Part shown: positions 1 through 64,000 of the stretch, one piece after another | How the letters are laid out: each line of letters starts with the position of its first letter | Position numbering within the stretch: the stretch's first letter is position 1 | Assembly: GCA_963719225.1 (NCBI GenBank) | Contig: CAVRAY010000001.1 | Span: 1,728,001 to 1,792,000 of the forward strand | DNA from: Thermoanaerobaculia bacterium | Lineage (GTDB): Bacteria > Acidobacteriota > Thermoanaerobaculia > UBA5066 | Reading direction: 5' to 3' | DNA length: 64,000 nt | Program-made: the position numbers and the translations under genes | Notes under the pieces: generated by a model | Database searches by the model: none | Told to the model about the DNA's origin: nothing | Seen by the model: the letters and a program-made list of their open reading frames with translations, nothing else

Positions 1-2098
1 GGCGGTGAATCTCGGGACGAACGGCGAGCCCGGCCGGCCGAAGGCCCTCGTCGTCTATCCCGGCGCACGCTCGCGCGTCGGCAGCGAGACGCTCGGCCGG
101 GCGTTTCACTCGTACGACGCGATCCAGGACCGCGCCAGCTCCCACTGGGTCGTCGCCGGTTTCACGATCACGACGGGGGAAGTCGGCGTGTCGGGCCAGA
201 CGGGGTTTCGCATCGTCGGGAACTTCGTGACGGCGCCCCGGGGAGACGGCCTCGACGGGGCGATCGGCGTACTCGGGGACGACGTCGCGGTTCTCGGCAA
301 CGAGCTCTTCGACGTGGGAAGCCCGCAATGCGGCAAGCTCTACCACGCGATCTACGTGTCCGGCATCCGTCGGGACGCGGCGCCGCGTGCAGCGACGGAG
401 CAGAGTCGCGAGATCGGCTGGAATTACATCCACGACGGCCACTCGAACCGCGCGATCAACCTCTACAGCGAGCAGCCGAACTCGGCGTTTCTCGCCGGCC
501 ACCGGATCCACGACAACGTCATCCTGAACCAGCACGGCGACGGGATTCTCGTCGGCTACTACGTGACGGGCGAGAACTGGATCACGAACAACCTGATCGT
601 CTACGCGGGACTCGGGCCGGAGTGGCCCGACGACTCCTCGAGCCACACGGGACTGAGGGTCGATTCGGGCCACGAGGCGTCGCCGGGAACGGTCGTCCAC
701 GTCCACCACAACACGATTTACGGCTGCGGCTGGTCCGGTGCCGTCTCTCCGGGCGAGAACGGACACCTCCTGATCAGCCCCGAGGCGCTCGCCCGTGGCG
801 TTACGCTCGACTTCAGGAACAACATCGTCGTCTCGACCGGAGAGCCTCTCCTCGCTCCGGAGTCGGGCGCGGTCCCCGCGGGCGACTATCGCAACTGCTG
901 GTCAGGCGGCGGGGGGGCTCCGGCGTGGGACCGGCTCGCCCTGTCGGCGGTGCCCGGATTCGTGGACTCCTCGGCGTTGAACTTCGAGCTCCTTTCTTCC
1001 AGCGCGTGCGTCGACGCGGCGGTCGCGGTCGCGGCGCCCGTCGCGAGGGACCTTCTCGGAGTCCCGCGCCCGCAGGGACAGGCCTCGGATCTCGGCGCTT
1101 ACGAGCTCGTCGCGGGAGGCGGAGGCGGTCCCTGCACTCTGAGCTGCTCGGCCACGGCACCGGTCACCGGGATCGCCGGGGAGGTGCTCGCCTTCGTAGC
1201 GAGCGCGTCTCCGTCGAATTGCGGCGGCGGCGCGCCTGCCGCCGCCTGGACCTTCGGAGACGGCGGAACCGCGGCGGGCTTCACCGCGGCCCACGCGTAC
1301 GCCGCGCCGGGAACCTATTCGTGGACCATGACGGCGAGCGTCGCGGGCGTCACCTGCGCGCGAAGCGGAGGGCTGACGATCACCGCCGCGCCGGCGGCCG
1401 GAGCCTTCGTCTACACGATTCCGGCCGTGACGCATTCTCCCGGCTCGGCCGGGGCCGTCTTCCGGACGGACGTCGCCGCCGTGAGTCTTTCCGACGCCGC
1501 GGCGAGCCTCACGCTCACGTTCTCCCAGACCGGCGGAGGATCGCTCGACCGGTCCGCCACGATCCCGCCGCGAGGCGCACGCGAGTTCGCGGACGTTCTC
1601 GTCTCCCTGTTCGGCAACGCGCCGGACGCCGCGGTCTTCGGCGCCCTCCAGATCGCCTCCACCGTGCCGCTCGTCGTTTCTTCGCGGACATACAACCAGA
1701 CGGCCAACGGAACGCTCGGCGGCTTCCTGCCCGGTGTCGCCGGCGCGCAGGGCCTCGTGCCCGGGAGGATCGGGATCCTGCCGCAGCTGAAAAAGAGCGC
1801 GGCGTTCCGGACGAACGTTGCCGTCGTAAACCTCGGTGCGTCTCCCGTGACGGGAAGGACCCAGCTCCGCGACGGCTCGGGCGCCCCCCTGGGTGCGGCC
1901 CGGACCTGGCAGGCGGCGCCCTTCAGGCTGGTCCAGGAGAACGACATCTTCTCGGCTGCGGGCGTCAGCGAAGCGGCCGTCGCCTACGCCACGGTCGAGG
2001 TTCTCACGGCCGGCGGACGCGTTTTCGCCTTCGCCTCCGTCATCGACAACGCGACGAACGATCCGACTCTCGTCTCGCTCGTCGTGCCGGAGAACTGA
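1..2098 (+). CDS. Secreted/surface protein, 5'-truncated by window: parallel beta-helix + choice-of-anchor-Q-like motif + PKD domain + C-terminal beta-sandwich region
   Basis: Repeated beta-helix turns (IHDNVILN, ITNNLIV, VHHNTIY); DLLGVPRPQGQASDLGAYE motif; PKD signature WTFGDGGTAAG..HAYAAPGTY; frame open from window start. Confidence 0.75.
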   Translation, partial: AVNLGTNGEPGRPKALVVYPGARSRVGSETLGRAFHSYDAIQDRASSHWVVAGFTITTGEVGVSGQTGFRIVGNFVTAPRGDGLDGAIGVLGDDVAVLGNELFDVGSPQCGKLYHAIYVSGIRRDAAPRAATEQSREIGWNYIHDGHSNRAINLYSEQPNSAFLAGHRIHDNVILNQHGDGILVGYYVTGENWITNNLIVYAGLGPEWPDDSSSHTGLRVDSGHEASPGTVVHVHHNTIYGCGWSGAVSPGENGHLLISPEALARGVTLDFRNNIVVSTGEPLLAPESGAVPAGDYRNCWSGGGGAPAWDRLALSAVPGFVDSSALNFELLSSSACVDAAVAVAAPVARDLLGVPRPQGQASDLGAYELVAGGGGGPCTLSCSATAPVTGIAGEVLAFVASASPSNCGGGAPAAAWTFGDGGTAAGFTAAHAYAAPGTYSWTMTASVAGVTCARSGGLTITAAPAAGAFVYTIPAVTHSPGSAGAVFRTDVAAVSLSDAAASLTLTFSQTGGGSLDRSATIPPRGAREFADVLVSLFGNAPDAAVFGALQIASTVPLVVSSRTYNQTANGTLGGFLPGVAGAQGLVPGRIGILPQLKKSAAFRTNVAVVNLGASPVTGRTQLRDGSGAPLGAARTWQAAPFRLVQENDIFSAAGVSEAAVAYATVEVLTAGGRVFAFASVIDNATNDPTLVSLVVPEN

Positions 2099-3405
2099 TG
2101 TCTCTCTTTGCTGACCACTGGCGACAAAAAGGGGAATTCGTCTTTAGACGTCTGCAGGACGCTTCGGAGAACCTGCATCCGATGAGAGTTGGTGAGCATA
2201 ACCGCGACGCGGTCATCTTGCTGCAGCAGGCGTTGATCATGACGGGATATCCCATTCCTGCGGGTGCGACGGGGAACTACGGGGAACAGACGGCCGCGGC
2301 GGTGCGGGCGGTTCAAGCCGATCCACGACTCAACCTCGGGCGCGACATAGGAATTGCCGGCAAGGAGGTCCTGGAAGCCCTGGATGGCAGGTTACAGGCG
2401 CGTGTGCATGGCGCATCCGTGCAGACGATCAGCGTTCCATTTGAATTTGTGATCGATGGCCGTACATACCGCTCCGAGGGGAACGACATCGCTGGTCAGC
2501 TCGACCGGGTGATTAATGCTGTGTATAACCGACTGCAAGCAGCGTTGGACGCTCGCCAGGGATTCGTCGCTAGGCAAAACGGTTTCGTTAGAATGATCTC
2601 CGACGCCCTGGGGACAGCGGATGGGATCCCGCCACCAGAGTTTCTCTTCGAGGGGATACAAGCGTGCAGCGCCGCCTGGCGAGCATTGGCTCAACAGGAT
2701 TTCCTAGCCGCTAAGGAAAAGATCGACGAGGCCCTGATCTACTACAACGCGGCACACAGGCAGTGGCGACGGTACATCAGGGGCACGTGGTCGGGAGCCG
2801 ATACGGCGCGTGACGCGCTGGAAGTGTTCAGCGCGGTGGCGCTTACTCTATCCACAACCTATCTGGGCGCCGGCGCTACCGTTCCCGGGGCTGTGATAGT
2901 CAGTGCGGCCAGAGGAGCCGCGATAACTGGTGGAATCACTGCCATTCGAGAAGTCGGGGTTCAGTCACACGAACGGATCATCGATTTGGATCCCGAGGTC
3001 AACTGGCGGGCGATGGCCTCCACCATTGTGGCCTCAGCCGGCGCGAGTTTTGCGTCGTCGGCGCTCGGAGGTTGGCTGCGTCCACACGTCCTTCGAATCT
3101 TTCCTGGGACGATGTCAGACCTTGCTAACTCAGAAGCCGAATGGGTTGCCTGGAATCAAACGTTTGCAAGATTCGGTATTTCGCCGATACCCGCGATTCC
3201 CAGCACGTGGTCCCGTATCGCGGCCCGAGTCCTGACATCCATTCCACAAAGCGTCCTGGCAACGACCGCCAAGGCTACGATCATCGAGTTCGGAACTGGT
3301 TTATCCCTCGACGAATTTTTAAAGAGATGGTGGAAAAACCTGCCGAGAGACATCGTGGTGCGAGCCATCGGGCAGGCCCTTGTCGGGATCGCTCCGCCTC
3401 CCTAG
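2098..3405 (+). CDS. Peptidoglycan-binding-domain protein with helical middle and hydrophobic Gly/Ala-rich C-terminal half (435 aa), function unknown
   Basis: ATG overlaps upstream TGA (TGATG); PGBD-like VILLQQALIMTGY...GNYGEQTAAAVRAVQ...GIAGKEVLEAL; visibly more AT-rich codon usage than flanks. Confidence 0.65.
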   Translation: MSLFADHWRQKGEFVFRRLQDASENLHPMRVGEHNRDAVILLQQALIMTGYPIPAGATGNYGEQTAAAVRAVQADPRLNLGRDIGIAGKEVLEALDGRLQARVHGASVQTISVPFEFVIDGRTYRSEGNDIAGQLDRVINAVYNRLQAALDARQGFVARQNGFVRMISDALGTADGIPPPEFLFEGIQACSAAWRALAQQDFLAAKEKIDEALIYYNAAHRQWRRYIRGTWSGADTARDALEVFSAVALTLSTTYLGAGATVPGAVIVSAARGAAITGGITAIREVGVQSHERIIDLDPEVNWRAMASTIVASAGASFASSALGGWLRPHVLRIFPGTMSDLANSEAEWVAWNQTFARFGISPIPAIPSTWSRIAARVLTSIPQSVLATTAKATIIEFGTGLSLDEFLKRWWKNLPRDIVVRAIGQALVGIAPPP

Positions 3406-3574
3406 ATCACATGGCGAGTTAGAGCGCGTCTACGACGGACTCGCCACGAACCCCCTTCACTCGTCGTGCCGAATAGCCGAGAAAACCCGCCTGCCGAGGC
3501 TTGCCCGCCAAGCGGCGGCGCGGGGTCCACGTTCGGGGTATTCTTTCGGGCTCATTCCCGGCAATGGAGGATTC

Positions 3575-4822
3575 GTGGAGCGATTCACTGGTCTCATCGG
3601 CCTGACGATCGTGCTCGCGGTGGCGCTCGCGCTCTCGAAGAACAGGAAGGCGATCCGCTGGAGGACCGTCGGCTGGGCATTCGCGCTCCAGATGGCGTTC
3701 GGCCTCCTGGTTCTCTACTGGGAGCGCGGCAAGCAGGCGCTGGAGTCGTTCTCGAACGGAGTCTCTCGCGCCATCGCGTTCGCCGACCAGGGCTCGGGTT
3801 TCCTCTTCGGATGGCTCGCGGGGCCGATGGACACCCTCGGCGAGAAGACGGGCATGCCCTACCGGGGCTTCATCTTCGCCTTCAAGGTGCTCCCGATCAT
3901 CATCTTCATCTGCGCGTTCTTCTCCATCCTGTACCACTTTGGCATCATCCAGGTGATCGTCAGGGGCATGGCGTGGGGGATGCAGAAGACGATGAAGGTC
4001 TCCGGCGCGGAAGCTCTGTGCGTGGCGGCGAACGTCTTCATCGGCCAGACGGAAGCGCCCGTGCTCATCGCGCCCTACATCGCGACCATGACGACGTCCG
4101 AGCTCCTCACGATGATGACGGGCGGCATGGCGCACGTTTCGGGCGCGGTCATGCTCGCCTACGTGACGATGGGGGCGCCGTTGAAATATCTCATCACGGC
4201 GTCCGTGATGGCCGCCCCCGGCACCTTCCTCATCTCGAAGATCCTCTGGCCGGAGACCGAGACGCCGACCACGATGGGCACCGTGAAGATGCAGGTCGAG
4301 AAGACGAGCGCGAACTTCATCGACGCGGCGGCCAGCGGTGCCTCGCAAGGCATGATGCTCGTCCTCAACATCTCGGCGATGCTCATCGCGTTCGTGGCGC
4401 TCATCGCGATGCTGAACGGATTCCTTGGGTGGGTCGGGGGGTTCTGGGGTAACCCGGCCTTCTCGCTCCAGACGATCTTCGGATGGGTCCTCGGGCCTCT
4501 CGCCTGGAGCCTCGGGGCGCCGAAAGAGGACATGGCGACGGTCGGGAACCTCATCGCGAACAAGACGGTCATCAACGAGTTCTTCGCGTTCTCGATGATG
4601 AAGGACGTCGTCGGGAGTCTTTCGGAGAAGGGGAAGGTCATCGCGACCTTCGCCCTGTGCGGCTTCGCGAACTTTTCGTCGATCGGCATCCAGATCGGCG
4701 GGATCGGCGGCCTCGCGCCGTCGCGCAAGTCCGATCTCGCGCGGCTCGGCTTCCGCGCGCTCCTCGCCGGGTCGCTCGTGAGCTTCATGACGGCCGCGAT
4801 CGCCGGCATCCTGATGGGATAG
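3575..4822 (+). CDS. nupC: CNT-family (NupC) nucleoside transporter
   Basis: GTG after GGAGG; FAFKVLPIIIF, NVFIGQTEAP, FALCGFANFSSIGIQIGG motifs. Confidence 0.93.
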   Translation: MERFTGLIGLTIVLAVALALSKNRKAIRWRTVGWAFALQMAFGLLVLYWERGKQALESFSNGVSRAIAFADQGSGFLFGWLAGPMDTLGEKTGMPYRGFIFAFKVLPIIIFICAFFSILYHFGIIQVIVRGMAWGMQKTMKVSGAEALCVAANVFIGQTEAPVLIAPYIATMTTSELLTMMTGGMAHVSGAVMLAYVTMGAPLKYLITASVMAAPGTFLISKILWPETETPTTMGTVKMQVEKTSANFIDAAASGASQGMMLVLNISAMLIAFVALIAMLNGFLGWVGGFWGNPAFSLQTIFGWVLGPLAWSLGAPKEDMATVGNLIANKTVINEFFAFSMMKDVVGSLSEKGKVIATFALCGFANFSSIGIQIGGIGGLAPSRKSDLARLGFRALLAGSLVSFMTAAIAGILMG

Positions 4823-4871
4823 GAGGTCGTCCAAGTAAAACGATGCGTCCTTCGGGTCTGAGGAAGGGGTT

Positions 4872-4898
4872 TGGGGGAACCAGATCGGGGTTCCCCCA
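4872..4898. repeat. REP-like palindrome (10-bp stem, 7-nt loop)
   Basis: TGGGGGAACC (4872-4881) and GGTTCCCCCA (4889-4898) are exact reverse complements; intergenic. Confidence 0.6.
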
Positions 4899-4967
4899 GG
4901 ACATGAAAGTTGCTGGCGCGCCCTTCTTGGCGCGTGCGAAGCACGCGGCGCGCCAGCTAGGAGGCAC

Positions 4968-5867
4968 GTGATGGATTCCAGGCTCTCGGCCGCGGCGGAG
5001 TGGCTGCGCGGACGGCTGCCCGACCCGCCGCTCGTGGGTGTCATCCTGGGCTCCGGCCTCGGCGATTTCGCCGACGGCGTGGACTCGCGGGTCACGATCC
5101 CGTACGGCGACGTTCCGGGATTCCCGGCTTCGGCCGTGATCGGGCACTCGGGGACGCTCGTGGCGGGCACCGTGCGCGGCGTTCCGACGGTCGTTCTCTC
5201 GGGGCGCGTTCACTACTACGAAGGCCATCCCATGCCGGCCGTCGTCTTCCCGGCGCGCGTCCTCGGCCTCCTCGGTTGCCGGACCGTCATCGTGACGAAC
5301 GCCGCGGGTGGCATCGACAGGTCCTTCAAGTCCGGCAACCTCATGCTCATCGACGACCACATCAACGCGTTCGGGACGAACCCGCTCGTCGGCGCCAACG
5401 ACGAGGACCTCGGTCCCCGATTCCCCGACATGTCGGACGCCTACCGCAAAGACCTCCGCTCGCTCGCTCTCGCCGTCGCGAAGCGCCAGCGGATCGCGTT
5501 GAAGCACGGCGTCTACGTGGGCGTCCACGGCCCGTCCTACGAGACGCCGGCCGAGATCCGGGCCTTCCGCGCCCTGGGCGCGCACGCCGTTGGCATGTCC
5601 ACGGTGCCCGAAGTCATCGCGCTCAACCAGATGGGCATCGGCGTCCTCGGCATCTCGTGCATCACGAACATGGCCGCCGGCGTCCTGAAGCAGAAGCTCG
5701 ACCACCGGGAGGTGCTCGAGACGACGCAGCGCGTGAAAGGCGACTTCGTCCGCTTTCTGACGTTCCTCGTCCAGGCGCTCGGCACCGGCCGGTCGGGAGC
5801 GACGGAAGACGCCCTTCTTCCGGTCGCCCGTCCGCCGGTCCGCGGCAGGAAGGCGAGGAAGACGTGA
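4968..5867 (+). CDS. punA: Purine-nucleoside phosphorylase (trimeric PNP/XapA family)
   Basis: ILGSGLG, GRVHYYEG, GPSYETPAE, VGMSTVPE, TNMAAG; AGGAGG RBS. Confidence 0.93.
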   Translation: MMDSRLSAAAEWLRGRLPDPPLVGVILGSGLGDFADGVDSRVTIPYGDVPGFPASAVIGHSGTLVAGTVRGVPTVVLSGRVHYYEGHPMPAVVFPARVLGLLGCRTVIVTNAAGGIDRSFKSGNLMLIDDHINAFGTNPLVGANDEDLGPRFPDMSDAYRKDLRSLALAVAKRQRIALKHGVYVGVHGPSYETPAEIRAFRALGAHAVGMSTVPEVIALNQMGIGVLGISCITNMAAGVLKQKLDHREVLETTQRVKGDFVRFLTFLVQALGTGRSGATEDALLPVARPPVRGRKARKT

Positions 5868-6283
5868 GCGCGAGCCGGCCTCTCGCGCCGGACGAGGAAA
5901 AGCGTCTCGTCGAGGCAGCGCGGGTGGCGCGCGAGAAAGCCTCGGCTCCGTACTCGGGCTTCCGGGTCGGCGCGGCGCTGCTCGCGGAGGACGGGACGAT
6001 CTATGGCGGCTGCAACGTCGAATCCGCCTCGTATGGCCTGACGGTGTGCGGCGAGCGGACAGCCGTTTTCAAGGCAATCTCGGAGGGGGCGCGGAAGTTT
6101 CGAGCCGTCGCCGTCGTGACGGACGCCGATCCGCCCGCGTCGCCCTGCGGCGCGTGCCGGCAGGTCCTCTGGGACCAGTGCCGTGACATCGACGTCATTC
6201 TCGCGACGCCGGCGCGCGTCGTGAGCCGCATGCGGCTCTCGACGCTGCTCCCGCTCGCCTTCGAGTTCGAGGGGCCAAAATGA
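5864..6283 (+). CDS. cdd: Cytidine deaminase
   Basis: APYSGFRVGAA, CNVESASYGLTVCGER, PCGACRQ; GTGA overlap with punA stop. Confidence 0.93.
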   Translation: MSASRPLAPDEEKRLVEAARVAREKASAPYSGFRVGAALLAEDGTIYGGCNVESASYGLTVCGERTAVFKAISEGARKFRAVAVVTDADPPASPCGACRQVLWDQCRDIDVILATPARVVSRMRLSTLLPLAFEFEGPK

Positions 6284-6290
6284 GTAGGAT

Positions 6291-6329
6291 GAGAGAGAAA
6301 GAGAAGAGAAGATTTCTTTGAAGGTGAAT
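6291..6329 (+). repeat. Dispersed AT-rich motif copy A (purine tract + GATTTCTTTGAAGGTGAAT)
   Basis: 6311-6329 matches 29129-29147 at 18 of 19 positions. Confidence 0.75.
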
Positions 6330-7805
6330 AGGACAGTGGGAAACCCACGGCGCGCGACGCGTGTTTCGGTTCTCGTCGCGCTGTGCGTCACGCTCACCTG
6401 CGCGGCGCCGACGGCCCCCGCCGCGGAGGCGCGTCACGCGCCTTCCAAGCATAAATCTTCGGCTTCTTCGGTCGATACCCTCGTCACAGCGGCCCACGTC
6501 CTGACGATGGATGGAACTGATCACGTCTTTTCCCCCGGTGCCGTCGCCATCAAGGGCGGCAGGATCGTCGCCGTCGGCTCGCCGTCGGAGCTGTCGGCTC
6601 TTTATTCTCCGAAGCATAGAATTTCCCGTCCCCGTTCCGCCGTGCTTCCGGGCCTCGTCAACACGCACACGCACGCCGCGATGAACCTCCTGCGCGGCAT
6701 CGCGGACGATCTGCCTCTCATGGACTGGCTCACGAAGTTCATCTTTCCTGCGGAGGCGAAGAACGTTTCGCCCGGCTTCGTGAAGGCCGGAACGCTCCTC
6801 GCCTGTGCGGAGATGATCCGCGGCGGTACCACGACGTTTGCGGACATGTACTACTACGAGTCGGACGTCGCGGCAGCCGTGGACACCTGCGGGATGCGCG
6901 CCGTCCTGGGAGAGACGTGGCTCGACTTTCCCGTGCCCGACCACAAGGATCTCGCCGAATCGATCACGGTGACCCGCGCCTTCCTCGAGAGGTGGAAGGG
7001 TCACCCGCGTATCATCGCGGCCGTCGCCCCGCACGCGGCGTATACGAACGCGAAGGAGTCTTTCCAGGCCGCGAAGGCGCTCGCCGACGAGTTCCACGCC
7101 CCGCTTCTCATTCACCTTTCCGAAACGCGGGACGAGCAGAGGCAGCTCGCCGGGAAGTACGGGACCACGCCCACGAACTGGCTCGACTCGATCGGCTTCC
7201 TGGGTCCGAACGTCCTCGCGGCTCACTGCGTCTGGTGCGACGCGGACGACCTCCGCCTCCTTTCCGAGCGGCACGTCGGCCTCTCGCACAACCCGGAATC
7301 AAACATGAAGCTCGGGTCCGGCGTCGCGCCCGTCGCGGCGGCTCGGCGTGTCGGCATCGCGGTCGGCCTCGGGACGGACGGCGTCGCGGGCTCGAACAAC
7401 GACCTCGACATGTGGGAAGCGATGGACTTCGCCGGGAAGCTCGCGAAGGTCTCTGCGATGGACCCGACGGTGCTGCCGGCGAAGGACGTCCTCCGGATGG
7501 CGACGATCGAGGGCGCGCGGGCGATGAAGCTGGACGACCGCATCGGCTCGCTGGAGAGAGGGAAGCGAGCGGATCTCGCGGCCGTGGACCTCGTTCGGGC
7601 GGGGACGCAGCCCGTGTGGGACCTGTTCTCGACGCTCGTCTCCGTCGTCAAGGAAAGTGACGTCTCGCTCACGATGGTGGAAGGCCGCGTCCTCTGGAAC
7701 GGCAAACGCGTCACGTCCCTCGACGAGGCGAAGGTCATCCGGAACGCCGAAACGTGGCGGAAAAGAATCGCGGCGTCGCTCGCGTCGCCCACCGCGGCGA
7801 AATGA
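6318..7805 (+). CDS. Amidohydrolase, MTA/SAH deaminase (MtaD)-like, with signal-peptide-like N-terminus; exact start uncertain (TTG 6318 or GTG 6336)
   Basis: PGLVNTHTH, GTTTFADMY, IHLSET, SHNPESNMKLGSG, GLGTDG. Confidence 0.85.
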   Translation: MKVNRTVGNPRRATRVSVLVALCVTLTCAAPTAPAAEARHAPSKHKSSASSVDTLVTAAHVLTMDGTDHVFSPGAVAIKGGRIVAVGSPSELSALYSPKHRISRPRSAVLPGLVNTHTHAAMNLLRGIADDLPLMDWLTKFIFPAEAKNVSPGFVKAGTLLACAEMIRGGTTTFADMYYYESDVAAAVDTCGMRAVLGETWLDFPVPDHKDLAESITVTRAFLERWKGHPRIIAAVAPHAAYTNAKESFQAAKALADEFHAPLLIHLSETRDEQRQLAGKYGTTPTNWLDSIGFLGPNVLAAHCVWCDADDLRLLSERHVGLSHNPESNMKLGSGVAPVAAARRVGIAVGLGTDGVAGSNNDLDMWEAMDFAGKLAKVSAMDPTVLPAKDVLRMATIEGARAMKLDDRIGSLERGKRADLAAVDLVRAGTQPVWDLFSTLVSVVKESDVSLTMVEGRVLWNGKRVTSLDEAKVIRNAETWRKRIAASLASPTAAK

Positions 7806-9112
7806 GCCTCTTCGTCCGTACGATCGTGAAGAAGCGCGACGGCGGCGAACTGTCGGAAGGCGAGATCGGCGCCTTCGTCTCCGGCGTCACGGATGGAACG
7901 ATCACGGACGAGCAGGCGGCCGCGTTCCTGATGGCGGTGTGCTGCCGGGGCATGACGACCGCCGAGTCGGCCGCTTTGACGTTCGCAATGATGAAATCGG
8001 GCGAGACCTGGGACCTTTCGCGCCACGGCTTCGTCGCGGACAAGCACTCGACGGGGGGCGTGGGCGACAAGGCGACGCTCGTCCTCGCGCCGCTTCTCGC
8101 GGCCGTGGGCGTCAAGGCCGGGATGATGTCGGGGCGCGGCCTCGGGCACACCGGCGGCACGCTCGACAAGCTCGAGGCGATTCCCGGGTTCAAGACGGCC
8201 CTTCCGAAGGCGGATTTCGACCGGCTCCTCGATACCGTGGGGTGCGCGCTCATCGGCCAGACCGACTCGATCGCTCCCGCCGATCGCCGCCTCTACGCGC
8301 TGCGCGACGTGACGGGGACCGTGGAATCGATACCTCTCATCACGGCCTCGATCCTCTCCAAGAAGCTCGCGACCGGGGCTTCCGCCGTCGTCTTCGACGT
8401 GAAGACGGGGAACGGCGCGTTCATGTCCGACCCCCGGGATGCGAAGAGGCTGGGCTCGGCTCTCGTCGAGACGACGCGGGCGACGGGCCGCAAGGCCTCG
8501 GGCTACCTCACGGCGATGGACCGCCCTCTGGGCGAGGCCGTCGGGAACGCGAACGAGGTCGAGGAGTCGATCCGCATGCTCGGCGGCGAAGGGCCGGCCG
8601 ACCTGCGTGAGAACACGCTCCTCCTGGGCGCGGACCTCGTTCTCGCCGCTGGTCTGGAGACGAGCGCGAAGGAGGCCCGCCGGCGGCTGAATGCCGCCCT
8701 CTCCGACGGCCGGGCCCTGGAAGTTTTTCGGAAGCTCATCGCGGCGCAGGGCGGGGACGCGGGAGTCTGCGACGACCCGAAGAGACTCCCGCAGCCCGTC
8801 TCCCGCAGGGACGTCCCGGCGCCCGCCTCGGGAGTGGTCACCCGCATTGAGACGCGGGAAGTCGGGCTTCTCGCGATCGAGCTCGGCTGCGGGCGTACGA
8901 AGAAGGACGACGTCATCGACCCCGCGTCGGGATTTCGGGTGAAGAAGAAGCCCGGCGACGCCGTGGAGAAAGGCGAGCCCCTCCTCGTCGTCGAGCTCGG
9001 CCCGAACGCGAAACCAAACCCCACGTTCTACGACCGCCTCGCGGCGTGCTTCACGATCGCGCCGGCCGGTACTGTCGTCGAGTCGCTGCCCTTCGTCGTC
9101 GGGACGCTCTGA
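7802..9112 (+). CDS. pdp: Thymidine / pyrimidine-nucleoside phosphorylase
   Basis: DKHSTGGVGDK, MSGRGLGHTGGTLDKLE, SILSKKLA, DVKTGNGAFM; ATGA overlap. Confidence 0.93.
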   Translation: MSLFVRTIVKKRDGGELSEGEIGAFVSGVTDGTITDEQAAAFLMAVCCRGMTTAESAALTFAMMKSGETWDLSRHGFVADKHSTGGVGDKATLVLAPLLAAVGVKAGMMSGRGLGHTGGTLDKLEAIPGFKTALPKADFDRLLDTVGCALIGQTDSIAPADRRLYALRDVTGTVESIPLITASILSKKLATGASAVVFDVKTGNGAFMSDPRDAKRLGSALVETTRATGRKASGYLTAMDRPLGEAVGNANEVEESIRMLGGEGPADLRENTLLLGADLVLAAGLETSAKEARRRLNAALSDGRALEVFRKLIAAQGGDAGVCDDPKRLPQPVSRRDVPAPASGVVTRIETREVGLLAIELGCGRTKKDDVIDPASGFRVKKKPGDAVEKGEPLLVVELGPNAKPNPTFYDRLAACFTIAPAGTVVESLPFVVGTL

Positions 9113-9684
9113 TGGACCGGGAATCCGCGCGCGGCCTCCTGGTCAGCGTTCTCCGTCACGCCCACGCCGGCGAGCTCGCGGCCGGTCACGCGTACCGCGG
9201 ACACGCGGCGTCCGTCTCCGATCCCGCCGAGAAGGCCCGGATCCGGCAGATCGAGGACGAGGAGTGGGTGCATCGCCGGCAGGTCGGGGAGATGCTCGCA
9301 GCCCTCGGCGAGGGCCCGGAGCCTGCGCAGGAGAGGAAGCTCTTCTTCATCGGGAAGACGATCGCGCTCCTCTGCCGGATCGGCGGCTGGTACGTACCGA
9401 TGTACGGCGCGGGCCGGCTCGAGAGCCACAACGTCAAGGAGTACGAAGACGCGGCCGACTTCGCCGTCGACTCCGGACACCCGGAGTTTGTCGAGTGCCT
9501 TCTCGAGATGGCCGAGGTCGAGTGGGACCACGAGGCGTACTTCCGCGGGAAGGTCGAGAGCCACTGGCTCCGCCGCGTGATCCGCGTCTGGCCGGCGATC
9601 CCTCCGAAGGGCTCGATCCGGACGGACTTCGCCCACCGAAATTCTGGCTATGCGATGCCGGCCCGCGAGCCGCTCGCCGTCTGA
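9112..9684 (+). CDS. Ferritin-like di-iron protein (Coq7-like superfamily)
   Basis: HAGELAA, EEWVHR and EVEWDHE ExxH pairs; TGATG coupling to pdp. Confidence 0.7.
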   Translation: MDRESARGLLVSVLRHAHAGELAAGHAYRGHAASVSDPAEKARIRQIEDEEWVHRRQVGEMLAALGEGPEPAQERKLFFIGKTIALLCRIGGWYVPMYGAGRLESHNVKEYEDAADFAVDSGHPEFVECLLEMAEVEWDHEAYFRGKVESHWLRRVIRVWPAIPPKGSIRTDFAHRNSGYAMPAREPLAV

Positions 9685-9712
9685 GCGAAACCGTTCGGGC
9701 GCAACCGGAGAG

Positions 9713-10357
9713 TCAGGGCACCGTCCGCGTCGAGACGGCGCCCGAGGCGGCATGAAACTCCAGCTCGACTGATCCGATCCGGAGCGTGTCGCCGTCGCGA
9801 AGCGGAACGCGGCCTTCGATGCGTTTCTCGCCGTAATAGGTGCCGTTCTTGCTCCCGAGGTCTTCCAGCTCGGCGGTTTCGCCCTTGACGAGGATGCGCG
9901 CGTGGCGACGCGAGACGGACGGGTCTCCGAGCCAGATTCCGACTTCCGGATCACGGCCCAGGACGTTTTCTCCCTCCGAGAGATAGAGGACGTTCAGGCC
10001 CCAGACGAGCCACAGGCGGACTCCCGCACGCCCTCGCGCCGGCGCTCGCTCGGCAACGACGTCCGCCGCGAAGGAATAACCGAAGCCGTGGTGCGTCTTG
10101 ATGAACGCCGGATGCTTCGCCTCGTCCCCGATCGCGGACCGGACGTCGTTCACGAGGCTGGTCAGGTTCGACTCCGTAACGAGGACGTCGGGCCAGATGG
10201 CTGCGATGAGCTCCTCGCGGGAAAGGGCGCGAGGACGTTCCTTCAGGAGGAGCGCGAGGAGGTCGAACGCCTTCCCCGTCAGGTGAACGGGGTCGGGCCC
10301 GCGAAGGAGAAGCCGAGAGTCCTCGTCGAACGTGACCTCGCCGAATCGGAGACGCAT
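9713..10357 (-). CDS. Transcriptional regulator, OmpR/CadC-type winged HTH + FHA domain
   Basis: LSREELIAAIWPDV...FIKTHHGFGYSF; FHA GRD, SVSRRHA, DLGSKNGT. Confidence 0.88.
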   Translation of the reverse strand: MRLRFGEVTFDEDSRLLLRGPDPVHLTGKAFDLLALLLKERPRALSREELIAAIWPDVLVTESNLTSLVNDVRSAIGDEAKHPAFIKTHHGFGYSFAADVVAERAPARGRAGVRLWLVWGLNVLYLSEGENVLGRDPEVGIWLGDPSVSRRHARILVKGETAELEDLGSKNGTYYGEKRIEGRVPLRDGDTLRIGSVELEFHAASGAVSTRTVP

Positions 10358-10446
10358 GGCGTTGTTCCGATTATCGGAGGGAGAAGGCAGGTTTATCCCA
10401 CGAATTCGGAAGGACTCGATAGGGGGCGCGGAACGACCTTCCTGCC

Positions 10447-10974
10447 ATGCAGGAAGATCGGGTCCGCCGCACAACGAGCTTCGCCTGCGCCGCGTTCGTC
10501 GCCGTCGCGATCTGTGCTTCGGCCGGCGCGGCGCCGCTGCAGGGAGGGCGAGAGGGCGCGAGCCGGACTCCCACGCGCACGCTCGTCGCCGCCGCATCCG
10601 CCCGCGCGTCGGCGAAGCTCCTGAGGCCCGAATGCCGGGAAGTGCTCTCGGACTTTCGAAATGCCGAGGGCAGGCGACTCTCGGAGATCCTCGAGGAGCG
10701 CCGAATGGGTGCCAACGAGTTCCTCTCGACCCTGTTCTTCGTCGACGGCCGGGCCACGCCCTTGTGCGCGAGCGGCAAGGCCGCTGCGGGAGCGAACCCG
10801 GGAAGCATCTTCATCGGGGTGTGCAAGGAGACGTTCGCCCGCGTGGATGCGGCCGACCCAGGCCTCGCGGCCAACGTCGTCATTCACGAGATGCTTCACG
10901 CCCTGGGTCTCGGAGAAAACCCGCCGTCGAGCGAAGAGATCAGCCGGCAGGTGGGAAAACGCTGTGGCTTCTGA
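10447..10974 (+). CDS. Small exported protein with HExxH zincin motif
   Basis: Signal-like N-terminus; VVIHEMLHALGLGE. Confidence 0.65.
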   Translation: MQEDRVRRTTSFACAAFVAVAICASAGAAPLQGGREGASRTPTRTLVAAASARASAKLLRPECREVLSDFRNAEGRRLSEILEERRMGANEFLSTLFFVDGRATPLCASGKAAAGANPGSIFIGVCKETFARVDAADPGLAANVVIHEMLHALGLGENPPSSEEISRQVGKRCGF

Positions 10975-10998
10975 TGCGGGATTAGACTTGTTCCCAAC

Positions 10999-13575
10999 TT
11001 GACGCTCGCTCCCGGCTCGAAGCTCGGCCCGTACGAAGTCGTCTCGCTTCTCGGCGCGGGCGGAATGGGTGAAGTCTGGAAGGCTCGTGACGCGCGACTC
11101 GGAAGAGAAGTCGCGATCAAGGTCCTGCCGGAAAATTTCTTGGAAGGTGAAGAGAGAAAGCAGCGCTTCGAGCGCGAGGCGAAGCTGTTGGCGAGCCTGA
11201 ATCATCCCGGAATCGCAACTCTCTACTCATTCGAAGAAATCCCCGGTTCTCCCGGTTCTCCTCCCCGGCACATCCTCGTCATGGAGCTTCTCGAAGGCGA
11301 GACGCTGCGCGAGCGGCTGCGAGCGGGGCCGCTGCCGCCGCGCAGAGCCGTCGACTTGGCCGTCCAGATGGCGAAGGCCCTCGCTGCGGCGCACGAGAAT
11401 GCAATCGTCCACCGGGATCTGAAGCCCGAGAACGTTTTCCTGACGAAGGACAGCCGGGTCAAGATCCTGGACTTCGGTCTCGCGAAGCTCACGCGGCGGG
11501 AAGCAGCGGTGGAGAAGCTCACGGAGGCCGGGACGCTGTCCGTCCTGACCGACGCGGGCGCGGTGTTCGGGACGGCGGGTTACATGTCTCCGGAGCAGGT
11601 TCGCGGCGAGCCTGTGGACGCCCGCTCGGACATCTTCAGCTTCGGCACGATCGTCTACGAGATGCTTTCCGGAAAGAACCCGTTCCGGGCGGCCACGACA
11701 GCCGAGACGATGACGGCCATCCTCAAGGAGGACCCGCCCGAGATTAGCGCGAGCCAGCCGAGCGCTTCTCCGGCGCTGGAGCGGATCGCCCGCCGGTGTC
11801 TGGAAAAGAACGCCGAGCAGCGTTTCCAGTCGGCGCGCGACGTGGGCTTCGCGCTCGAGGCGCTTTCGGGCTCCGCTTCCAAGGACACTGTCGCGGCTCC
11901 GAACAAAGCAGGCGGGTTCCTGCCGCGGCGTCCTTTCGCGGTCTTGGCCGCGAGCGTGTTGCTGGCTGCGGCGCTCGGTTTCCTGGGCGGCAAGGAGTTC
12001 ATGCCCTCGGCACTCCCGACCTTCAAGCGCCTCACGTTCCGACGGGGCTCGAACCAGTCCGCCCGGTTCGCGCCCGACGGGCAGACGGTCGTCTATGGCG
12101 CGGCGTGGGACGGCGGGCCGATTCGGGCCTACTCCACGGGCCTGAGCGGCCCCGAGTCGCGGCCGCTGGACCTCCCGAACGCCGACGTCGTGGCGGTCTC
12201 TCGCTCGGGCGAGCTCGCCATCCTCCTGAACCGGAATGACGGGGGTGTTCCCTTGAACACGGGCACCCTCGCGCGCGTGCCGCTCGCAGGCGGCGCCCCC
12301 CGCGAGCTCCTCCGGAATGTCTATGACGCGGACTGGTCTCCCGACGGGAAGGAGCTCGCCGTAGTGCGGCGTGACGGAACCCTCAGTCAGCTCGAGTTTC
12401 CGATCGGGACCATGCTCTACCGAGGCGCGTTTTACCGTGCCCGTGTCTCCCCGGACGGGAAACTCGTGGCCTTCCTGGAGAACGCAGTCGGCCTCTGCGT
12501 CGTGGACCGAGCGGGCAAGAAGCGGCAGCTCACCGATTGGCGCATGCGGTTTCCCATCGGCGGCGTCGCGTGGTCGCCGAAGGGCGACGAGGTCTGGTAC
12601 GCGGGGAGCGAGGGCATCGGCGACTCCCTCTACGCCGTTACGCTTTCGGGGAAGCAGCGGGTCGTGGCTCGCTTCCCTTCCTTTGCCGTCCTCCAGGACA
12701 TCTCGCCGGGCGGCCGCGTCCTCGTCACGCTCGGCGAGCTGCGGAGCGGGATCATCGGGCTTCCCCCGGGAGAAACCCGTGAGCGCGATCTGTCCTGGCT
12801 CGACTATCCCAGTATCGTGGTCCTCTCGAAAGACGGGACGACACTCCTCTTCCACGAGTCGGGGGAGGGAGTCCGTGGCACAAGGACACTCTATCTCCGG
12901 CGGACCGACGGGCTCTCGCCGCCTGTAAGGCTCGGCGAGGGGTCTGGAGAGGCCCTTTCGGATGACTTGAAGTGGGTGCTCGCGATGCGGAAGGGTGTCA
13001 AGGCGGAATGGCTTCTCTGGCCCACGGGAGCCGGGGAATCGAGGGTCGTCCGCGGGTCGGACCTCGAGCTCGAAGGGGGAGAATTCTTCCCCGACGGCAA
13101 ACGGCTCCTCCTGGAGGGCCGGCAGCCGGGGCGGCCCGCGAGGCTGTTCGTCATGGACCTTCCAGATGGAGAGCCGCGCCCGCTCACGCCTGAAGGCATC
13201 GTTTTTCTCAACGGACAGGCAGGGGTCTCTCCCGATGGTCGGTCCGTCGCGGCGAAGGGCCCCAACGGAGAGATCCTCATTTTCGGCGCGGACGGTGGAG
13301 AGCCCCGGACACTTCCGGGCCCTTGGGAATCCCGGGTTGGCCCGTGGAGCGCGGACGGGCGATCGTTTTACGTGTCGGAGCGCCAGGGGACTGTCATCAA
13401 GGTATTCCGGCGAGACCTCGCGAGCGGCCGCCGGGAGCCCGTCCGGGAAATCACCCCCTCCGATCCGGCCGGCGTTTTCGCGATTACCTCGCTCCTTTCC
13501 CAGGACGGGGCGTCCTACGTGTATGCCTACTGGCGCCACCTCTCGAACCTCTACGTCGTTGACGGGTTGAAATAG
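10999..13575 (+). CDS. Ser/Thr protein kinase with TM helix and TolB/PD40-like beta-propeller
   Basis: GAGGMG, VAIK, HRDLKPEN, DFG, YMSPEQ; TM at about aa 310-330; repeated (W/F)SPDG. Confidence 0.92.
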   Translation: MTLAPGSKLGPYEVVSLLGAGGMGEVWKARDARLGREVAIKVLPENFLEGEERKQRFEREAKLLASLNHPGIATLYSFEEIPGSPGSPPRHILVMELLEGETLRERLRAGPLPPRRAVDLAVQMAKALAAAHENAIVHRDLKPENVFLTKDSRVKILDFGLAKLTRREAAVEKLTEAGTLSVLTDAGAVFGTAGYMSPEQVRGEPVDARSDIFSFGTIVYEMLSGKNPFRAATTAETMTAILKEDPPEISASQPSASPALERIARRCLEKNAEQRFQSARDVGFALEALSGSASKDTVAAPNKAGGFLPRRPFAVLAASVLLAAALGFLGGKEFMPSALPTFKRLTFRRGSNQSARFAPDGQTVVYGAAWDGGPIRAYSTGLSGPESRPLDLPNADVVAVSRSGELAILLNRNDGGVPLNTGTLARVPLAGGAPRELLRNVYDADWSPDGKELAVVRRDGTLSQLEFPIGTMLYRGAFYRARVSPDGKLVAFLENAVGLCVVDRAGKKRQLTDWRMRFPIGGVAWSPKGDEVWYAGSEGIGDSLYAVTLSGKQRVVARFPSFAVLQDISPGGRVLVTLGELRSGIIGLPPGETRERDLSWLDYPSIVVLSKDGTTLLFHESGEGVRGTRTLYLRRTDGLSPPVRLGEGSGEALSDDLKWVLAMRKGVKAEWLLWPTGAGESRVVRGSDLELEGGEFFPDGKRLLLEGRQPGRPARLFVMDLPDGEPRPLTPEGIVFLNGQAGVSPDGRSVAAKGPNGEILIFGADGGEPRTLPGPWESRVGPWSADGRSFYVSERQGTVIKVFRRDLASGRREPVREITPSDPAGVFAITSLLSQDGASYVYAYWRHLSNLYVVDGLK
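11131..11242. repeat. Convergent pair of dispersed motif copies inside the kinase gene
   Basis: ATTTCTTGGAAGGTGAA (+, 11135-11151) is identical to 29130-29146; CATTCGAAGAAATCC (11228-11242, motif on minus strand) is identical to 51169-51183. Confidence 0.75.
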
Positions 13576-14130
13576 TCAGGGCGACGTGCCCTCGCGCCGG
13601 ATGCGCCGGTAGGCGACGACGAGAGCGGCCGTGAAGACGACGCCGAAGATCACGAGCAGCCGCACGAGGGCGGGGTCGGACGAGATCGGAGGCCCCGCGC
13701 CTGCGCGCCATTCGCGATAGTTGCCGAGGACGAGCGTGCGGTCCTTCTGCAGGAACACCCAGCCCGTCGCGAAGATGAGGCACGCGGCGATGAGGAGCCG
13801 GTTCAGGCTCACGCGGCCCGCGCGCACGAGCGCGACGCCCGCCGCGAGGCCCGCGACGTTCGACGAGAGGTAGAGCGTCATGAACATGGGAATGAAAACC
13901 GGGTACGCGAGGACGGAGTCCTCGTGCCACCACATGTGCGAGGTCTCGAAGCCGAAGTGACGCACGAGGAGCTCGATCGGCAGCCAGCTCGCGAAGACGC
14001 CGAAGAAGAGGAGGTCGCGCACGACCGTGCGCCAGACGTGTTCGCTCTCGCCGGTGGCGAGCTGGGCGCGGGCGGCGTCGGCGTGGAGACCGCCGAGGGC
14101 GAACGCCACCGGGATGTCGATCTGCACCAT
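13576..14130 (-). CDS. Hypothetical multi-pass membrane protein
   Basis: 184 aa, about 5 hydrophobic segments; GGAGG RBS; 12 nt downstream of TonB receptor stop. Confidence 0.7.
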   Translation of the reverse strand: MVQIDIPVAFALGGLHADAARAQLATGESEHVWRTVVRDLLFFGVFASWLPIELLVRHFGFETSHMWWHEDSVLAYPVFIPMFMTLYLSSNVAGLAAGVALVRAGRVSLNRLLIAACLIFATGWVFLQKDRTLVLGNYREWRAGAGPPISSDPALVRLLVIFGVVFTAALVVAYRRIRREGTSP

Positions 14131-14142
14131 CGAAGCCTCCTC

Positions 14143-16188
14143 TCAGAAGCGGAAGCGCAATTCGCCCGTCACGCGCCGGCGCAGGATGTCGCCGAAGACG
14201 TGCTGTTGGACGTGTGCGTCGGTCACGTTCACGGCGCGCACGGCGACGGCGAGCCCGTTCGGAAACGTCCATCCCGCCGCCGCGTTCCAGAGCGTGAACG
14301 GGGCCGTCGTGCCGACGTACGGCTGCACGTCCGTCCAGAAAGCCGACGCCGTGTAGTTCACGGAGGCCGACGCGAAGAAGGGACCCGACGCGACGCTGAG
14401 CCCCGCGTTGATCCGGTGCCGCGACGGCAGGTTCACGGGGATCGTCGCCGCACCCTGCTCGCTCACCTGAGGGTCCGCCTGCCACGAGTAATTCGCGAAC
14501 GCCGTCAGGATGCGTGTAATTTTCGCGTCGGCCGACACCTCGAAGCCGCGATCCACGATGCGCCCGAGGTTGCGGTAGCTGAACGTCTTCGGGAGCGCGA
14601 TCTGGTCGAGGACCGACGGCGGCAGGGGCCAGCCCGGCGGCGGGGCGGCCGACGTGTAGTTCTCGATGGGCACGAAGAAGATGCGGTCGCGCGAGATGTT
14701 GTAGTAGGCCGAGACGGTGACGGTGACGCGCCGGGCGAACGTGCCGGTGTAGCCGATCTCGAATGCGTTCATCGTCTCGGCGTCGAGATCGGTCGAACCC
14801 GTCGCGAGGATCGGGAAGACGTATGGACCCGTCGGAAGCGTCGCGAGCGCGGAGCTGGGGAAATAGAGGAAGTCTTCGACGAGGGAGGGCGCGATGAACG
14901 CGCGGTTCCAGCTCAGTCGAAAGGTATGGTCCTTGCTCGGCTCGAAGATGAGTCCCGTGCGCGGCGAGAGTGCGCCGCCGTACGTGTCGGACCAGTCGTA
15001 GCGCGTGCCGATCCTCAGACGCAGCGTCTCGGCGAGGAAGATCTCGTCCTCGAGGAAGACGCCGAGGTCGGTGCGCGCGTGGACGTCGGGCACGAGGCTC
15101 AGGTCGAAGTGGCTGTAACGCGCGCTCGCACCCCACGAGACGAGGTTCTTCTCCCCGAAGAGGTGGCGGTCACCGGCTTCGGCCGCTATGCCAAGGTTCT
15201 TGATGGTGACGACGTCCGGGCTCAGGAAGCCGACGTACTTCGCGTCGTGCAGCGTGACGTTCGCCGAGGTGTGGAAGTCGCCCTTCTTGTATTCGGCCCC
15301 CGCGTGGCCTTGGTAGAGGTCCTTGCTGTCGAAGGGACCGAGGCCCGTGAGGATGGCGCCGTCGCTCGAGGCGAAGCCGGCGCCGAGCTTCCACTTCCCC
15401 GCGTCCGGGCGGTCGAGGTCGAGGCGCAGGTCGATGCGGTACTGGTGCGTGCCGGTGTTGTCGTAGGCGGGCAGCGGCGTTCCGTCGGGGAGAGCCGTGG
15501 GCCTTTCCCACGCGTCCTGCTTGAAGTACGACGCGCTGACCTTGTAGGACGCGGCGCCGGACGCACCGGCATGGATCACGCCGGCCTCCCGCGTCCCGAG
15601 GGTGCCCCCGCCGACCTTGACCGACGTACCGAGCATCTCGGCGGGGTCCTTCGTGAGGATGTTCACGACGCCGCCGAACGCGTTCGGGCCCCACATCGCG
15701 GAGTCGGGTCCGCGGATGACCTCCACCTGCTTGACCTCGTCGAAGTTGATGGGCAGGAGGTCCCACAGGACCATCCCGAAGTAGTCCTGGTAGATGGTTC
15801 GGCCGTCGAGAAGCGCGAGCGTCGCGCGCGCGTTGCGCCCCGTGGCCAGGCGCGGCGTGAGGTTCACGTCGCGCGCGGACGTCTGTGCGACGTTGAGACC
15901 CGGCACCGGACGCAGGAGATCGCCGTAGCTCTCGGCGGCGGACGTCTCGATCTCGGGGGCGGAGACGACCGTGACCGCGACGGGTGCGTCGCGCAGCTCC
16001 TCGGCGGTCTTGCTCGCGGTCACGACGACCGTCTCGCCGTACGTGCGCTCGGGCTTCTCGGCGGCGTTCGACGTCGACGCGGGGACAGTCGGCGTGGGCG
16101 TCGGCACCGGCGCGGCCTCCTGCGCTAAGACGGCGCGCGCGAATCCGAGCGCGGCCGCCGCGAGGGCAGCCGAGAGCCGCCGGCTCAC
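14143..16188 (-). CDS. TonB-dependent receptor
   Basis: Signal peptide, TonB-box-like ETVVVTA, plug motif VEVIRGPDSAMWG, C-terminal Phe (ELRFRF); GTGA overlap. Confidence 0.88.
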   Translation of the reverse strand: MSRRLSAALAAAALGFARAVLAQEAAPVPTPTPTVPASTSNAAEKPERTYGETVVVTASKTAEELRDAPVAVTVVSAPEIETSAAESYGDLLRPVPGLNVAQTSARDVNLTPRLATGRNARATLALLDGRTIYQDYFGMVLWDLLPINFDEVKQVEVIRGPDSAMWGPNAFGGVVNILTKDPAEMLGTSVKVGGGTLGTREAGVIHAGASGAASYKVSASYFKQDAWERPTALPDGTPLPAYDNTGTHQYRIDLRLDLDRPDAGKWKLGAGFASSDGAILTGLGPFDSKDLYQGHAGAEYKKGDFHTSANVTLHDAKYVGFLSPDVVTIKNLGIAAEAGDRHLFGEKNLVSWGASARYSHFDLSLVPDVHARTDLGVFLEDEIFLAETLRLRIGTRYDWSDTYGGALSPRTGLIFEPSKDHTFRLSWNRAFIAPSLVEDFLYFPSSALATLPTGPYVFPILATGSTDLDAETMNAFEIGYTGTFARRVTVTVSAYYNISRDRIFFVPIENYTSAAPPPGWPLPPSVLDQIALPKTFSYRNLGRIVDRGFEVSADAKITRILTAFANYSWQADPQVSEQGAATIPVNLPSRHRINAGLSVASGPFFASASVNYTASAFWTDVQPYVGTTAPFTLWNAAAGWTFPNGLAVAVRAVNVTDAHVQQHVFGDILRRRVTGELRFRF

Positions 16189-17462
16189 GCGTCCACGGGG
16201 TCCGGTGGCGCGCCGGGTCCCGTCCGCCGGAGCGACTCCGGCAGGAACGTCTGCTTGTAGCCGGGCGGGAGCTTCGAGAGCTCCTCCGTGAGGGCGATGT
16301 GGAGCGAATCGGACGCACGGGAGAGAAACGTGCCGCCCGAGATGCGCTGGAGAATGTCGTAGACGATTTTGAGCGCGAGGAGGACGATCTCCTCGGAGAA
16401 CCCCGCGAGCCCTTGCTTGCCCGACAGCTCCACACCGAGGAGCTTCATGGTCTCCGGCCCGAGGATGTCGCGCATGACGAGGCGCGGGAGCCGCGCGAGA
16501 TCGGCCGGGCGCAGGTGCTTGAGCGGGAGTTCGCGCGGGACATGATCGCCCAGGAGCTTCTCGACGAATTCGACGAGGGCGCGCGTGATCGCGACGCCGT
16601 CGTCCGTCCGACCCGCCTGTCGCGCGCGGATCGCGTGGTAGAGCATCTCGGCGCGGGTGAACCGCGACGGTCCGCCGTCGCCCGGCTCGGGCTCCGGGAG
16701 GAGGCTCCGGTCGATTCCGAGAACGGCGCCGACGACGTTCCAGCAATGGATGAAGGCGTCTTCCTGCGCGGGCGTGACCTCGGCGCCCATGGTCCTGAGG
16801 CCGCGCAGGACGACGTACGCGAACGTCTGGAGCGTGTAGGCCATGTCTTCCTGGCAGATCGGGTGGCCCCATTCCGGGTCCCAGCGCGCTTCGCCCCAGA
16901 CCTTGCCCATGTCGTGGCCTTCGCCCGTGGCCGTCGTGAGGATGAGATGGCGGACGGCGGCATGCAGGAGGCGCACCTTCTGGACCGAGAGGATGCCCTT
17001 CGCGCCTGGCGTGAGGCCTCCCGGCAGCATCGCGTCGCGCACCATCTGCGACGTTTCGAGGATGCGCAGGCCGGGACGGTTCTTGAGGTACGTCGTCAGG
17101 CCGAGTACGTGGATGCCGTTCTTCATCACGTAACACTCGGGCAGGCTCGCGCAGACGAGCAGCACGGTCGCGCCGAGGCCGTTGCCGTAGAAGAATTTCT
17201 GGCCGGCGTCGACGAGCGCGGGGTCGGCCCAGGGAGGCGGGTCTGCGCTCGCCACCGCGAAGTCGTGCACGGGTCCCGGAAGGTTCGCGTGCGTGAAGTC
17301 TTTTTCGAACGTGAGGCCGAAGAGGAAGTCGTTCATCGACTTCAGCCCCGCGCGCCCGCCCCCCGCCTCGTCATAGAGCGAAGCGACCGCCGCGTCGGCA
17401 AGCGGGTCGCCCACGAGGCGCATCGGCGCGAGTGCTGCGTCCGTCCACGGTGTGAAGCTCAT
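16185..17462 (-). CDS. Lcp/MpaB-family (DUF2236) heme oxygenase
   Basis: GDPLADA, RILETSQ, KVRLLHAAVRHLI (heme His motif), PICQEDMAYT; no obvious signal peptide. Confidence 0.85.
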   Translation of the reverse strand: MSFTPWTDAALAPMRLVGDPLADAAVASLYDEAGGGRAGLKSMNDFLFGLTFEKDFTHANLPGPVHDFAVASADPPPWADPALVDAGQKFFYGNGLGATVLLVCASLPECYVMKNGIHVLGLTTYLKNRPGLRILETSQMVRDAMLPGGLTPGAKGILSVQKVRLLHAAVRHLILTTATGEGHDMGKVWGEARWDPEWGHPICQEDMAYTLQTFAYVVLRGLRTMGAEVTPAQEDAFIHCWNVVGAVLGIDRSLLPEPEPGDGGPSRFTRAEMLYHAIRARQAGRTDDGVAITRALVEFVEKLLGDHVPRELPLKHLRPADLARLPRLVMRDILGPETMKLLGVELSGKQGLAGFSEEIVLLALKIVYDILQRISGGTFLSRASDSLHIALTEELSKLPPGYKQTFLPESLRRTGPGAPPDPVDA

Positions 17463-19885
17463 CGGCTGCCCCCTTCGCCGCGTGGCGGCGTGAACGCCAG
17501 CCGGAAGCTGATCGCCGGATTCAGATAGAAAGCCGGAATCACGTAGCGGAACGCGCCCCGGCTCATGTGGCTGAACTCCGTTGAGCCCGCGAACTCGGCC
17601 GCGCCGCCGCGGATGACGCTCGACACCATTGCCGTATCGCCGCTGCCCTGCGTCACGAGCGTCGCCGTCCAGTCGCGCGCGTTGCCCGCCATGCCGCGCA
17701 CACCGTAGACCGAGACGTCCGTTTCGTACGAATCGACCGGCAGCGGCCGCGGGCGTCCCGGATTGCTCTCGCCCGAGTTGCAGAAGCTCGCGTCGAAGCG
17801 ATCGCCCCACGGGAACGCCCGTCCGCCGACACCGCGCGCGGCTTTCTCCCACTCGAACTCGGTCGGAAGCCGGTAAGCGCGGCCGTCGCGCGCCGAGCGC
17901 CACTCCGCGTACGCGACGGCGGAGTGCCACGTGATGCTCACGCACGGCCGGCGGGGGTGCATCTCCTCGCCGAGGAGGTCGCGCGGCGGCAGGGAGAAGC
18001 GTCCCGCCGCGTCCACGTCGAGGTATGTGCTCCCGCCGACGTCCTTCTTCGGAGAGTGGAGCGCCGCCTTGTCGGGGTCGGTCGCGACGAGGTCGTTCAG
18101 GAAGTCGACGTACTCGCCCATCGTGACGGGGTGCACGCCGATGCAGAAATCCTCGCTCTCGGCCATCTGGCCGGGGAGCCCCCAGCCGGGGAGCGCGGCG
18201 TCGCCGCCGAGGACGTACGGCCCGGCCGGTACGTGGACGAAGCCTTCGCCGATCTCGGCGGGGGAGAGCATCCGCACGCGGCCCGCCCACGCGCGACAGC
18301 GCGAGATGAAGACGGGATAGCGCGTATCGGCGTATCCGCGCGAACGCAGGACGACGAGATAGTCGCCCATCGGCAGCGGGAAAGGCGGAAGAGGCGTCCG
18401 CCCGAGGAGGCGCTCGTTCTCGGGGACGAGGCGAAGGTCTCTCTCCACGAAATCGTAGAGCCAGACCTCGGCGTCCGGAGGGTCCGACTCGAGGGTGAGC
18501 GTCCCGTCACCTTTCAGCTCGGCGGCGTGGCGCCCGTCGTCGAAAGCCGCCACGATCTGCCCGAAGTACCTCACGTTCCTCAGGTCGTGCTTCTCCTCGG
18601 CCTCGAGGAGCTGCTCGAAGAAGTAGTCGGCCATGACGGCGCGAGCCTCGGAGTGGCTCTCGTCGTGCCCGAGGGCGCCTGCGAGCGTCATGACGAGGTT
18701 CGAACCCGTGGTCGCGAGCTCGGCGCGCGCGTCGCGCAGACGGTCTTCGGCCGAATAGAGAGGCGCCTTCTCGCGGACTCTCTGCCAGGGCTGGAAGGAT
18801 CCGCGCAGCGATTCGACCTCGACTTCGAGGGCTGCGATTGCCGCCTTTTTCCGCCGGTAGTCCTCCAGAATCTCGCGGCCGCGAAACGCGAGGAGGCCCG
18901 CGTTCTCCTGGCGCTTGACCTTGTCGGCCTCGGCCTCGAGCCACCCCTGGATCTCGTCCTGGAGCTCGCGCGCGGAGGCGTGGCGCGCGTCCGGCGACTT
19001 CGCAAGGGCCTTGAGGCACGTGCGCTCGAGAGCGACCGGGATCTCGCGGCGCGGCGCGCGTTCGCGCGGCGGTTTCGGGTCGTCGCGCAACACGCCCGCG
19101 AGCGTCGCGATCGGGTTCGCGGCCGCGAAAGGCGAGTGGAGAGTGAGGATCTCGTACATCATGACGCCCAGCGCCCAGACGTCCGAGCGCTCGTCGACCG
19201 GAGAGGACACGGCCTGCTCGGGCGACATGTACGCCGGCGTCCCGACGACCTCGCCCACGCGCGTGTGATCCGTGCCGGAGGCGAGGACTTTCCCCTGCCC
19301 GCGGTCGATGACCTTCGCGAGGCCCCAGTCGAGGACCTGCACTTCCCCGTGCTCGCCGAGCATGACGTTCGAGGGCTTGAGGTCGCGGTGGAGGACGCCG
19401 CGCGAGTGGGCGAAGTCGATCGCCTGCGTGACCTGCAGGAGCACCTGCACGAGGCGCGTGATGGAGTAGCGGGAGACCGTCTCGAGGTCGCCCGCGCGCA
19501 CGCCGGAGAGCACGTCGGCGAGCGTCCGCCCGCGGACGTACCGCATCGTGCAGAAGGGGGCGCGGTCGCCCACCACGAGCGCGTGCAGCGGCACCACGTT
19601 CGGGTGTTCGAGCTGGCCCAGGATGCGCACCTCGTCGAGGAACCGCGCTCGGCGGGAAGGGCTGTCGCCCTTGGCGACTTTGAGCGCGACCTCGCGCCCG
19701 AGCGAAGGGTCGCGCGCGAGGAACACGGCCCCCATGCCGCCTTCGGCGAGGAGCCTCACGATCTCGTAGCGAACGGCGCCCGAGGCGTCCTGCGGCGCGT
19801 CCGCCGGGGGCGTGGGCGCGGCCGAGTCGTCCGAAGTCGGCGCGAACGTTTCCTCTTCGGAGGGATCGCTGTCCTGCCGGCTCAT
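17459..19885 (-). CDS. Ser/Thr kinase fused to helical region, PEGA-like domain and FGE-sulfatase (C-type lectin fold) domain
   Basis: HRDLKPSN, DWG, GTPAYMSPEQ; LESDPPDAEV; YRLPTEFEWEKAARG, FPWGD, MAGNARDW, ISFRLA. Confidence 0.88.
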   Translation of the reverse strand: MSRQDSDPSEEETFAPTSDDSAAPTPPADAPQDASGAVRYEIVRLLAEGGMGAVFLARDPSLGREVALKVAKGDSPSRRARFLDEVRILGQLEHPNVVPLHALVVGDRAPFCTMRYVRGRTLADVLSGVRAGDLETVSRYSITRLVQVLLQVTQAIDFAHSRGVLHRDLKPSNVMLGEHGEVQVLDWGLAKVIDRGQGKVLASGTDHTRVGEVVGTPAYMSPEQAVSSPVDERSDVWALGVMMYEILTLHSPFAAANPIATLAGVLRDDPKPPRERAPRREIPVALERTCLKALAKSPDARHASARELQDEIQGWLEAEADKVKRQENAGLLAFRGREILEDYRRKKAAIAALEVEVESLRGSFQPWQRVREKAPLYSAEDRLRDARAELATTGSNLVMTLAGALGHDESHSEARAVMADYFFEQLLEAEEKHDLRNVRYFGQIVAAFDDGRHAAELKGDGTLTLESDPPDAEVWLYDFVERDLRLVPENERLLGRTPLPPFPLPMGDYLVVLRSRGYADTRYPVFISRCRAWAGRVRMLSPAEIGEGFVHVPAGPYVLGGDAALPGWGLPGQMAESEDFCIGVHPVTMGEYVDFLNDLVATDPDKAALHSPKKDVGGSTYLDVDAAGRFSLPPRDLLGEEMHPRRPCVSITWHSAVAYAEWRSARDGRAYRLPTEFEWEKAARGVGGRAFPWGDRFDASFCNSGESNPGRPRPLPVDSYETDVSVYGVRGMAGNARDWTATLVTQGSGDTAMVSSVIRGGAAEFAGSTEFSHMSRGAFRYVIPAFYLNPAISFRLAFTPPRGEGGSR

Positions 19886-19992
19886 CTCTCCTCCAGCGTC
19901 ACCTGCCGGTCCATTCCCCTCCTCGATCGCCCCGAAGCGTTGCGTTCTCGGGTGGATCGTACCAGCCGGAGCCACTCGTTTATCCTCCGGCG

Positions 19993-22086
19993 GTGCTGTA
20001 CCGGCTCGAAAACGTCAGGAAAAGCTTCGGGACGAAGGACGTCCTCGTGGATGCGACGTGGCAGCACGATCCGGGGCGAATCGTGGGCCTCGTGGGGCGG
20101 AACGGCGCGGGGAAGTCGACCGTCCTGAAGATCGTTCAGGGCCTCGTGGAGCCCGACGGCGGCAAGCTGTATGTGGCGGGTGGAACGACCTTTGCCTCGC
20201 TGGACCAGGCGGTCGAGCCGGAAGGCTACGAGCCTCTCCGCACTTTCGTCGCGCGCGCGCAGGAGCCTCTTCTCGCGTTCGAGCGCGAGATGAGGCGCCT
20301 GGAGGAGGCCATCGCCACGCACGGGGCCGACGGCGACCGCGCCGCGCTCGACGCGCTCCTCGGCGAGCACGACGAGGTGCGCGAGCATTTCCAGCGCGCG
20401 GGCGGCTACGAGGCGGACGCCCGCGTGGACCGGGTGCTCATGGGCGTCGGCCTCGTGCGGGCGATGTGGGACCGGCCCGTGGGAGAGCTCTCGGGCGGCC
20501 AGAAACATCGTGCCCAGATCGCACGGCTTCTGCTGACGGACGCTTCGGTTCTCCTCCTCGACGAGCCCACGAACCACCTCGACGTGGACGGAATCGAGTT
20601 CCTCGAGAGCTGGCTCGTGGAGCGGAAGACGAGCACCGGCCTCTCGGCTCTCGTGGTCTCGCACGACCGCCGCTTTCTGGATGCCGTCGCGGACCGCATC
20701 GTCGAGGTCGCGCACGGCCGTCTCGAGGACTATCCGGGCGACTACGCCACGTACCGCAAGCTCAAGGCCGAGCGCGAGCGTCTCCGCGCGAAGGAGGCCG
20801 AGAAACAGCGGCAGATGATCGAGCGGACCGAGGAGTTCATTCGCCGCAACATCGCCGGACAGAAGACGAAACAGGCCCAGGGGCGACGGAAGATGCTGGC
20901 GCGGATCGAGAGGATCGAGGCGCCGCGGGAGGATGCGAACGAAGTCTCGATCCGCTTCGAGGAGGCGCGCGTCTCCGGAGGGCGCGTGCTCGAGGCGAAG
21001 AAGCTCGTGCCGGGCTACCGCGAGACGGGACCGCTCCTCGAGCCGGTATCGTTCCTCCTGCGCCGCGGGGACCGCCTCGCGCTCTGGGGGCCGAACGGCT
21101 GCGGCAAGACGACGCTCCTCAAGACGCTCGCACGCGTGCTGCCTCCGATCTCCGGCTCGGCAGTGCCGGGCACGGGCGTCCTCATCGGCTACTACGACCA
21201 GGAGATGGGAGATCTTCCGGTCGAGGCGACGGCGCTCGACGCCGTGATGGACCTCGACCCTACGATGAAGGAGAGCGAAGCCCGCGACTTCCTCGCGCTC
21301 TTCGACTTCCGCGGGGACGAGGTCTTCCAGAAGATCGCGACGCTCTCGGGCGGCGAGAAGGGGCGCCTCTCGCTCGCTCGCATCGTCTTCGGCGGGGCGA
21401 ACTTCCTGCTCCTGGACGAGCCCACGAACCACCTCGACCTCGACGCGCGCGAGCAGCTCGAGGACGCCCTGGAAGCGTTCGAGGGCGCGATCGTCTTCGT
21501 GAGCCACGACCGCTGGTTCGTGGACCGCATCGCGACACAGATGCTGGAAATTCGGGACGGGAAGGCCGAGCTCCACGAAGGTAACTACTCGGATCTCGTC
21601 AGGAGGAAGAAGGAGATTCTTGCTCCCTCGCAGGACGATTCGGCGGGGCGCGACGACCTACAGTGGGGCAGGGGAGACGCGGTCTTTTCTTCGAAGGGTA
21701 AGAAAGACAAAGATAAAGATTCTTCGAAGGGTAAGAAGGGTAAGGGCGGCTCGGCGGGAGCCGCCGCAGCGAAGCCCGGCACCGCGCCTCATCCCTCTTC
21801 CCCCTCTAAGAAATCTTCCTCTTCTTCTCCGGACCGGACCGCCGAGAGGCGGCGTCTGAAGAACCAGAGAATCCTCGCCGACCTCGAAGACTCGATCACG
21901 CGCCTCGAGGAGGAGATCCGGTCGCTCGATCTCTCCCTCGCCAACCCCGACGTCTTCCGCGACGGAGACAAGGTCCGGCAGGTGAAATCGGCACGCGAGC
22001 AGGCGCGCCGGACACTCGAGGCGAAGCTGTGGGAATGGGAGGAGACGTCTCGCAAGCTCCAGACGGGCGCGGAAGTGCCGGCGTGA
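19993..22086 (+). CDS. ABC-F family ATPase with C-terminal coiled coil
   Basis: Two ABC cassettes (GRNGAGKS/LSGGQ, GPNGCGKT/LSGGE), two LLDEPTNHLD; no TM. Confidence 0.92.
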   Translation: MLYRLENVRKSFGTKDVLVDATWQHDPGRIVGLVGRNGAGKSTVLKIVQGLVEPDGGKLYVAGGTTFASLDQAVEPEGYEPLRTFVARAQEPLLAFEREMRRLEEAIATHGADGDRAALDALLGEHDEVREHFQRAGGYEADARVDRVLMGVGLVRAMWDRPVGELSGGQKHRAQIARLLLTDASVLLLDEPTNHLDVDGIEFLESWLVERKTSTGLSALVVSHDRRFLDAVADRIVEVAHGRLEDYPGDYATYRKLKAERERLRAKEAEKQRQMIERTEEFIRRNIAGQKTKQAQGRRKMLARIERIEAPREDANEVSIRFEEARVSGGRVLEAKKLVPGYRETGPLLEPVSFLLRRGDRLALWGPNGCGKTTLLKTLARVLPPISGSAVPGTGVLIGYYDQEMGDLPVEATALDAVMDLDPTMKESEARDFLALFDFRGDEVFQKIATLSGGEKGRLSLARIVFGGANFLLLDEPTNHLDLDAREQLEDALEAFEGAIVFVSHDRWFVDRIATQMLEIRDGKAELHEGNYSDLVRRKKEILAPSQDDSAGRDDLQWGRGDAVFSSKGKKDKDKDSSKGKKGKGGSAGAAAAKPGTAPHPSSPSKKSSSSSPDRTAERRRLKNQRILADLEDSITRLEEEIRSLDLSLANPDVFRDGDKVRQVKSAREQARRTLEAKLWEWEETSRKLQTGAEVPA
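21685..21830. repeat. Three dispersed motif copies inside the ABC-F linker (two direct, one inverted)
   Basis: TTCTTCGAAGGGTAAGAA at 21687-21704 and 21720-21737; TCTAAGAAATCTT at 21805-21817 is identical to 54821-54833. Confidence 0.75.
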
Positions 22087-23360
22087 GCGCCGGCTTGCCA
22101 CGCCCGGGCACGGCCTCGATCCTCGCCGTCGGCAGCGAGCTTCTCGGCACGTCGCGCCTCGACACGAACTCGCTTTACCTGACGAGCAGGCTCGAAGCGC
22201 TCGGGATTTCGGTCGTGCGGAAGGTCTGCGTGGGTGACGACTGGGCCGACCTCCTCGCCGAGATTCCGCTCGCCCTGTCGCGGGCTCCTCTCCTGGTCGT
22301 CACGGGGGGCCTCGGACCCACGGACGACGACCGTACGAAGGAAGCCCTCGCGAAAGTGCTGGGCCGTGCCCTGGTGAGGGACGAGTCGATCCTCCTGCGC
22401 CTCAAGGAACGCTTTCGCCGGCGCGGCCTCGAGATGCCCGCGGTGAACGAGAAGCAGGCCGACGTGATCGAGGGCGCCGTCGTGCTGGCGAACCCCCGCG
22501 GGTCGGCCCCGGGCTTCCTCGTGACGGCAGGAGCCTCGACCGTGATCCTCCTTCCCGGGGTCCCGCTCGAGATGAAGGCGATGTGGGCCGAAGCGGTGGA
22601 GCCTCTTCTGGCGCGGGGAGCGGCGGCCGGGCTGCACCGCCGGACGCTCAAGATCGCGGCGATGCCCGAGAGCGTCGTGGAGACGCTCGTCAAGCCCGTC
22701 TACGCCGCCTATCCCGAAGTGCCGTTCACGATCCTGGCCGCTCCCGGCGAGGTGCAGCTGCAGTTCACGGCGCGAGGGACCTTCGAAGAGGCGTCGCGCG
22801 TCCTCGACCGCATCGAGGCCGACTTCCACAAGGCGCTGTCGGGCGAGATCTTCGGCCGCGACGACGACACGCTCGAGGGCGTCGCGGGCGACCTGCTGCG
22901 GGTCAAGGGGCAGACGCTCGCGCTGGCCGAGTCGTGCACCGGAGGCCAGCTCGCGGAACGCATCACGGAGATCCCGGGCTCGTCGGACTATTTCCTCGGG
23001 GCGGCCGTGACGTACGCGAACACCGCGAAGGCCGATCTCGTGGGCGTCTCGGGAGCCACGCTCGAACGCCATGGAGCGGTCTCGGAGGAGACCGCGCGCG
23101 AGATGGCTCTCGGCGCACGGAAGAGATTCGGAGCCACGATCGGCCTCGCTACGACGGGCATCGCCGGGCCGGGCGGCGGCACGCCGGACAAGCCGGTCGG
23201 GACCGTTCATGTCGCGCTCGACGCGATGGACGGAACGCGGCTTCACAAGCGGCTCTTCCTGCCGGCCGAGCGCTCGCTCATTCGACGCTGGACGACCTCG
23301 ACGGCGCTCGGGATGCTCCGCAAGCACCTGCTCGGCCTCACCGAAGGGGGACGCCGGTGA
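22083..23360 (+). CDS. cinA: CinA family protein (MoCF-biosynthesis-like + PncC NMN deamidase)
   Basis: AVGSELL, TGGLGPTDDDRT, LPGVP, AESCTGG, TGIAGPGGG. Confidence 0.93.
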   Translation: MSAGLPRPGTASILAVGSELLGTSRLDTNSLYLTSRLEALGISVVRKVCVGDDWADLLAEIPLALSRAPLLVVTGGLGPTDDDRTKEALAKVLGRALVRDESILLRLKERFRRRGLEMPAVNEKQADVIEGAVVLANPRGSAPGFLVTAGASTVILLPGVPLEMKAMWAEAVEPLLARGAAAGLHRRTLKIAAMPESVVETLVKPVYAAYPEVPFTILAAPGEVQLQFTARGTFEEASRVLDRIEADFHKALSGEIFGRDDDTLEGVAGDLLRVKGQTLALAESCTGGQLAERITEIPGSSDYFLGAAVTYANTAKADLVGVSGATLERHGAVSEETAREMALGARKRFGATIGLATTGIAGPGGGTPDKPVGTVHVALDAMDGTRLHKRLFLPAERSLIRRWTTSTALGMLRKHLLGLTEGGRR

Positions 23361-23956
23361 CGCGCGAGCTCGCGTGCCTCGTCGCGGCGTACCTTCTCGG
23401 ATCGGTCTCCTTCGCGATCCTCCTCGTCCGCATCTTTCGTGGCGTGGACGTCCGGCGCGAAGGCTCGGGCAACGCGGGCGCGACGAACGTGCTCCGCACG
23501 TCGGGCAAACGACTCGCTAGCCTGACGATGCTTCTCGACGTCGCCAAGGGAACGGCCGCGGTGCTTCTGATGCAGGCCGTCACCTACGATCCGCGCTGGC
23601 TCGGGGCCGCGGCGTTCGCGGCCGTGCTCGGGCACGTGTTCCCGGTCTGGTTCGGATTTCACGGCGGCAAGGGCGTCGCGACTGCGATCGGAGGGTTCTC
23701 GGTGCTGTGTCCGCTCGCGGTGCTCGCGGTCGTGGTGGTCTTCGTCACCGTCGTCGCGACGACGCGCTTCGTCTCGCTCGGCTCGGTCACGGCGGCCTGC
23801 CTGCTGCCGCTCGCGATGCGGCTCCTCTTCCACGCGCCCGATCCGGAGGTCGCGGCGGCCTCGGCGGTTACGATCCTCCTCATCGTCTCGCATCGCGCGA
23901 ACATCCGGCGACTTCTCGAAGGGACCGAGCGCCGCCTCGGACGGAGGGATTCGTGA
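23357..23956 (+). CDS. plsY: Glycerol-3-phosphate acyltransferase PlsY
   Basis: YLLGS, GSGNAGATNVLR, GHVFP, GGKGVAT, HRANIRRL. Confidence 0.95.
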   Translation: MTRELACLVAAYLLGSVSFAILLVRIFRGVDVRREGSGNAGATNVLRTSGKRLASLTMLLDVAKGTAAVLLMQAVTYDPRWLGAAAFAAVLGHVFPVWFGFHGGKGVATAIGGFSVLCPLAVLAVVVVFVTVVATTRFVSLGSVTAACLLPLAMRLLFHAPDPEVAAASAVTILLIVSHRANIRRLLEGTERRLGRRDS

Positions 23957-24951
23957 CCCGACTCGCGATCGTCGGAACCGGCGCATGGGGCACGGCGCTC
24001 GCCATCCACGGCGCGAACAAGGGGTTGGACGTCGCGCTTCTCGGCCGCAGGCCGGACGTCGTCGAGCGGCTTTCGGCGACACGCGCGCATCCCGCGCTCC
24101 CGGGGGCCCCGCCGATTCCGCCGCGGGTGACGATCACGTCCGACGCGCGCCAGGCGTTCTCGGACGTCTCCGCCGTCCTCTGGTCGGTCTCCGTGCAGGC
24201 AACGGCGTCCGAGCTCGAGCGCCTCGCGCCGCTCCTGCCGCCCGTGCCCCTCGTCGCGACCTCCAAGGGTCTCGAGATCGGCACGCGCCGGCGGACGACC
24301 GAGATCATGTCGTTCGTGACCGGACGAGCGGACGGTCTCGCCGCGCTCTCGGGTCCGACGTTCGCGGCTGAAGTCGCACGCGGACTTCCGGCGGCGGCGG
24401 TCGTCGCGAGCGCGGATCCGGACGTGGCGGCGGGACTGCAGGAGCTTCTGTCCTCTCCCACGCTGCGGCTGTATCGCTCCGCGGACGTGCTGGGCGTCGA
24501 GATTTCCGGAGCCGCGAAGAACGTCGTGGCGATCGCGGCCGGCCTCGTGGACGGCCTTCGCCTCGGGCACAACACGCGGGCCGCCCTCCTTACCCGGGCG
24601 CTCGCCGAGATCCGGCGGCTCGGCACGCGCATCGGCGGAAGTCCCGAGACGTTCTCGGGCCTCGCGGGAACCGGGGATCTCATTCTGACCGCGACCGGCG
24701 ACCTTTCGCGCAACCGGCGTGTCGGGCTCGCGCTCGCGTCCGGGAAGACACTTTCCGAAGCCGTGGCCGCGCTTTCGGGGGAAGTGGCCGAGGGCGTCGC
24801 GACGTCTCCCGTCCTGCTCGAGCTCTCGAAGGAGGCGGGCGTCGAGATGCCGATCGCTGCGATGGTCGCCTCGATTCTCTCGGGCCAGACGACGCCCACG
24901 GATGCCGTGCGAAATCTCATGACGCGTACGCTCAAGGAGGAGAAGCTCTGA
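23953..24951 (+). CDS. gpsA: NAD(P)H-dependent glycerol-3-phosphate dehydrogenase
   Basis: GTGAWGTALA, SGPTFA, GAAKNVVAIAAG, GLAGTGDLILT, SRNRRVG. Confidence 0.95.
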   Translation: MTRLAIVGTGAWGTALAIHGANKGLDVALLGRRPDVVERLSATRAHPALPGAPPIPPRVTITSDARQAFSDVSAVLWSVSVQATASELERLAPLLPPVPLVATSKGLEIGTRRRTTEIMSFVTGRADGLAALSGPTFAAEVARGLPAAAVVASADPDVAAGLQELLSSPTLRLYRSADVLGVEISGAAKNVVAIAAGLVDGLRLGHNTRAALLTRALAEIRRLGTRIGGSPETFSGLAGTGDLILTATGDLSRNRRVGLALASGKTLSEAVAALSGEVAEGVATSPVLLELSKEAGVEMPIAAMVASILSGQTTPTDAVRNLMTRTLKEEKL

Positions 24952-24983
24952 GCGATCATTCGGCTTCATCCGGAATCCATGCG

Positions 24984-25985
24984 GTGGTGCCCGGCTCCCA
25001 GATCGTGGTCCCTCCGGGACTGGGGCTTTCCTACGTCCGGGTGAAGACACCCGGAGCGGAGCCTCCTCCGGAAGAGGCCCTCGTGGACGTCGCGGTTCTC
25101 GACATGCATCACGGCTACGCGAATCTCGGGCACGCGTCGCTCGTGGAGAGCCTTCTCAATTACGCGCACGACGCGCGTCACCGGCGCCCAGGCGCCCCGG
25201 CGGTCCGGGTCCTCAGCTACGACGTGCGCCGAGGCCTCGCCGTGCCGTCTTCGCCCGCGCGATTTCCGCTCGTCGTGGGTTCGGGCGGCCCCGGCGCGCT
25301 CGACCCGCGAGAGAACGACGGCATCTCGCCGGGATCGCAGGGAATCCACGAAAGGCCGGACTGGGAAGCGCCCCTCTTCCGCTTCTTCGACGGCGTGCTC
25401 GCGAACCCGGGCACGGCGATGCTGGGCATCTGTCATTCCTTCGGCCTTCTCGCGCGGTGGGGAGGAGTCGCCCGTGCGGTCTTGCGGGGGCCCGAGCGGG
25501 GAGGCAAGAGCGCCGGCATCGTCACGAACGTCCTCACGGACGACGCCCGAGCGCATCCCTACTTCGGCGAATACTTCGCCGAGAACGGGGGACCCGAGGT
25601 CAAGGTGCTCGACAGCCGGCTCTTCGACCTGTTGCCGACGGGTTCGGGCGCGGCCCGTCCTCTCGCCTTCGACTCTGACGGCCCGGGGACGGGACGCGGC
25701 GAGGCCGTGACGATGTTCGAGTTCGCGCGCATGGAGCGTGGCAGCGTTCCCCGAATCTGGGGCGTGAACCACCATCCCGAGATCGGCGACGTGGGTCTCC
25801 AGCGGGAGCGCCTCGAAAGGCTCTGGGAGAACGGAGGCGTCACCGAGGCCTGGTACAAGGAGCGCCTCGGGGCGCTCGCCGCGTGGAACGCCTCGGCCGC
25901 CACGGAGCAGGGTCTCCAGCGCACGACACGCTGGACCTTCGAAATGCCCCTGCGCGCACACATCGAGCGCGCGTTGGGGACTTAG
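24984..25985 (+). CDS. Class I glutamine amidotransferase-like protein
   Basis: SGGPG, GICHSFG nucleophile elbow, NHHPE. Confidence 0.7.
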   Translation: MVPGSQIVVPPGLGLSYVRVKTPGAEPPPEEALVDVAVLDMHHGYANLGHASLVESLLNYAHDARHRRPGAPAVRVLSYDVRRGLAVPSSPARFPLVVGSGGPGALDPRENDGISPGSQGIHERPDWEAPLFRFFDGVLANPGTAMLGICHSFGLLARWGGVARAVLRGPERGGKSAGIVTNVLTDDARAHPYFGEYFAENGGPEVKVLDSRLFDLLPTGSGAARPLAFDSDGPGTGRGEAVTMFEFARMERGSVPRIWGVNHHPEIGDVGLQRERLERLWENGGVTEAWYKERLGALAAWNASAATEQGLQRTTRWTFEMPLRAHIERALGT

Positions 25986-26329
25986 CCGGCCTTCCTCGTG
26001 TCTCGATCGGAGGGCAACAGCCCGTGCAGGTCGCAGTGGCCGGCGTGCGGGTGATGAAGAGCGCCCGCGACGTCGTAGTCCATGTGGTCGCCGTGGGGAA
26101 CGCTCTCGTGACCGCAGGAGACGCCGTGCGTCTCCCCGCACTCGACGGGTGCGCAGGCGTGAGGACGCGTCCGATCCACTTCGAGCCGGTGCTCGTCGAG
26201 GTGGCCCTCGTGGGGCGCGTGAAGGTGTCCGTCGTGGAGAAAGTCCGCGTGGTCGCCGTGGCGCACGGCCTTGTGTCCGCAGCTCGGGCCGTGCTCGTGT
26301 TCGTGACTGTGGTGCTCGCGGCAGGGCAC
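25982..26329 (-). CDS. Small His/Cys-rich metal-binding protein (115 aa, two internal repeats)
   Basis: GTG after GGGAGG; repeats HG.SCGH..V.HGDH.D; divergent from the metal ABC operon. Confidence 0.75.
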   Translation of the reverse strand: MPCREHHSHEHEHGPSCGHKAVRHGDHADFLHDGHLHAPHEGHLDEHRLEVDRTRPHACAPVECGETHGVSCGHESVPHGDHMDYDVAGALHHPHAGHCDLHGLLPSDRDTRKAG

Positions 26330-26395
26330 GGCGGCCTCCCGGCACATCGTCGCGCGCCGGGACGCGCGGGTCAACCGTGGGATAATTTTTTTTGG

Positions 26396-27280
26396 ATGCG
26401 GAAACTCTCGTGTGCTCTGCTCACCGCCTGCCTCGTCGCGGCGGCGGCACGGGGAGAGACCGTTCCGGGCCCGAGAGTGGCCGCCGCCACGATCGCCCCC
26501 CTTGCGAGCCTCACGGCGACGGTCGCGGGTCCAGAGTGGGAGGTCCGGACGATCATCGCTCCGGGCGTGTCTCCGCACGTCTTCGAGCCGACGCCCCGTG
26601 ACGTCAAGCGCTTCGCGCCCGCGCGCCTCGTCGTTACCGTCGGCGCTGGCTACGACGACTGGGCGAGAAAGCTCGTGGCCACGTGCGCGTCCGCCGCGGT
26701 CCTCCACGACGCGGGGCGCTCCGTGGGCGTCGTCCCCGGAGACGGCGAAGATCATGACGGGGAGATCGGGCGCGACCCGCATTGGTGGCTGTCGCCGAAA
26801 CGCGCGGCGCGCGCGCTCGCCCCGCTCGCCGAAATCCTCGCGAAGCTCGATCCGGCAGGCACTGCCGGGTATCGCGGCCGCGCCCGCGAGGGCGAAGCGG
26901 CTCTTCTCGCGCTCGATGCCGAGCTGGCGGCTCTCCTCGCGCCGGTGAAAGGACGGCCAATCGTCGCCGCGCACAACTCGTGGGCGTACTTTGCGGCCGA
27001 CTACGGCTTCGAGAACGGCGGCGCCATCGAGACCGTACCGGGCCGCGAGCCCTCTCCGCGCGACATCAAGCGGCTTCTGGATTTCGTTCGCGCACGCCAC
27101 GTGCAGACGGTCTTCGCGGAGCCGCAGTTCTCGCCGGCGGCGGCGCGCATCCTCGCCGCGGACGCCGGGATCCGCGTCGCGCTCGTGGATCCGATCGGAG
27201 GAGTCCCGGGACGCGCGGACTATGCCGCCACGCTGCGTTTCGACGCGCGGGCGTTCCGCGACGGCCTCGGCGCGCCATGA
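26396..27280 (+). CDS. Zn/Mn ABC transporter substrate-binding protein (ZnuA-like)
   Basis: SPHVFEPTP, DPHWWLSP, AHNSWAYFA, FAEPQF. Confidence 0.9.
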   Translation: MRKLSCALLTACLVAAAARGETVPGPRVAAATIAPLASLTATVAGPEWEVRTIIAPGVSPHVFEPTPRDVKRFAPARLVVTVGAGYDDWARKLVATCASAAVLHDAGRSVGVVPGDGEDHDGEIGRDPHWWLSPKRAARALAPLAEILAKLDPAGTAGYRGRAREGEAALLALDAELAALLAPVKGRPIVAAHNSWAYFAADYGFENGGAIETVPGREPSPRDIKRLLDFVRARHVQTVFAEPQFSPAAARILAADAGIRVALVDPIGGVPGRADYAATLRFDARAFRDGLGAP

Positions 27281-27954
27281 GCGTCGGCGCGCGCTTCGAG
27301 AATGTGGGCGTCACGTTCGGAGGCCGTCCGGTCGTCGAGGAGGCCTCCTTCGAGATCCGGCCGAACGAGCGCACGGCGATCCTCGGCCCGAACGGCGGCG
27401 GCAAGACGACGCTCATGCGCGTTCTCCTCGGACTCCTCGCTCCGGACCGGGGCCGGGTCGTCTTTCTCGAGAACGGGAGCGAGATTCCGCGCCCCCGCAT
27501 CGGCTATCTTTCGCAGCGCTCGACGCTCACGGCGGATGCCCCGCTCTCAGGATGCGACCTCGTCGCTCTGACCCTCGCGCCGTCTGCGGGCTTCCGGGGG
27601 CTCGGCGGCTTCCGGAAAGAGGCGCACGCGGCCCTTACGCGCGCGGGTCTTCCCGCCGAAAAGCAGGATCTGCCCGTCGGGCGCCTTTCGGGAGGACAGC
27701 GGCAGAGAGTCCTCCTCGCGCGCGCGATCGCGGGCGCGCCGCCCCTCCTCGTCCTCGACGAGCCCGACACGGCTCTCGACGCGGAAGGCCTCAAGACGCT
27801 ACGCCGGCTCGTGGCCGAGGAGATCACCGCGGGCCGCACGGTCGTCTACGTGACACACGACAGCGACGCGATGGGAGGAGCCGATGCGGTCTTTCACGTC
27901 GACGGCCGTGTGAGGGTCGGCTTCGGAGTGCACGCGCACGGGACGTCCCCTTGA
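27277..27954 (+). CDS. Zn/Mn ABC transporter ATPase (ZnuC-like)
   Basis: GPNGGGKTT, LSGGQRQR, LDEP, VTHD. Confidence 0.9.
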   Translation: MSVGARFENVGVTFGGRPVVEEASFEIRPNERTAILGPNGGGKTTLMRVLLGLLAPDRGRVVFLENGSEIPRPRIGYLSQRSTLTADAPLSGCDLVALTLAPSAGFRGLGGFRKEAHAALTRAGLPAEKQDLPVGRLSGGQRQRVLLARAIAGAPPLLVLDEPDTALDAEGLKTLRRLVAEEITAGRTVVYVTHDSDAMGGADAVFHVDGRVRVGFGVHAHGTSP

Positions 27955-28760
27955 TCGAGTTCCTGGGCTATCCGTTCTTCCAGCGGGCTCTTCTCGCCGG
28001 AGCCCTGACCGGGCTTCTCTGCGGCGCGCTGTCGTTTTTCGTCGTGCTCCGGCGCCTGGCCTTCGTCGGCTCGGGAGTCGCGCACGCGGCGTTCGGCGGC
28101 GTGGCGCTCGGGACGCTCCTCGGATGGCCCCCGGGCCTTTGCGGCCTCGCCGTTTCGCTCGGAGTGGCGGGCGCGACGGCCCGGGCCTCCGAGTCGTCCG
28201 GCGTGACCGAGGACACGGCGGTCGGCGTCTTCACCGTGGCCGCCATGGCGGGGGGCGTCGTCGCGCTCGGCTTCGTGAAGACGAACGTCGATCTTTTCGG
28301 CCTGATGTTCGGCAACATCCTGACGGTCGACCCGGCAGACCTCCTGCTCCTCGCCGGCGCTGCCACGGTCATCCTCGTGGCGCTCGCATTCTTCTTCCGG
28401 CCGCTCCTTCTCGCGTCCGTCGACGAGGAGGGGGCGCGCGTCGCCGGCGTCGCCACGGGCGCGATGCGGCTTCTCGTCCTCACGTTCGTCGCCGTCGCGG
28501 TCGTGGCGGCCCTGAAGGTCGTCGGAATCCTTCTCGTCTCCGCGCTCCTCGTCCTCCCGGGCGCCACGGCGCGCCCGCTCGCGAGCCGTTGGCCGGGCTT
28601 TCTGGGCGGCTCGATCGCCGTGGCACTCATCTCGGTTCTCGGAGGGCTGCTCCTTTCCGTGGCGCTCGACATCGCCTCCGGCGCCGCGATCATCCTGCTC
28701 GGAACGTGCCTCTTCGTCGCGGCGCTCGCCGTTGCGCGGCTCCGCGCGCGACATGTGTAA
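27951..28760 (+). CDS. Zn/Mn ABC transporter permease (ZnuB-like)
   Basis: FFQRALLAG, GVAHAAFGG, LMFGNIL, VGILLVSALL. Confidence 0.9.
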   Translation: MIEFLGYPFFQRALLAGALTGLLCGALSFFVVLRRLAFVGSGVAHAAFGGVALGTLLGWPPGLCGLAVSLGVAGATARASESSGVTEDTAVGVFTVAAMAGGVVALGFVKTNVDLFGLMFGNILTVDPADLLLLAGAATVILVALAFFFRPLLLASVDEEGARVAGVATGAMRLLVLTFVAVAVVAALKVVGILLVSALLVLPGATARPLASRWPGFLGGSIAVALISVLGGLLLSVALDIASGAAIILLGTCLFVAALAVARLRARHV

Positions 28761-28769
28761 GATTCCGCC

Positions 28770-29105
28770 GTGCGGCTGACCCGGCTCCAGCGCCTGCTCG
28801 TCGTCCTCGCCCTCGCGCCGGTGGCGCTCGGCGGCGCGTTCGGGCACGTCGACGGCTTTGAGAAGCTGTCGCACGGCACGTTCCTGTTTCCGCCGGACCA
28901 CCCGGCGCACGCGCCTTTCGTCCCGCAGAAGGAGCATCCCTGCGCGGCGTGCGCGGTCGCGCACCTGACCGCTCCGGCTTCTGCTCCCGCCTATCTGGTT
29001 CCGCCCGACGTCCGTGCCGCGGAGATCGCGCGCGTCGAACGCGCGATCCCTTCCGCGACCCTTCCCGAGCTCTCCGGCCGCTCTCCTCCTGCCGCGACGG
29101 CATAG
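28770..29105 (+). CDS. DUF2946/CruR-like leader protein (signal-like helix, CxxC, C-terminal RSPP)
   Basis: HPCAACAVAH and GRSPPA; lies directly upstream of a TonB receptor. Confidence 0.72.
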   Translation: MRLTRLQRLLVVLALAPVALGGAFGHVDGFEKLSHGTFLFPPDHPAHAPFVPQKEHPCAACAVAHLTAPASAPAYLVPPDVRAAEIARVERAIPSATLPELSGRSPPAATA

Positions 29106-29110
29106 CCGAC

Positions 29111-29164
29111 TCACCCTCGTAAAGAAAAGATTTCTTGGAAGGTGAATCCCGCCGGACGGCGGGA
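29111..29164 (+). promoter_or_regulatory. Structured leader before the TonB receptor, containing a dispersed motif copy (29129-29147) and a GC hairpin (29147-29164)
   Basis: TCACC/GGTGA and AAGAAA/TTTCTT can pair; TCCCGCC-GGAC-GGCGGGA hairpin. Confidence 0.45.
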
Positions 29165-29224
29165 GGCCACCGGCCCTTTGCCGGATGCGGTCGCGCGCCC
29201 TCGCGCAGCACTGGAGGCTCGATC

Positions 29225-31663
29225 ATGTCCATTCCCGGCACGGCGCGAAGCGCCGCAGCATTTCTTCTCTTTCTCGGCTTTTCCCTGACTCTTTCGCGGC
29301 CGCTATCCGCCGCGTCGGCCGCGGGTGGACAGATCCGCGGTCACGTAACCGGTCCGGACGGCAAACCGCTCCCGGGCGTCACGATCGTCCTCGCGAACGA
29401 CATCACCGGATACCGGCTGCAGGTTACGTCCGGGGGTGACGGAAGCTATCTTCTCTACAACGTGCCCCCGAATCCCTATCACCTCACGGCGGCTCTCCAG
29501 GGTTTCGCCCCGTTCCACACCGACGTGGACGTCCGCGGGAGCATCCCCGTGACGCGCGAGATCTCGCTCGGGATCACAGCGACGGCTGCGGAGTCCGTGA
29601 CGGCCGAGAAGGAGTCGGTCGAGCTGGAAACCGACACCTCGACGACGCACATCGACATCGACAAGTCCCTGATCCGCCGCGCACCCGCGCCGGTCGCATC
29701 CCGGGCGTTCGAGTCGCTCGTGACGTCGACGCCTGGCTTCTCGCAGGACGAGAACGGCCGCTACCATTTTCAGGGCAGCCACTCGCAGCAGCTCCTCGTC
29801 GTGGACGGCCAGCCGATCGGCGACATGATCGGCGTCACCTTTTCCAACTCGCTCGATCCCGCTGTGGCCGAAAGCATCGAGATCGTCACAGGAGGCATTC
29901 CGGCCGAGTATGGAGAGAAGGCGAACGGCGTCATCAACCTGACGACGCGCTCCGGTCTCGGGAGCGGATCCTTCAAGGGGGACGTCGGTATCGGTGCGGC
30001 GCGCTTCTCGACGTACGAGGGCGCCGCAGGCGTCGGGGGAGGGACGTCGCGGTTCGGCTGGTTCGTCAACCTCGATGCCTCGAAGTCCGACCGTTTCCTG
30101 GACCCGGTTTCGTTCGACAACTTCCACAACGAGGGGAACACCGAGCGCGCATTTCTCAGGCTCGATTCCGTTTCCGAAGGCGGCTCGGACTCGTTCCGCC
30201 TGACCGGCAACGTCGGCCGGACGGTCCGCGACGTGACGAACCTGCCCTCACAAGAGGAGGCAGGCCAGGACCAGAGCGTCCTCTCCCACGACTGGAACTT
30301 CAACCTCGGCTATCAAAAGGTGCTTTCGGGCAGCCTCGTCCTCGAGGCGCAGGTCTACGCCCGGGACAACCGTCTGACACTCTATTCGTCCTCGAACGAC
30401 ACTCCGGTCACAGCCGACCAGAACCGGTCTTTGGAGAATCAGGGGATCAACCTCGCTCTCTCGAAGCAGGCCGGCGCGCACGAGCTGAAGGTGGGCATAC
30501 AGGCCAAACGTTTTCCGATCAAAGAGCAGTTCTCCTTCGGGATCACGGATCCCTCCTTCAACGACCCCGACTCCGAAAGCTACAACCCGAATCTCGCGCC
30601 TTACGACCTGACGCGCGGCGGAACGCGATTCAACTTCTCCGGATCGCGTACCGGTACGTACGTCGCGGGCTACATCCAGGACAACATCCGCTGGAACGAC
30701 CTGACGATCAACGCCGGCGTCCGCTTCGACCGAAACGACGTCTTCGAGACGGAGAACGAGCTCCAGCCGCGAATCGGGCTGGCGTACTTCCTGAGATCGA
30801 CCAGCACGGTCTTCCGGGCCTCGTACAACCGCATGCTCATCACGCCGGAGTACGAGAACATCCTGCTCTCCTCCTCGGCGGAGGCCGCGAGGGTCGCGCC
30901 TCCCGAGATCCAGGAATCACGCGAGCTCGGCGGCGGCTTCCTTACGAATCCCTCCGAGCGCCACGACGCTTTCAACGTCGGGATCCAGCAGGGAATCGGC
31001 AGCAAGCTGAGGCTCGACCTGTCGTACTGGTACCGGTCGGTGAAGAACCCGGCCGACCAGGCCCAGTTCTTCAATACCGGCATCGTCTTTCCGGTCAACT
31101 TCGCGAGCGGCCAGTTCCGCGGCTGGAATGCACGCCTCGACCTGGCCCCTGTCCTCGGCGGCCTGCGTGGTTACGTTTCCGTGGGGCACGTCGAATCGAA
31201 GTACTGCAATCCGGCGATCGGCGGGCTCTTCGTCGACCCGGAGGCCTTCGAGTCCCTCGCGGGAGGGTGCTTCATCATCGATCACGACCAGGACATCCAG
31301 CAGCAAGCCGGGTTCTTCTGGGACTTCGGCCAGTCCGGCTTCTGGGCCGGCGTCACGCAGCGCTACGACTCCGGCCTCGTGACCGACGCCGGCGCACCCG
31401 AGGACGTCCTGTCGTCGCCCGACACCGCCTATGCCGATCCGTTCCTGAGGTACGACGAGGACCCGCAGCGCGTCAAGTCACGCACGATTTGGAACTTCTC
31501 CCTGGGCGCGCGCCTGCAGAAATACGGCGTCCCGCTCGAGCTCCAAGTCGACCTTCTCAACGCATTCGACAAACAGGGTCTCTACAACTTCCAGTCGCCC
31601 TTCGGCGGCACGCACGTAATTCCGCCGCGGACGCTCGCGGGACGGGTCAAGTTCGTGTTCTAG
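29225..31663 (+). CDS. TonB-dependent receptor with N-terminal carboxypeptidase-regulatory-like domain
   Basis: GGAGG RBS, signal peptide, IRGHVTGPDGKPLPGVTI, GGIPAEYG, C-terminal KFVF. Confidence 0.88.
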   Translation: MSIPGTARSAAAFLLFLGFSLTLSRPLSAASAAGGQIRGHVTGPDGKPLPGVTIVLANDITGYRLQVTSGGDGSYLLYNVPPNPYHLTAALQGFAPFHTDVDVRGSIPVTREISLGITATAAESVTAEKESVELETDTSTTHIDIDKSLIRRAPAPVASRAFESLVTSTPGFSQDENGRYHFQGSHSQQLLVVDGQPIGDMIGVTFSNSLDPAVAESIEIVTGGIPAEYGEKANGVINLTTRSGLGSGSFKGDVGIGAARFSTYEGAAGVGGGTSRFGWFVNLDASKSDRFLDPVSFDNFHNEGNTERAFLRLDSVSEGGSDSFRLTGNVGRTVRDVTNLPSQEEAGQDQSVLSHDWNFNLGYQKVLSGSLVLEAQVYARDNRLTLYSSSNDTPVTADQNRSLENQGINLALSKQAGAHELKVGIQAKRFPIKEQFSFGITDPSFNDPDSESYNPNLAPYDLTRGGTRFNFSGSRTGTYVAGYIQDNIRWNDLTINAGVRFDRNDVFETENELQPRIGLAYFLRSTSTVFRASYNRMLITPEYENILLSSSAEAARVAPPEIQESRELGGGFLTNPSERHDAFNVGIQQGIGSKLRLDLSYWYRSVKNPADQAQFFNTGIVFPVNFASGQFRGWNARLDLAPVLGGLRGYVSVGHVESKYCNPAIGGLFVDPEAFESLAGGCFIIDHDQDIQQQAGFFWDFGQSGFWAGVTQRYDSGLVTDAGAPEDVLSSPDTAYADPFLRYDEDPQRVKSRTIWNFSLGARLQKYGVPLELQVDLLNAFDKQGLYNFQSPFGGTHVIPPRTLAGRVKFVF

Positions 31664-31670
31664 GCTGGGA

Positions 31671-31700
31671 GCCGGGCCGGCTCGAGGGAGCCGGCCCGGC
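31671..31700 (+). terminator. 13-bp GC hairpin after the TonB receptor gene (no U-tract)
   Basis: GCCGGGCCGGCTC-GAGG-GAGCCGGCCCGGC. Confidence 0.55.
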
Positions 31701-31759
31701 CGCATGACGACGCCGGGGCGGTAATCTCCGCGGCCGGGATCGCTCGTACACTCCGGGCG

Positions 31760-32836
31760 GTGTCTCGCTCATCGCTGGTCTTTCTCGTCCTTTCGATGGG
31801 GTTGGCCCCTCCGGTTCTCGCGCACGACGTGCCGACCGTCCAGCTCGGCGTCTCGTTCCCGGAGCCTTCGGTCTGGCGGATGGACGTCGCTCTCGACCAA
31901 GAGCACCTGCCGGAGGCCCCGCCTTCGTCGCCCGTGGAGCCCGTTCGGGGGCTGTCGCCCGCGCTCGAGAAGCGATTCGGGACCTTCGTCCGAGCGTTCC
32001 TGCGCGAGAGCTCACTCTCGTTCGACGGCAGGCGGGCGCGGGCCGACACCGTGGAGTTCCTTGCCGACTCGGATGCGGACGTCCGTCCGGTGTTGCGCCT
32101 TTCGGGGCGCGTCCCCTCCGAGGCGCGTTCGCTGACGTTCTCGAGCGGCATGGACTCGGGGACGTGGATCTTCCGCGCGAGAACGCCGGGAGGGGCGCGC
32201 GCGGAGCCGCAGTTCCTGAACGGCAGAGAGACCAGCCGCCCCGTAGCGCTCGGCTCGCCAGAGGCGCCGCAGACGCGTGTGCAGGTCTTCCGGCGCTTCC
32301 TCGGCCTTGGCTTCACACACATTCTCCCGGAGGGGACGGATCACATCCTCTTCGTCCTCGGGATCTTCCTCCTCTCGGTACGGTGGAAGCCGATGCTGAT
32401 TCAGGTCACCGCTTTCACGGTGGCGCACACGATCACGCTCGGGCTGACGATGTACGGCCTGATCTCGCTCCGACCCACGATCGTCGAGCCGCTGATCGCC
32501 CTCTCCATCGTCTACGTCGCGGTGGAGAACGTGCTCACCTCGAAGCTGACGCCCTGGCGGCCGGCCGTGGTCTTCTGTTTCGGCCTGCTGCACGGCATGG
32601 GCTTCGCCAGCGTTTTGCGCGAGATCGGCCTTCCCCGGTCCGAGTTCGTCACGGCCCTCTTCTCCTTCAACCTGGGTGTCGAGTGCGGACAGCTCAGCGT
32701 GCTTGTCGGAGCGTTTCTTCTCCTCGGCCTGCCGTTTCGCGAGAAGCCCTGGTACCGGGCGCGCATCGTCGTCCCCGGATCCGTCGTCATCGCGGCGATC
32801 GGCCTCATCTGGTTCATCCAGCGGGCTTTCCTCTGA
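31760..32836 (+). CDS. HupE/UreJ-family metal transporter-like protein
   Basis: Signal ending AH; GFTHIL..GTDHILF, FTVAHTITL, FGLLHGMGFA, FNLGVE.GQ. Confidence 0.88.
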   Translation: MSRSSLVFLVLSMGLAPPVLAHDVPTVQLGVSFPEPSVWRMDVALDQEHLPEAPPSSPVEPVRGLSPALEKRFGTFVRAFLRESSLSFDGRRARADTVEFLADSDADVRPVLRLSGRVPSEARSLTFSSGMDSGTWIFRARTPGGARAEPQFLNGRETSRPVALGSPEAPQTRVQVFRRFLGLGFTHILPEGTDHILFVLGIFLLSVRWKPMLIQVTAFTVAHTITLGLTMYGLISLRPTIVEPLIALSIVYVAVENVLTSKLTPWRPAVVFCFGLLHGMGFASVLREIGLPRSEFVTALFSFNLGVECGQLSVLVGAFLLLGLPFREKPWYRARIVVPGSVVIAAIGLIWFIQRAFL

Positions 32837-32854
32837 TCGGTTTATGCTTTAGAC

Positions 32855-33631
32855 ATGACGACATCCGGGACGCTTCCCAACAAGCTCGTCCTCGTCCGCC
32901 ACGGCGAGAGTACGTGGAACCTCGAGAACCGTTTCACGGGCTGGGTCGACGTCGGGCTTTCCGCGAAGGGCGTCGAGGAAGCGCGGGCCGGCGGGAGGCT
33001 GCTGAAGGAAGAGGGTTTCCGCTTCGACCGCGTCTTCACGTCGCTCCTGACGCGGGCGATTCTCACGGCGCAGATCGTTCTGGAGGAGATCGACCAGCTC
33101 TGGCTGCCGGTCGAGCGCTCGTGGCGGCTGAACGAACGGCACTATGGCGCGCTCACGGGCCTCAACAAGAAGGAGACGGGGCAGAAGTATGGAGACGCGC
33201 AGCTTCACCAGTGGCGGCGCGGTTACGCGGTCATGCCGCCTCCACTCGAGGAGGATGATCCCCGGCAGCCGCGCTTCGATGTGCGTTACGCGAAACTGCC
33301 GCCCGAGCTGCTGCCGCGAGCCGAAAGCCTCGAGACCGTCGTGGCCCGCACGCTCCCGTACTGGTACGACGCGGTCGTGCCGCGAATCGCGTACGGAGAG
33401 CAGGTCCTCGTGGCCGCGCACGGCAACAGCCTGCGCGCGCTCGTGAAGCACCTCGACGGCATCTCGGACGCGGACATCCCCGAGCTGAACATTCCGACCG
33501 GAATCCCGCTCGTGTACGAGCTGGACCGCGACATGAGGAAGGTGTCGAGCCGCTATCTCGGCGACCAGGAGGCCGCGAAGAAGGCCGCCGAGGCCGTCGC
33601 GAAGCAGGCGAGCGCAGGCCCGGGCGCTTAG
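32855..33631 (+). CDS. gpmA: 2,3-bisphosphoglycerate-dependent phosphoglycerate mutase
   Basis: [33 protein letters not shown]. Confidence 0.96.
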
Positions 33632-33660
33632 CCGAGCTCAAGCCGCTGTGAACGTGAGAC

Positions 33661-33689
33661 TTGCGCCTCCATGGGGGATCTGCTAATCT
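33661..33689 (+). promoter_or_regulatory. Sigma70-type promoter of rpmB-rpmG
   Basis: TTGCGC - 17 nt - TAATCT with extended TG. Confidence 0.6.
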
Positions 33690-33715
33690 CATGGATTCTG
33701 TCGGAGGAGCTCGAG

Positions 33716-33952
33716 ATGTCCGGAATCTGTCAGGTCACGGGAAAGCGCGCGGTTTCGGGGAACAAGGTTTCCCACGCGAACAACAAGACGAAGCGGCTCT
33801 TCAAGCCTAACCTCCGCTCGCAGCGTTTCTGGATCGCGAGCGAAGGGCGTTGGGTGCGCCTGCGCGTGTCGACGGCCGCGATGCGGACGATCGACAAGAA
33901 GGGGATCGAGGCCGTCGTCGCCGGGATGCGGCGCGAGGGGAAGAGGATCTAG
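33716..33952 (+). CDS. rpmB: 50S ribosomal protein L28 (no Zn-ribbon CxxC)
   Basis: [29 protein letters not shown]; GGAGG RBS. Confidence 0.96.
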
Positions 33953-33955
33953 CCC

Positions 33956-34108
33956 ATGCGCGAGAAGGTGAAGCTCGTCTCCACGGCGAACACGGGTTAC
34001 TTCTACACGATCACGAAGAACAAGAAGCTCCATCAGGACAAGATGGAAGTGAAGAAGTACGACCCCAAGATCCGCAAGCACGTGGCGTTCAAGGAATCCA
34101 AGATCTGA
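33956..34108 (+). CDS. rpmG: 50S ribosomal protein L33 (Cys-free form); absent from the ORF track
   Basis: Manual translation: [50 protein letters not shown]. Confidence 0.95.
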
Positions 34109-34123
34109 CCTGCAGAGCCCGGC

Positions 34124-36265
34124 GTGGAACGCTTTGATCTCGTCGTGATCGGCTCTGGGCCGGCAGGCGAAAAGGGCGCCGCCCAGGCCGCGTACTTCGG
34201 AAAGTCCGTCGCTCTCGTCGAGCGGCTCGCCGAGCCCGGCGGCGTCTCCGTCCATACCGGGACGCTCCCGTCCAAGACCCTCCGCGAGTCCGCCCTTTAC
34301 CTCACCGGGTTCCGCCGGCGCGAGCTCTACGGGATGTCCCTCCGCCTGGATCGCCAAAAGAGCCTGCGACAGCTGACCGGACGGCTCCGCGACGTCACGG
34401 CGGCGCAGACGCGGCAGATCAAGCGCAACTTCGAACGCCACCGGATCACGACGATCGCGGGCCGCGCGCGCTTCCTCGACCCGGGCACGATCGGCGTCTT
34501 CGACGCGGAGGGGGTGGAGACGAGGCGGCTCGCGTTCGACGCGGCTCTCGTGGCGGTGGGCTCCTCGCCTCTTCCGCCGCGCGGCCTCACGTTCGACGAC
34601 CCCGACGTCGAGGACTCGGATCGGATCCTCGATCTCGACCGGATCCCGAAGTCGCTGGCCGTGGTCGGCGGCGGCGTCATCGGCTGCGAATACGCGTCCC
34701 TCTTCGCCGCGCTCGGAACGACCGTCACGCTCATCGAGGGCCGTGACCGGCTGCTGGGCTTTCTCGACGGCGAGGTGTCGTCGACGCTGAAGATCGCGCT
34801 CGAGCGGATGGGCGGAGAGGTCCTCCTCGGCGACGCCGTCGAGACGATCAGCCGCGAGGCGAATCTCCCGGCGAACGCCCTGAGGTTGACGCTGAAGTCG
34901 GGGCGCGTACTCGCCGCGGACAAGGTCCTGTTCTCCGCCGGGCGCCGCGGAAACACGGAAGGACTCGGACTGGAGAAGGCCGGCGTCGTGTTCGACGAGA
35001 AGGGCCGGATCCCTGTCAACGACCACTTCCAGACGAACGTGCCGCGGATCTACGCCGCGGGAGACGTCGTCGGGTTCCCGGCGCTCGCCGCGACCTCGAT
35101 GGAGCAAGGGCGCGTCGCCGCCTGCCACGCGTTCGACATTCCCTTCAAGACTGCGGTCGCCCGGCTTTTCCCGTACGGCGTCTACACGATTCCCGAAGTC
35201 TCGATGATCGGCGCCACCGAGGAGGAGCTGAAAGAGCGAGGTGTTCCCTACGAGGTGGGAAGGGCGCGGTACGAGAACAACGCACGGGGACAGATCACCG
35301 GCGACCTGGACGGTTTCGTGAAGCTCGTCTTCGACCCCACGACGCGGAAGCTCCTCGGAGCGCATCTCATCGGCGGGGGTGCGACGGAGCTCGTCCACGT
35401 CGCGCAGATGGTGATGCTGAAAGAGGGCGGACTCGACGACTTCATCCACTCCGTCTTCAACTTTCCGACGCTCGCCGAGTGCTTCAAATACGCGGCCTAC
35501 GACGGGTTGCAGCGCCTCTCCCACCGCGAGGGGAGTACACCGCTCGAACGGATGGCGGAGGTCGCCGCGTCGAACGCCGGGTCCCATCCCCCGGCTCGTG
35601 CCTGGTTCGTCGGAATCGATCTCGCCGACCCGTTCGCCCGCACGAGCCGCCCCGTGACGCTCGCGCTCATGGATCGCTGGCGACGCGTTCGCTTCGTCAC
35701 GTGGACGTACGATCCGGCCGGCGAGAGGATGATTCCCGAACACGTCGCGGCGGAAGGTTTTGTCGTCGCGATCGACGGGCCGCAGGGGCTCGCAGCGAGG
35801 GGCCGGACGATGCGGCAGGCCGAGCGCCTGTTGCGCGCTCCCGGCAAATCGGGAGAGACGTTTGCGGGAGGCGGGAAACCTTACGCCGGCTTCATCCGCG
35901 GCAGTGTCGAGCTCTTCGGCGCTCTCCGGAAATCGGGGCTGGGGCTTCTCAGGGAGGCGCCGTGGGAGTCGACGGCGCTCCTCGAGGTCTATCCCGGCGA
36001 CGCCTGGCCGAAATGGGCGGGGCGAAGGCCTCCGAAAAAAACTCTACCGGCCGGGCGCCGCGCGCGCTACGACATGCTGCGCGAACATGGCCTCGAGCTC
36101 CCCGTCGGATGCGACGCCGTCACGCACGATCAGCTCGACGCGGCGGCCGCCGCGTTCCTCGCCTACCTCTGGGCCACCGGCAACGCCCGGGAGTTCGGAG
36201 ATCCGCCGGTCTGGGACGCGGAAGCTGGCTGCATCCGCGAAGGGATCATCGTCAGCGTTCCGTAG
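34124..36265 (+). CDS. sthA: Soluble pyridine nucleotide transhydrogenase fused to a C-terminal DUF429-like domain
   Basis: GSGPAG, HTGTLPSKTLRE, GGGVIGCEYA, VFNFPTLAECFKYAA; then VGIDLA, AIDGPQGL, EVYP, DQLDA. Confidence 0.82.
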   Translation: MERFDLVVIGSGPAGEKGAAQAAYFGKSVALVERLAEPGGVSVHTGTLPSKTLRESALYLTGFRRRELYGMSLRLDRQKSLRQLTGRLRDVTAAQTRQIKRNFERHRITTIAGRARFLDPGTIGVFDAEGVETRRLAFDAALVAVGSSPLPPRGLTFDDPDVEDSDRILDLDRIPKSLAVVGGGVIGCEYASLFAALGTTVTLIEGRDRLLGFLDGEVSSTLKIALERMGGEVLLGDAVETISREANLPANALRLTLKSGRVLAADKVLFSAGRRGNTEGLGLEKAGVVFDEKGRIPVNDHFQTNVPRIYAAGDVVGFPALAATSMEQGRVAACHAFDIPFKTAVARLFPYGVYTIPEVSMIGATEEELKERGVPYEVGRARYENNARGQITGDLDGFVKLVFDPTTRKLLGAHLIGGGATELVHVAQMVMLKEGGLDDFIHSVFNFPTLAECFKYAAYDGLQRLSHREGSTPLERMAEVAASNAGSHPPARAWFVGIDLADPFARTSRPVTLALMDRWRRVRFVTWTYDPAGERMIPEHVAAEGFVVAIDGPQGLAARGRTMRQAERLLRAPGKSGETFAGGGKPYAGFIRGSVELFGALRKSGLGLLREAPWESTALLEVYPGDAWPKWAGRRPPKKTLPAGRRARYDMLREHGLELPVGCDAVTHDQLDAAAAAFLAYLWATGNAREFGDPPVWDAEAGCIREGIIVSVP

Positions 36266-36303
36266 GGCCGTGTTCATTCGGTTACCATCGATTCGGAGAC
36301 GGT

Positions 36304-37522
36304 GTGGACTCAACCGCATTATTCGGCTCGTCCGTCTGGTCGCTGCTCAGGAACAAGCTGCGCAGCTCGCTCACGGTCCTCGGTATCACGATCGGAATCG
36401 CGGCCGTGATCTGCGTCGTGGCGATCGGCAAGGCGGGACAGGCGCGCGTCGAGCAGCACCTCGCGAACCTCGGGGACAACTTCGTCTGGATCGAGGCCGG
36501 GGGGCGCGCCGTGAACGGAGTGCGCACTGGGCCGCGCGGGACGAAGACGCTGACGCTCGGCGACGCCGTCGCGATCAAGAGCCAGATTTCCCTGATCAAG
36601 AGCGTCTCGGCGAACGTCGACGCCTCGGTCCAGGTCGTCTACGGAAACCAGAACTGGTTCACGACCTTCCGCGGGCGTCTCGCCGGAGTACTTCGAAATC
36701 AAGCGCTGGACGATCGAGCTCGGCGCCGCGTTCGCACAGGACGACGTCGAACGGGCGGCCGACGTGTGCGTGATCGGCCGCACGATCCGCCGGCAGCTCT
36801 TCGGCGTCGAGGACCCGATCGGCAAGGTGATCCGTTTGAAGAGCCTGCCGTGCAAGGTGGTCGCGACGCTCCGGCCGAAGGGACTTTCGCTCTCCGGCCA
36901 GGACCAGGACGACACGATCATCCTTCCCTACTCGACGGCCCAGAAGAAGCTGATGGGGATCACCTGGCTCGACGACATTCTCTGCTCGGCCGTCTCGCAA
37001 GACGTCGTCAAGCTCGCCGGCCAGCAGGCCGGGGCCCTCCTGAGGGAGCGCCATCACCTCCGCCCCGAGGAAGAGGACGACTTCAACATCCGCAACCCCG
37101 AGGACGTGATCCAGGCGCAGCTCGAGGCGAGCCACACACTGACGCTCCTCCTCATCGCGATCGCATCGATCTCTCTCCTCGTGGGCGGGATCGGGATCAT
37201 GAACGTCATGCTCGTGTCGGTCACGGAGCGGACGCGGGAGATCGGAGTCCGCGTGGCCGTCGGCGCGACCGAGGAGGAGATCCGGCTCCAGTTCCTCGGC
37301 GAGTCCGTGATGCTGAGCGCCGTCGGCGGGGCGGCCGGCGTTCTCGTGGGCGTCGTCGGCTCTTTCTTCGCCGGGCGCGCCCTCGGCTGGCCGATGCAGA
37401 TGTCGGCCGAGGCGGTGCTCCTTGCGGCGCTTTTCTCCATCGCCGTCGGCGTCTTCTTCGGATACTACCCGGCGCGCAAGGCGAGCCGTTTGGATCCGAT
37501 CGAAGCTCTTCGATATGAATAG
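36304..37522 (+). pseudogene. MacB-like ABC permease with one frameshift (about 36673)
   Basis: RNKLRSSLTVLGITIG in one frame; VGGIGIMNVMLVSVTERTREIG...DPIEALRYE in another; apparent extra G in CGCGGGCGTC. Confidence 0.8.
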
Positions 37523-38851
37523 ACGATCGGCTCCTCGTGGGGCCCGGAGTCTGCGCTCTCGCTGGTGATCCTCGGAGCGGAAACGTCCTCAACCGCGGCG
37601 ATCGCCTGCACTGCACCTCACCGCGAAGGTCGCAGCGGGGCGAGATCCGGGACGTCGTGGACGCCACCGGCTCCGTCAACGCGGTGATCACCGTGCAGGT
37701 CGGCTCGCAGGTCTCCGGGACGATCGCGAAGCTCAACGCCGATTTCAACTCCCGCGTCCAGAAGGGCGACGTCGATCGCCCTGATCGACCCGCAGCTCCT
37801 CGACGGTGCGCTCAAACAGGCGCTCGCCGACCTGGAGAACGCGAGGGCGAACGTCGCTTGCCGCGGAGGCGAACCTGCGTAAAGGCGCGGAGCGACGCTG
37901 GTGCAGACGAAAGCCGACTACGAGCGCGCGCAGTCGATCGTCGAGGAGACGGCGTCGGGACCCAGCAGGCGCTCGACCTCGCGAAGGCGGGCTACGAGTC
38001 CGCGAAGGCCGCGCGTCGATGCCGCCGTCGGCGAACGTGACGCAGGCGAAGGCGCAGGTCGCCAGAAGGAGGCCGCCGTGTCGGTCGCCCGCACGAACCT
38101 CGCACTACACCGTGATCCGCTCGCCGATCGACGGGACCGTCGTGGCGCGGAACGTCGACGTCGGCCAGACCGTTGCGGCCTCGCTCCAGGCGCCGACGAT
38201 TTTCACGATCGCCCAGGACCTCACAAGATGCAGGTCTACGCGAAGGTGGACGAGTCCGACGTCGGCCGCATCCGGATGGGACAGCCCGTGACGTTCAAGG
38301 TCGACGCATTTCCGAAGGAGCTTTTCACGGCGTCGTGAGCCAGGTCCGAATGAACCCGACGACCGTGCAGAACGTCGTGCACGTACGATGCCGTCGTCGA
38401 GTTCCAGAACCCGGATCTCAAGCTCTTCCCGGGCATGACCGCGTACGTGACGATTCCCGTCGCGACGGTCGACGACGTCGTCAAGATCCCAACGCCGCGC
38501 TGCGCTACAAGCCTCCGATGTCCCCGGAGATCGTGCGTGCCCTCTATGCGAAGCACGGGATCGACACCGGGGCGAAGCGGATGCCGCCGTCGCATCGACC
38601 GCCCGAGGCGGCACCGCGCCACCAGCCGCGGCTCCTCGGCGGGGGCCCCGTGGCGAGGATGCCGTCGTCTGGAAGCGACTCGCCGACGACTCGCTCGAGC
38701 CGGTCCGGATCTCCCTCGGTATCACGGATCACACGTACACGCAGGTGGGACGCGTCCTCGATCGGGCAGCTCGAGCCGAACGACGACGTCGTGACGAGCT
38801 CCGTGCCGTCGAAGTCCCTACCGCCCGGCGCGCGAGGGAATTCGGCGTTGA
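37515..38851 (+). pseudogene. MacA-like periplasmic adaptor broken by many frameshifts; end approximate
   Basis: Fragments VQVGSQVSG, IRSPIDGTVVARNVDVGQTVAASLQAPTIF, VDESDVGRI and [10 protein letters not shown] lie in different frames. Confidence 0.75.
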
Positions 38852-39603
38852 CACCCGGAGGTCTCGGAGGACGATCCTCCGCGTCGAGGATGTCCACAAG
38901 TACTACGAGCTCGGCGAGACTCGGGTCCACGCGCTGCGCGGGGTGAGCGTATCGGTCGAGCGCGGGGGATTCGTCGCGATCATGGGGGCGAGCGGCAGCG
39001 GCAAGTCGACGTTCATGAACATCCTGGGCTGCCTCGACCGGCCGAGCTCGGGGCGCTATCTCCCTCGACGGTGTCGACGTCTCCGGCCTCGGGAAGCAGG
39101 AGCTCGCAGCGATCCGGAACCGGAAGCTCGGCTTCGTGTTCCAGGGATTCAACCTCCTGCCGCGCACGACGGCGCTCGAGAACACGCAGCTTCCGACGCT
39201 CTATGCAGGCGTCGACAAGCGCGAGCGCGCCGAAAGGGCCCGGCAGGCGCTCGCGCTCGTCGGGCTCGCCGAGCGCGCCGGCCACTTTCCGTCGCAGCTT
39301 TCCGGAGGCCAGCAGCAGCGTGTGGCGATCGCGCGGGCCCTCGTGAACCACCCGTCCATCCTCCTCGCGGACGAACCGACCGGGAACCTGGACAGTCGCA
39401 CCGCCGTCGAGATCCTGGAGATCTTCCAGGAGCTGAACGAGCGCGGGCTGACGATCGTGCTCGTCACGCACGAGCACGACATCTCGCAGTTCGCGAGGCG
39501 CGTGATCCTGTTCCGCGACGGAAGGATCAGGAAGGACGACCCCGTGAAGGACCCGCCGCGCGCGCGCGACGTCTTGAAGACGCTCCCGACGCTCGAGGAC
39601 TGA
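38848..39603 (+). pseudogene. MacB/LolD-like ABC ATPase with a frameshift (about 39060); start approximate
   Basis: [18 protein letters not shown] in one frame; [25 protein letters not shown] in another. Confidence 0.8.
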
Positions 39604-39625
39604 CGGAGAGCCGTGACGACCGGCG

Positions 39626-39724
39626 TCATTTCGAGTCCAGGAGAACGAGGTCGCCCATCGTCATGGCCTCGTCGCCCTTTCCGGTCGGCACGAAGGCGCC
39701 CCTGAGGAGAAGGGCGCGTTTCAT
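39626..39724 (-). pseudogene. 32-codon ORF, possible remnant of a DUF1259 (LppY/LpqO-like) gene
   Basis: [32 protein letters not shown]; AF...AM.MGDLVL recalled as a DUF1259 motif, unverified. Confidence 0.35.
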
Positions 39725-39726
39725 GG

Positions 39727-42456
39727 TCAGTTCCCCTTCGGTTTTCCCCACGGGTCGACCTCGACGGGAGGCTGGAGCCCGAGGTCCTTGAGCTGTGGCA
39801 GGATCGTCGCCTTGTCCCCGACGAGGACGAGGACGCCGCGGTCGAGCGCGAGCGCGGTTCGTGCGATCGCGTTCACCGCGGGGGCATCGAACGTCGCCTG
39901 GGCGGCGAGGTCCTCGCCGAGCATTTCGAAAGGCGCGCCGAGCTCGACGTACTGGGTGCCGGTCGCGAGGATGCCCGAAAGGCCCGAGAAGGACTGCACG
40001 GCGGAGTTCTTCACCATATCCCGCGCCTTGCCGACCTCTTCCGGGGTGACGTCGCCGCCGGAGAGCTTCGCGAACTCGGCGAGGAACTCCTTGAGGGAAG
40101 GTCCCGTGACCTTCGAGGTGACTTCGGCGCCGGCGCTGAACGTGCCGAGCGCGCGGCCGAGCCCGAACCGGGCGGTCGCCCCGTAGGTGTAGCCGTTCCT
40201 TTCCCTCAGGTTCTGGTTCAGGCGGCTCGTGAACGTGCCGCCGAGGATCGTGCCGAGCAGGCGGAGCTTCGGGCGCGCGGGATCGGCGAACTTCGGCGCG
40301 GGCGCGGCGAAGCGGACGCTCGTCTGCGGCGCCTCGGGACGGTCCACGAGGAAGACGCGCGGCCCGCGAATCGTGAGAGCGGAGGCCGCCGGGAGCGGGA
40401 CAGCGGGCGGACGAGGGCCTTCTGCCTTCCAGTCGCCGAACGCCTTCTCGAGCGCCGCCCGCGTCTCGGAGACGGAGAGGCTCCCCGCGACGACGAGGGT
40501 TGCCAGGTCGGGACGGACGAGCGCCGCACGCTCGGCCTTGACCCGGTCGAGCGTGATCGCCCCGACGGATGCCGGCGTTCCGCCGACCGGCCAGGCGAAG
40601 GGATGCCCGTCGCCGTAGAGCTCGCGGCTCACGACGCGCGCGGCGACCTCCTCGGGTCGATCGTCGGATTGTGCGAGATCGTCGAGCGTGAGCCTCTTCA
40701 CCCGCGCGAAATCCTTCTCCTCGAGGCGCGGCCGGCGCACGGCATCCGCGAGGAGGGCGGCGCCCTTCGCGAAGTTGCGCGAGAGGATCGTCATCCTGGC
40801 CTCCAGCGCTTCGCGGCCCGCCGACGCCGAGAACTGTCCGCCCAGCGCGGCGACCGCCTCGCCGAACCGTAGCGCGTCGAGGTCGCCCGCGCCCTCGTCG
40901 AGCATCTGCGCGGTCATCGAGGCGAGGCCCGCGTCGTGGCCGTCCGCGGCCGTCAGCGCGCCGCCCGTCTGGAAAACGAGCGCCGCCGCGGTGAGCGGCA
41001 GATCGGGCGTGCTCCAGAACTGGACGGGAATCCCGTTCGCGAGCGTGAAGCGTTCCGGCGCCGGCGGGCGGAAGGCGGCGGGCGCCCCGTCTTTCGGACG
41101 CGCGTCGCGGGGCCCCGAAGCGCGCTTCGGCTGCTCGGGGAGCACCCGGAAGAGAACGCGCGCGTTCTGCGTGATCACGCGCCGCGCGGTCTCGAGGACG
41201 GCCGCTCTCGTCGCTATTCGATACCGGTCGAGGTCCCGCTGGAAGCCATTCGGCTCGCCCCAGAAGAACTCGTACTGGTTCATGTAGTCGGCCCGCGTCT
41301 CGAGGCGTTGTAGCGCGGCGAGCTTTCCGGCCTCGATCGAGGCCTTGCGCTCGTCGAGCTCCTTTTCGGTCGGCCCTTCCTTCAGGAACCTCGCGAGCTC
41401 CTCGTCGACGACCTTCTCGACGCGGTCCAGATCGGCGTCGGGGCGCGTCTGCACGTCGATGCGGAAGATGGAGCCGAGGAGCTGGCTGGCGTTGTACGCC
41501 GTGACGGAGCTGGCGAGCGCGTCGTCGACCACGAGGCGCTTGTAGAGGCGGCTGCTCTTGCCGTCGGCGAGGACGGCGGCGACGAGGTCGGTTTCGGCGT
41601 CGCCGGGACCGAAGCCCTTGGGCGCGTGGTAGGCGAACGAGAGCTGGGGAAGCTGGACCTTGTCGAAGGCGACGCCCCGCTTCACGCCGGCCAGCGTCGC
41701 GGACGGCACCTCCCGGCGCTGGGGCTCGGCGCCGCGCGGGAGCGTGCCGAAGAGCTTCTCGACCAGGGGACGGATCTCCTTCGGATCGAAATCGCCCGCG
41801 ACGACGAGGCTCGCGTTGGACGGGAAGTAGTACGTCGCGAAGAAGTCCTTCACGTCGGTCACCTGCGCCGCCTTGAGGTCCTCCTCGGTCCCGATCGCGG
41901 GAAAGTGATACGGGTGCGCCGGCGGGTAGAGCAGGTACTCGATCGCGAGGTCCGCGCGGCCGTAGGGCTGGTTCTCGTACGTCTGCCGCAGCTCGTTGAG
42001 GACCACGTCGCGCTGCAGGTCGATCTTCTTCTGGTCCATCGCGCGCGCGAGGTCCTCGAGGCGGTCCGCGTCGAGCCAGAGGAGAGTGGGAAGCAGAGAA
42101 GCAGGACCGGTCGAATAGTAATTGGTCCGGTCCGAGGTCGTCGAGGCGTTGTTCGATCCGCCCGACGCCTCCATGATCCGGTCGAACTCACCGTTCGGCA
42201 CTCGTTCGGTGCCCATGAACATCAGGTGCTCGAAGAGGTGGGCGAAGCCGCTGCGGCGCGGGGGCTCGTCCTTGCCGCCCACGCGGTACCAGATGTTCAC
42301 CGCCGCGACGGGCAGGCGGTGATCCGGGTAGAGGATCACGGTCATTCCGTTCTTCAGCGTGAGCTTCTCGACGGCGAAGCTCTGAGCGGAAGTACGGACG
42401 GAGGCGAGAAGCACGGCGGCAAGGGCGAGAGAGGCGACGGCGGCACGTCGGGTCAT
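39727..42456 (-). CDS. M16 (pitrilysin/PqqL-like) zinc peptidase, exported
   Basis: Signal peptide; [39 protein letters not shown]; GGAGG RBS. Confidence 0.92.
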
Positions 42457-42540
42457 GAAGTTCCTCCGGCAGTCCTGGCACACATCGACGCGATGAAGAT
42501 TACGGCGGGCACGGGAAAAAGTTGCTAGGATTCGCGGCAG

Positions 42541-43155
42541 TTGAAATCCGTCTCTCCCATCGTCCTTCCGCCGCTCCCCTGGGCCGAGAACGCGCTCGAG
42601 CCCTTCATCTCGAAGAACACGATCGGCTTCCATTACGGCAAGCACCACAAGGCGTACGTCGACAACCTCAACGGGATGGTGGCCGGAAAGCCGGAAGCCG
42701 ACATGGACCTCGTCGCGATCGTGAAGAGTGCGGCCGGGAAGTCCGACAAGACGGCGATCTTCAACAACTCCGCCCAGGTCTGGAACCACACGTTCTACTG
42801 GAACAGCCTTCGCCCGAAGAGCGACGCGAAGATGCCGAAGGAGATCTCCGAGAAGATCGACGCGTCCTTCACGGGCGGCTACGAGGCCTTCAAGCAGGAG
42901 TTCTCGGACACGGCGATGGGGCAGTTCGGGAGCGGCTGGGCGTGGCTCGTCTCCGACGGCGGAAAGCTCAAGGTCGTCAAGACGCCGAATGCCGAGAATC
43001 CGCTCACGACTTCGGCCACGCCGCTCCTGACGCTCGACGTCTGGGAGCACGCGTACTACCTCGACTACCAGAACCGCAGGAAGGACTACGTCGCCGCCGT
43101 GGTCGACAACCTCCTGAACTGGGACTTCGCGGCGAAGAACGTGCCGAAGGGTTGA
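42541..43155 (+). CDS. sodB: Fe/Mn superoxide dismutase (Fe-type features)
   Basis: HYGKHHKAY, NNSAQVWNHTFYW, FGSGWAWL, DVWEHAYY. Confidence 0.93.
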   Translation: MKSVSPIVLPPLPWAENALEPFISKNTIGFHYGKHHKAYVDNLNGMVAGKPEADMDLVAIVKSAAGKSDKTAIFNNSAQVWNHTFYWNSLRPKSDAKMPKEISEKIDASFTGGYEAFKQEFSDTAMGQFGSGWAWLVSDGGKLKVVKTPNAENPLTTSATPLLTLDVWEHAYYLDYQNRRKDYVAAVVDNLLNWDFAAKNVPKG

Positions 43156-43171
43156 GGGCTAGGGAGAGACC

Positions 43172-43759
43172 ATGGCGCCGCCCAAGGACGTGACGGACAT
43201 CTTTCGCCTCTACCAGGGCCAGTGGGAAGTCGCCCTCGAACGATGGGAAAAGAAATGCGCGCCCGTGCTGCAGGACAGGGAGAAGTTCCGAGTGACCGAC
43301 GAGGCCGTCTCCGACGAGGAGCCGCGCGATGACTCCAACTTCCCTGAAATGTACCAGCACTACCTCGATGACCTCTCTCCTGAAGCGCGCAAGCGCGCCC
43401 TCGGGCCCCTCGCGGCACGCTGCGAAAAGGTCATCCCGGAACTGAAACGCGTCATCGTGATGCTCCAGGAGGCACAGCGCAGCGGAGTCTGGTCGGGTGC
43501 TCCCCAGCTCCGGAGTTCGGTCTTCGAGGTGCCCCGATTCGTCGCTGGCAAGACCGTGGATCACATTGCCCGCGAGGAGAGGATGACGGTCCTGGAAGTC
43601 AAGGGCGAATGGTGGCGCGTCCGGACGATGCGGGGGAAGGAAGGCTGGGTTCACCGCTCGCGGGTGAAACCCCAGCTTCCGGTCGAACTCTCGTCGAAGC
43701 CGGGGACCGCCGGCGATTCCAAGTTCGAGCTCGACGTCGAACTCGCGCCTCGAGGGTGA
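43172..43759 (+). CDS. Hypothetical protein with C-terminal bacterial SH3-like domain
   Basis: VLEVKGEWWRVRTMRGKEGWVH; GGAG RBS. Confidence 0.6.
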   Translation: MAPPKDVTDIFRLYQGQWEVALERWEKKCAPVLQDREKFRVTDEAVSDEEPRDDSNFPEMYQHYLDDLSPEARKRALGPLAARCEKVIPELKRVIVMLQEAQRSGVWSGAPQLRSSVFEVPRFVAGKTVDHIAREERMTVLEVKGEWWRVRTMRGKEGWVHRSRVKPQLPVELSSKPGTAGDSKFELDVELAPRG

Positions 43760-43795
43760 ACGGCGTTTCGTGGTCGAGGGCTGCCCGGCGCGGGG

Positions 43796-44776
43796 TCAGC
43801 CCGGCGCGGACTCGAGACGCCGCACGTACCAGTCGACGCCGTCCTCGAGGCCCACGGGCTTCTTCGTGAATCCCTGCGCAGTGAGGCGGTCCATTTTAGC
43901 CTCGGTGAAGTACTGGTAACGGGCGCGGATCGTCTCGGGCGTCGGGACGAAGACGATTCGCTCCGGCACGTCGAGAGCCCGGAAGACGGCCTTGGCGAGG
44001 TCCAGAAACGTGCGCGCCTTCCCGGTTCCGACGTTGTAGATCCCGGAGGTCACCGGCTTTCTCAGGGCGAACCACATCGCCTCGACGGCATCGGACACGT
44101 CCACGAAGTCCCGCGACTGGTGGCCGTGGGGAACGTCCGCGCGGTGGGATTCGAAGAGGCGGATCTCGCCCTTCGCCTTCGCCTGGTCGTAGCCGTGGAG
44201 GACCACGCTGGCCTGCGGCCCCTTGTGGCGCTCGCCGAAGCCGTACACGTTGAAGAAGCGGAACCCCGCCCATGCGGGCGGCGTGCGCCCCGCGGCGGCT
44301 TCTTCGAGCGCCCAGAGGTCGAAGCGGCGCTTGGACTCGCCGTAGGGGTTCAGCGGCTTCAGGCGCGGCACGAGCGCGTCCGCGTCGTCGAACCCGAGCG
44401 CGCCGTCGCCGTACACAGCGGCGCTCGAGGCGTAGACGTACGGAATGCCGAGTCGGCGGGCCTCGTTCCAGAGACTTTTCGAGTAATCCACGTTGAACCG
44501 CCGGAGGAGCGCCTCGTCCAGCTCGGTCGTGGACGAGATCGCTCCCATGTGGACGATCCCCCCGAGCGGCTCGCGCGAAGCTTCGAGCCAGGGCGCCAGC
44601 TCTTCGACGTCGAGCTTTTTCCCGAAGTCGAGGCGGGCGTGCTCGGGACGGCTCGTGAACGCATCCTCGTGGTCGACGCTGACAACGCGGACACCGCGCG
44701 CGTTGCACGACTCCACGAAGCGGGCGCCGATGAACCCGGCCGCGCCGGTCACGAGGAGCGTCTCGGGTGAGCTCAC
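43796..44776 (-). CDS. hldD: ADP-L-glycero-D-manno-heptose 6-epimerase
   Basis: VTGAAGFIG, HMGAISSTTE, YASSAAVYG, PLNPYGESK, RFFNVYG, YQYFTEA. Confidence 0.9.
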   Translation of the reverse strand: MSSPETLLVTGAAGFIGARFVESCNARGVRVVSVDHEDAFTSRPEHARLDFGKKLDVEELAPWLEASREPLGGIVHMGAISSTTELDEALLRRFNVDYSKSLWNEARRLGIPYVYASSAAVYGDGALGFDDADALVPRLKPLNPYGESKRRFDLWALEEAAAGRTPPAWAGFRFFNVYGFGERHKGPQASVVLHGYDQAKAKGEIRLFESHRADVPHGHQSRDFVDVSDAVEAMWFALRKPVTSGIYNVGTGKARTFLDLAKAVFRALDVPERIVFVPTPETIRARYQYFTEAKMDRLTAQGFTKKPVGLEDGVDWYVRRLESAPG

Positions 44777-44834
44777 GTGGGGATCCTACGGGATCTCGCT
44801 TGGCAACTTCACCTCTTCTTCCTATGCTCCGGGC

Positions 44835-45803
44835 ATGACGATCAGCGCGTTCTTGAAGCACCATTTCCGCCATTTCAACTCCGCCACCCTCGTGGACGCG
44901 GCCGAGGCATGGAACACGCTGCTCGCGGGCGGCGGCCGGATGTTCCTGACCATGGCCGGCGCGATGTCGACGGCCGAGCTCGGCCTGTCGCTGGCAGAGA
45001 TGATCCGGCAGGGGAAGGTCCACGCGATCACGTGCACGGGAGCGAACCTCGAGGAGGACGTCTTCAATCTCGTGGCGCACGACCACTACGTGCGCATCCC
45101 GCACTATCGGGAGCTGAGCCCCGCCGAGGAGAGCGCGCTCCACGCGCGGCACCTGAACCGCGTCACGGACACGTGCATCCCCGAGGAGGAGGCGATCCGG
45201 CGGATCGAGCTCGCCGTGCTCAACGAGTGGACCGCCGCGGACCGCGAGGGCGAGCGGTATTTTCCCCACGAGTTCCTGTACCGGATCCTCCTTTCCGGGG
45301 AGCTGAAGGAGTACTACCAGATCGATCCGAAGGACTCGTGGCTCCTCGCGGCGGCCGAGCGGAACCTCCCGATCTTCGTCCCCGGCTGGGAGGACTCGAC
45401 GCTCGGCAACATCTTCGCCGCCCACTGCATCGAGAAGGAGATCAAGAACGTCCACACGGTGCGGACCGGCATCGAGTACATGACGGCCCTCGCCGAGTGG
45501 TACACCGCGACGGCGCCGAAGACGCCCGTTGGCTTCTTCCAGATCGGCGGCGGCATCGCGGGCGATTTCCCGATCTGCGTCGTGCCGATGCTCCACCAGG
45601 ACCTCCGGCGCGACGGGGTTCCCCTGTGGGCGTACTTCTGCCAGATCAGCGACTCCACGACGAGCCTCGGGAGCTACAGCGGCGCTGTCCCGAACGAGAA
45701 GATCACGTGGGGCAAGCTCGGCGAGAAGACGCCGAGGTTCATCATCGAGTCCGACGCGACGATCGTGGCGCCCCTCATGTTCGCGTACGTGCTGGGGTGG
45801 TGA
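44835..45803 (+). CDS. Deoxyhypusine synthase-like protein
   Basis: AGAMSTAELG, TGANLEED, IGGGIAGDF, SYSGAVPNEKITWGK. Confidence 0.88.
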   Translation: MTISAFLKHHFRHFNSATLVDAAEAWNTLLAGGGRMFLTMAGAMSTAELGLSLAEMIRQGKVHAITCTGANLEEDVFNLVAHDHYVRIPHYRELSPAEESALHARHLNRVTDTCIPEEEAIRRIELAVLNEWTAADREGERYFPHEFLYRILLSGELKEYYQIDPKDSWLLAAAERNLPIFVPGWEDSTLGNIFAAHCIEKEIKNVHTVRTGIEYMTALAEWYTATAPKTPVGFFQIGGGIAGDFPICVVPMLHQDLRRDGVPLWAYFCQISDSTTSLGSYSGAVPNEKITWGKLGEKTPRFIIESDATIVAPLMFAYVLGW

Positions 45804-45805
45804 GC

Positions 45806-46720
45806 ATGAGACGGGCGGGGATTCTCGCCGCGACCGCGATGGCCTTGGCGTTTGCCTCCTGCCGGAAGAGCGAGCCACCGAAGCCCGCCGCGGGCCTGGA
45901 AAAGCCGTATGCCCTCAAGGGCGTCGTCGTCTCGATCGACCGTGCGGGAGGGAAAGTCACCGTCAGGCACGAGGCGGTGTCGGGTTACATGGACGCCATG
46001 ACGATGCCTTTCGCGGTCTCCGAGCCGAAGCTCCTCGAGGACCTCAGGCCCGGCGACACGATCGAGGCGAAGCTGCTCGTCGGAGAGCGCGACTCGCACC
46101 TGGAAGGCATCGTCGTCTCGCGCCCGCCCGGCACGCCGTCCGTCGAGGTGATTCCCGCGCAGGGGAGCTACGGGAAGCCGGGCGACGCCGCGCCGGTCAC
46201 GATCCTCGTCGATCAGGACGGGAAGGCGTTCTCCCTCGCCGATTTCAGGGGCAAGGCGGTGGCGGTGACGTTCATCTTCACGCGCTGCCCGCTTCCCGAC
46301 TTCTGTCCGCGCATGAACCTGAACTTCTCCGAGGTGGAGCGGCGCCTCGCGTCGGATCCGAAGCTCTACGCGGACACGGAGCTCCTCTCGGTCAGCTTCG
46401 ATCCCGAGCACGACACGCCGGCCGTCCTGAAGGCCTTCCGGGAGCCGTTCCTGAAGGGAGCTCCCGGAGTCACACCGGGCCACTGGCGTTTCGCCACGGG
46501 CACGCTCGGGAACATCAAGGAGTTCGCGGGATTCTTCGGGCTCACGTACCTGAAGACGGGAGATCAGTTCGTTCACAGCCTGGCGACCGCGGTCATTTCC
46601 CCGGACGGGAAGCTCCTTTCGCTCCGCCGCGGCAACGACTGGGAGCCGAAAGATCTCGTGGAGGATCTGAAGCGTGCCGCTGCCGGTGAGAGGCCGCGCG
46701 TGGAGACGGCCGCGCGATGA
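45806..46720 (+). CDS. SCO1/SenC lipoprotein with N-terminal CusF-like domain
   Basis: Lipobox FASC; HEAVSGYMDAMTMPF; FTRCPLPDFCP; FVHSL. Confidence 0.88.
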   Translation: MRRAGILAATAMALAFASCRKSEPPKPAAGLEKPYALKGVVVSIDRAGGKVTVRHEAVSGYMDAMTMPFAVSEPKLLEDLRPGDTIEAKLLVGERDSHLEGIVVSRPPGTPSVEVIPAQGSYGKPGDAAPVTILVDQDGKAFSLADFRGKAVAVTFIFTRCPLPDFCPRMNLNFSEVERRLASDPKLYADTELLSVSFDPEHDTPAVLKAFREPFLKGAPGVTPGHWRFATGTLGNIKEFAGFFGLTYLKTGDQFVHSLATAVISPDGKLLSLRRGNDWEPKDLVEDLKRAAAGERPRVETAAR

Positions 46721-47325
46721 AGGCGCTCCGGCTCACGGCCATCGGCGGCGCCGTCCTTCTCGGCATGCTGGGCCTCCATCAGCTCGTGTACGCCCTCATG
46801 AGCCGCGGACACGTCTCGGACCTGCCGAGGCTCGGGCGCGTGCCCGATTTCGCGTTCCTCTCCGAGCGCGGCCGCCCCGTCGCCGCGCGCGACCTCGAAG
46901 GAAAGGTGTGGATCGCGGATTTCATCTTCACGCGCTGCGGCGGCACGTGTCCGGCGATGTCCGAGCGGATGGCCACGCTCGCGGACACGCTGAAGGACGA
47001 GCCGCGTGCGGCTTTCGTCTCGTTCGACGTGGATCCCGAGCACGACAGCCTCGCCGATCTCGCGACCTATTCGCGCCAGCACCGAGCCGACCCCGGGCGC
47101 TGGACGTTCCTGCGCGGCGAAAGGCCGGCCGTGCGCGCGCTCGCGGGAGAAGGTTTCAAACTCGCGGTCGTGGACGGACATGCCGACGATCCGGAGCCGA
47201 TCCTCCATTCCTCGCACTTCGTCCTCGTCGACGGAAAGAGGGAGATTCGCGGCTACTACGACGGACTCGAACCCGGCGGCGTCGAGAAGCTCGCCGCCGA
47301 CGCCCGGCGGCTCGCGAGGGACTGA
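46717..47325 (+). CDS. SCO1/SenC family protein
   Basis: N-terminal TM; FTRCGGTCP, VDPEHD, ILHSSHFVLVD. Confidence 0.88.
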   Translation: MKALRLTAIGGAVLLGMLGLHQLVYALMSRGHVSDLPRLGRVPDFAFLSERGRPVAARDLEGKVWIADFIFTRCGGTCPAMSERMATLADTLKDEPRAAFVSFDVDPEHDSLADLATYSRQHRADPGRWTFLRGERPAVRALAGEGFKLAVVDGHADDPEPILHSSHFVLVDGKREIRGYYDGLEPGGVEKLAADARRLARD

Positions 47326-47343
47326 GGCCCCTATACTCCGCGC

Positions 47344-48045
47344 GTGTCGATTCTCGAGGCGCGAGGCCTGACGAAAACGTATCGCGTCGGAAGCGAGAAG
47401 GTCGTCGGCGTGGCCGACGCGACGCTCACCCTCGAGGCGGGATCCTTCACGGTCCTCGCCGGCCCCTCCGGCAGCGGGAAGACGACGCTCCTGAACCTCC
47501 TCGGCGTTCTCGACCAGCCGGATTCCGGAACGCTCCTCTTCGAAGGAAAGGACGTCTCGGGTCTCGACGAACGTGCGCGCGCGCGGCTCCGCCGCGAGAG
47601 GCTCGGCTTCGTCTTCCAGACGTACCAGCTCGTCCCGGTGCTCTCGGCGGAAGAGAACGTCGCCCTCGCCCTGTGGATCCGCGGCCTGCCCGAGGACGCG
47701 TGCGCCGCGCGCGCGCGTCAAGCGCTGGCGGCCGTCGGCCTCGCCGGGCTCGAAGACAGGCGGCCCGACGCCCTTTCGGGGGGGCAGCGGCAGCGCGTCG
47801 CGGTGGCGCGCGCTCTCGTGGGCGAGCCGGTGCTCATCCTGGCAGACGAGCCCACGGCGTCGCTCGACTCGGAGACGGCCGCCCGCCTCATCGACCTTTT
47901 CGAGGAGCTTCACCGCGCGCGCGGCGTGGCGTTCCTCTTCTCGAGCCACGACCCGCGCATCGTCGAGCGGGCGGAGCGGCGGATCAAGCTTCAGGACGGG
48001 CGAGTCGTCGCGGACGAGCGCGCGCCCGCGGGAACGCGCGCATGA
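47344..48045 (+). CDS. ABC ATPase (LolD-like)
   Basis: GPSGSGKTT, LSGGQRQR, LADEPT. Confidence 0.9.
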   Translation: MSILEARGLTKTYRVGSEKVVGVADATLTLEAGSFTVLAGPSGSGKTTLLNLLGVLDQPDSGTLLFEGKDVSGLDERARARLRRERLGFVFQTYQLVPVLSAEENVALALWIRGLPEDACAARARQALAAVGLAGLEDRRPDALSGGQRQRVAVARALVGEPVLILADEPTASLDSETAARLIDLFEELHRARGVAFLFSSHDPRIVERAERRIKLQDGRVVADERAPAGTRA

Positions 48046-49271
48046 GCCGCTGGGCGCGTCTCGCCGCCCGGAACCTCCGCCGCCACGCGCGCCGGACGCT
48101 CCTCACGGGCTCGATCGTCGTGGTCGGGTTCGTGGCCGTCACGATGACCTCCGGCTTCGTGTCCCAGACGTTCTCGTCGCTCAAGGCCGCGACGATCCGC
48201 GGGACCGGCGGCCACCTGCGGATCCTCGACCCCAGGGCGGCGGGGAAGACCGACGACGAGGCGGCCGTCCTCCTGCTCGACGACTGGCAGGGACTCGCTG
48301 CCGTCGTGAAGAAGGACCCGCGCGTCGTTCAGGCCATGCCGAAGTTGTCGTTCTTCGGGCTCGTCGCGAAAGGCGAGAAGAGCGCGGCGTACATCGGGAC
48401 CGGGACCATTCCGGCGCTCGAGAAGAATGCCTCTCTCGCCTCCGATACGGTCGTGTCGGGGAGCTTCCTGTCGAATCCCGACACGGACGAGGTCATGCTC
48501 GGATCCGGCCTCGCGCGTGCTCTCGGCGCGAAGACGGGGGACCTCGTCACCGTGATGGCGACGACGCCCGACGGCGCTCTGAACGCGGTGGACGCGTCCG
48601 TTGCCGCGGTGCTCTCGTATCCGATCAAGGAGATCGACGACCGGCTCCTCTTCCTCCCTTATGCCGCGGCCTCGAGGCTCCTCAAGTCCGAGGGGAAGGC
48701 GAACACGCTCGTCGTGCTCCTCAAGGACGACGCCGACGTGGATGCCGCCGCGCGCGAGCTCTCGAAGAGCCTCGAGGCGGCCGGACGCCCCGTCGTCGTG
48801 AAGACCTGGCTCGAGACCGCCGCGTTCTACAAGCAGGTCAAGCTCCTCTACATCGCGATCTTCTTCTTCATGGGCCTCGTGCTCTCGACGGTCGTCATCC
48901 TCGCCGCCGCGAACACCATGACGATGTCGGTGTTCGAGCGAACGCGCGAGATCGGGACGCTTCTCGCGATCGGAATGGAGCGCGGGCAGATCCGGACGCT
49001 TTTCCTCCTCGAGGGCCTCCTCCTCGGGGTCGTCGGCTCGGCCGTCGGCGCGGCGGCGTCGTTCGTTCTGAGGCTGATCCTGAACGCGTCGGGCATCATG
49101 CTGCCGCCTCCTCCGGGCGGGACGCGTGGAAACGTCCTGCACGTGGACTTCATCCCGCTCGCGTACGGGCTCGGTTTCGCGATCATGTCGCTCACCCTCC
49201 TCGTCGCCGCGTGGTGGCCCGCACGCCGCGCGGCGCGGCTGAACCCCGTGGAGGCGCTCGGGCATGTTTGA
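48042..49271 (+). CDS. ABC permease (LolC/E, FtsX-like)
   Basis: ARNLRRHARRT, MSVFERTREIGTL, LNPVEAL. Confidence 0.88.
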   Translation: MSRWARLAARNLRRHARRTLLTGSIVVVGFVAVTMTSGFVSQTFSSLKAATIRGTGGHLRILDPRAAGKTDDEAAVLLLDDWQGLAAVVKKDPRVVQAMPKLSFFGLVAKGEKSAAYIGTGTIPALEKNASLASDTVVSGSFLSNPDTDEVMLGSGLARALGAKTGDLVTVMATTPDGALNAVDASVAAVLSYPIKEIDDRLLFLPYAAASRLLKSEGKANTLVVLLKDDADVDAAARELSKSLEAAGRPVVVKTWLETAAFYKQVKLLYIAIFFFMGLVLSTVVILAAANTMTMSVFERTREIGTLLAIGMERGQIRTLFLLEGLLLGVVGSAVGAAASFVLRLILNASGIMLPPPPGGTRGNVLHVDFIPLAYGLGFAIMSLTLLVAAWWPARRAARLNPVEALGHV

Positions 49272-50007
49272 TTCCGGCCCTCTTCACTTTCTAAGCAGAA
49301 TTCTCTTTCTTTGTCTTATCTCCTCCTCCGTGTCTCGGGCCGAGGATCCCGCGGCGCTGCTGCGGCGCGCCGAGCGCATCAAGGATGCCTGGCCGGAGGT
49401 CGTCATCACGCTGCGCGTGACGACGACGCAGGCCGGCGCGCCGCCGGCCACCGGGATCTTCTCGGTCGAGGCGAAAGGCCGCGACAAGTCGCGCATCCGC
49501 TTTCAGAATCCTTCCGACGCCGGCAAGTCCGTCGTCCAGGTCGGTGACGACGTCTGGCTCGTCCTGCCGAACACGAAGAATCCGATCCGTGTGCCGAAGA
49601 GCCATCGCCTGAGAGGCGGATTCTCGGCGGCCGACATGGCGCGCACGCGGTTCGTGGACGACTACGACCCGGTTCTGGAGCGGACCGACGTGCTGAACGG
49701 CATGAGCTGCGCCGTCCTTCGTCTCACGGCGAGAGCGGGGAAGCATCCCTCGTATCCGATTGTGCGCGTCTGGATCGACGAGAAGGAAGCGCTCTACCGC
49801 AAGGCGGTTTTCCTCGTCTCGTCGGGAAAGACCGCGCGGGAGACCACGTTCGACGCGTACCGTCCGTTCCACGGCATCCTCTCGCTCGCGAAGATGACGA
49901 TCGTGGATACGCTCCGGACGGGCACGACGGTCGTCGAGTACCTCGACTACGAGAAGAAGAGTCTTCCGGACTCGACGTTCGAGGTCAGGACGGCCCCGCC
50001 GGCTTGA
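49264..50007 (+). CDS. LolA-like outer membrane lipoprotein-sorting protein
   Basis: Signal-like N-terminus; KSRIRFQNPSDAG, GGFSAADM, RVWID; operon context. Confidence 0.75.
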   Translation: MFDSGPLHFLSRILFLCLISSSVSRAEDPAALLRRAERIKDAWPEVVITLRVTTTQAGAPPATGIFSVEAKGRDKSRIRFQNPSDAGKSVVQVGDDVWLVLPNTKNPIRVPKSHRLRGGFSAADMARTRFVDDYDPVLERTDVLNGMSCAVLRLTARAGKHPSYPIVRVWIDEKEALYRKAVFLVSSGKTARETTFDAYRPFHGILSLAKMTIVDTLRTGTTVVEYLDYEKKSLPDSTFEVRTAPPA

Positions 50008-51877
50008 CGGCGAGCCACCGCGCGAACCACCTCACGAGAGTCACGTTCGAGCGGATGCGATTCGGGAGCTTCTGGAAGCCGTGGCCCTCGTCCGGGAAGA
50101 GGACGTACTCGACGGGAATGCCCCGCTTCTTCAGGCTCGCGGCGACCTGCTCGGCCTCGATGACGGGAACGTTCGTGTCGTTCGCGCCGTGGAGGATGAG
50201 CGTGGGCGTCTTGACGCGGTCGATCCTCGTGAGCGGCGAGAGCCTGTCGAGCATTTCGCCCTCGGTGTCCGGATCTCCGTACTCGATCTTCGAGATCGCG
50301 GCCATCCAGGCTTCCGTATGCTCGAAGAACGTCTTGAAGTTCACGACGCCGAAGAGGTCGACGCCGGCCGCGAACATGTCCGGGTAATCGGCCAGCCCGG
50401 CCATCGTCATGTAGCCGCCATAAGAGCCGCCCATGATCCCGAGGCGTTTCGGGTCGGCGACGCCGGCCTTCACGACCGCATCCACGCAGGAGACGATGTC
50501 CTTGACGGCGTTCGCGCGCAGCGCGCCGTTGTCGAGGTTCACGAAACGCTTCCCGAAGCCCGCCGAGCCGCGGACATTCGGCGCGAAGACGGCAATGCCT
50601 TGCGAGACGAGCGCCTGGTAATCACTTCGAAAAGACGGTACCTCCTGCCCCTCGGGCCCTCCGTGGAAGGACAGGACGACGGGACCTGGGCCCTTCGAGC
50701 CCTTCGGCCGATAGAGCCATCCGGAGAGCGGCTCGCCGTCGTGAGCCTTGAATCTGAGCAGCTCGGGAGAGACGAGAGAGGAAAGATCGACGCCCGGGTG
50801 GGGGCTCTCGGTGAGGCGGGTGAAGCGCGGAGAAGAGGAAGAGATTTCTTCGAGTAGGAAGATGTCGGACGGCGCCGTCGCGCTCGACACGGTCATCGCG
50901 AGCGTCTTGCCGTCGCGCGACCACGTCAGGCCGGACGCGAGATCTCCGGGCAGCTTCGGCCCCGAACGCATTTCCTTTCTAAGCAAATCTTCAAACGCCA
51001 GTTCATGGCGCCCCGCCACGTTCCAGATGAGCGCGGCCTTCTCTCCCTTTTCGTCGATCGCAAACGACGCGAGCTCCGCATCCTCCCGCGCCGCGACGAT
51101 CTCGATCGGACCGGGGACGCCGGCATCGGACACGGCGATCCGCGCGAAGGCGAGCCTGTCCCGATTTCCATTCGAAGAAATCCAGAGGACCTTTCCGTCC
51201 GGAGAGAACACACCCGAATAGGTTCCCGGGCCTTCATGCGGCGTGAGGAGCATCTCCTTCTTCGTCGCGAGATCCACGAGAAAGAGGTCGTTGCTGCCGC
51301 GGTAGCGTAGGCGATTGAGGAGGGCGCGCTTTCCGTCGCGCGACAGATCCTCGAAGCCGCCGATGCCCGGGTTCGTGACGACGAGCTCGAGCGCTCCGGT
51401 GTCGGGATCGTAGAGGTAGGCGTCGATGGCTGCGCCCATTCGCCGATTCGAGCCCAGGGCGAGCTTCCGGCCGTCGTGACGAAAGCCGCCGAGGCGGTTC
51501 GTCTCCTTGCCGCCATCCGTGAGGCGCTCGAGGCCCGTGCCGTCGGGGCGCACGAGGTACACCTGCGTGTTCATGCCGCCGCCGGGTGCGAGGGTGAACG
51601 CAATCCACTTGCCGTCCGGCGACCATTCGACCCCGCCGACGGGATCGTCGGACGACGTGACCATGCGAGGGAACCCGCCCTTCGCCGGCACGGTCCACAC
51701 CTGCGGCAGTCCGCTGAGATTCGAGACGAAGGCGATCGTGCTCCCATCGGGGGAGAAGCTCGGCGAGCGCGAGAAGCCGACCCGCGACATGCGCGAGACC
51801 GCGGTCTCGAGGTCGTCGGCGGCGAGGGGGAACACGGCGAGGGCGGCAGCGGCGGCGAGGAGCATCTTGAATTGCAT
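49985..51877 (-). CDS. S9 prolyl oligopeptidase family peptidase, exported
   Basis: HGGPE, GGSYGGY, HGANDTNVP, DEGHG; N-terminal propeller. Confidence 0.92.
   Translation of the reverse strand: MQFKMLLAAAAALAVFPLAADDLETAVSRMSRVGFSRSPSFSPDGSTIAFVSNLSGLPQVWTVPAKGGFPRMVTSSDDPVGGVEWSPDGKWIAFTLAPGGGMNTQVYLVRPDGTGLERLTDGGKETNRLGGFRHDGRKLALGSNRRMGAAIDAYLYDPDTGALELVVTNPGIGGFEDLSRDGKRALLNRLRYRGSNDLFLVDLATKKEMLLTPHEGPGTYSGVFSPDGKVLWISSNGNRDRLAFARIAVSDAGVPGPIEIVAAREDAELASFAIDEKGEKAALIWNVAGRHELAFEDLLRKEMRSGPKLPGDLASGLTWSRDGKTLAMTVSSATAPSDIFLLEEISSSSPRFTRLTESPHPGVDLSSLVSPELLRFKAHDGEPLSGWLYRPKGSKGPGPVVLSFHGGPEGQEVPSFRSDYQALVSQGIAVFAPNVRGSAGFGKRFVNLDNGALRANAVKDIVSCVDAVVKAGVADPKRLGIMGGSYGGYMTMAGLADYPDMFAAGVDLFGVVNFKTFFEHTEAWMAAISKIEYGDPDTEGEMLDRLSPLTRIDRVKTPTLILHGANDTNVPVIEAEQVAASLKKRGIPVEYVLFPDEGHGFQKLPNRIRSNVTLVRWFARWLAVKPAGPS
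50831..51183. repeat. Three dispersed motif copies in the S9 peptidase gene
   Basis: GATTTCTTCGAG (+, 50843); CTTTCTAAGCA (50975-50985) is identical to 49287-49297; CATTCGAAGAAATCC (51169-51183). Confidence 0.7.
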
Positions 51878-51990
51878 TGCCGCAATGTTATGCCGAGGTC
51901 AGCCGGCTGGCGGTCGAGCGGGCGAACGCGCCGAAGGCGGCGCCTTGGGGCCGAGTCGGAATCGACGCGCAGACCTCGGCGATCTCGGCA

Positions 51991-52878
51991 TCACTCTTGG
52001 GGGCGCGGGGTCTCGAGTGTCGTGTCCAGGTCGGACCCGCTCTCGAGCACCCAGCCGACCTCGCCGACATCCTTCGGTCGGGTCGCGGGGTCCTTCTCGA
52101 GACAGCTGGCAACGAGGTCCCGCAGCTTCTGGGAAACCTCCGGGCCCAAAGACCGCCAGTCGGGCGCGCCCGCGAGGACGGCCGCGAGCGATTCCGTCGC
52201 GTTTCGGCCTGCAAACGCGTGGCGGCCCGAGAGCATCTCGTAGAGGACGCACCCGAAGGACCAGACGTCGGACGCCGGCCCGACCGGCTCACCGCGCACC
52301 TGCTCGGGCGACATGTAGCCCATGGTGCCCACGGCGAATCCGATGCCGGTCACCACGGAGGCCGTATCGGCGACGGAGATGTTGCCGGGGGCGCCGGCCC
52401 CTGGCGCCGTCCGCGCGAGGCCGAAGTCGAGGATCTTCGCGCCCGCGCTCGTGAGGAAGATGTTCTGGGGCTTGAGGTCACGGTGGACGAACCCGAGCTC
52501 GTGCGCATGCGCGAGCCCCCGCGCGACGTCCGAGCCGATGCGGCGCACCTCCGACTCGGAGAGCCGCCCGCGGGCGAGCCGCGCCGCGAGGGTCTCCCCC
52601 TCGAGGAGCTCCATGACGAAATAGGCGACGGCGCCTTCGCTTCCCGCGTCGAAGAGCGTGCAGACGTTGGGATGCGTGAGCCGGGCCGCGATCTTCGCTT
52701 CGCGCGCGAATCGGCGGAGCGCGTCGGGATCGTCGCCATGCCGCGCGCCAACGACCTTGAGCGCGACGTCGCGATCGAGTCGCGTGTCGTGCGCCCGATA
52801 CACCTCGCCCATTCCTCCGGCGCCGAGCGGGGCAAGGACCTCGTACGGCCCGAGGCGCGTCCCAGCTCTGAGCGTCAC
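51991..52878 (-). CDS. Stand-alone Ser/Thr kinase domain (no sensor domain; possibly truncated)
   Basis: GAGGMGEVY, HRDLKPQN, DFG, YMSPEQ; stops shortly after the kinase C-lobe. Confidence 0.82.
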   Translation of the reverse strand: MTLRAGTRLGPYEVLAPLGAGGMGEVYRAHDTRLDRDVALKVVGARHGDDPDALRRFAREAKIAARLTHPNVCTLFDAGSEGAVAYFVMELLEGETLAARLARGRLSESEVRRIGSDVARGLAHAHELGFVHRDLKPQNIFLTSAGAKILDFGLARTAPGAGAPGNISVADTASVVTGIGFAVGTMGYMSPEQVRGEPVGPASDVWSFGCVLYEMLSGRHAFAGRNATESLAAVLAGAPDWRSLGPEVSQKLRDLVASCLEKDPATRPKDVGEVGWVLESGSDLDTTLETPRPQE

Positions 52879-52891
52879 GTCCCGAGCGCTT

Positions 52892-54370
52892 TCATCGACG
52901 GGAACGCGGCGTCGCGCTCCTGTTGCCCGACATCAGCGCGACGTAGATGCCGCCCGCCGCGAAGAAGCCCACGAACCAGGCGTAGTCGTAGAGGGGCTTC
53001 AGCGGCGGGATCACGAGGCCGCCCCACGCAAGGAAGCAGCCGGCGAATGTCGCGACGACCGCGGGAGCATTCCAGCCGCCGTATGCGCCGTCCTTCAGGT
53101 AGAGCGCCTTGAGGTCGAGGGTCTTCTTCCGCACGATCCAGTAGTCGGCGATCAGGACCCCCGCGATCGAGCCGAGGCCTCCCGAGTAACCGAGCAGCCA
53201 CGTGAAGATATAGCCCTTCGGGTCGGCGAGGAGGCGCCACGGCTGCATGGCGATGCCGAGGAGACCGGTGATGAGGCCGCCCGTCTTGAAGCTGATGTAG
53301 CGGGGGAGGGCGTTCGCGAAGTCGTTCGCGGGCGAGACGACGTTCGCGGCGATGTTGACGGCCAGCGTCGCGACGACGACGGAGAACATCGCGACCGCCA
53401 CGACGAGCGGGTTCGTGAATTTCCCGACGAGCTTGACGGGATCCCAGATCGCCTCGCCGAAGATGATCGCGCTCGCGCTCGTGATGAGGACGCCCATCGC
53501 CGCGAACGCGAACATCGTCGTGGGCAACGCGACGGCCTGGCCGACGACCTGCTCTCTCTGGCTCCGGCCGAAGCGCGTGAAGTCCGGCATGTTGAGCGAA
53601 AGCGTGGCCCAGAAGCCGATCATCGCCGTGAGCGAGGGGATGAAGACGGGGAAGAACGCGCGGAACGTCCGGAATTTTCCGGGCTGGGCGAGGAGCGGCC
53701 CGAGCCCGTTCGCCTTGTTCACGGCCCACACGAGCAGGACGATCGTCACAACGAGGACGTAGGGGGCGGCCCAGTTCTCGACCTTGCGGAGGAGGTCCAT
53801 GCCCCGGTAGATGACGAAGATGTTCAGACCCCAGAAGAGAAGGAACGAGAGCCATTCCGTGGTCGTGTGGCCGGAAAACCCGGAGCCCAGGAGCGTGGGC
53901 CAGCCCGGGAAGACCGCGGCGAAGAAGGTGTAGAGAGCCTCCCCGCCGATCCAGGTCTGGATCCCGAACCAGCCGCAGGCGACGAGGGCGCGCATGAGCG
54001 CCGGCAGGTTCGAGCCCGCGGTGCCGTAGGCGGCGCGCGCGAAGACCGGGAATGGGATGCCGTATTTCGTACCGGGGTGGGAGTTCAGGAGGATCGGCAC
54101 GAGAACGATCGTGTTGCCGAGGAGGATCGTGAAGAGCGCCTGCTTCCAGTCCATCCCGCTGTTCATGAGGCCCGAGGCCAGCATGTACGTCGGGATGCAG
54201 TGCGCCATCGAGATCCACAGCGCGGCGTAGTTGTAGGTCGTCCACGTTCGGCGGGCGACCGGAACGGGCGCGAGATCGTCGTTGTAGAGCGGGCTCCGGG
54301 CGATCGCGGACGTATCCGCGAGCTCGACGCGGCCGTCCGCGTGGGCGATCTCGCCGGTCCCCGCGCTCAT
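52892..54370 (-). CDS. NCS1 nucleobase:cation symporter
   Basis: LYNDDLAP, WISMAHCIPTY, GFWATLSLNMPDFTRF, NIAANVVSPANDF. Confidence 0.92.
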   Translation of the reverse strand: MSAGTGEIAHADGRVELADTSAIARSPLYNDDLAPVPVARRTWTTYNYAALWISMAHCIPTYMLASGLMNSGMDWKQALFTILLGNTIVLVPILLNSHPGTKYGIPFPVFARAAYGTAGSNLPALMRALVACGWFGIQTWIGGEALYTFFAAVFPGWPTLLGSGFSGHTTTEWLSFLLFWGLNIFVIYRGMDLLRKVENWAAPYVLVVTIVLLVWAVNKANGLGPLLAQPGKFRTFRAFFPVFIPSLTAMIGFWATLSLNMPDFTRFGRSQREQVVGQAVALPTTMFAFAAMGVLITSASAIIFGEAIWDPVKLVGKFTNPLVVAVAMFSVVVATLAVNIAANVVSPANDFANALPRYISFKTGGLITGLLGIAMQPWRLLADPKGYIFTWLLGYSGGLGSIAGVLIADYWIVRKKTLDLKALYLKDGAYGGWNAPAVVATFAGCFLAWGGLVIPPLKPLYDYAWFVGFFAAGGIYVALMSGNRSATPRSRR

Positions 54371-54396
54371 GAGGTGCCGGAATGGTAACCCGGGTG

Positions 54397-55530
54397 CTAG
54401 CGCCTGGGGGGAGCGAGCGCGCCGAGGGCGGGCCTTTCCGCGATCATCTTCGAAAGGGCGAGCCCTCCGGCGCGAAGAGCGTCGGGCGAGCCGGGACGTG
54501 CGGCGAGCAAGGCGCCGGCGTCCCCTTCGATCGCGCTGTACGTGTCGGCCGCCACCAGGCCAAGCCACGGATCGGTACTCGGCGTCAGGAAGAGCTCGTC
54601 GTAGATGCGGTTCGTGAGGGCAGCGAGGTCGACAGGCCGGTTGGATCGTGAAAGCCACTGCTGGATCGTCCGCCGCAGAGAAACGTTGAGTGCCGTATCG
54701 GCGGCAAGCGACTGCTCGAAGTTGCGCACCGCGCGGGCGAAAGCGCTCGCGTCGGCGCCTCGCATCTTCACGCGCATGAGCTGGAGGCTGCTGGCGTCGA
54801 GGACGGTGCCCCTATTACCTTCTAAGAAATCTTTGGTGCTCTTCTTCCGTCCCCTCTCTATCTCTTGCAGAAACTCTCTCGGTCCCCAGAGTCCTGGCAA
54901 GACGTCGACAATGTCGGCATTGCTTGTCAGTAGGTAATGCAGGCTGTTTCCCGTGATCGTTCTCTCGAGCTTTCGCCCGTCTCCGAAGTCGATCGTGATT
55001 TTCGGTACCGGCCGAACGGATTCCCAGTGGAGAATCCAGTTGTTCCGCAGCTCGTCCGAGATCGCCGCATTCGCGTACAGCACGGTACGGAAGAAGCGGC
55101 TGTTCGCGCAGCTGAGCTCTTCGTCGAGGTTCCCGTGGAGGCGCAGGGAGAGGATCGGCTTTCCGGCTTTCGCGGCCGCGGCCTTCGCTGCGGCGAAGTC
55201 GGTGTACCAGTAGAGGCCCGACCACGCTGCGTCGCGCTGGCGCGCCACCGCGTCGAGGCCGGCCCGGAGCCGTTCCCATTCCGGCCGGAGAGGCGCCCCG
55301 GCGGCGAGGCCCTCGCGCATCGATTCGATGGCCGGGAGATTTTCTTCGAAGATGAGATTGAGGCCAGGCGGGCCCATTTCCCGGAGGCGCGCCCGCGCAG
55401 TGCCAGCGAGCGCCGGGTTCGCCAATACGGCGTCGCTTGCGAGTCGGTTTGTTTCGGAGACGGCCGCTGGCCCCGAGAGCAGTGCTGTGGTTGCCGCCAG
55501 GAGGAACGCCGTCGTCGATCTTCCCTTCAT
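54397..55530 (-). CDS. Exported protein with thioredoxin-like domain resembling the selenoprotein N C-terminus
   Basis: Signal peptide; WYTDFAAAKAAAAKAGKPILSLRLHGNLDEELSCANSRFFR. Confidence 0.65.
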   Translation of the reverse strand: MKGRSTTAFLLAATTALLSGPAAVSETNRLASDAVLANPALAGTARARLREMGPPGLNLIFEENLPAIESMREGLAAGAPLRPEWERLRAGLDAVARQRDAAWSGLYWYTDFAAAKAAAAKAGKPILSLRLHGNLDEELSCANSRFFRTVLYANAAISDELRNNWILHWESVRPVPKITIDFGDGRKLERTITGNSLHYLLTSNADIVDVLPGLWGPREFLQEIERGRKKSTKDFLEGNRGTVLDASSLQLMRVKMRGADASAFARAVRNFEQSLAADTALNVSLRRTIQQWLSRSNRPVDLAALTNRIYDELFLTPSTDPWLGLVAADTYSAIEGDAGALLAARPGSPDALRAGGLALSKMIAERPALGALAPPRR

Positions 55531-55545
55531 AGAAAATCTCCCGGT
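54813..55545. repeat. Three dispersed motif copies, including a 14-bp inverted pair
   Basis: GATTTCTTAGAAGGTAAT on minus strand (54814-54831); CCGGGAGATTTTCT at 55332-55345 (+) and its reverse complement at 55531-55544. Confidence 0.7.
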
Positions 55546-55613
55546 GGCTTCCTGCGCCAGAAAGGCGAGCCAGTGCCGAAGATGCAAGAGGGCCGCCAGA
55601 AACCGACGGCCTC

Positions 55614-56033
55614 TCAGCGCGCTTCGGGCCGGACGTACGTCAGGGTATGGTGCGTGAGGAGCGCACCGTCCCTCGTCAGGCAGGACGCCTCGCCGTAGGT
55701 CGTCCGCTTCCCGGGCCGCAGGACCTTCGCCCGGCAGAGGAAGTCCTCGCTCCGGGCGCTCTGCAGGAACGACGTCTGCATGTGGCTGGTGACGGACGTG
55801 TCGTCGAGGCCGCACTGTGTCTTGATGGCGAGCCACATCGCGACGTCGGCCGCCGTCATGAAGACGATGCCGCTCACGATGCCACCGGGGCGCTCCCATT
55901 CCTTTCGAAAGGGGACCTCCAAGGTGCAGACGCCGTCCCCGAGGGACTCGACCCGGAAGCCGAACGGGCGCGTGAACGCCTTCTCGTGCGCGAGGAGCGC
56001 CTGCAGCTCCTCGACTCGGACGGACAGACTCAT
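55614..56033 (-). CDS. PaaI family hotdog-fold thioesterase
   Basis: PGGIVSGIVFMTAAD, TSFLQSA, KVLRPGKR; GGAGG RBS. Confidence 0.85.
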   Translation of the reverse strand: MSLSVRVEELQALLAHEKAFTRPFGFRVESLGDGVCTLEVPFRKEWERPGGIVSGIVFMTAADVAMWLAIKTQCGLDDTSVTSHMQTSFLQSARSEDFLCRAKVLRPGKRTTYGEASCLTRDGALLTHHTLTYVRPEAR

Positions 56034-56126
56034 CTCGGCCTCCGCGGAGAGGATAGCGGGGCCGTATCGCCTTTGCCTTCGAATCGGCTTAAGCTAAAGA
56101 TTCATTCTCTTCGGGGGAGGTCTCAG

Positions 56127-57263
56127 ATGAGCGCCGATCTCTCGGTCATCTTCACGGGCATTCAATTCGAGAACCCGTTCCTCCTCGCGTCGGCGCCGCC
56201 CACGGAATCGGACACGAACATCATGCGGGCCTTCGAGGCGGGCTGGGGCGGCGTCGTGACGAAGACGATCGGCCTCCATCCCGTCGTGAACGTCGCCGGC
56301 CCGAAGACGAAGTTCCTCAGGACCGATGCCCGCTCGCCGCGGATCTCGATGAAGGCGCGTCCGGACTCGGTCCTCCACTCCTCGTGGAACTGGGAGCTCA
56401 TCTCCGACAAGCCTCTCGACTGGTGGGTCGGCCGCCTCTCCAAGATCAAGAAAGCGTTCCCGAAGAACGTGCTCGTCGCCTCGATCATGGCGGGATCCGG
56501 CAACGACAAGGAGCTCTCCAACTGGCAGCTCCTCGCGAGGACCTGCCAGGACGAGGGCGTGGACGCCCTCGAGCTGAACTTCTCGTGCCCGCACATGGAC
56601 CGCGACGACATGGGCTCGAACATCGGGAAGTCGAGCGGCCTGACGTCGATCGTCACGAAGGCCGTCAAGGAGGTCTCGAAGGTGCCGGTGTGGACGAAGT
56701 TGACGCCTTCGACGACCGATATCGCAGTGGAGGCAGGCGCCGCGTTCCGCGGCGGCGCGGACGCGATCACGTCGTCGAACACGTTTCCGTCGATCCCCCT
56801 CGTCGATCCCGAGACGCTCGACTTCGAGATGAACGTGGACGGCTACACATCCTCCGGCGGCCTCGGCGGACCCGCGATCCTGCCGCTCGCGCTCGCGAAG
56901 ATGGCCCAGATGACGCGCGCCTTCCCCGACAAGTCCTTCTCCGGCATCGGCGGCATCTCGGACTTCTCGCACGCGCTCAACTACTTCCTCCTCGGGTGCG
57001 GCACCGTGCAGGTGTGCACGGCCGCGATGCTGGACCACGCGATCGGCCCGAACGTGATCAAGACGCTCAAGCAGGGGATGGCCGAGTTCCTCGAGAAGAA
57101 CGCCGACAAGGGGTGGAAGTCTCTCGAGGGCTTTCGCGGGCTCCGTCGCGACCGCGTCGTGCCGCAGTCACAGATCCGTCGCCCGAACCCGGGCGAATAC
57201 CACGGCGGGCACGAGGCCGAAGGCTACGCGGCGCCCGAGCCGGTTATCTCGACGAAGGAGTAG
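56127..57263 (+). CDS. preA: Dihydropyrimidine dehydrogenase PreA-like subunit lacking the C-terminal ferredoxin domain
   Basis: NPFLLASAPPT, GWGGVVTKT, NWELISD, ELNFSCPH, KLTP, VQVCTAAM. Confidence 0.85.
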   Translation: MSADLSVIFTGIQFENPFLLASAPPTESDTNIMRAFEAGWGGVVTKTIGLHPVVNVAGPKTKFLRTDARSPRISMKARPDSVLHSSWNWELISDKPLDWWVGRLSKIKKAFPKNVLVASIMAGSGNDKELSNWQLLARTCQDEGVDALELNFSCPHMDRDDMGSNIGKSSGLTSIVTKAVKEVSKVPVWTKLTPSTTDIAVEAGAAFRGGADAITSSNTFPSIPLVDPETLDFEMNVDGYTSSGGLGGPAILPLALAKMAQMTRAFPDKSFSGIGGISDFSHALNYFLLGCGTVQVCTAAMLDHAIGPNVIKTLKQGMAEFLEKNADKGWKSLEGFRGLRRDRVVPQSQIRRPNPGEYHGGHEAEGYAAPEPVISTKE

Positions 57264-57265
57264 CC

Positions 57266-62917
<5,652 letters not shown>

Positions 62918-62979
62918 GCGTGCGCGACCGCTAGGGCCGTTCGATTCCTGTGTCTGATGCGCGGGATCTTAACCCTCTT

Positions 62980-64000
62980 CTATTCGTACCGGAGCGCTTC
63001 GATCGGGTCGAGGCGTGAAGCCTTGAGGGCGGGATAGAAACCGAAGCCCACGCCGACGAGGGCCGAGAAGACGACCGCCATGACGATCGCCTGCGGCTGG
63101 ATCGAGACGGGCCAGCCCGCCAGGCGCGCGACGAGGTGCTGGATCCCGAGCCCGGTCGCGACCCCTGCCGCGCCGCCGGTCACGGCGAGCGCGATCGCCT
63201 CGACGAGGAACTGCGCCTGGATGTCGCGGCCCTTGGCGCCGATCGCCATCCGGACGCCGATCTCGCGCGTCCGCTCGGTCACCGAGACGAGCATGATGTT
63301 CATGATGCCGATGCCGCCCACGAGGAGCGACACGCCTGCGATCGACCAGAGGAGCGCGCTCATCGTCTTGCTCCTGGCCTCCGCCTGCTGGATCATCTCC
63401 GTCTGCGACCGGATGATGAAGTCGTCCTCCTGGCCCGCAGCCTTGTTGATCCGGTGCCGCTGGCGGAGAAGCGCCGTGAGCTCCTCCTGCGCGCGGGTCA
63501 CGAGCTCGTCCGATGCGGCCGAGACGAGGATCTGGCCGACCGCGGTCGTGCCCATGAGCTTCTTGCGCACCGTCTCGTAAGGCGCGACGACGAGGTCGTC
63601 CTGGTCCTGGCCCTGCGTCGAGCCGCCCTTGGACTCGAGGACTCCCGCGACCCTGAACGGGATGTTCTTGATGCGAATCGTCTTGCCGACCGGATCCTCG
63701 TCGCCGAAGAGGGTCGTGGCGACGGTCTGGCCGAGCACGCAGACCTTCGCGGCAGCGTGGTCGTCCTGATCGGTGAAGAACTGGCCGGAGGCGAGGTTCC
63801 ACGAGCGAACGAGCGGCCAGTCGACCTGGGCTCCCTGAATGGACGTCGACCAGTTCTGGTTCCCGTAGATGACCTGCGCGACGGTCCGGATCGAGGCCGA
63901 GACGTACGAGATGGTCGACACCTCCCGGCGGATCGCATCCACGTCGTCCTCGGAGAGCTTCGAGCTGGCCCCGAAGCCGGCTCGCGCGCCGGAGGACGTG
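62980..64000 (-). CDS. MacB-like ABC permease, 5' end outside window
   Basis: VGGIGIMNIMLVSVTERTREIG, LDPIEALRYE; intact frame. Confidence 0.9.
   Translation of the reverse strand, partial: TSSGARAGFGASSKLSEDDVDAIRREVSTISYVSASIRTVAQVIYGNQNWSTSIQGAQVDWPLVRSWNLASGQFFTDQDDHAAAKVCVLGQTVATTLFGDEDPVGKTIRIKNIPFRVAGVLESKGGSTQGQDQDDLVVAPYETVRKKLMGTTAVGQILVSAASDELVTRAQEELTALLRQRHRINKAAGQEDDFIIRSQTEMIQQAEARSKTMSALLWSIAGVSLLVGGIGIMNIMLVSVTERTREIGVRMAIGAKGRDIQAQFLVEAIALAVTGGAAGVATGLGIQHLVARLAGWPVSIQPQAIVMAVVFSALVGVGFGFYPALKASRLDPIEALRYE

Follow-up and report, generated by a model that had tools for sequence, protein, structure and literature searches.

Facing pairs of a polar DNA motif that overwrites coding sequence and becomes denser towards dif in a Thermoanaerobaculia genome

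The unit of a dispersed DNA motif in a Thermoanaerobaculia genome (68% GC) is a facing pair of one-way arms, not a single site. The genome carries about 700 arms, with the consensus (purine tract)GATTTCTT[A/C]GAA[G/A]G[G/T]GAA, and about 300 convergent pairs; the arm is selected as DNA and overwrites protein sequence. Our preferred reading, to which we give a probability of about 0.45, is that DNA-tracking complexes load with polarity at the facing pairs, converge on the DNA enclosed by the arms and act for the terminus half of the chromosome. Each arm would be the loading site of a putative lineage-specific protein complex; tracking inward from both arms, two such complexes would run into each other on the enclosed host DNA. 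The outcome would probably be organization or segregation of the terminus half of the chromosome.

The window (the whole stretch of DNA analysed, 64,000 nucleotides) had been described beforehand from its letters. All 15 positions listed in that preliminary description, which put the copy number at about 14, carry the motif on the strand given (Table 1). The three exact strings common to separate loci were found, and the seven quoted peptides (ENFLEGEE, SFEEIP and others) are translations of the DNA; the core pattern had to be corrected to TTCTT-N-GAA-D-G. A weight matrix trained on the source genome itself and used at a main threshold of 16 bits recovers 14 of the 15 copies. The exception, 6441(-), has a flank that is not purine and was found with the pattern ATTTN{0,3}CTWNGAARG, which has 7 matches in the window against 0.03 expected (0 of 100 shuffles as high as 7). 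Genome-wide, the matrix gives 785 matches at 16 bits or more and 571 at 22 bits, compared with 103 and 21 in the reversed genome. A separate secondary motif was also sought, but the signal reduced to codon periodicity. No published description of the motif was found in a literature search confined to non-subscription papers without their supplements.

Table 1. Arms of the motif in the window, with pairs given by arm centres.
Feature	Position	Strand	Details
Left arm, core, centre 6318	6314..6324	+	35 bits; purine tract from ~6290; pair spacing 129 bp; between cytidine deaminase gene and called start of amidohydrolase gene
Right arm, TGCTTGGAAGG variant	6441..6451	-	Faces 6318 (pair 6318/6447); sub-threshold in matrix
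Left arm in Ser/Thr kinase gene 10999-13575	11137..11147	+	ENFLEGEE; pair 11141/11234; spacing 93 bp
Right arm in Ser/Thr kinase gene	11228..11238	-	SFEEIP; interior is native kinase sequence
Outer same-direction copy, ABC-F linker	21687..21697	+	33 bp outside left arm
Left arm in ABC-F gene 19993-22086	21720..21730	+	DSSKGKK; pair 21724/21808; spacing 84 bp
Right arm in ABC-F gene	21802..21812	-	PSKKSSSS
Unpaired arm	29132..29142	+	Upstream of gene 29225-31663
Unpaired arm	49287..49297	-	Junction of ABC permease gene and LolA-like gene
Left arm in S9 peptidase gene 49985-51877(-)	50846..50856	+	LEEISSSSP; pair 50850/50981; spacing 131 bp
Right arm in S9 peptidase gene	50975..50985	-	DLLRKE; interior collinear with motif-poor G082 orthologue
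Further same-direction arm	51169..51179	-	WISSNG; 194 bp outside right arm of peptidase pair
Strongest arm of the window	54818..54828	-	36.8 bits; KDFLEGN; no partner within 300 bp
Left arm	55342..55352	+	Pair 55346/55530; spacing 184 bp
Right arm, degenerate, TTCTATGAAGG	55524..55534	-	Faces 55346

The copies had been taken as independent sites, a view refuted by the facing pairs, of which the window holds five. Genome-wide, 279 convergent neighbours lie 40-300 bp apart against about 11 expected; divergent neighbours over the same distances are at chance level (10 against about 11). A scan with the core only finds 306 pairs, and zero in the reversed genome. Among 159 strong unpaired arms, a weak partner is found inward in 72 and outward in 8. 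Near the window's strongest arm, a weak site on the + strand lies 374 bp off and position 54868 has a weak copy of the arm's own direction.

That selection acts on the DNA rather than on the protein, as proposed beforehand, is borne out by codon shuffles within the 3547 called genes: eight shuffles yield 26-43 sites and 0-1 pairs, whereas the genes themselves hold 442 sites, with 117 convergent pairs. It is also borne out by rare codons, which at arms are conserved between species. A lost arm was regenerated nearby. The left arm of the ABC-F gene stands at two alternative places by lineage with the right arm fixed, and both arms are present at 13 of 15 loci of the genus and at 0 of 5 outgroup loci. 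The position of the left arm in the kinase gene is conserved in paralogues and in other genomes of the genus.

The skew of the source genome shows one oriC and one terminus. Pair density (per 100 kb) is 2-3 around oriC, 4.5 at 1.4-1.8 Mb and about 10-11 within 400 kb of dif, a three- to fourfold rise that intergenic sites follow. In a second genome (G019) density is about 2.4-fold higher on stretches near its terminus-type parB, and dif itself has an arm within 200 bp in 13 of 16 genomes of the genus, which are kin and not independent, and none in the other three. The strands are balanced: paired arms divide into 215 leading and 203 lagging, and unpaired arms into 79 pointing towards dif and 84 away, so that replichore polarity is absent. 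The gradient is broad, with sites present near oriC, and is not confined as a terminus macrodomain. The proposal of a chromosome-organizing signal is supported in part, by the rise towards dif, and weakened by the lack of confinement. KOPS are polar, as are the arms; to our knowledge, short-range facing pairs have not been described for matS, XDS or KOPS. These known motifs, XDS being XerD sites that unload SMC, are likewise dispersed and terminus-biased, and are read by proteins. The present system differs in its about 700 arms, in its broad gradient and in lacking the replichore polarity expected of KOPS, Chi and AIMS, and a MatP homologue was found in 0 of 5 genomes (the E. coli control was positive). 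XDS and MatP keep SMC complexes off the terminus, as set out in the accessible part of PMC11840125. For the facing pairs, the purpose may be chromosome maintenance, for example as an SMC barrier or unloading point or as an aid to decatenation.

Pairs occur in 19 of 19 genomes of the genus and weakly in a sister genus; of 378 further genomes of the class, one has them, a clade restriction that supports the earlier notion of a lineage-specific cis-element with no known reader. Neither motif-less members of the family (268 kb) nor two other families (200-240 kb) yielded an alternative paired motif. Exact 12-mers range from 27 to 245 per genus genome (about ninefold), and the relative G082 has 13 sites against 271 per 1.1 Mb (about 20-fold lower), so a high copy number is not essential.

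Such variability is also compatible with a DUS-like recombination or transfer drive that needs two ends, in which an uptake, packaging or break-repair machine prefers pair-bearing DNA; this is the main rival to our reading, and we judge it unlikely. The peak in density near the terminus would then arise because this part of the chromosome is longest without a sister copy. Moderately conserved shared genes have 23 sites per 100 kb, genes without a match in G082 9.8 and highly conserved genes 2.4; within core genes the arms occupy permissive parts, and accessory genes have fewer of them. Divergence is faster in flanks and interiors (72%) than in the background (81-82%), and pairs are randomly spaced (CV 1.1). 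DUS show the same footprint in the available portion of PMC2397512: they lie in permissive core genes, are rarer in accessory genes and have more divergent flanks. Like DUS and USS, the motif has hundreds of clade-specific copies in coding sequence, in several frames. The loading-site reading is not favoured over molecular drive by this footprint, which fits both equally well, and it is further weakened by the variable copy number, the three genomes with no arm near dif and the lack of a reader among the candidates. Against drive, DUS are described, in the sources as far as accessible, as acting singly, their inverted pairs being terminators at most 21 nt apart; here the unit is a pair, mostly 65-300 bp, with outer copies, which is not a terminator and is denser towards dif. 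The DNA-uptake proposal is thus matched in evolutionary footprint and contradicted in geometry. Conservation at fourfold sites is only slightly lower in interiors (0.55 versus 0.59; lower in 15 of 22 genes), which does not point strongly to cutting or error-prone repair. ComP was found in 0 of 5 genomes, although the control genomes also gave 0. The motif is on no high-GC viral contig; viral matches (6 and 22) were all at 31-46% GC and were judged to be chance.

Arm centres are mostly separated by at least 65 bp; the commonest spacing is 75-79 bp, and the tail of the distribution reaches 300 bp. A 10.5-bp helical phasing of the spacing was not seen at 65-150 bp (power 2.25; null 95% 3.04), which disfavours a rigid short loop. 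Same-direction copies, weaker than the arms, lie 25-40 and 70-95 bp outside them: for 567 arms, the 10-bp bins at -30 and -40 hold 52 and 27 copies and those from -90 to -70 hold 30, 24 and 20, compared with 1-6 in each distant bin and with 0-7 opposite-direction copies throughout. The excess is seen again in 250 arms of other genomes. A 30-bp periodicity of spacing disappeared in the source genome once the first peak was removed; it persists at loci of other genomes, where it rests on repeated orthologous pairs. For the loading-site reading, these features suggest a reader that binds the arm as double-stranded DNA, a lower limit of about 65 bp that corresponds to two protein footprints, and complexes that move along the DNA by sliding or translocation and do not form a rigid bridge.

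A static clamp, in which a symmetric nucleoid protein on both arms would hold a small loop or plectoneme tip and insulate supercoiling domains, about one per 13 kb, appears improbable. Folding the DNA back into a loop would bring facing arms next to each other, the lower limit suits the bending limit of DNA, and the mean inter-pair distance in the terminus half is 13 kb; however, the helical phasing is absent and the outer copies, reaching to 95 bp, would be superfluous. By analogy, hundreds of opposed sites might instead assemble head-to-head ring machines that load and meet, as in eukaryotic origin licensing, an equally improbable proposition. If so, the pairs would act as backup origins or as boundary elements for SMC, most abundant in the region where replication forks end. 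Archaeal ORB pairs are opposed polar sites, and the yeast ORC arrangement is alike in having two opposed polar sites, a similar spacing range and no phasing. According to the part of PMC12440816 consulted, two opposed ORC sites load MCM best when 70-90 bp apart and still do so at up to 300 bp, irrespective of helical phase, a published parallel for the geometry of the loading-site reading as well. The likeness is one of geometry only: in 5 genomes no Orc1/Cdc6 rose above a cut-off that 3 control genomes exceeded, the DNA between the arms is GC-rich (70%), and the skew shows a single oriC.

Interiors are unrelated native host sequence; among 250 pairs, 37 interiors fall into clusters, which are paralogues. 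This largely refutes a mobile inverted-repeat element (REPIN, MITE or RPE type) inserted whole and then tolerated or domesticated, and we regard such an origin as very unlikely. REPINs, too, are doublets in inverted orientation, and their spacing has peaks at 71 and 110 bp in the portion of PMC3116915 available; RPEs (Rickettsia palindromic elements) and some REPs are known from within genes (PMC3733652, in part). In-gene pairs add more than 10 residues in 14 of 57 comparisons with G082 and in 5 of 10 with motif-less genera, against which 25 of 57 add at most 3 to the G082 protein. Interiors align over at least 70% in 48 of 57 and 7 of 10 of these comparisons, so that, as the orthologues of motif-poor and motif-less relatives show, arms overwrite host sequence or are small separate insertions between which the interior is collinear; no full-length unit in an empty site is seen. 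Most pairs are intragenic (145 of 250 within one called gene, 61 wholly intergenic), there is no hairpin excess at pairs, and pair positions are old and common to several species. No Y1/RAYT transposase was found in the source genome (97% complete); three motif-bearing genomes have 1, 1 and 4 Y1 genes and motif-less G166 has three. Ends of repeated (IS) stretches are not tied to arms (an arm within 250 bp in 3 of 27), and among joints in relatives' contigs, a weak test, none is listed at a pair.

Pairing of the arms in RNA or single-stranded DNA (a processing stem or an Xer-like or integron-like site), or arms that bound an invertible segment, is still less credible. The arms are inverted repeats, and the identity of partner cores is marginally above shuffles (78 of 1000 reach it), but true partners are no better than swapped ones in complementarity: whole-arm identity is 17.0 against 16.9 of 32 (reached by 162 of 1000 shuffles) and duplex energy -26.2 against -25.8 kcal/mol (true partner better in 128 of 237). 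Strand pairing would moreover not favour the facing orientation. By eye, the core matches the reverse complement of the XerD arm at 7 of 11 positions and of the XerC arm at 6 of 11. Interiors are collinear in 38 of 41 cross-species orthologue comparisons, the other three being at noise level, which tends to speak against inversion of the inverton or shufflon kind; no tyrosine recombinase is clade-specific, and an Rfam search of the window gave no match. A likeness of the arm to the pre-16S tail was regarded as chance. A role of the arms in transcription (as convergent promoters, as terminators acting in both directions or as Rho loading tracts), suggested by an approximately threefold intergenic enrichment (266 of 785 sites in 10% of the DNA), a C-rich strand for about 100 bp outside each arm and a TAG within the motif that is the stop codon in 11 cases, is highly improbable, since convergent gaps are not preferred (5.8 sites per 10 kb of gap, against 6.0 in tandem and 3.9 in divergent gaps), sense and antisense are equal within genes (164 versus 173 paired, 96 versus 86 single) and most pairs are mid-gene. 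Among the sequencing runs listed, none of RNA contained the genome, and the best share was 0.12.

None of seven candidate readers fits, and the ParB, HU/IHF, topoisomerase, tandem-HTH and tyrosine recombinase candidates do not follow the distribution of the motif. Two ParB proteins occur in motif-bearing and motif-less genomes alike, the terminus ParB having a nearly unchanged recognition helix; a fourth HU/IHF copy is found in motif-less G075 too; and a second type II topoisomerase A subunit is present family-wide. An orphan tandem-HTH protein (G000:C1:3836045-3836539) is encoded with unchanged helices in 30 of 32 family genomes, motif-less genera included; it has no Pfam family, Atlas matches below 0.9 and no Foldseek match at E 0.001, and its best Z-score (6.1) is to generic three-helix bundles, which makes it a possible but unsupported reader. 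A small basic protein at C1:2449644 was found in 0 of 5 relatives, and the tyrosine recombinases that are shared are of the XerC/D type only (G020 has only two). Subtraction of G082, over 1.1 Mb (about a quarter of that genome), left no convincing candidate; as G082 retains a few pairs itself, it is an imperfect negative. A RepA-like helicase is situated in an integrated element.

DUS, Chi, KOPS and matS are dispersed motifs that rewrite proteins, and each has led to a core DNA-handling machine. For none of them was a description found of the grammar seen here, with its facing pairs, minimum gap, free phase, inward funnel of extra copies and dif bias. A single family includes genomes that are rich in pairs, poor in pairs or free of them, a natural experiment which, together with a defined bait and clean controls, should make the reader findable by whole-proteome profiling and pull-down. 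An oddity that recurs in annotations of this genus is accounted for as well: 162 genes carry an in-gene pair, and in many of these the Ser/Lys-rich and FLEG/FEEI patches are products of the DNA signal.

All 15 motif copies named in the preliminary description, and the exact strings that unrelated loci were said to share, are found in the sequence of the window. The source genome (4.75 Mb, 68% GC) contains 197 copies of TTTCTTAGAA where 0.6 are expected, and the motif tops its over-represented words in the k-mer table; a second over-represented word, similar to CCGTGAACCACAG, occurs ~26–41 times. In a weight matrix trained on this genome, the motif runs from a purine tract through GAT(T) and a near-invariant core, TTCTT-N-GAA-D-G, to (G/T)(G/A)AA(T/G)AGGG. 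At 16 bits the matrix matches 785 sites against 103 in the reversed genome, the observed count being somewhat inflated because the matrix was trained on the genome itself. Genes were called by a purpose-built hexamer model (4000 genes, with some error in the genic and intergenic labels). Codon-preserving shuffles over 3547 called genes leave 26–43 coding sites and 0–1 facing pairs where 442 and 117 are observed; synonymous shuffling abolishes the signal. Confidently called genes have 244 TTA codons, and 55 of these fall in single polar copies of the motif (arms), a 116-fold enrichment. Fourfold sites are more conserved across species in the core (0.74) than elsewhere in the gene (0.59), and those of the core are AT-rich (GC 0.26 against 0.89; 68 alignments, 25 genes for both). 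The shuffle and the fourfold-site conservation bear out the earlier proposal that selection acts on the DNA and not the protein.

The unit of the motif is a facing pair, two convergent arms with host DNA (the interior) between them. Convergent neighbours 40–300 bp apart number 279 where ~11 are expected, divergent neighbours in the same range are at chance level (10 against ~11), and mutual pairing takes up 500 of the 785 sites. Scanning for the core only gave 306 pairs in the source genome and none in the reversed genome; their spacing rises steeply at 65 bp, is maximal at 75–79 bp and has a tail reaching 300 bp, with 18 of the 306 spaced at less than 65 bp and no 10.5-bp phasing detected. 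Strong unpaired arms (n = 159) have a weak partner inward in 72 cases and outward in 8. Weaker copies in the same direction cluster ~25–40 and 70–95 bp outside the arms, in this and other genomes, where opposite-direction copies show no such pile-up, and the motif strand is C-poor outward to ~105–140 bp. The layout is a funnel aimed at a gap of at least ~35 bp.

The preliminary description called the motif lineage-specific, and this is upheld: the exact 12-mer is present in 24 of 24 genus genomes (27–245 copies each) and in none of 16 genomes from other families of the order (0/15 without the unpublished genome G025). The paired pattern occurs in 19/19 genus genomes, in two of three genomes of a sister genus, with 11 pairs in one and 1 in the other, and in 0/16 other family members; beyond the family, one of 362 genomes (G025 included) has a single occurrence. 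A scan of public genomes for the paired pattern found at least 118 stretches, and among the matches listed 77 of 80 rows have Acidobacteriota or Thermoanaerobaculia titles, the other three being ~40% GC with one match each. The motif is real, selected as DNA and clade-specific. Literature searches found no description of it, and as far as searched it is absent from print. Among dispersed chromosomal signals it stands out by its paired grammar; its function is one that we infer.

A pair in a cca-like gene has one fixed position in all 12 loci that cover it. Of 15 loci compared for the window's ABC-F pair, 13 retain it, its left arm occupying either of two positions; the five outgroup loci in this comparison contain no pair. 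Perfect-pair loci from other genomes gave 75 usable cases, of which 44 aligned across the pair; in 28 of these 44 the source genome carries the complete pair, in 15 a single arm and in 1 neither. In the motif-poor relative G082 the motif has ~1/20 of the density, and most of its copies occupy orthologous positions; the peptide scars persist in the kinases of G082, encoded by GC-rich codons. These features are read as decay, so that G082 would be a lineage losing the motif.

The interiors are mutually unrelated, paralogues excepted. Relative to G082, in-gene pairs (n = 57) have three or fewer residues added in 25 cases, 4–10 in 18 and more in 14, and 48 of the 57 interiors align over at least 70%. 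The corresponding counts against motif-less genera (n = 10) are 4, 1 and 5, with seven interiors aligned. In ValS-, YicC- and RluD-like genes (names read from the sequences) both arms are written over collinear sequence without a gap. Each arm was thus built separately, by substitution in a near-match or by a small insertion, and not as part of a single inserted element, although some interiors have grown. In a cluster of paralogous Ser/Thr kinases (see table), seven have the same 93-bp pair and two have a second pair.

The origin (dnaA and parB) lies at the skew minimum and a dif-like terminus site close to the skew maximum. A relationship to origin, terminus and strand had been suggested for checking, and it holds for density, which rises towards dif: pairs per 100 kb number 10–11 within 400 kb of dif, 4.5 at 1.4–1.8 Mb and 2–3 near oriC. 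It does not extend to replichore polarity, the arms having neither leading/lagging nor towards-dif polarity. Intergenic sites follow the same density trend, and the gradient in the motif-bearing relative G019 roughly agrees (100 of 179 places listed). An arm lies no more than 200 bp from dif in 13 of 16 genus genomes; the distances recur, perhaps through common descent. Sites are depleted in highly conserved genes and also less frequent in those that lack a G082 match, a comparison that is partly circular since arms themselves reduce identity. A second parAB operon adjoins dif, roughly opposite the origin parAB; it recurs in a number of the order's other families, with the ParB recognition helix conserved. 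Separate from the paired motif, a KOPS-type octamer has a skew in the direction of dif (243 against 151 on the left, 180 against 114 on the right).

Base-pairing is loose, both arms are under selection and there is no strand bias with respect to transcription, which suggests that a protein reading double-stranded DNA recognises the arm. The polarity of the site, pairing in the facing orientation only, a sharp minimum spacing, freedom from phasing and the redundant copies upstream point to two complexes that would load independently, one per arm, and both move inward; the density bias towards dif suggests that they would serve terminus organisation or segregation. We favour polar loading sites of this kind tentatively, with a probability of about 0.45. 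Opposed ORC sites have the same distance profile according to PMC12440816; the likeness is an analogy, the profile being shared but no Orc1/Cdc6 found over the cut-off in five genomes searched. MatP and SMC-unloading XerD sites, according to PMC11840125, have roles in terminus organisation and segregation comparable to that proposed for the facing pairs.

The strongest competitor, though an unlikely one, is a drive in which DNA transfer or repair requires two ends. It accounts for a DUS-like footprint, for variable copy number and, if imported DNA matters most where the sister copy is missing, for the dif gradient. The DNA-uptake signal first suggested survives in part: the facing pairs match DUS/USS on footprint and differ on geometry. 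The remaining explanations fit more poorly. A static clamp is improbable and a mobile doublet rather more so; a hairpin or inversion is still less credible, and here partner arms show no match to one another and the folding of interiors is at most slightly better than in controls. Transcription signals are the least plausible. The facing pairs do not qualify as REPIN/REP, MITE/RPE, KOPS/Chi, matS, parS/NBS or ORC-type origins.

Coordinates of the window, its facing pairs and other features of the source genome (C1 and C2, contigs)
Feature	Sequence	Coordinates	Strand
Window	C1	1728001-1792000	
Facing pair	window	6318/6447	
Facing pair	window	11141/11234	
ABC-F gene	window	19993-22086	
Facing pair in ABC-F gene	window	21724/21808	
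Facing pair	window	50850/50981	
Facing pair	window	55346/55530	
Short gene pieces	window	36764-39603	
Origin (dnaA, parB)	C2	326-335 kb	
dif-like site	C1	2,037,584	
Second parAB operon	C1	2037865-2039524	
Ser/Thr kinase cluster	C1	2295000-2316000	
Orphan basic protein	C1	3836045-3836539	
Orphan basic protein	locus L253	1501-1992	-
Second type II topoisomerase A subunit	C1	1029345-1030676	
Integrated element at tRNA-Arg	C1	1666689-1680600	
16S rRNA 3' tail	C1	905529-905560	
Duplicated stretch	C2	600000-800000	

Seven candidates or families were examined as the protein presumed to recognise the arm, and none tracks the motif. The comparison of gene sets covered ~1/4 of G082 and 160 kb of the motif-less relative G166. 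An orphan basic protein, family-wide and encoded beside tRNA-Gln, combines a tandem of three-helix domains with an RGRP-rich linker and a short C-terminal domain; it has no Pfam family and is a candidate nucleoid protein. Of 24 family genomes searched, 23 encode a second type II topoisomerase A subunit, which is missing in 4 of 5 genomes of the two other families. The integrated element carries an integrase and a RepA-like helicase, and its called genes are without arms. The 16S rRNA tail has ten bases in common with the reverse strand of a frequent arm variant, a likeness treated as chance. The stretch at ~600–800 kb of C2 duplicates C2 0–250 kb, carries a second tmRNA and tRNA-Pro, and is probably co-binned DNA from a related genome. 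The short pieces called in the window resemble ABC permease and efflux genes, possibly frameshifted or degraded.

What the first reader, a model, noticed from the sequence alone, without database searches (positions are those of the whole stretch)
6311..55545. Motif copies are arranged as convergent pairs 85-190 bp apart
Seen: a plus copy is followed by a minus copy at 6311/6441, 11134/11228, 21720/21803, 50843/50975 and 55338/55524; the last pair shares the 14-bp inverted string CCGGGAGATTTTCT. The DNA between partners is ordinary in-frame coding sequence and differs at each locus, so these are not MITE ends. The spacing is too long for terminator hairpins. Inference: a bipartite site for a dimeric, wrapping or looping protein, or orientation-dependent loading sites. 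Copies at 29129, 49287 and 54814 have no clear partner.
Basis: partly seen in the sequence, partly recalled or inferred. Interest (0 to 1): 0.72.

Follow-up and report, generated by a model that had tools for sequence, protein, structure and literature searches.

The report
Facing DNA motif pairs inside genes
A short AT-rich DNA word occurs about 870 times in the chromosome of a GC-rich soil Acidobacterium, mostly as two copies facing each other 60-260 bases apart and often written into working genes, where related species conserve it; the pairs are likely docking sites for a still unidentified chromosome-organising protein.

Summary
Confirmed, and genome-wide. The genome holds 867 motif copies (core CTT-N-GAA-N-G, purine-rich flanks; 29 in a null). 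Of 363 neighbours within 300 bp, 276 are convergent and 11 divergent. 78% of strong copies have a facing partner. Spacing runs 60-260 bp with a mode at 73-75 bp and no 10.5-bp period.

Partners are no more complementary than random copies. Inner DNA is unique, with no target-site duplication, matching IS end or RAYT. This argues against MITE/REPIN, inverton and hairpin readings.

69% of copies are in coding DNA. Silent-site divergence in the core is halved (0.19 vs 0.38), so selection keeps the DNA word. Density is about 0.2/kb near the terminus and 0.03-0.13/kb near the origin. An AT-shifted zone covers each pair plus about 95 bp outside.

The motif is confined to two genera of one Thermoanaerobaculia family.

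Best reading: a bipartite site for a two-fold symmetric DNA-architecture complex (0.55). This scan noted similar pairs earlier in other genomes of the class.

The parts
6307..6330 (+). Motif copy, pair 1 left (35.4 bits); between a cytidine deaminase-like gene (my reading of the sequence) and the likely start of an amidohydrolase gene
6435..6458 (-). Weak motif copy, pair 1 right (10.2 bits; spacing 127); in the N-terminal part of the amidohydrolase ORF
11130..11153 (+). Motif copy, pair 2 left (33.9 bits); encodes NFLEGEE in a Ser/Thr kinase
11222..11245 (-). Motif copy, pair 2 right (27.6 bits; spacing 91, shared by a cluster of 15 kinase paralogs); encodes SFEEIP
21608..21635 (+). Secondary half-site (purine tract plus TTGCT, lacking the GAAGG half), about 70 bp outside the 21692 copy
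   Evidence: this class is clear in this genome and weak in relatives
21680..21703 (+).
21713..21736 (+). Motif copy, pair 3 left (29.0 bits); in the low-complexity linker of an ABC-F protein
21796..21819 (-). Motif copy, pair 3 right (31.3 bits; spacing 82)
29125..29148 (+). Unpaired motif copy (30.0 bits), upstream of the ORF at 29225-31663 (Pfam CarboxypepD_reg and Plug domains)
49281..49304 (-). Unpaired motif copy (27.9 bits), intergenic
50839..50862 (+). Motif copy, pair 4 left (26.2 bits); inside an S9 peptidase gene; the outer purine tract varies in length between species and encodes poly-Ser
50969..50992 (-). Motif copy, pair 4 right (31.9 bits; spacing 129); both copies kept at 129 bp in 12 of 13 orthologs
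51163..51186 (-).
54812..54835 (-). Unpaired motif copy (33.1 bits); encodes DFLEGN in the ORF 54397-55899(-), which has no Pfam match
55335..55358 (+). Motif copy, pair 5 left (29.8 bits); in the same ORF
55518..55541 (-). Motif copy, pair 5 right (25.6 bits; spacing 182); overlaps an in-frame ATG that may be that ORF's true start (inference)

Best explanation
The facing pairs are a conserved, lineage-specific two-part DNA signal, likely the docking site of a two-fold symmetric DNA-architecture protein complex that would hold two inward-facing copies, loop or wrap the 60-260 bp between them, and help organise mainly the terminus half of the chromosome.

Shown: near-obligate convergent pairing; a spacing floor near 60 bp and a mode at 73-75 bp; no partner-specific complementarity; selection on the DNA word at silent sites; core codons replacing existing codons in register; an origin-to-terminus gradient on both arms; an AT-shifted zone of the pair plus about 95 bp on each side; restriction to two genera.

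Inferred: that a protein reads double-stranded DNA; that it bridges the two copies; that the AT-shifted zone is its footprint or weak extra sites; that the job is chromosome organisation. The protein is not identified.
For: Pairing: 78.3% of 725 strong copies have a facing copy (>=10 bits) within 40-300 bp, against 2.8% divergent and 4.4% for a window 1 kb away. Convergent core pairs outnumber divergent ones in 28 of 28 same-genus genomes (28-153 vs 5-28 per genome).

DNA-level and strand-symmetric: 303 sense and 292 antisense coding copies, in all frames. No G.U asymmetry by transcript direction (382 vs 362; 73 vs 71). True-partner duplex energy is -20.39 vs -20.16 +/- 0.35 for swapped partners.

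Selection: 4-fold-site divergence is 0.186 in the core (n=145) vs 0.384 far away (n=170,561); A/T letters are kept 0.84 vs 0.16. 59 of the genome's 274 TTA codons lie in sites. 85 of 102 alignable pairs from three relatives have both copies in this genome.

Grown in place: core codons align without gaps to outgroup kinases and several enzymes; there is no target-site duplication and no IS end matches.

Geography: coding density is 0.19-0.24 per kb within 900 kb of the terminus and 0.03-0.13 per kb beyond 1.2 Mb, on both arms. The terminus is placed by GC skew, a dif-like site and dnaA.

Footprint-like zone: GC at 4-fold sites is 0.90 beyond 120 bp, 0.79-0.80 at 40-80 bp outside, and 0.80-0.85 inside.
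Against: No reader was found. Histone fold, Lsr2 and MatP were not found. The second ParB is present in motif-free genera too. A Pfam scan of 125 small conserved proteins gave no obvious candidate; these were 125 of 300 screened, from 1,792 small soluble proteins.

There is no 10.5-bp phasing, which a tight rigid loop should show. The terminus gradient could reflect faster-evolving genes there: second-position divergence inside pairs is 0.175 vs 0.100. About a fifth of strong copies are unpaired, and 69 of 401 aligned site comparisons show loss. Conservation is also what uptake-sequence drive would give. There are no binding or expression data.
Confidence: 0.55

Rival explanations
1. Specific version of the best explanation: the reader is this family's remodelled integration host factor (IHF), alone or with a partner, each copy being one sharp bend.
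For: Both IHF-like subunits have a one-residue insertion right after the NPK arm-tip motif: 11 of 11 alpha and 9 of 9 beta same-genus sequences, against 0 of 10 and 0 of 11 from sister families (one outgroup-type beta on a 2.2-kb contig of bin G011 was set aside). Only 4 of 147 distant representatives have a non-standard arm length. Background for an insertion per 88 aa at 60-79% identity is 69 of 364. IHF wraps about 35 bp with kinks about 9 bp apart made by arm prolines (PMC5829579, PMC8421141, passages). The motif spans about 35 bp and has a 9-bp pseudo-dyad.
Against: The insertion is family-wide. It is present in both subunits of 9 of 9 genomes from other genera, and 7 of these have only 0-5 motif pairs. 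28 metagenome loci (204 kb, partly redundant) with other tip variants hold 0 motif copies. Site windows match the E. coli IHF consensus less often than their shuffles (13.8% vs 28.0%). IHF alone gives no reason for facing pairs.
Confidence: 0.15
2. Uptake-sequence-like molecular drive: a DNA import or recombination step prefers fragments with two facing copies, so the pairs accumulate and are re-fixed without a chromosomal job.
For: The coding share (595 of 867) and the seat in variable protein positions resemble Haemophilus uptake sequences (65% in ORFs, poorly conserved positions; PMC2817400, abstract and outline). A ComEC-family gene is present. IS ends carry no copies and two unusual C2 stretches hold none.
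Against: The uptake-sequence abstracts and listings I saw do not describe a requirement for facing pairs inside genes. The origin-terminus gradient and the AT-shifted zone that depends on pairing are not predicted. ComEC was found in 10 of 14 control genomes, so it is not discriminating.
Confidence: 0.13
3. The two copies are arms of a long-range stem in RNA or single-stranded DNA, read by a nuclease, helicase or HUH enzyme.
For: Any two facing copies can pair (mean duplex about -20 kcal/mol). Sense copies cluster just after stop codons (110 within -20 to +60 bp). Inner coding DNA folds slightly more than controls (z -0.96 vs -0.42, n=43, p 0.067). An earlier scan note favoured hairpins.
Against: There is no partner-specific covariation: the largest positive per-position z is 2.4 across 61 positions. 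Swapped partners pair equally well, there is no G.U bias by transcript strand, and intergenic inner DNA folds no more than controls (z -0.48 vs -0.48, n=48). Base pairing alone would not prefer convergent over divergent order 276 to 11.
Confidence: 0.08
4. Relics of a MITE, REPIN or RPE-like mobile element whose inner parts have decayed.
For: Inverted ends with a modal length; intergenic density about four times coding density. Outer flanks, and sometimes whole sites, are insertions relative to outgroups. A few intergenic pairs share inner similarity.
Against: 253 clusters from 276 pairs, the only large one being kinase paralogs. No Y1/RAYT transposase, no target-site duplication (4.30 vs 4.27 +/- 0.09), and no multi-copy element end above 6.2 bits. 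Inner DNA encodes conserved protein cores colinear with outgroups. The core is under purifying selection.
Confidence: 0.05
5. Intragenic invertons: each pair is a recombination site pair that flips the inner DNA.
For: Inverted repeats of this size inside genes are the inverton anatomy (bioRxiv 10.1101/2023.03.11.532203, passages). Five tyrosine-recombinase-like genes were seen by a motif scan (a sixth hit looks spurious).
Against: Partners share no more identity than random copies, including at the variable central base (0.44 vs 0.37). The inner DNA keeps one orientation in 13 of 13 peptidase orthologs and in 15 kinase paralogs. Flips in tRNA-synthetase-like and ribosomal-operon genes would be costly (inference).
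Confidence: 0.03

Closest known systems
HIP1 of cyanobacteria (PMC5861425, abstract)
   Same: Lineage-specific, hyper-abundant motif conserved inside and between ORFs by selection; no peptide or RNA role found; chromosome-structure role proposed; reader unknown.
   Different: HIP1 is an exact 8-bp palindrome with 10-90 kb periodicity. This is a degenerate, directional 24-35 bp word in facing pairs 60-260 bp apart; cluster spacing is near random (CV 1.18) and density is terminus-biased.
DNA uptake sequences (USS/DUS; PMC2817400, abstract and outline)
   Same: Hundreds of copies, about two thirds in ORFs, in all frames, sitting at variable amino acids and reshaping peptides.
   Different: Near-obligate convergent pairing inside genes, a spacing floor, a replichore gradient and an AT-shifted zone; uptake was not tested.
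REPIN/REP doublets with RAYT (PMC3337134, passages)
   Same: Two inverted copies with a preferred orientation, a variable spacer and a modal spacing near 70 bp.
   Different: Mostly intragenic, no GC-rich palindromic core, the spacer forms no hairpin, partners are not co-conserved, and no Y1 transposase was found.
matS/MatP and KOPS/FtsK terminus signals (KOPS: PMC5357621, passages; matS recalled)
   Same: Motif density rises toward the terminus/dif on both arms.
   Different: Not polarised on the leading strand (pairs are balanced; 40 of 106 singles point to the terminus); paired; MatP not found in 5 of 5 genomes searched.
IHF sites (PMC8421141, PMC5829579, passages)
   Same: Asymmetric AT-rich site of about 35 bp with a flexible upstream tract; hundreds per genome.
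   Different: Does not match WATCARNNNNTTR; systematic facing pairs are not described in the passages read.
Intragenic invertons (bioRxiv 10.1101/2023.03.11.532203, passages)
   Same: Inverted repeats flanking coding DNA inside genes.
   Different: No partner-specific identity; orientation fixed across species; one shared motif at about 280 loci.

Membership tests
REPIN/REP | Two REP copies in inverted orientation with a spacer | tested here: met
   276 convergent vs 11 divergent neighbours
REPIN/REP | Predominantly extragenic | tested here: not met
   595 of 867 copies lie in predicted coding DNA (my own gene calls)
REPIN/REP | Spacer folds into a hairpin; arms co-conserved | tested here: not met
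REPIN/REP | RAYT (Y1) transposase present | tested here: not met
   PF01797 not found in G000, 97% complete
MITE / RPE-like insertion | Homologous inner sequence among copies | tested here: not met
   253 clusters from 276 pairs
MITE / RPE-like insertion | Target-site duplication and an autonomous partner with the same ends | tested here: not met
MITE / RPE-like insertion | Element is an insertion relative to orthologs | tested here: inconclusive
   Cores and inner DNA are mostly colinear with outgroups; outer flanks and some sites are insertions (read by eye on 92 partly redundant alignments)
Inverton | Partner repeats identical enough for crossover | tested here: not met
Inverton | Both orientations seen in reads | not testable with these tools
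   Only contigs of relatives were available; orientation is fixed in 13 orthologs
DNA uptake sequence | Over-represented lineage-specific motif in coding and intergenic DNA | tested here: met
DNA uptake sequence | Motif raises DNA uptake | not testable with these tools
   Needs an assay; ComEC is present
HIP1-like | Conserved by selection at silent sites | tested here: met
HIP1-like | Short exact palindrome, periodic at 10-90 kb | tested here: not met
   Directional degenerate PWM; gaps between clusters close to exponential, CV 1.18; kb-scale periodicity not fitted
KOPS / matS | Density rises toward the terminus | tested here: met
KOPS / matS | Leading-strand polarity (KOPS) or MatP present (matS) | tested here: not met
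IHF site | Matches WATCARNNNNTTR | tested here: not met
   13.8% vs 28.0% in shuffles at <=2 mismatches
IHF site | Bound and bent by the IHF heterodimer | not testable with these tools
   Needs EMSA, footprinting or ChIP
Rfam RNA family | Covariance-model match | tested here: not met
   0 matches at the gathering threshold in the window

The most novel reading that the evidence does not exclude
Two genera of soil Acidobacteria have evolved a sequence-programmed, nucleosome-scale chromatin unit: about 300 positioned, two-fold symmetric nucleoprotein particles. Each covers a facing motif pair (preferred spacing seven helical turns) plus about 95 bp on either side, is written over essential coding DNA at a cost to protein sequence, and is concentrated toward the terminus. 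The family's remodelled IHF may be one component.
Probability: 0.25. Interest if true: 0.88.

Novelty: new variant of a known kind. Interest (0 to 1): 0.68.

Why it matters
Known high-copy bacterial motifs that overwrite coding sequence (uptake sequences, HIP1, KOPS, matS) act as single words. A signal that is kept almost only as a facing pair with a minimum spacing, is selected at silent codon positions, rewrites proteins that look like tRNA synthetases and kinases, and leaves a roughly 250-bp compositional mark implies a reader with a geometry not described for these families. It also offers a model for how a chromosome-wide DNA code arises and what it costs the proteome.

Tried and rejected
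- 10.5-bp phasing: absent.
- ~30-bp comb in spacing: suggestive only. Pointwise p was 0.001-0.006 in G000, where it was found post hoc. It gave p 0.004/0.02 in a first independent set (n=51/24) and 0.04/0.03 after re-clustering. It was not seen in the 11 newest pairs (p 0.66), and global p was 0.07-0.11 with the best period shifting to 25 bp. Not claimed.
- Secondary outer half-sites: YTTGCT at 55-95 bp outside in 30 of 466 G000 arms vs 1-4 in control windows, but 6 of 286 in relatives and 0 of 149 non-shared arms. A looser pattern gave 13 of 149 vs 4-7. The PWM was trained on the same arms and overfits, and the EM run did not converge on a motif. Treated as a minority feature.
- Resemblance to the reverse complement of the 16S 3' end (14.2 bits): rejected as a Shine-Dalgarno effect because sense and antisense copies are equal.
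- dif flanked by two pairs in G000: that exact arrangement was found in 0 of 62 relatives.
- Candidate readers: histone fold, Y1 transposase, Lsr2 and MatP were not found; reverse transcriptase and the second ParB do not track the motif. A Pfam scan of 125 proteins was uninformative.
- De novo search for a different paired word in motif-free DNA (247 kb of metagenome loci, 800 kb of outgroups) gave nothing convincing, at low power.
- Viral contigs: 94 stretches matched; 2 of the 94 loci exceed 55% GC, so these look like chance.
- Reads: no RNA holder listed and shares were 0.15 or less. Laid contigs were relatives and uninformative for joints.
- The IHF alpha/beta complex prediction was not run, so there is no model of it.
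- bioRxiv 10.1101/057489 returned no passages for my terms.


Full report
OBSERVATION. The cited copies are all present. A position weight matrix built on the window's own genome G000 (4.75 Mb, 68% GC, 2 contigs) gives 867 copies at >=16 bits, against 29 positions in an order-5 Markov null. The word is directional: a purine-rich tract, a T-run, the core CTT-N-GAA-N-G, then a purine-rich tail. It holds 26.6 bits over 24 positions, with purine bias over about 35 bp. In the window the five pairs have centre spacings of 127, 91, 82, 129 and 182 bp. The 6441 copy is weak (10.2 bits), two further copies (21692+, 51174-) were missed, and three strong copies are unpaired.

PAIRING. Of 363 neighbouring copies within 300 bp, 276 are convergent, 11 divergent and 76 tandem. 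78.3% of 725 strong copies have a facing copy of >=10 bits within 40-300 bp; controls give 2.8% (divergent) and 4.4% (1 kb away). The 276 pairs collapse to 253 by inner homology; the 91-bp spike is one cluster of 15 kinase paralogs. 235 of 253 spacings lie at 60-260 bp, 14 below 60, median 107. There is no 10.5-bp period. A ~30-bp comb is suggestive but not established (see Tried and rejected).

NOT A HAIRPIN, INSERTION OR INVERTON. Partners match each other no better than random copies (largest positive z 2.4 over 61 positions). True and swapped partners give the same duplex energy, there is no G.U bias by transcript strand, and intergenic inner DNA folds like control DNA; coding inner DNA folds slightly more (p 0.067). 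There is no target-site duplication, no multi-copy element end above 6.2 bits, no Y1 transposase and no Rfam match in the window.

WRITTEN OVER GENES AND SELECTED. With my own gene calls (4,095 genes), 595 copies are coding (303 sense, 292 antisense, all frames) and 272 intergenic, about four times denser per kb; 167 of 276 pairs lie inside one gene. Against two outgroup genomes, core codons usually replace existing codons in register. The outer purine tract is often an insertion encoding Ser, Glu or Lys runs, and sites occur in genes that I read as tRNA synthetases (gene names are my reading, not a database call). In the window's S9 peptidase, 12 of 13 orthologs keep both copies at 129 bp while the outer tract varies in length. 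85 of 102 alignable pairs from three relatives have both copies in G000; 42 more did not align. At site level 332 of 401 comparisons with five relatives are kept. Divergence at 4-fold sites is 0.186 in the core against 0.384 far away, with A/T retention 0.84 against 0.16. 59 of 274 TTA codons lie in sites. The DNA word itself is therefore under purifying selection. Pairs sit in more variable protein regions (second-position divergence 0.175 inside vs 0.100).

AN AT-SHIFTED ZONE. Around 166 isolated pairs, GC at 4-fold sites is 0.90 beyond 120 bp, 0.79-0.80 at 40-80 bp outside and 0.80-0.85 inside, with an edge near 95 bp. Around 70 unpaired copies the shift is seen only on the inward side. Silent divergence there is not raised (0.40-0.41). 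The shift persists in arms with no detectable weak site (0.82-0.83). Some arms carry a same-orientation half-site 55-95 bp outside; this is clear in G000 (30 of 466) and weak in relatives.

CHROMOSOME GEOGRAPHY. GC skew peaks near C1 2.05-2.1 Mb, a dif-like site lies at C1 2,037,570, and dnaA is on C2. Coding density is 0.19-0.24 per kb within 900 kb of the terminus and 0.03-0.13 beyond 1.2 Mb, on both arms; intergenic density is noisier. Cluster spacing is near random (CV 1.18). Unpaired copies lean slightly away from the terminus (40 of 106, p 0.015). C2 looks partly chimeric (duplicated tmRNA and segments), so its numbers are less reliable.

DISTRIBUTION. An exact 14-mer is in 24 of 24 same-genus genomes and 0 of 16 from sister families. 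A 12-mer has 0-4 matches in 397 other genomes of the phylum. A relaxed 12-mer has 93-303 matches in 13 same-genus genomes, 40 in G540 and 0-9 in the other 236 class genomes. Convergent core pairs number 28-153 in 28 of 28 same-genus genomes, 1-31 in 8 genomes of genus g234, and 0-5 in 26 genomes of eight other genera of the family. The divergent pattern gives 5-28 in the genus, partly palindromic cores counted twice. 79 of 80 listed GTDB loci are titled Thermoanaerobaculia or Acidobacteriota; the other is 43% GC. 800 kb of outgroup DNA holds one hit. This word is thus not class-wide, contrary to some earlier scan notes, whose motifs I could not see. The unpublished genomes G025, G559 and G562 enter only the outgroup tallies; no claim depends on them.

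G000 has four HU/IHF genes. Both IHF-like subunits carry a one-residue insertion after the NPK arm tip, absent from sister families, from the three solved-structure alignments printed, and from 143 of 147 distant representatives. This is the arm that kinks DNA (PMC5829579, passages). But the insertion is family-wide while the motif is not, and the sites do not match the IHF consensus. IHF is at most permissive or one component. Histone fold, Lsr2, MatP, reverse transcriptase and the terminus-linked ParB do not explain the pattern. A Pfam scan of 125 small conserved proteins named no candidate.

MECHANISM. A strand-symmetric, silent-site-selected word without partner complementarity is best read as a protein site in double-stranded DNA. 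Near-obligate facing order with a spacing floor implies a two-fold symmetric complex that needs both copies. The broad unphased tail implies flexible rather than rigid geometry, and the gradient points to chromosome organisation. These last steps are inference (0.55). Rivals are IHF as reader (0.15), uptake-like drive (0.13), nucleic-acid stem (0.08), mobile relic (0.05) and inverton (0.03).

LITERATURE. Nine searches listed no paper describing this motif. I saw listings only, the library omits most subscription papers, and I opened no supplements. Read as abstract or outline: PMC2817400, PMC5861425. Read as passages: PMC5829579, PMC8421141, PMC3337134, PMC5357621, bioRxiv 10.1101/2023.03.11.532203. 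matS is recalled. This scan's notes report similar pairs in other Thermoanaerobaculia genomes; these are unchecked AI notes, not independent support. A look-up for IHF, nucleoid and terminus returned nothing.

VERDICT. Real, selected, lineage-restricted and unexplained. It works like HIP1 or uptake sequences in overwriting genes, but fails membership of every family tested. Interest 0.68.

Noticed in passing
G000 C1:1862341-1862679 (L094) and C1:2066464-2066823 (L091): Both IHF-like subunits of the whole family carry a one-residue insertion at the DNA-kinking arm tip, plus an extended C-tail; this is rare among HU/IHF representatives (4 of 147 with non-standard arm length). Worth study in its own right.
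   Followed up: yes
G000 C1:2037416-2039524 (L255): A dif-like site sits next to a second ParA/ParB-like pair at the terminus, flanked by two motif pairs. The second ParB is present in 5 of 5 other family genomes tested.
   Followed up: partly
G000 C1:2.29-2.32 Mb: Tandem cluster of at least nine Ser/Thr kinase paralogs, each carrying the 91-bp motif pair; genus g234 kinases carry it too.
   Followed up: partly
G000 C2 (about 130-230 kb vs 600-700 kb; 500-600 kb; 800-872 kb): Duplicated tmRNA and similar segments suggest a chimeric contig; two stretches hold no motif copies, and one of them holds a reverse transcriptase gene.
   Followed up: no
G000 C1:905530-905560: The reverse complement of the 16S rRNA 3' end and spacer start resembles the motif (14.2 bits); probably coincidence.
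   Followed up: partly
G000 C1:2497238-2499799: Tandem ~870-bp repeat units rich in the word GTGAACCACAG, inside predicted coding sequence.
   Followed up: no
G000 C1:766 kb, 1349 kb, 2034 kb, 2195 kb, 2505 kb, 3739 kb, 3786 kb; C2:92 kb, 423 kb: A 1,337-bp insertion sequence with inverted ends in at least nine near-identical copies; its ends do not match the motif.
   Followed up: partly
window 28238-28329: ARAGORN calls an undefined tRNA-like element inside a predicted permease gene; likely spurious.
   Followed up: no
window 54397-55899 (-): ORF without a Pfam match that carries three motif copies; its true start is uncertain.
   Followed up: partly
G000 C1:1877541-1879919: The ComEC-family gene has four motif copies within about 750 bp upstream.
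   Followed up: no
L316-L335 (G040): The outgroup genome has its own over-represented words (CCCTCTCCC / GGGTGAGGG type) in inverted pairs, unrelated to this motif.
   Followed up: no
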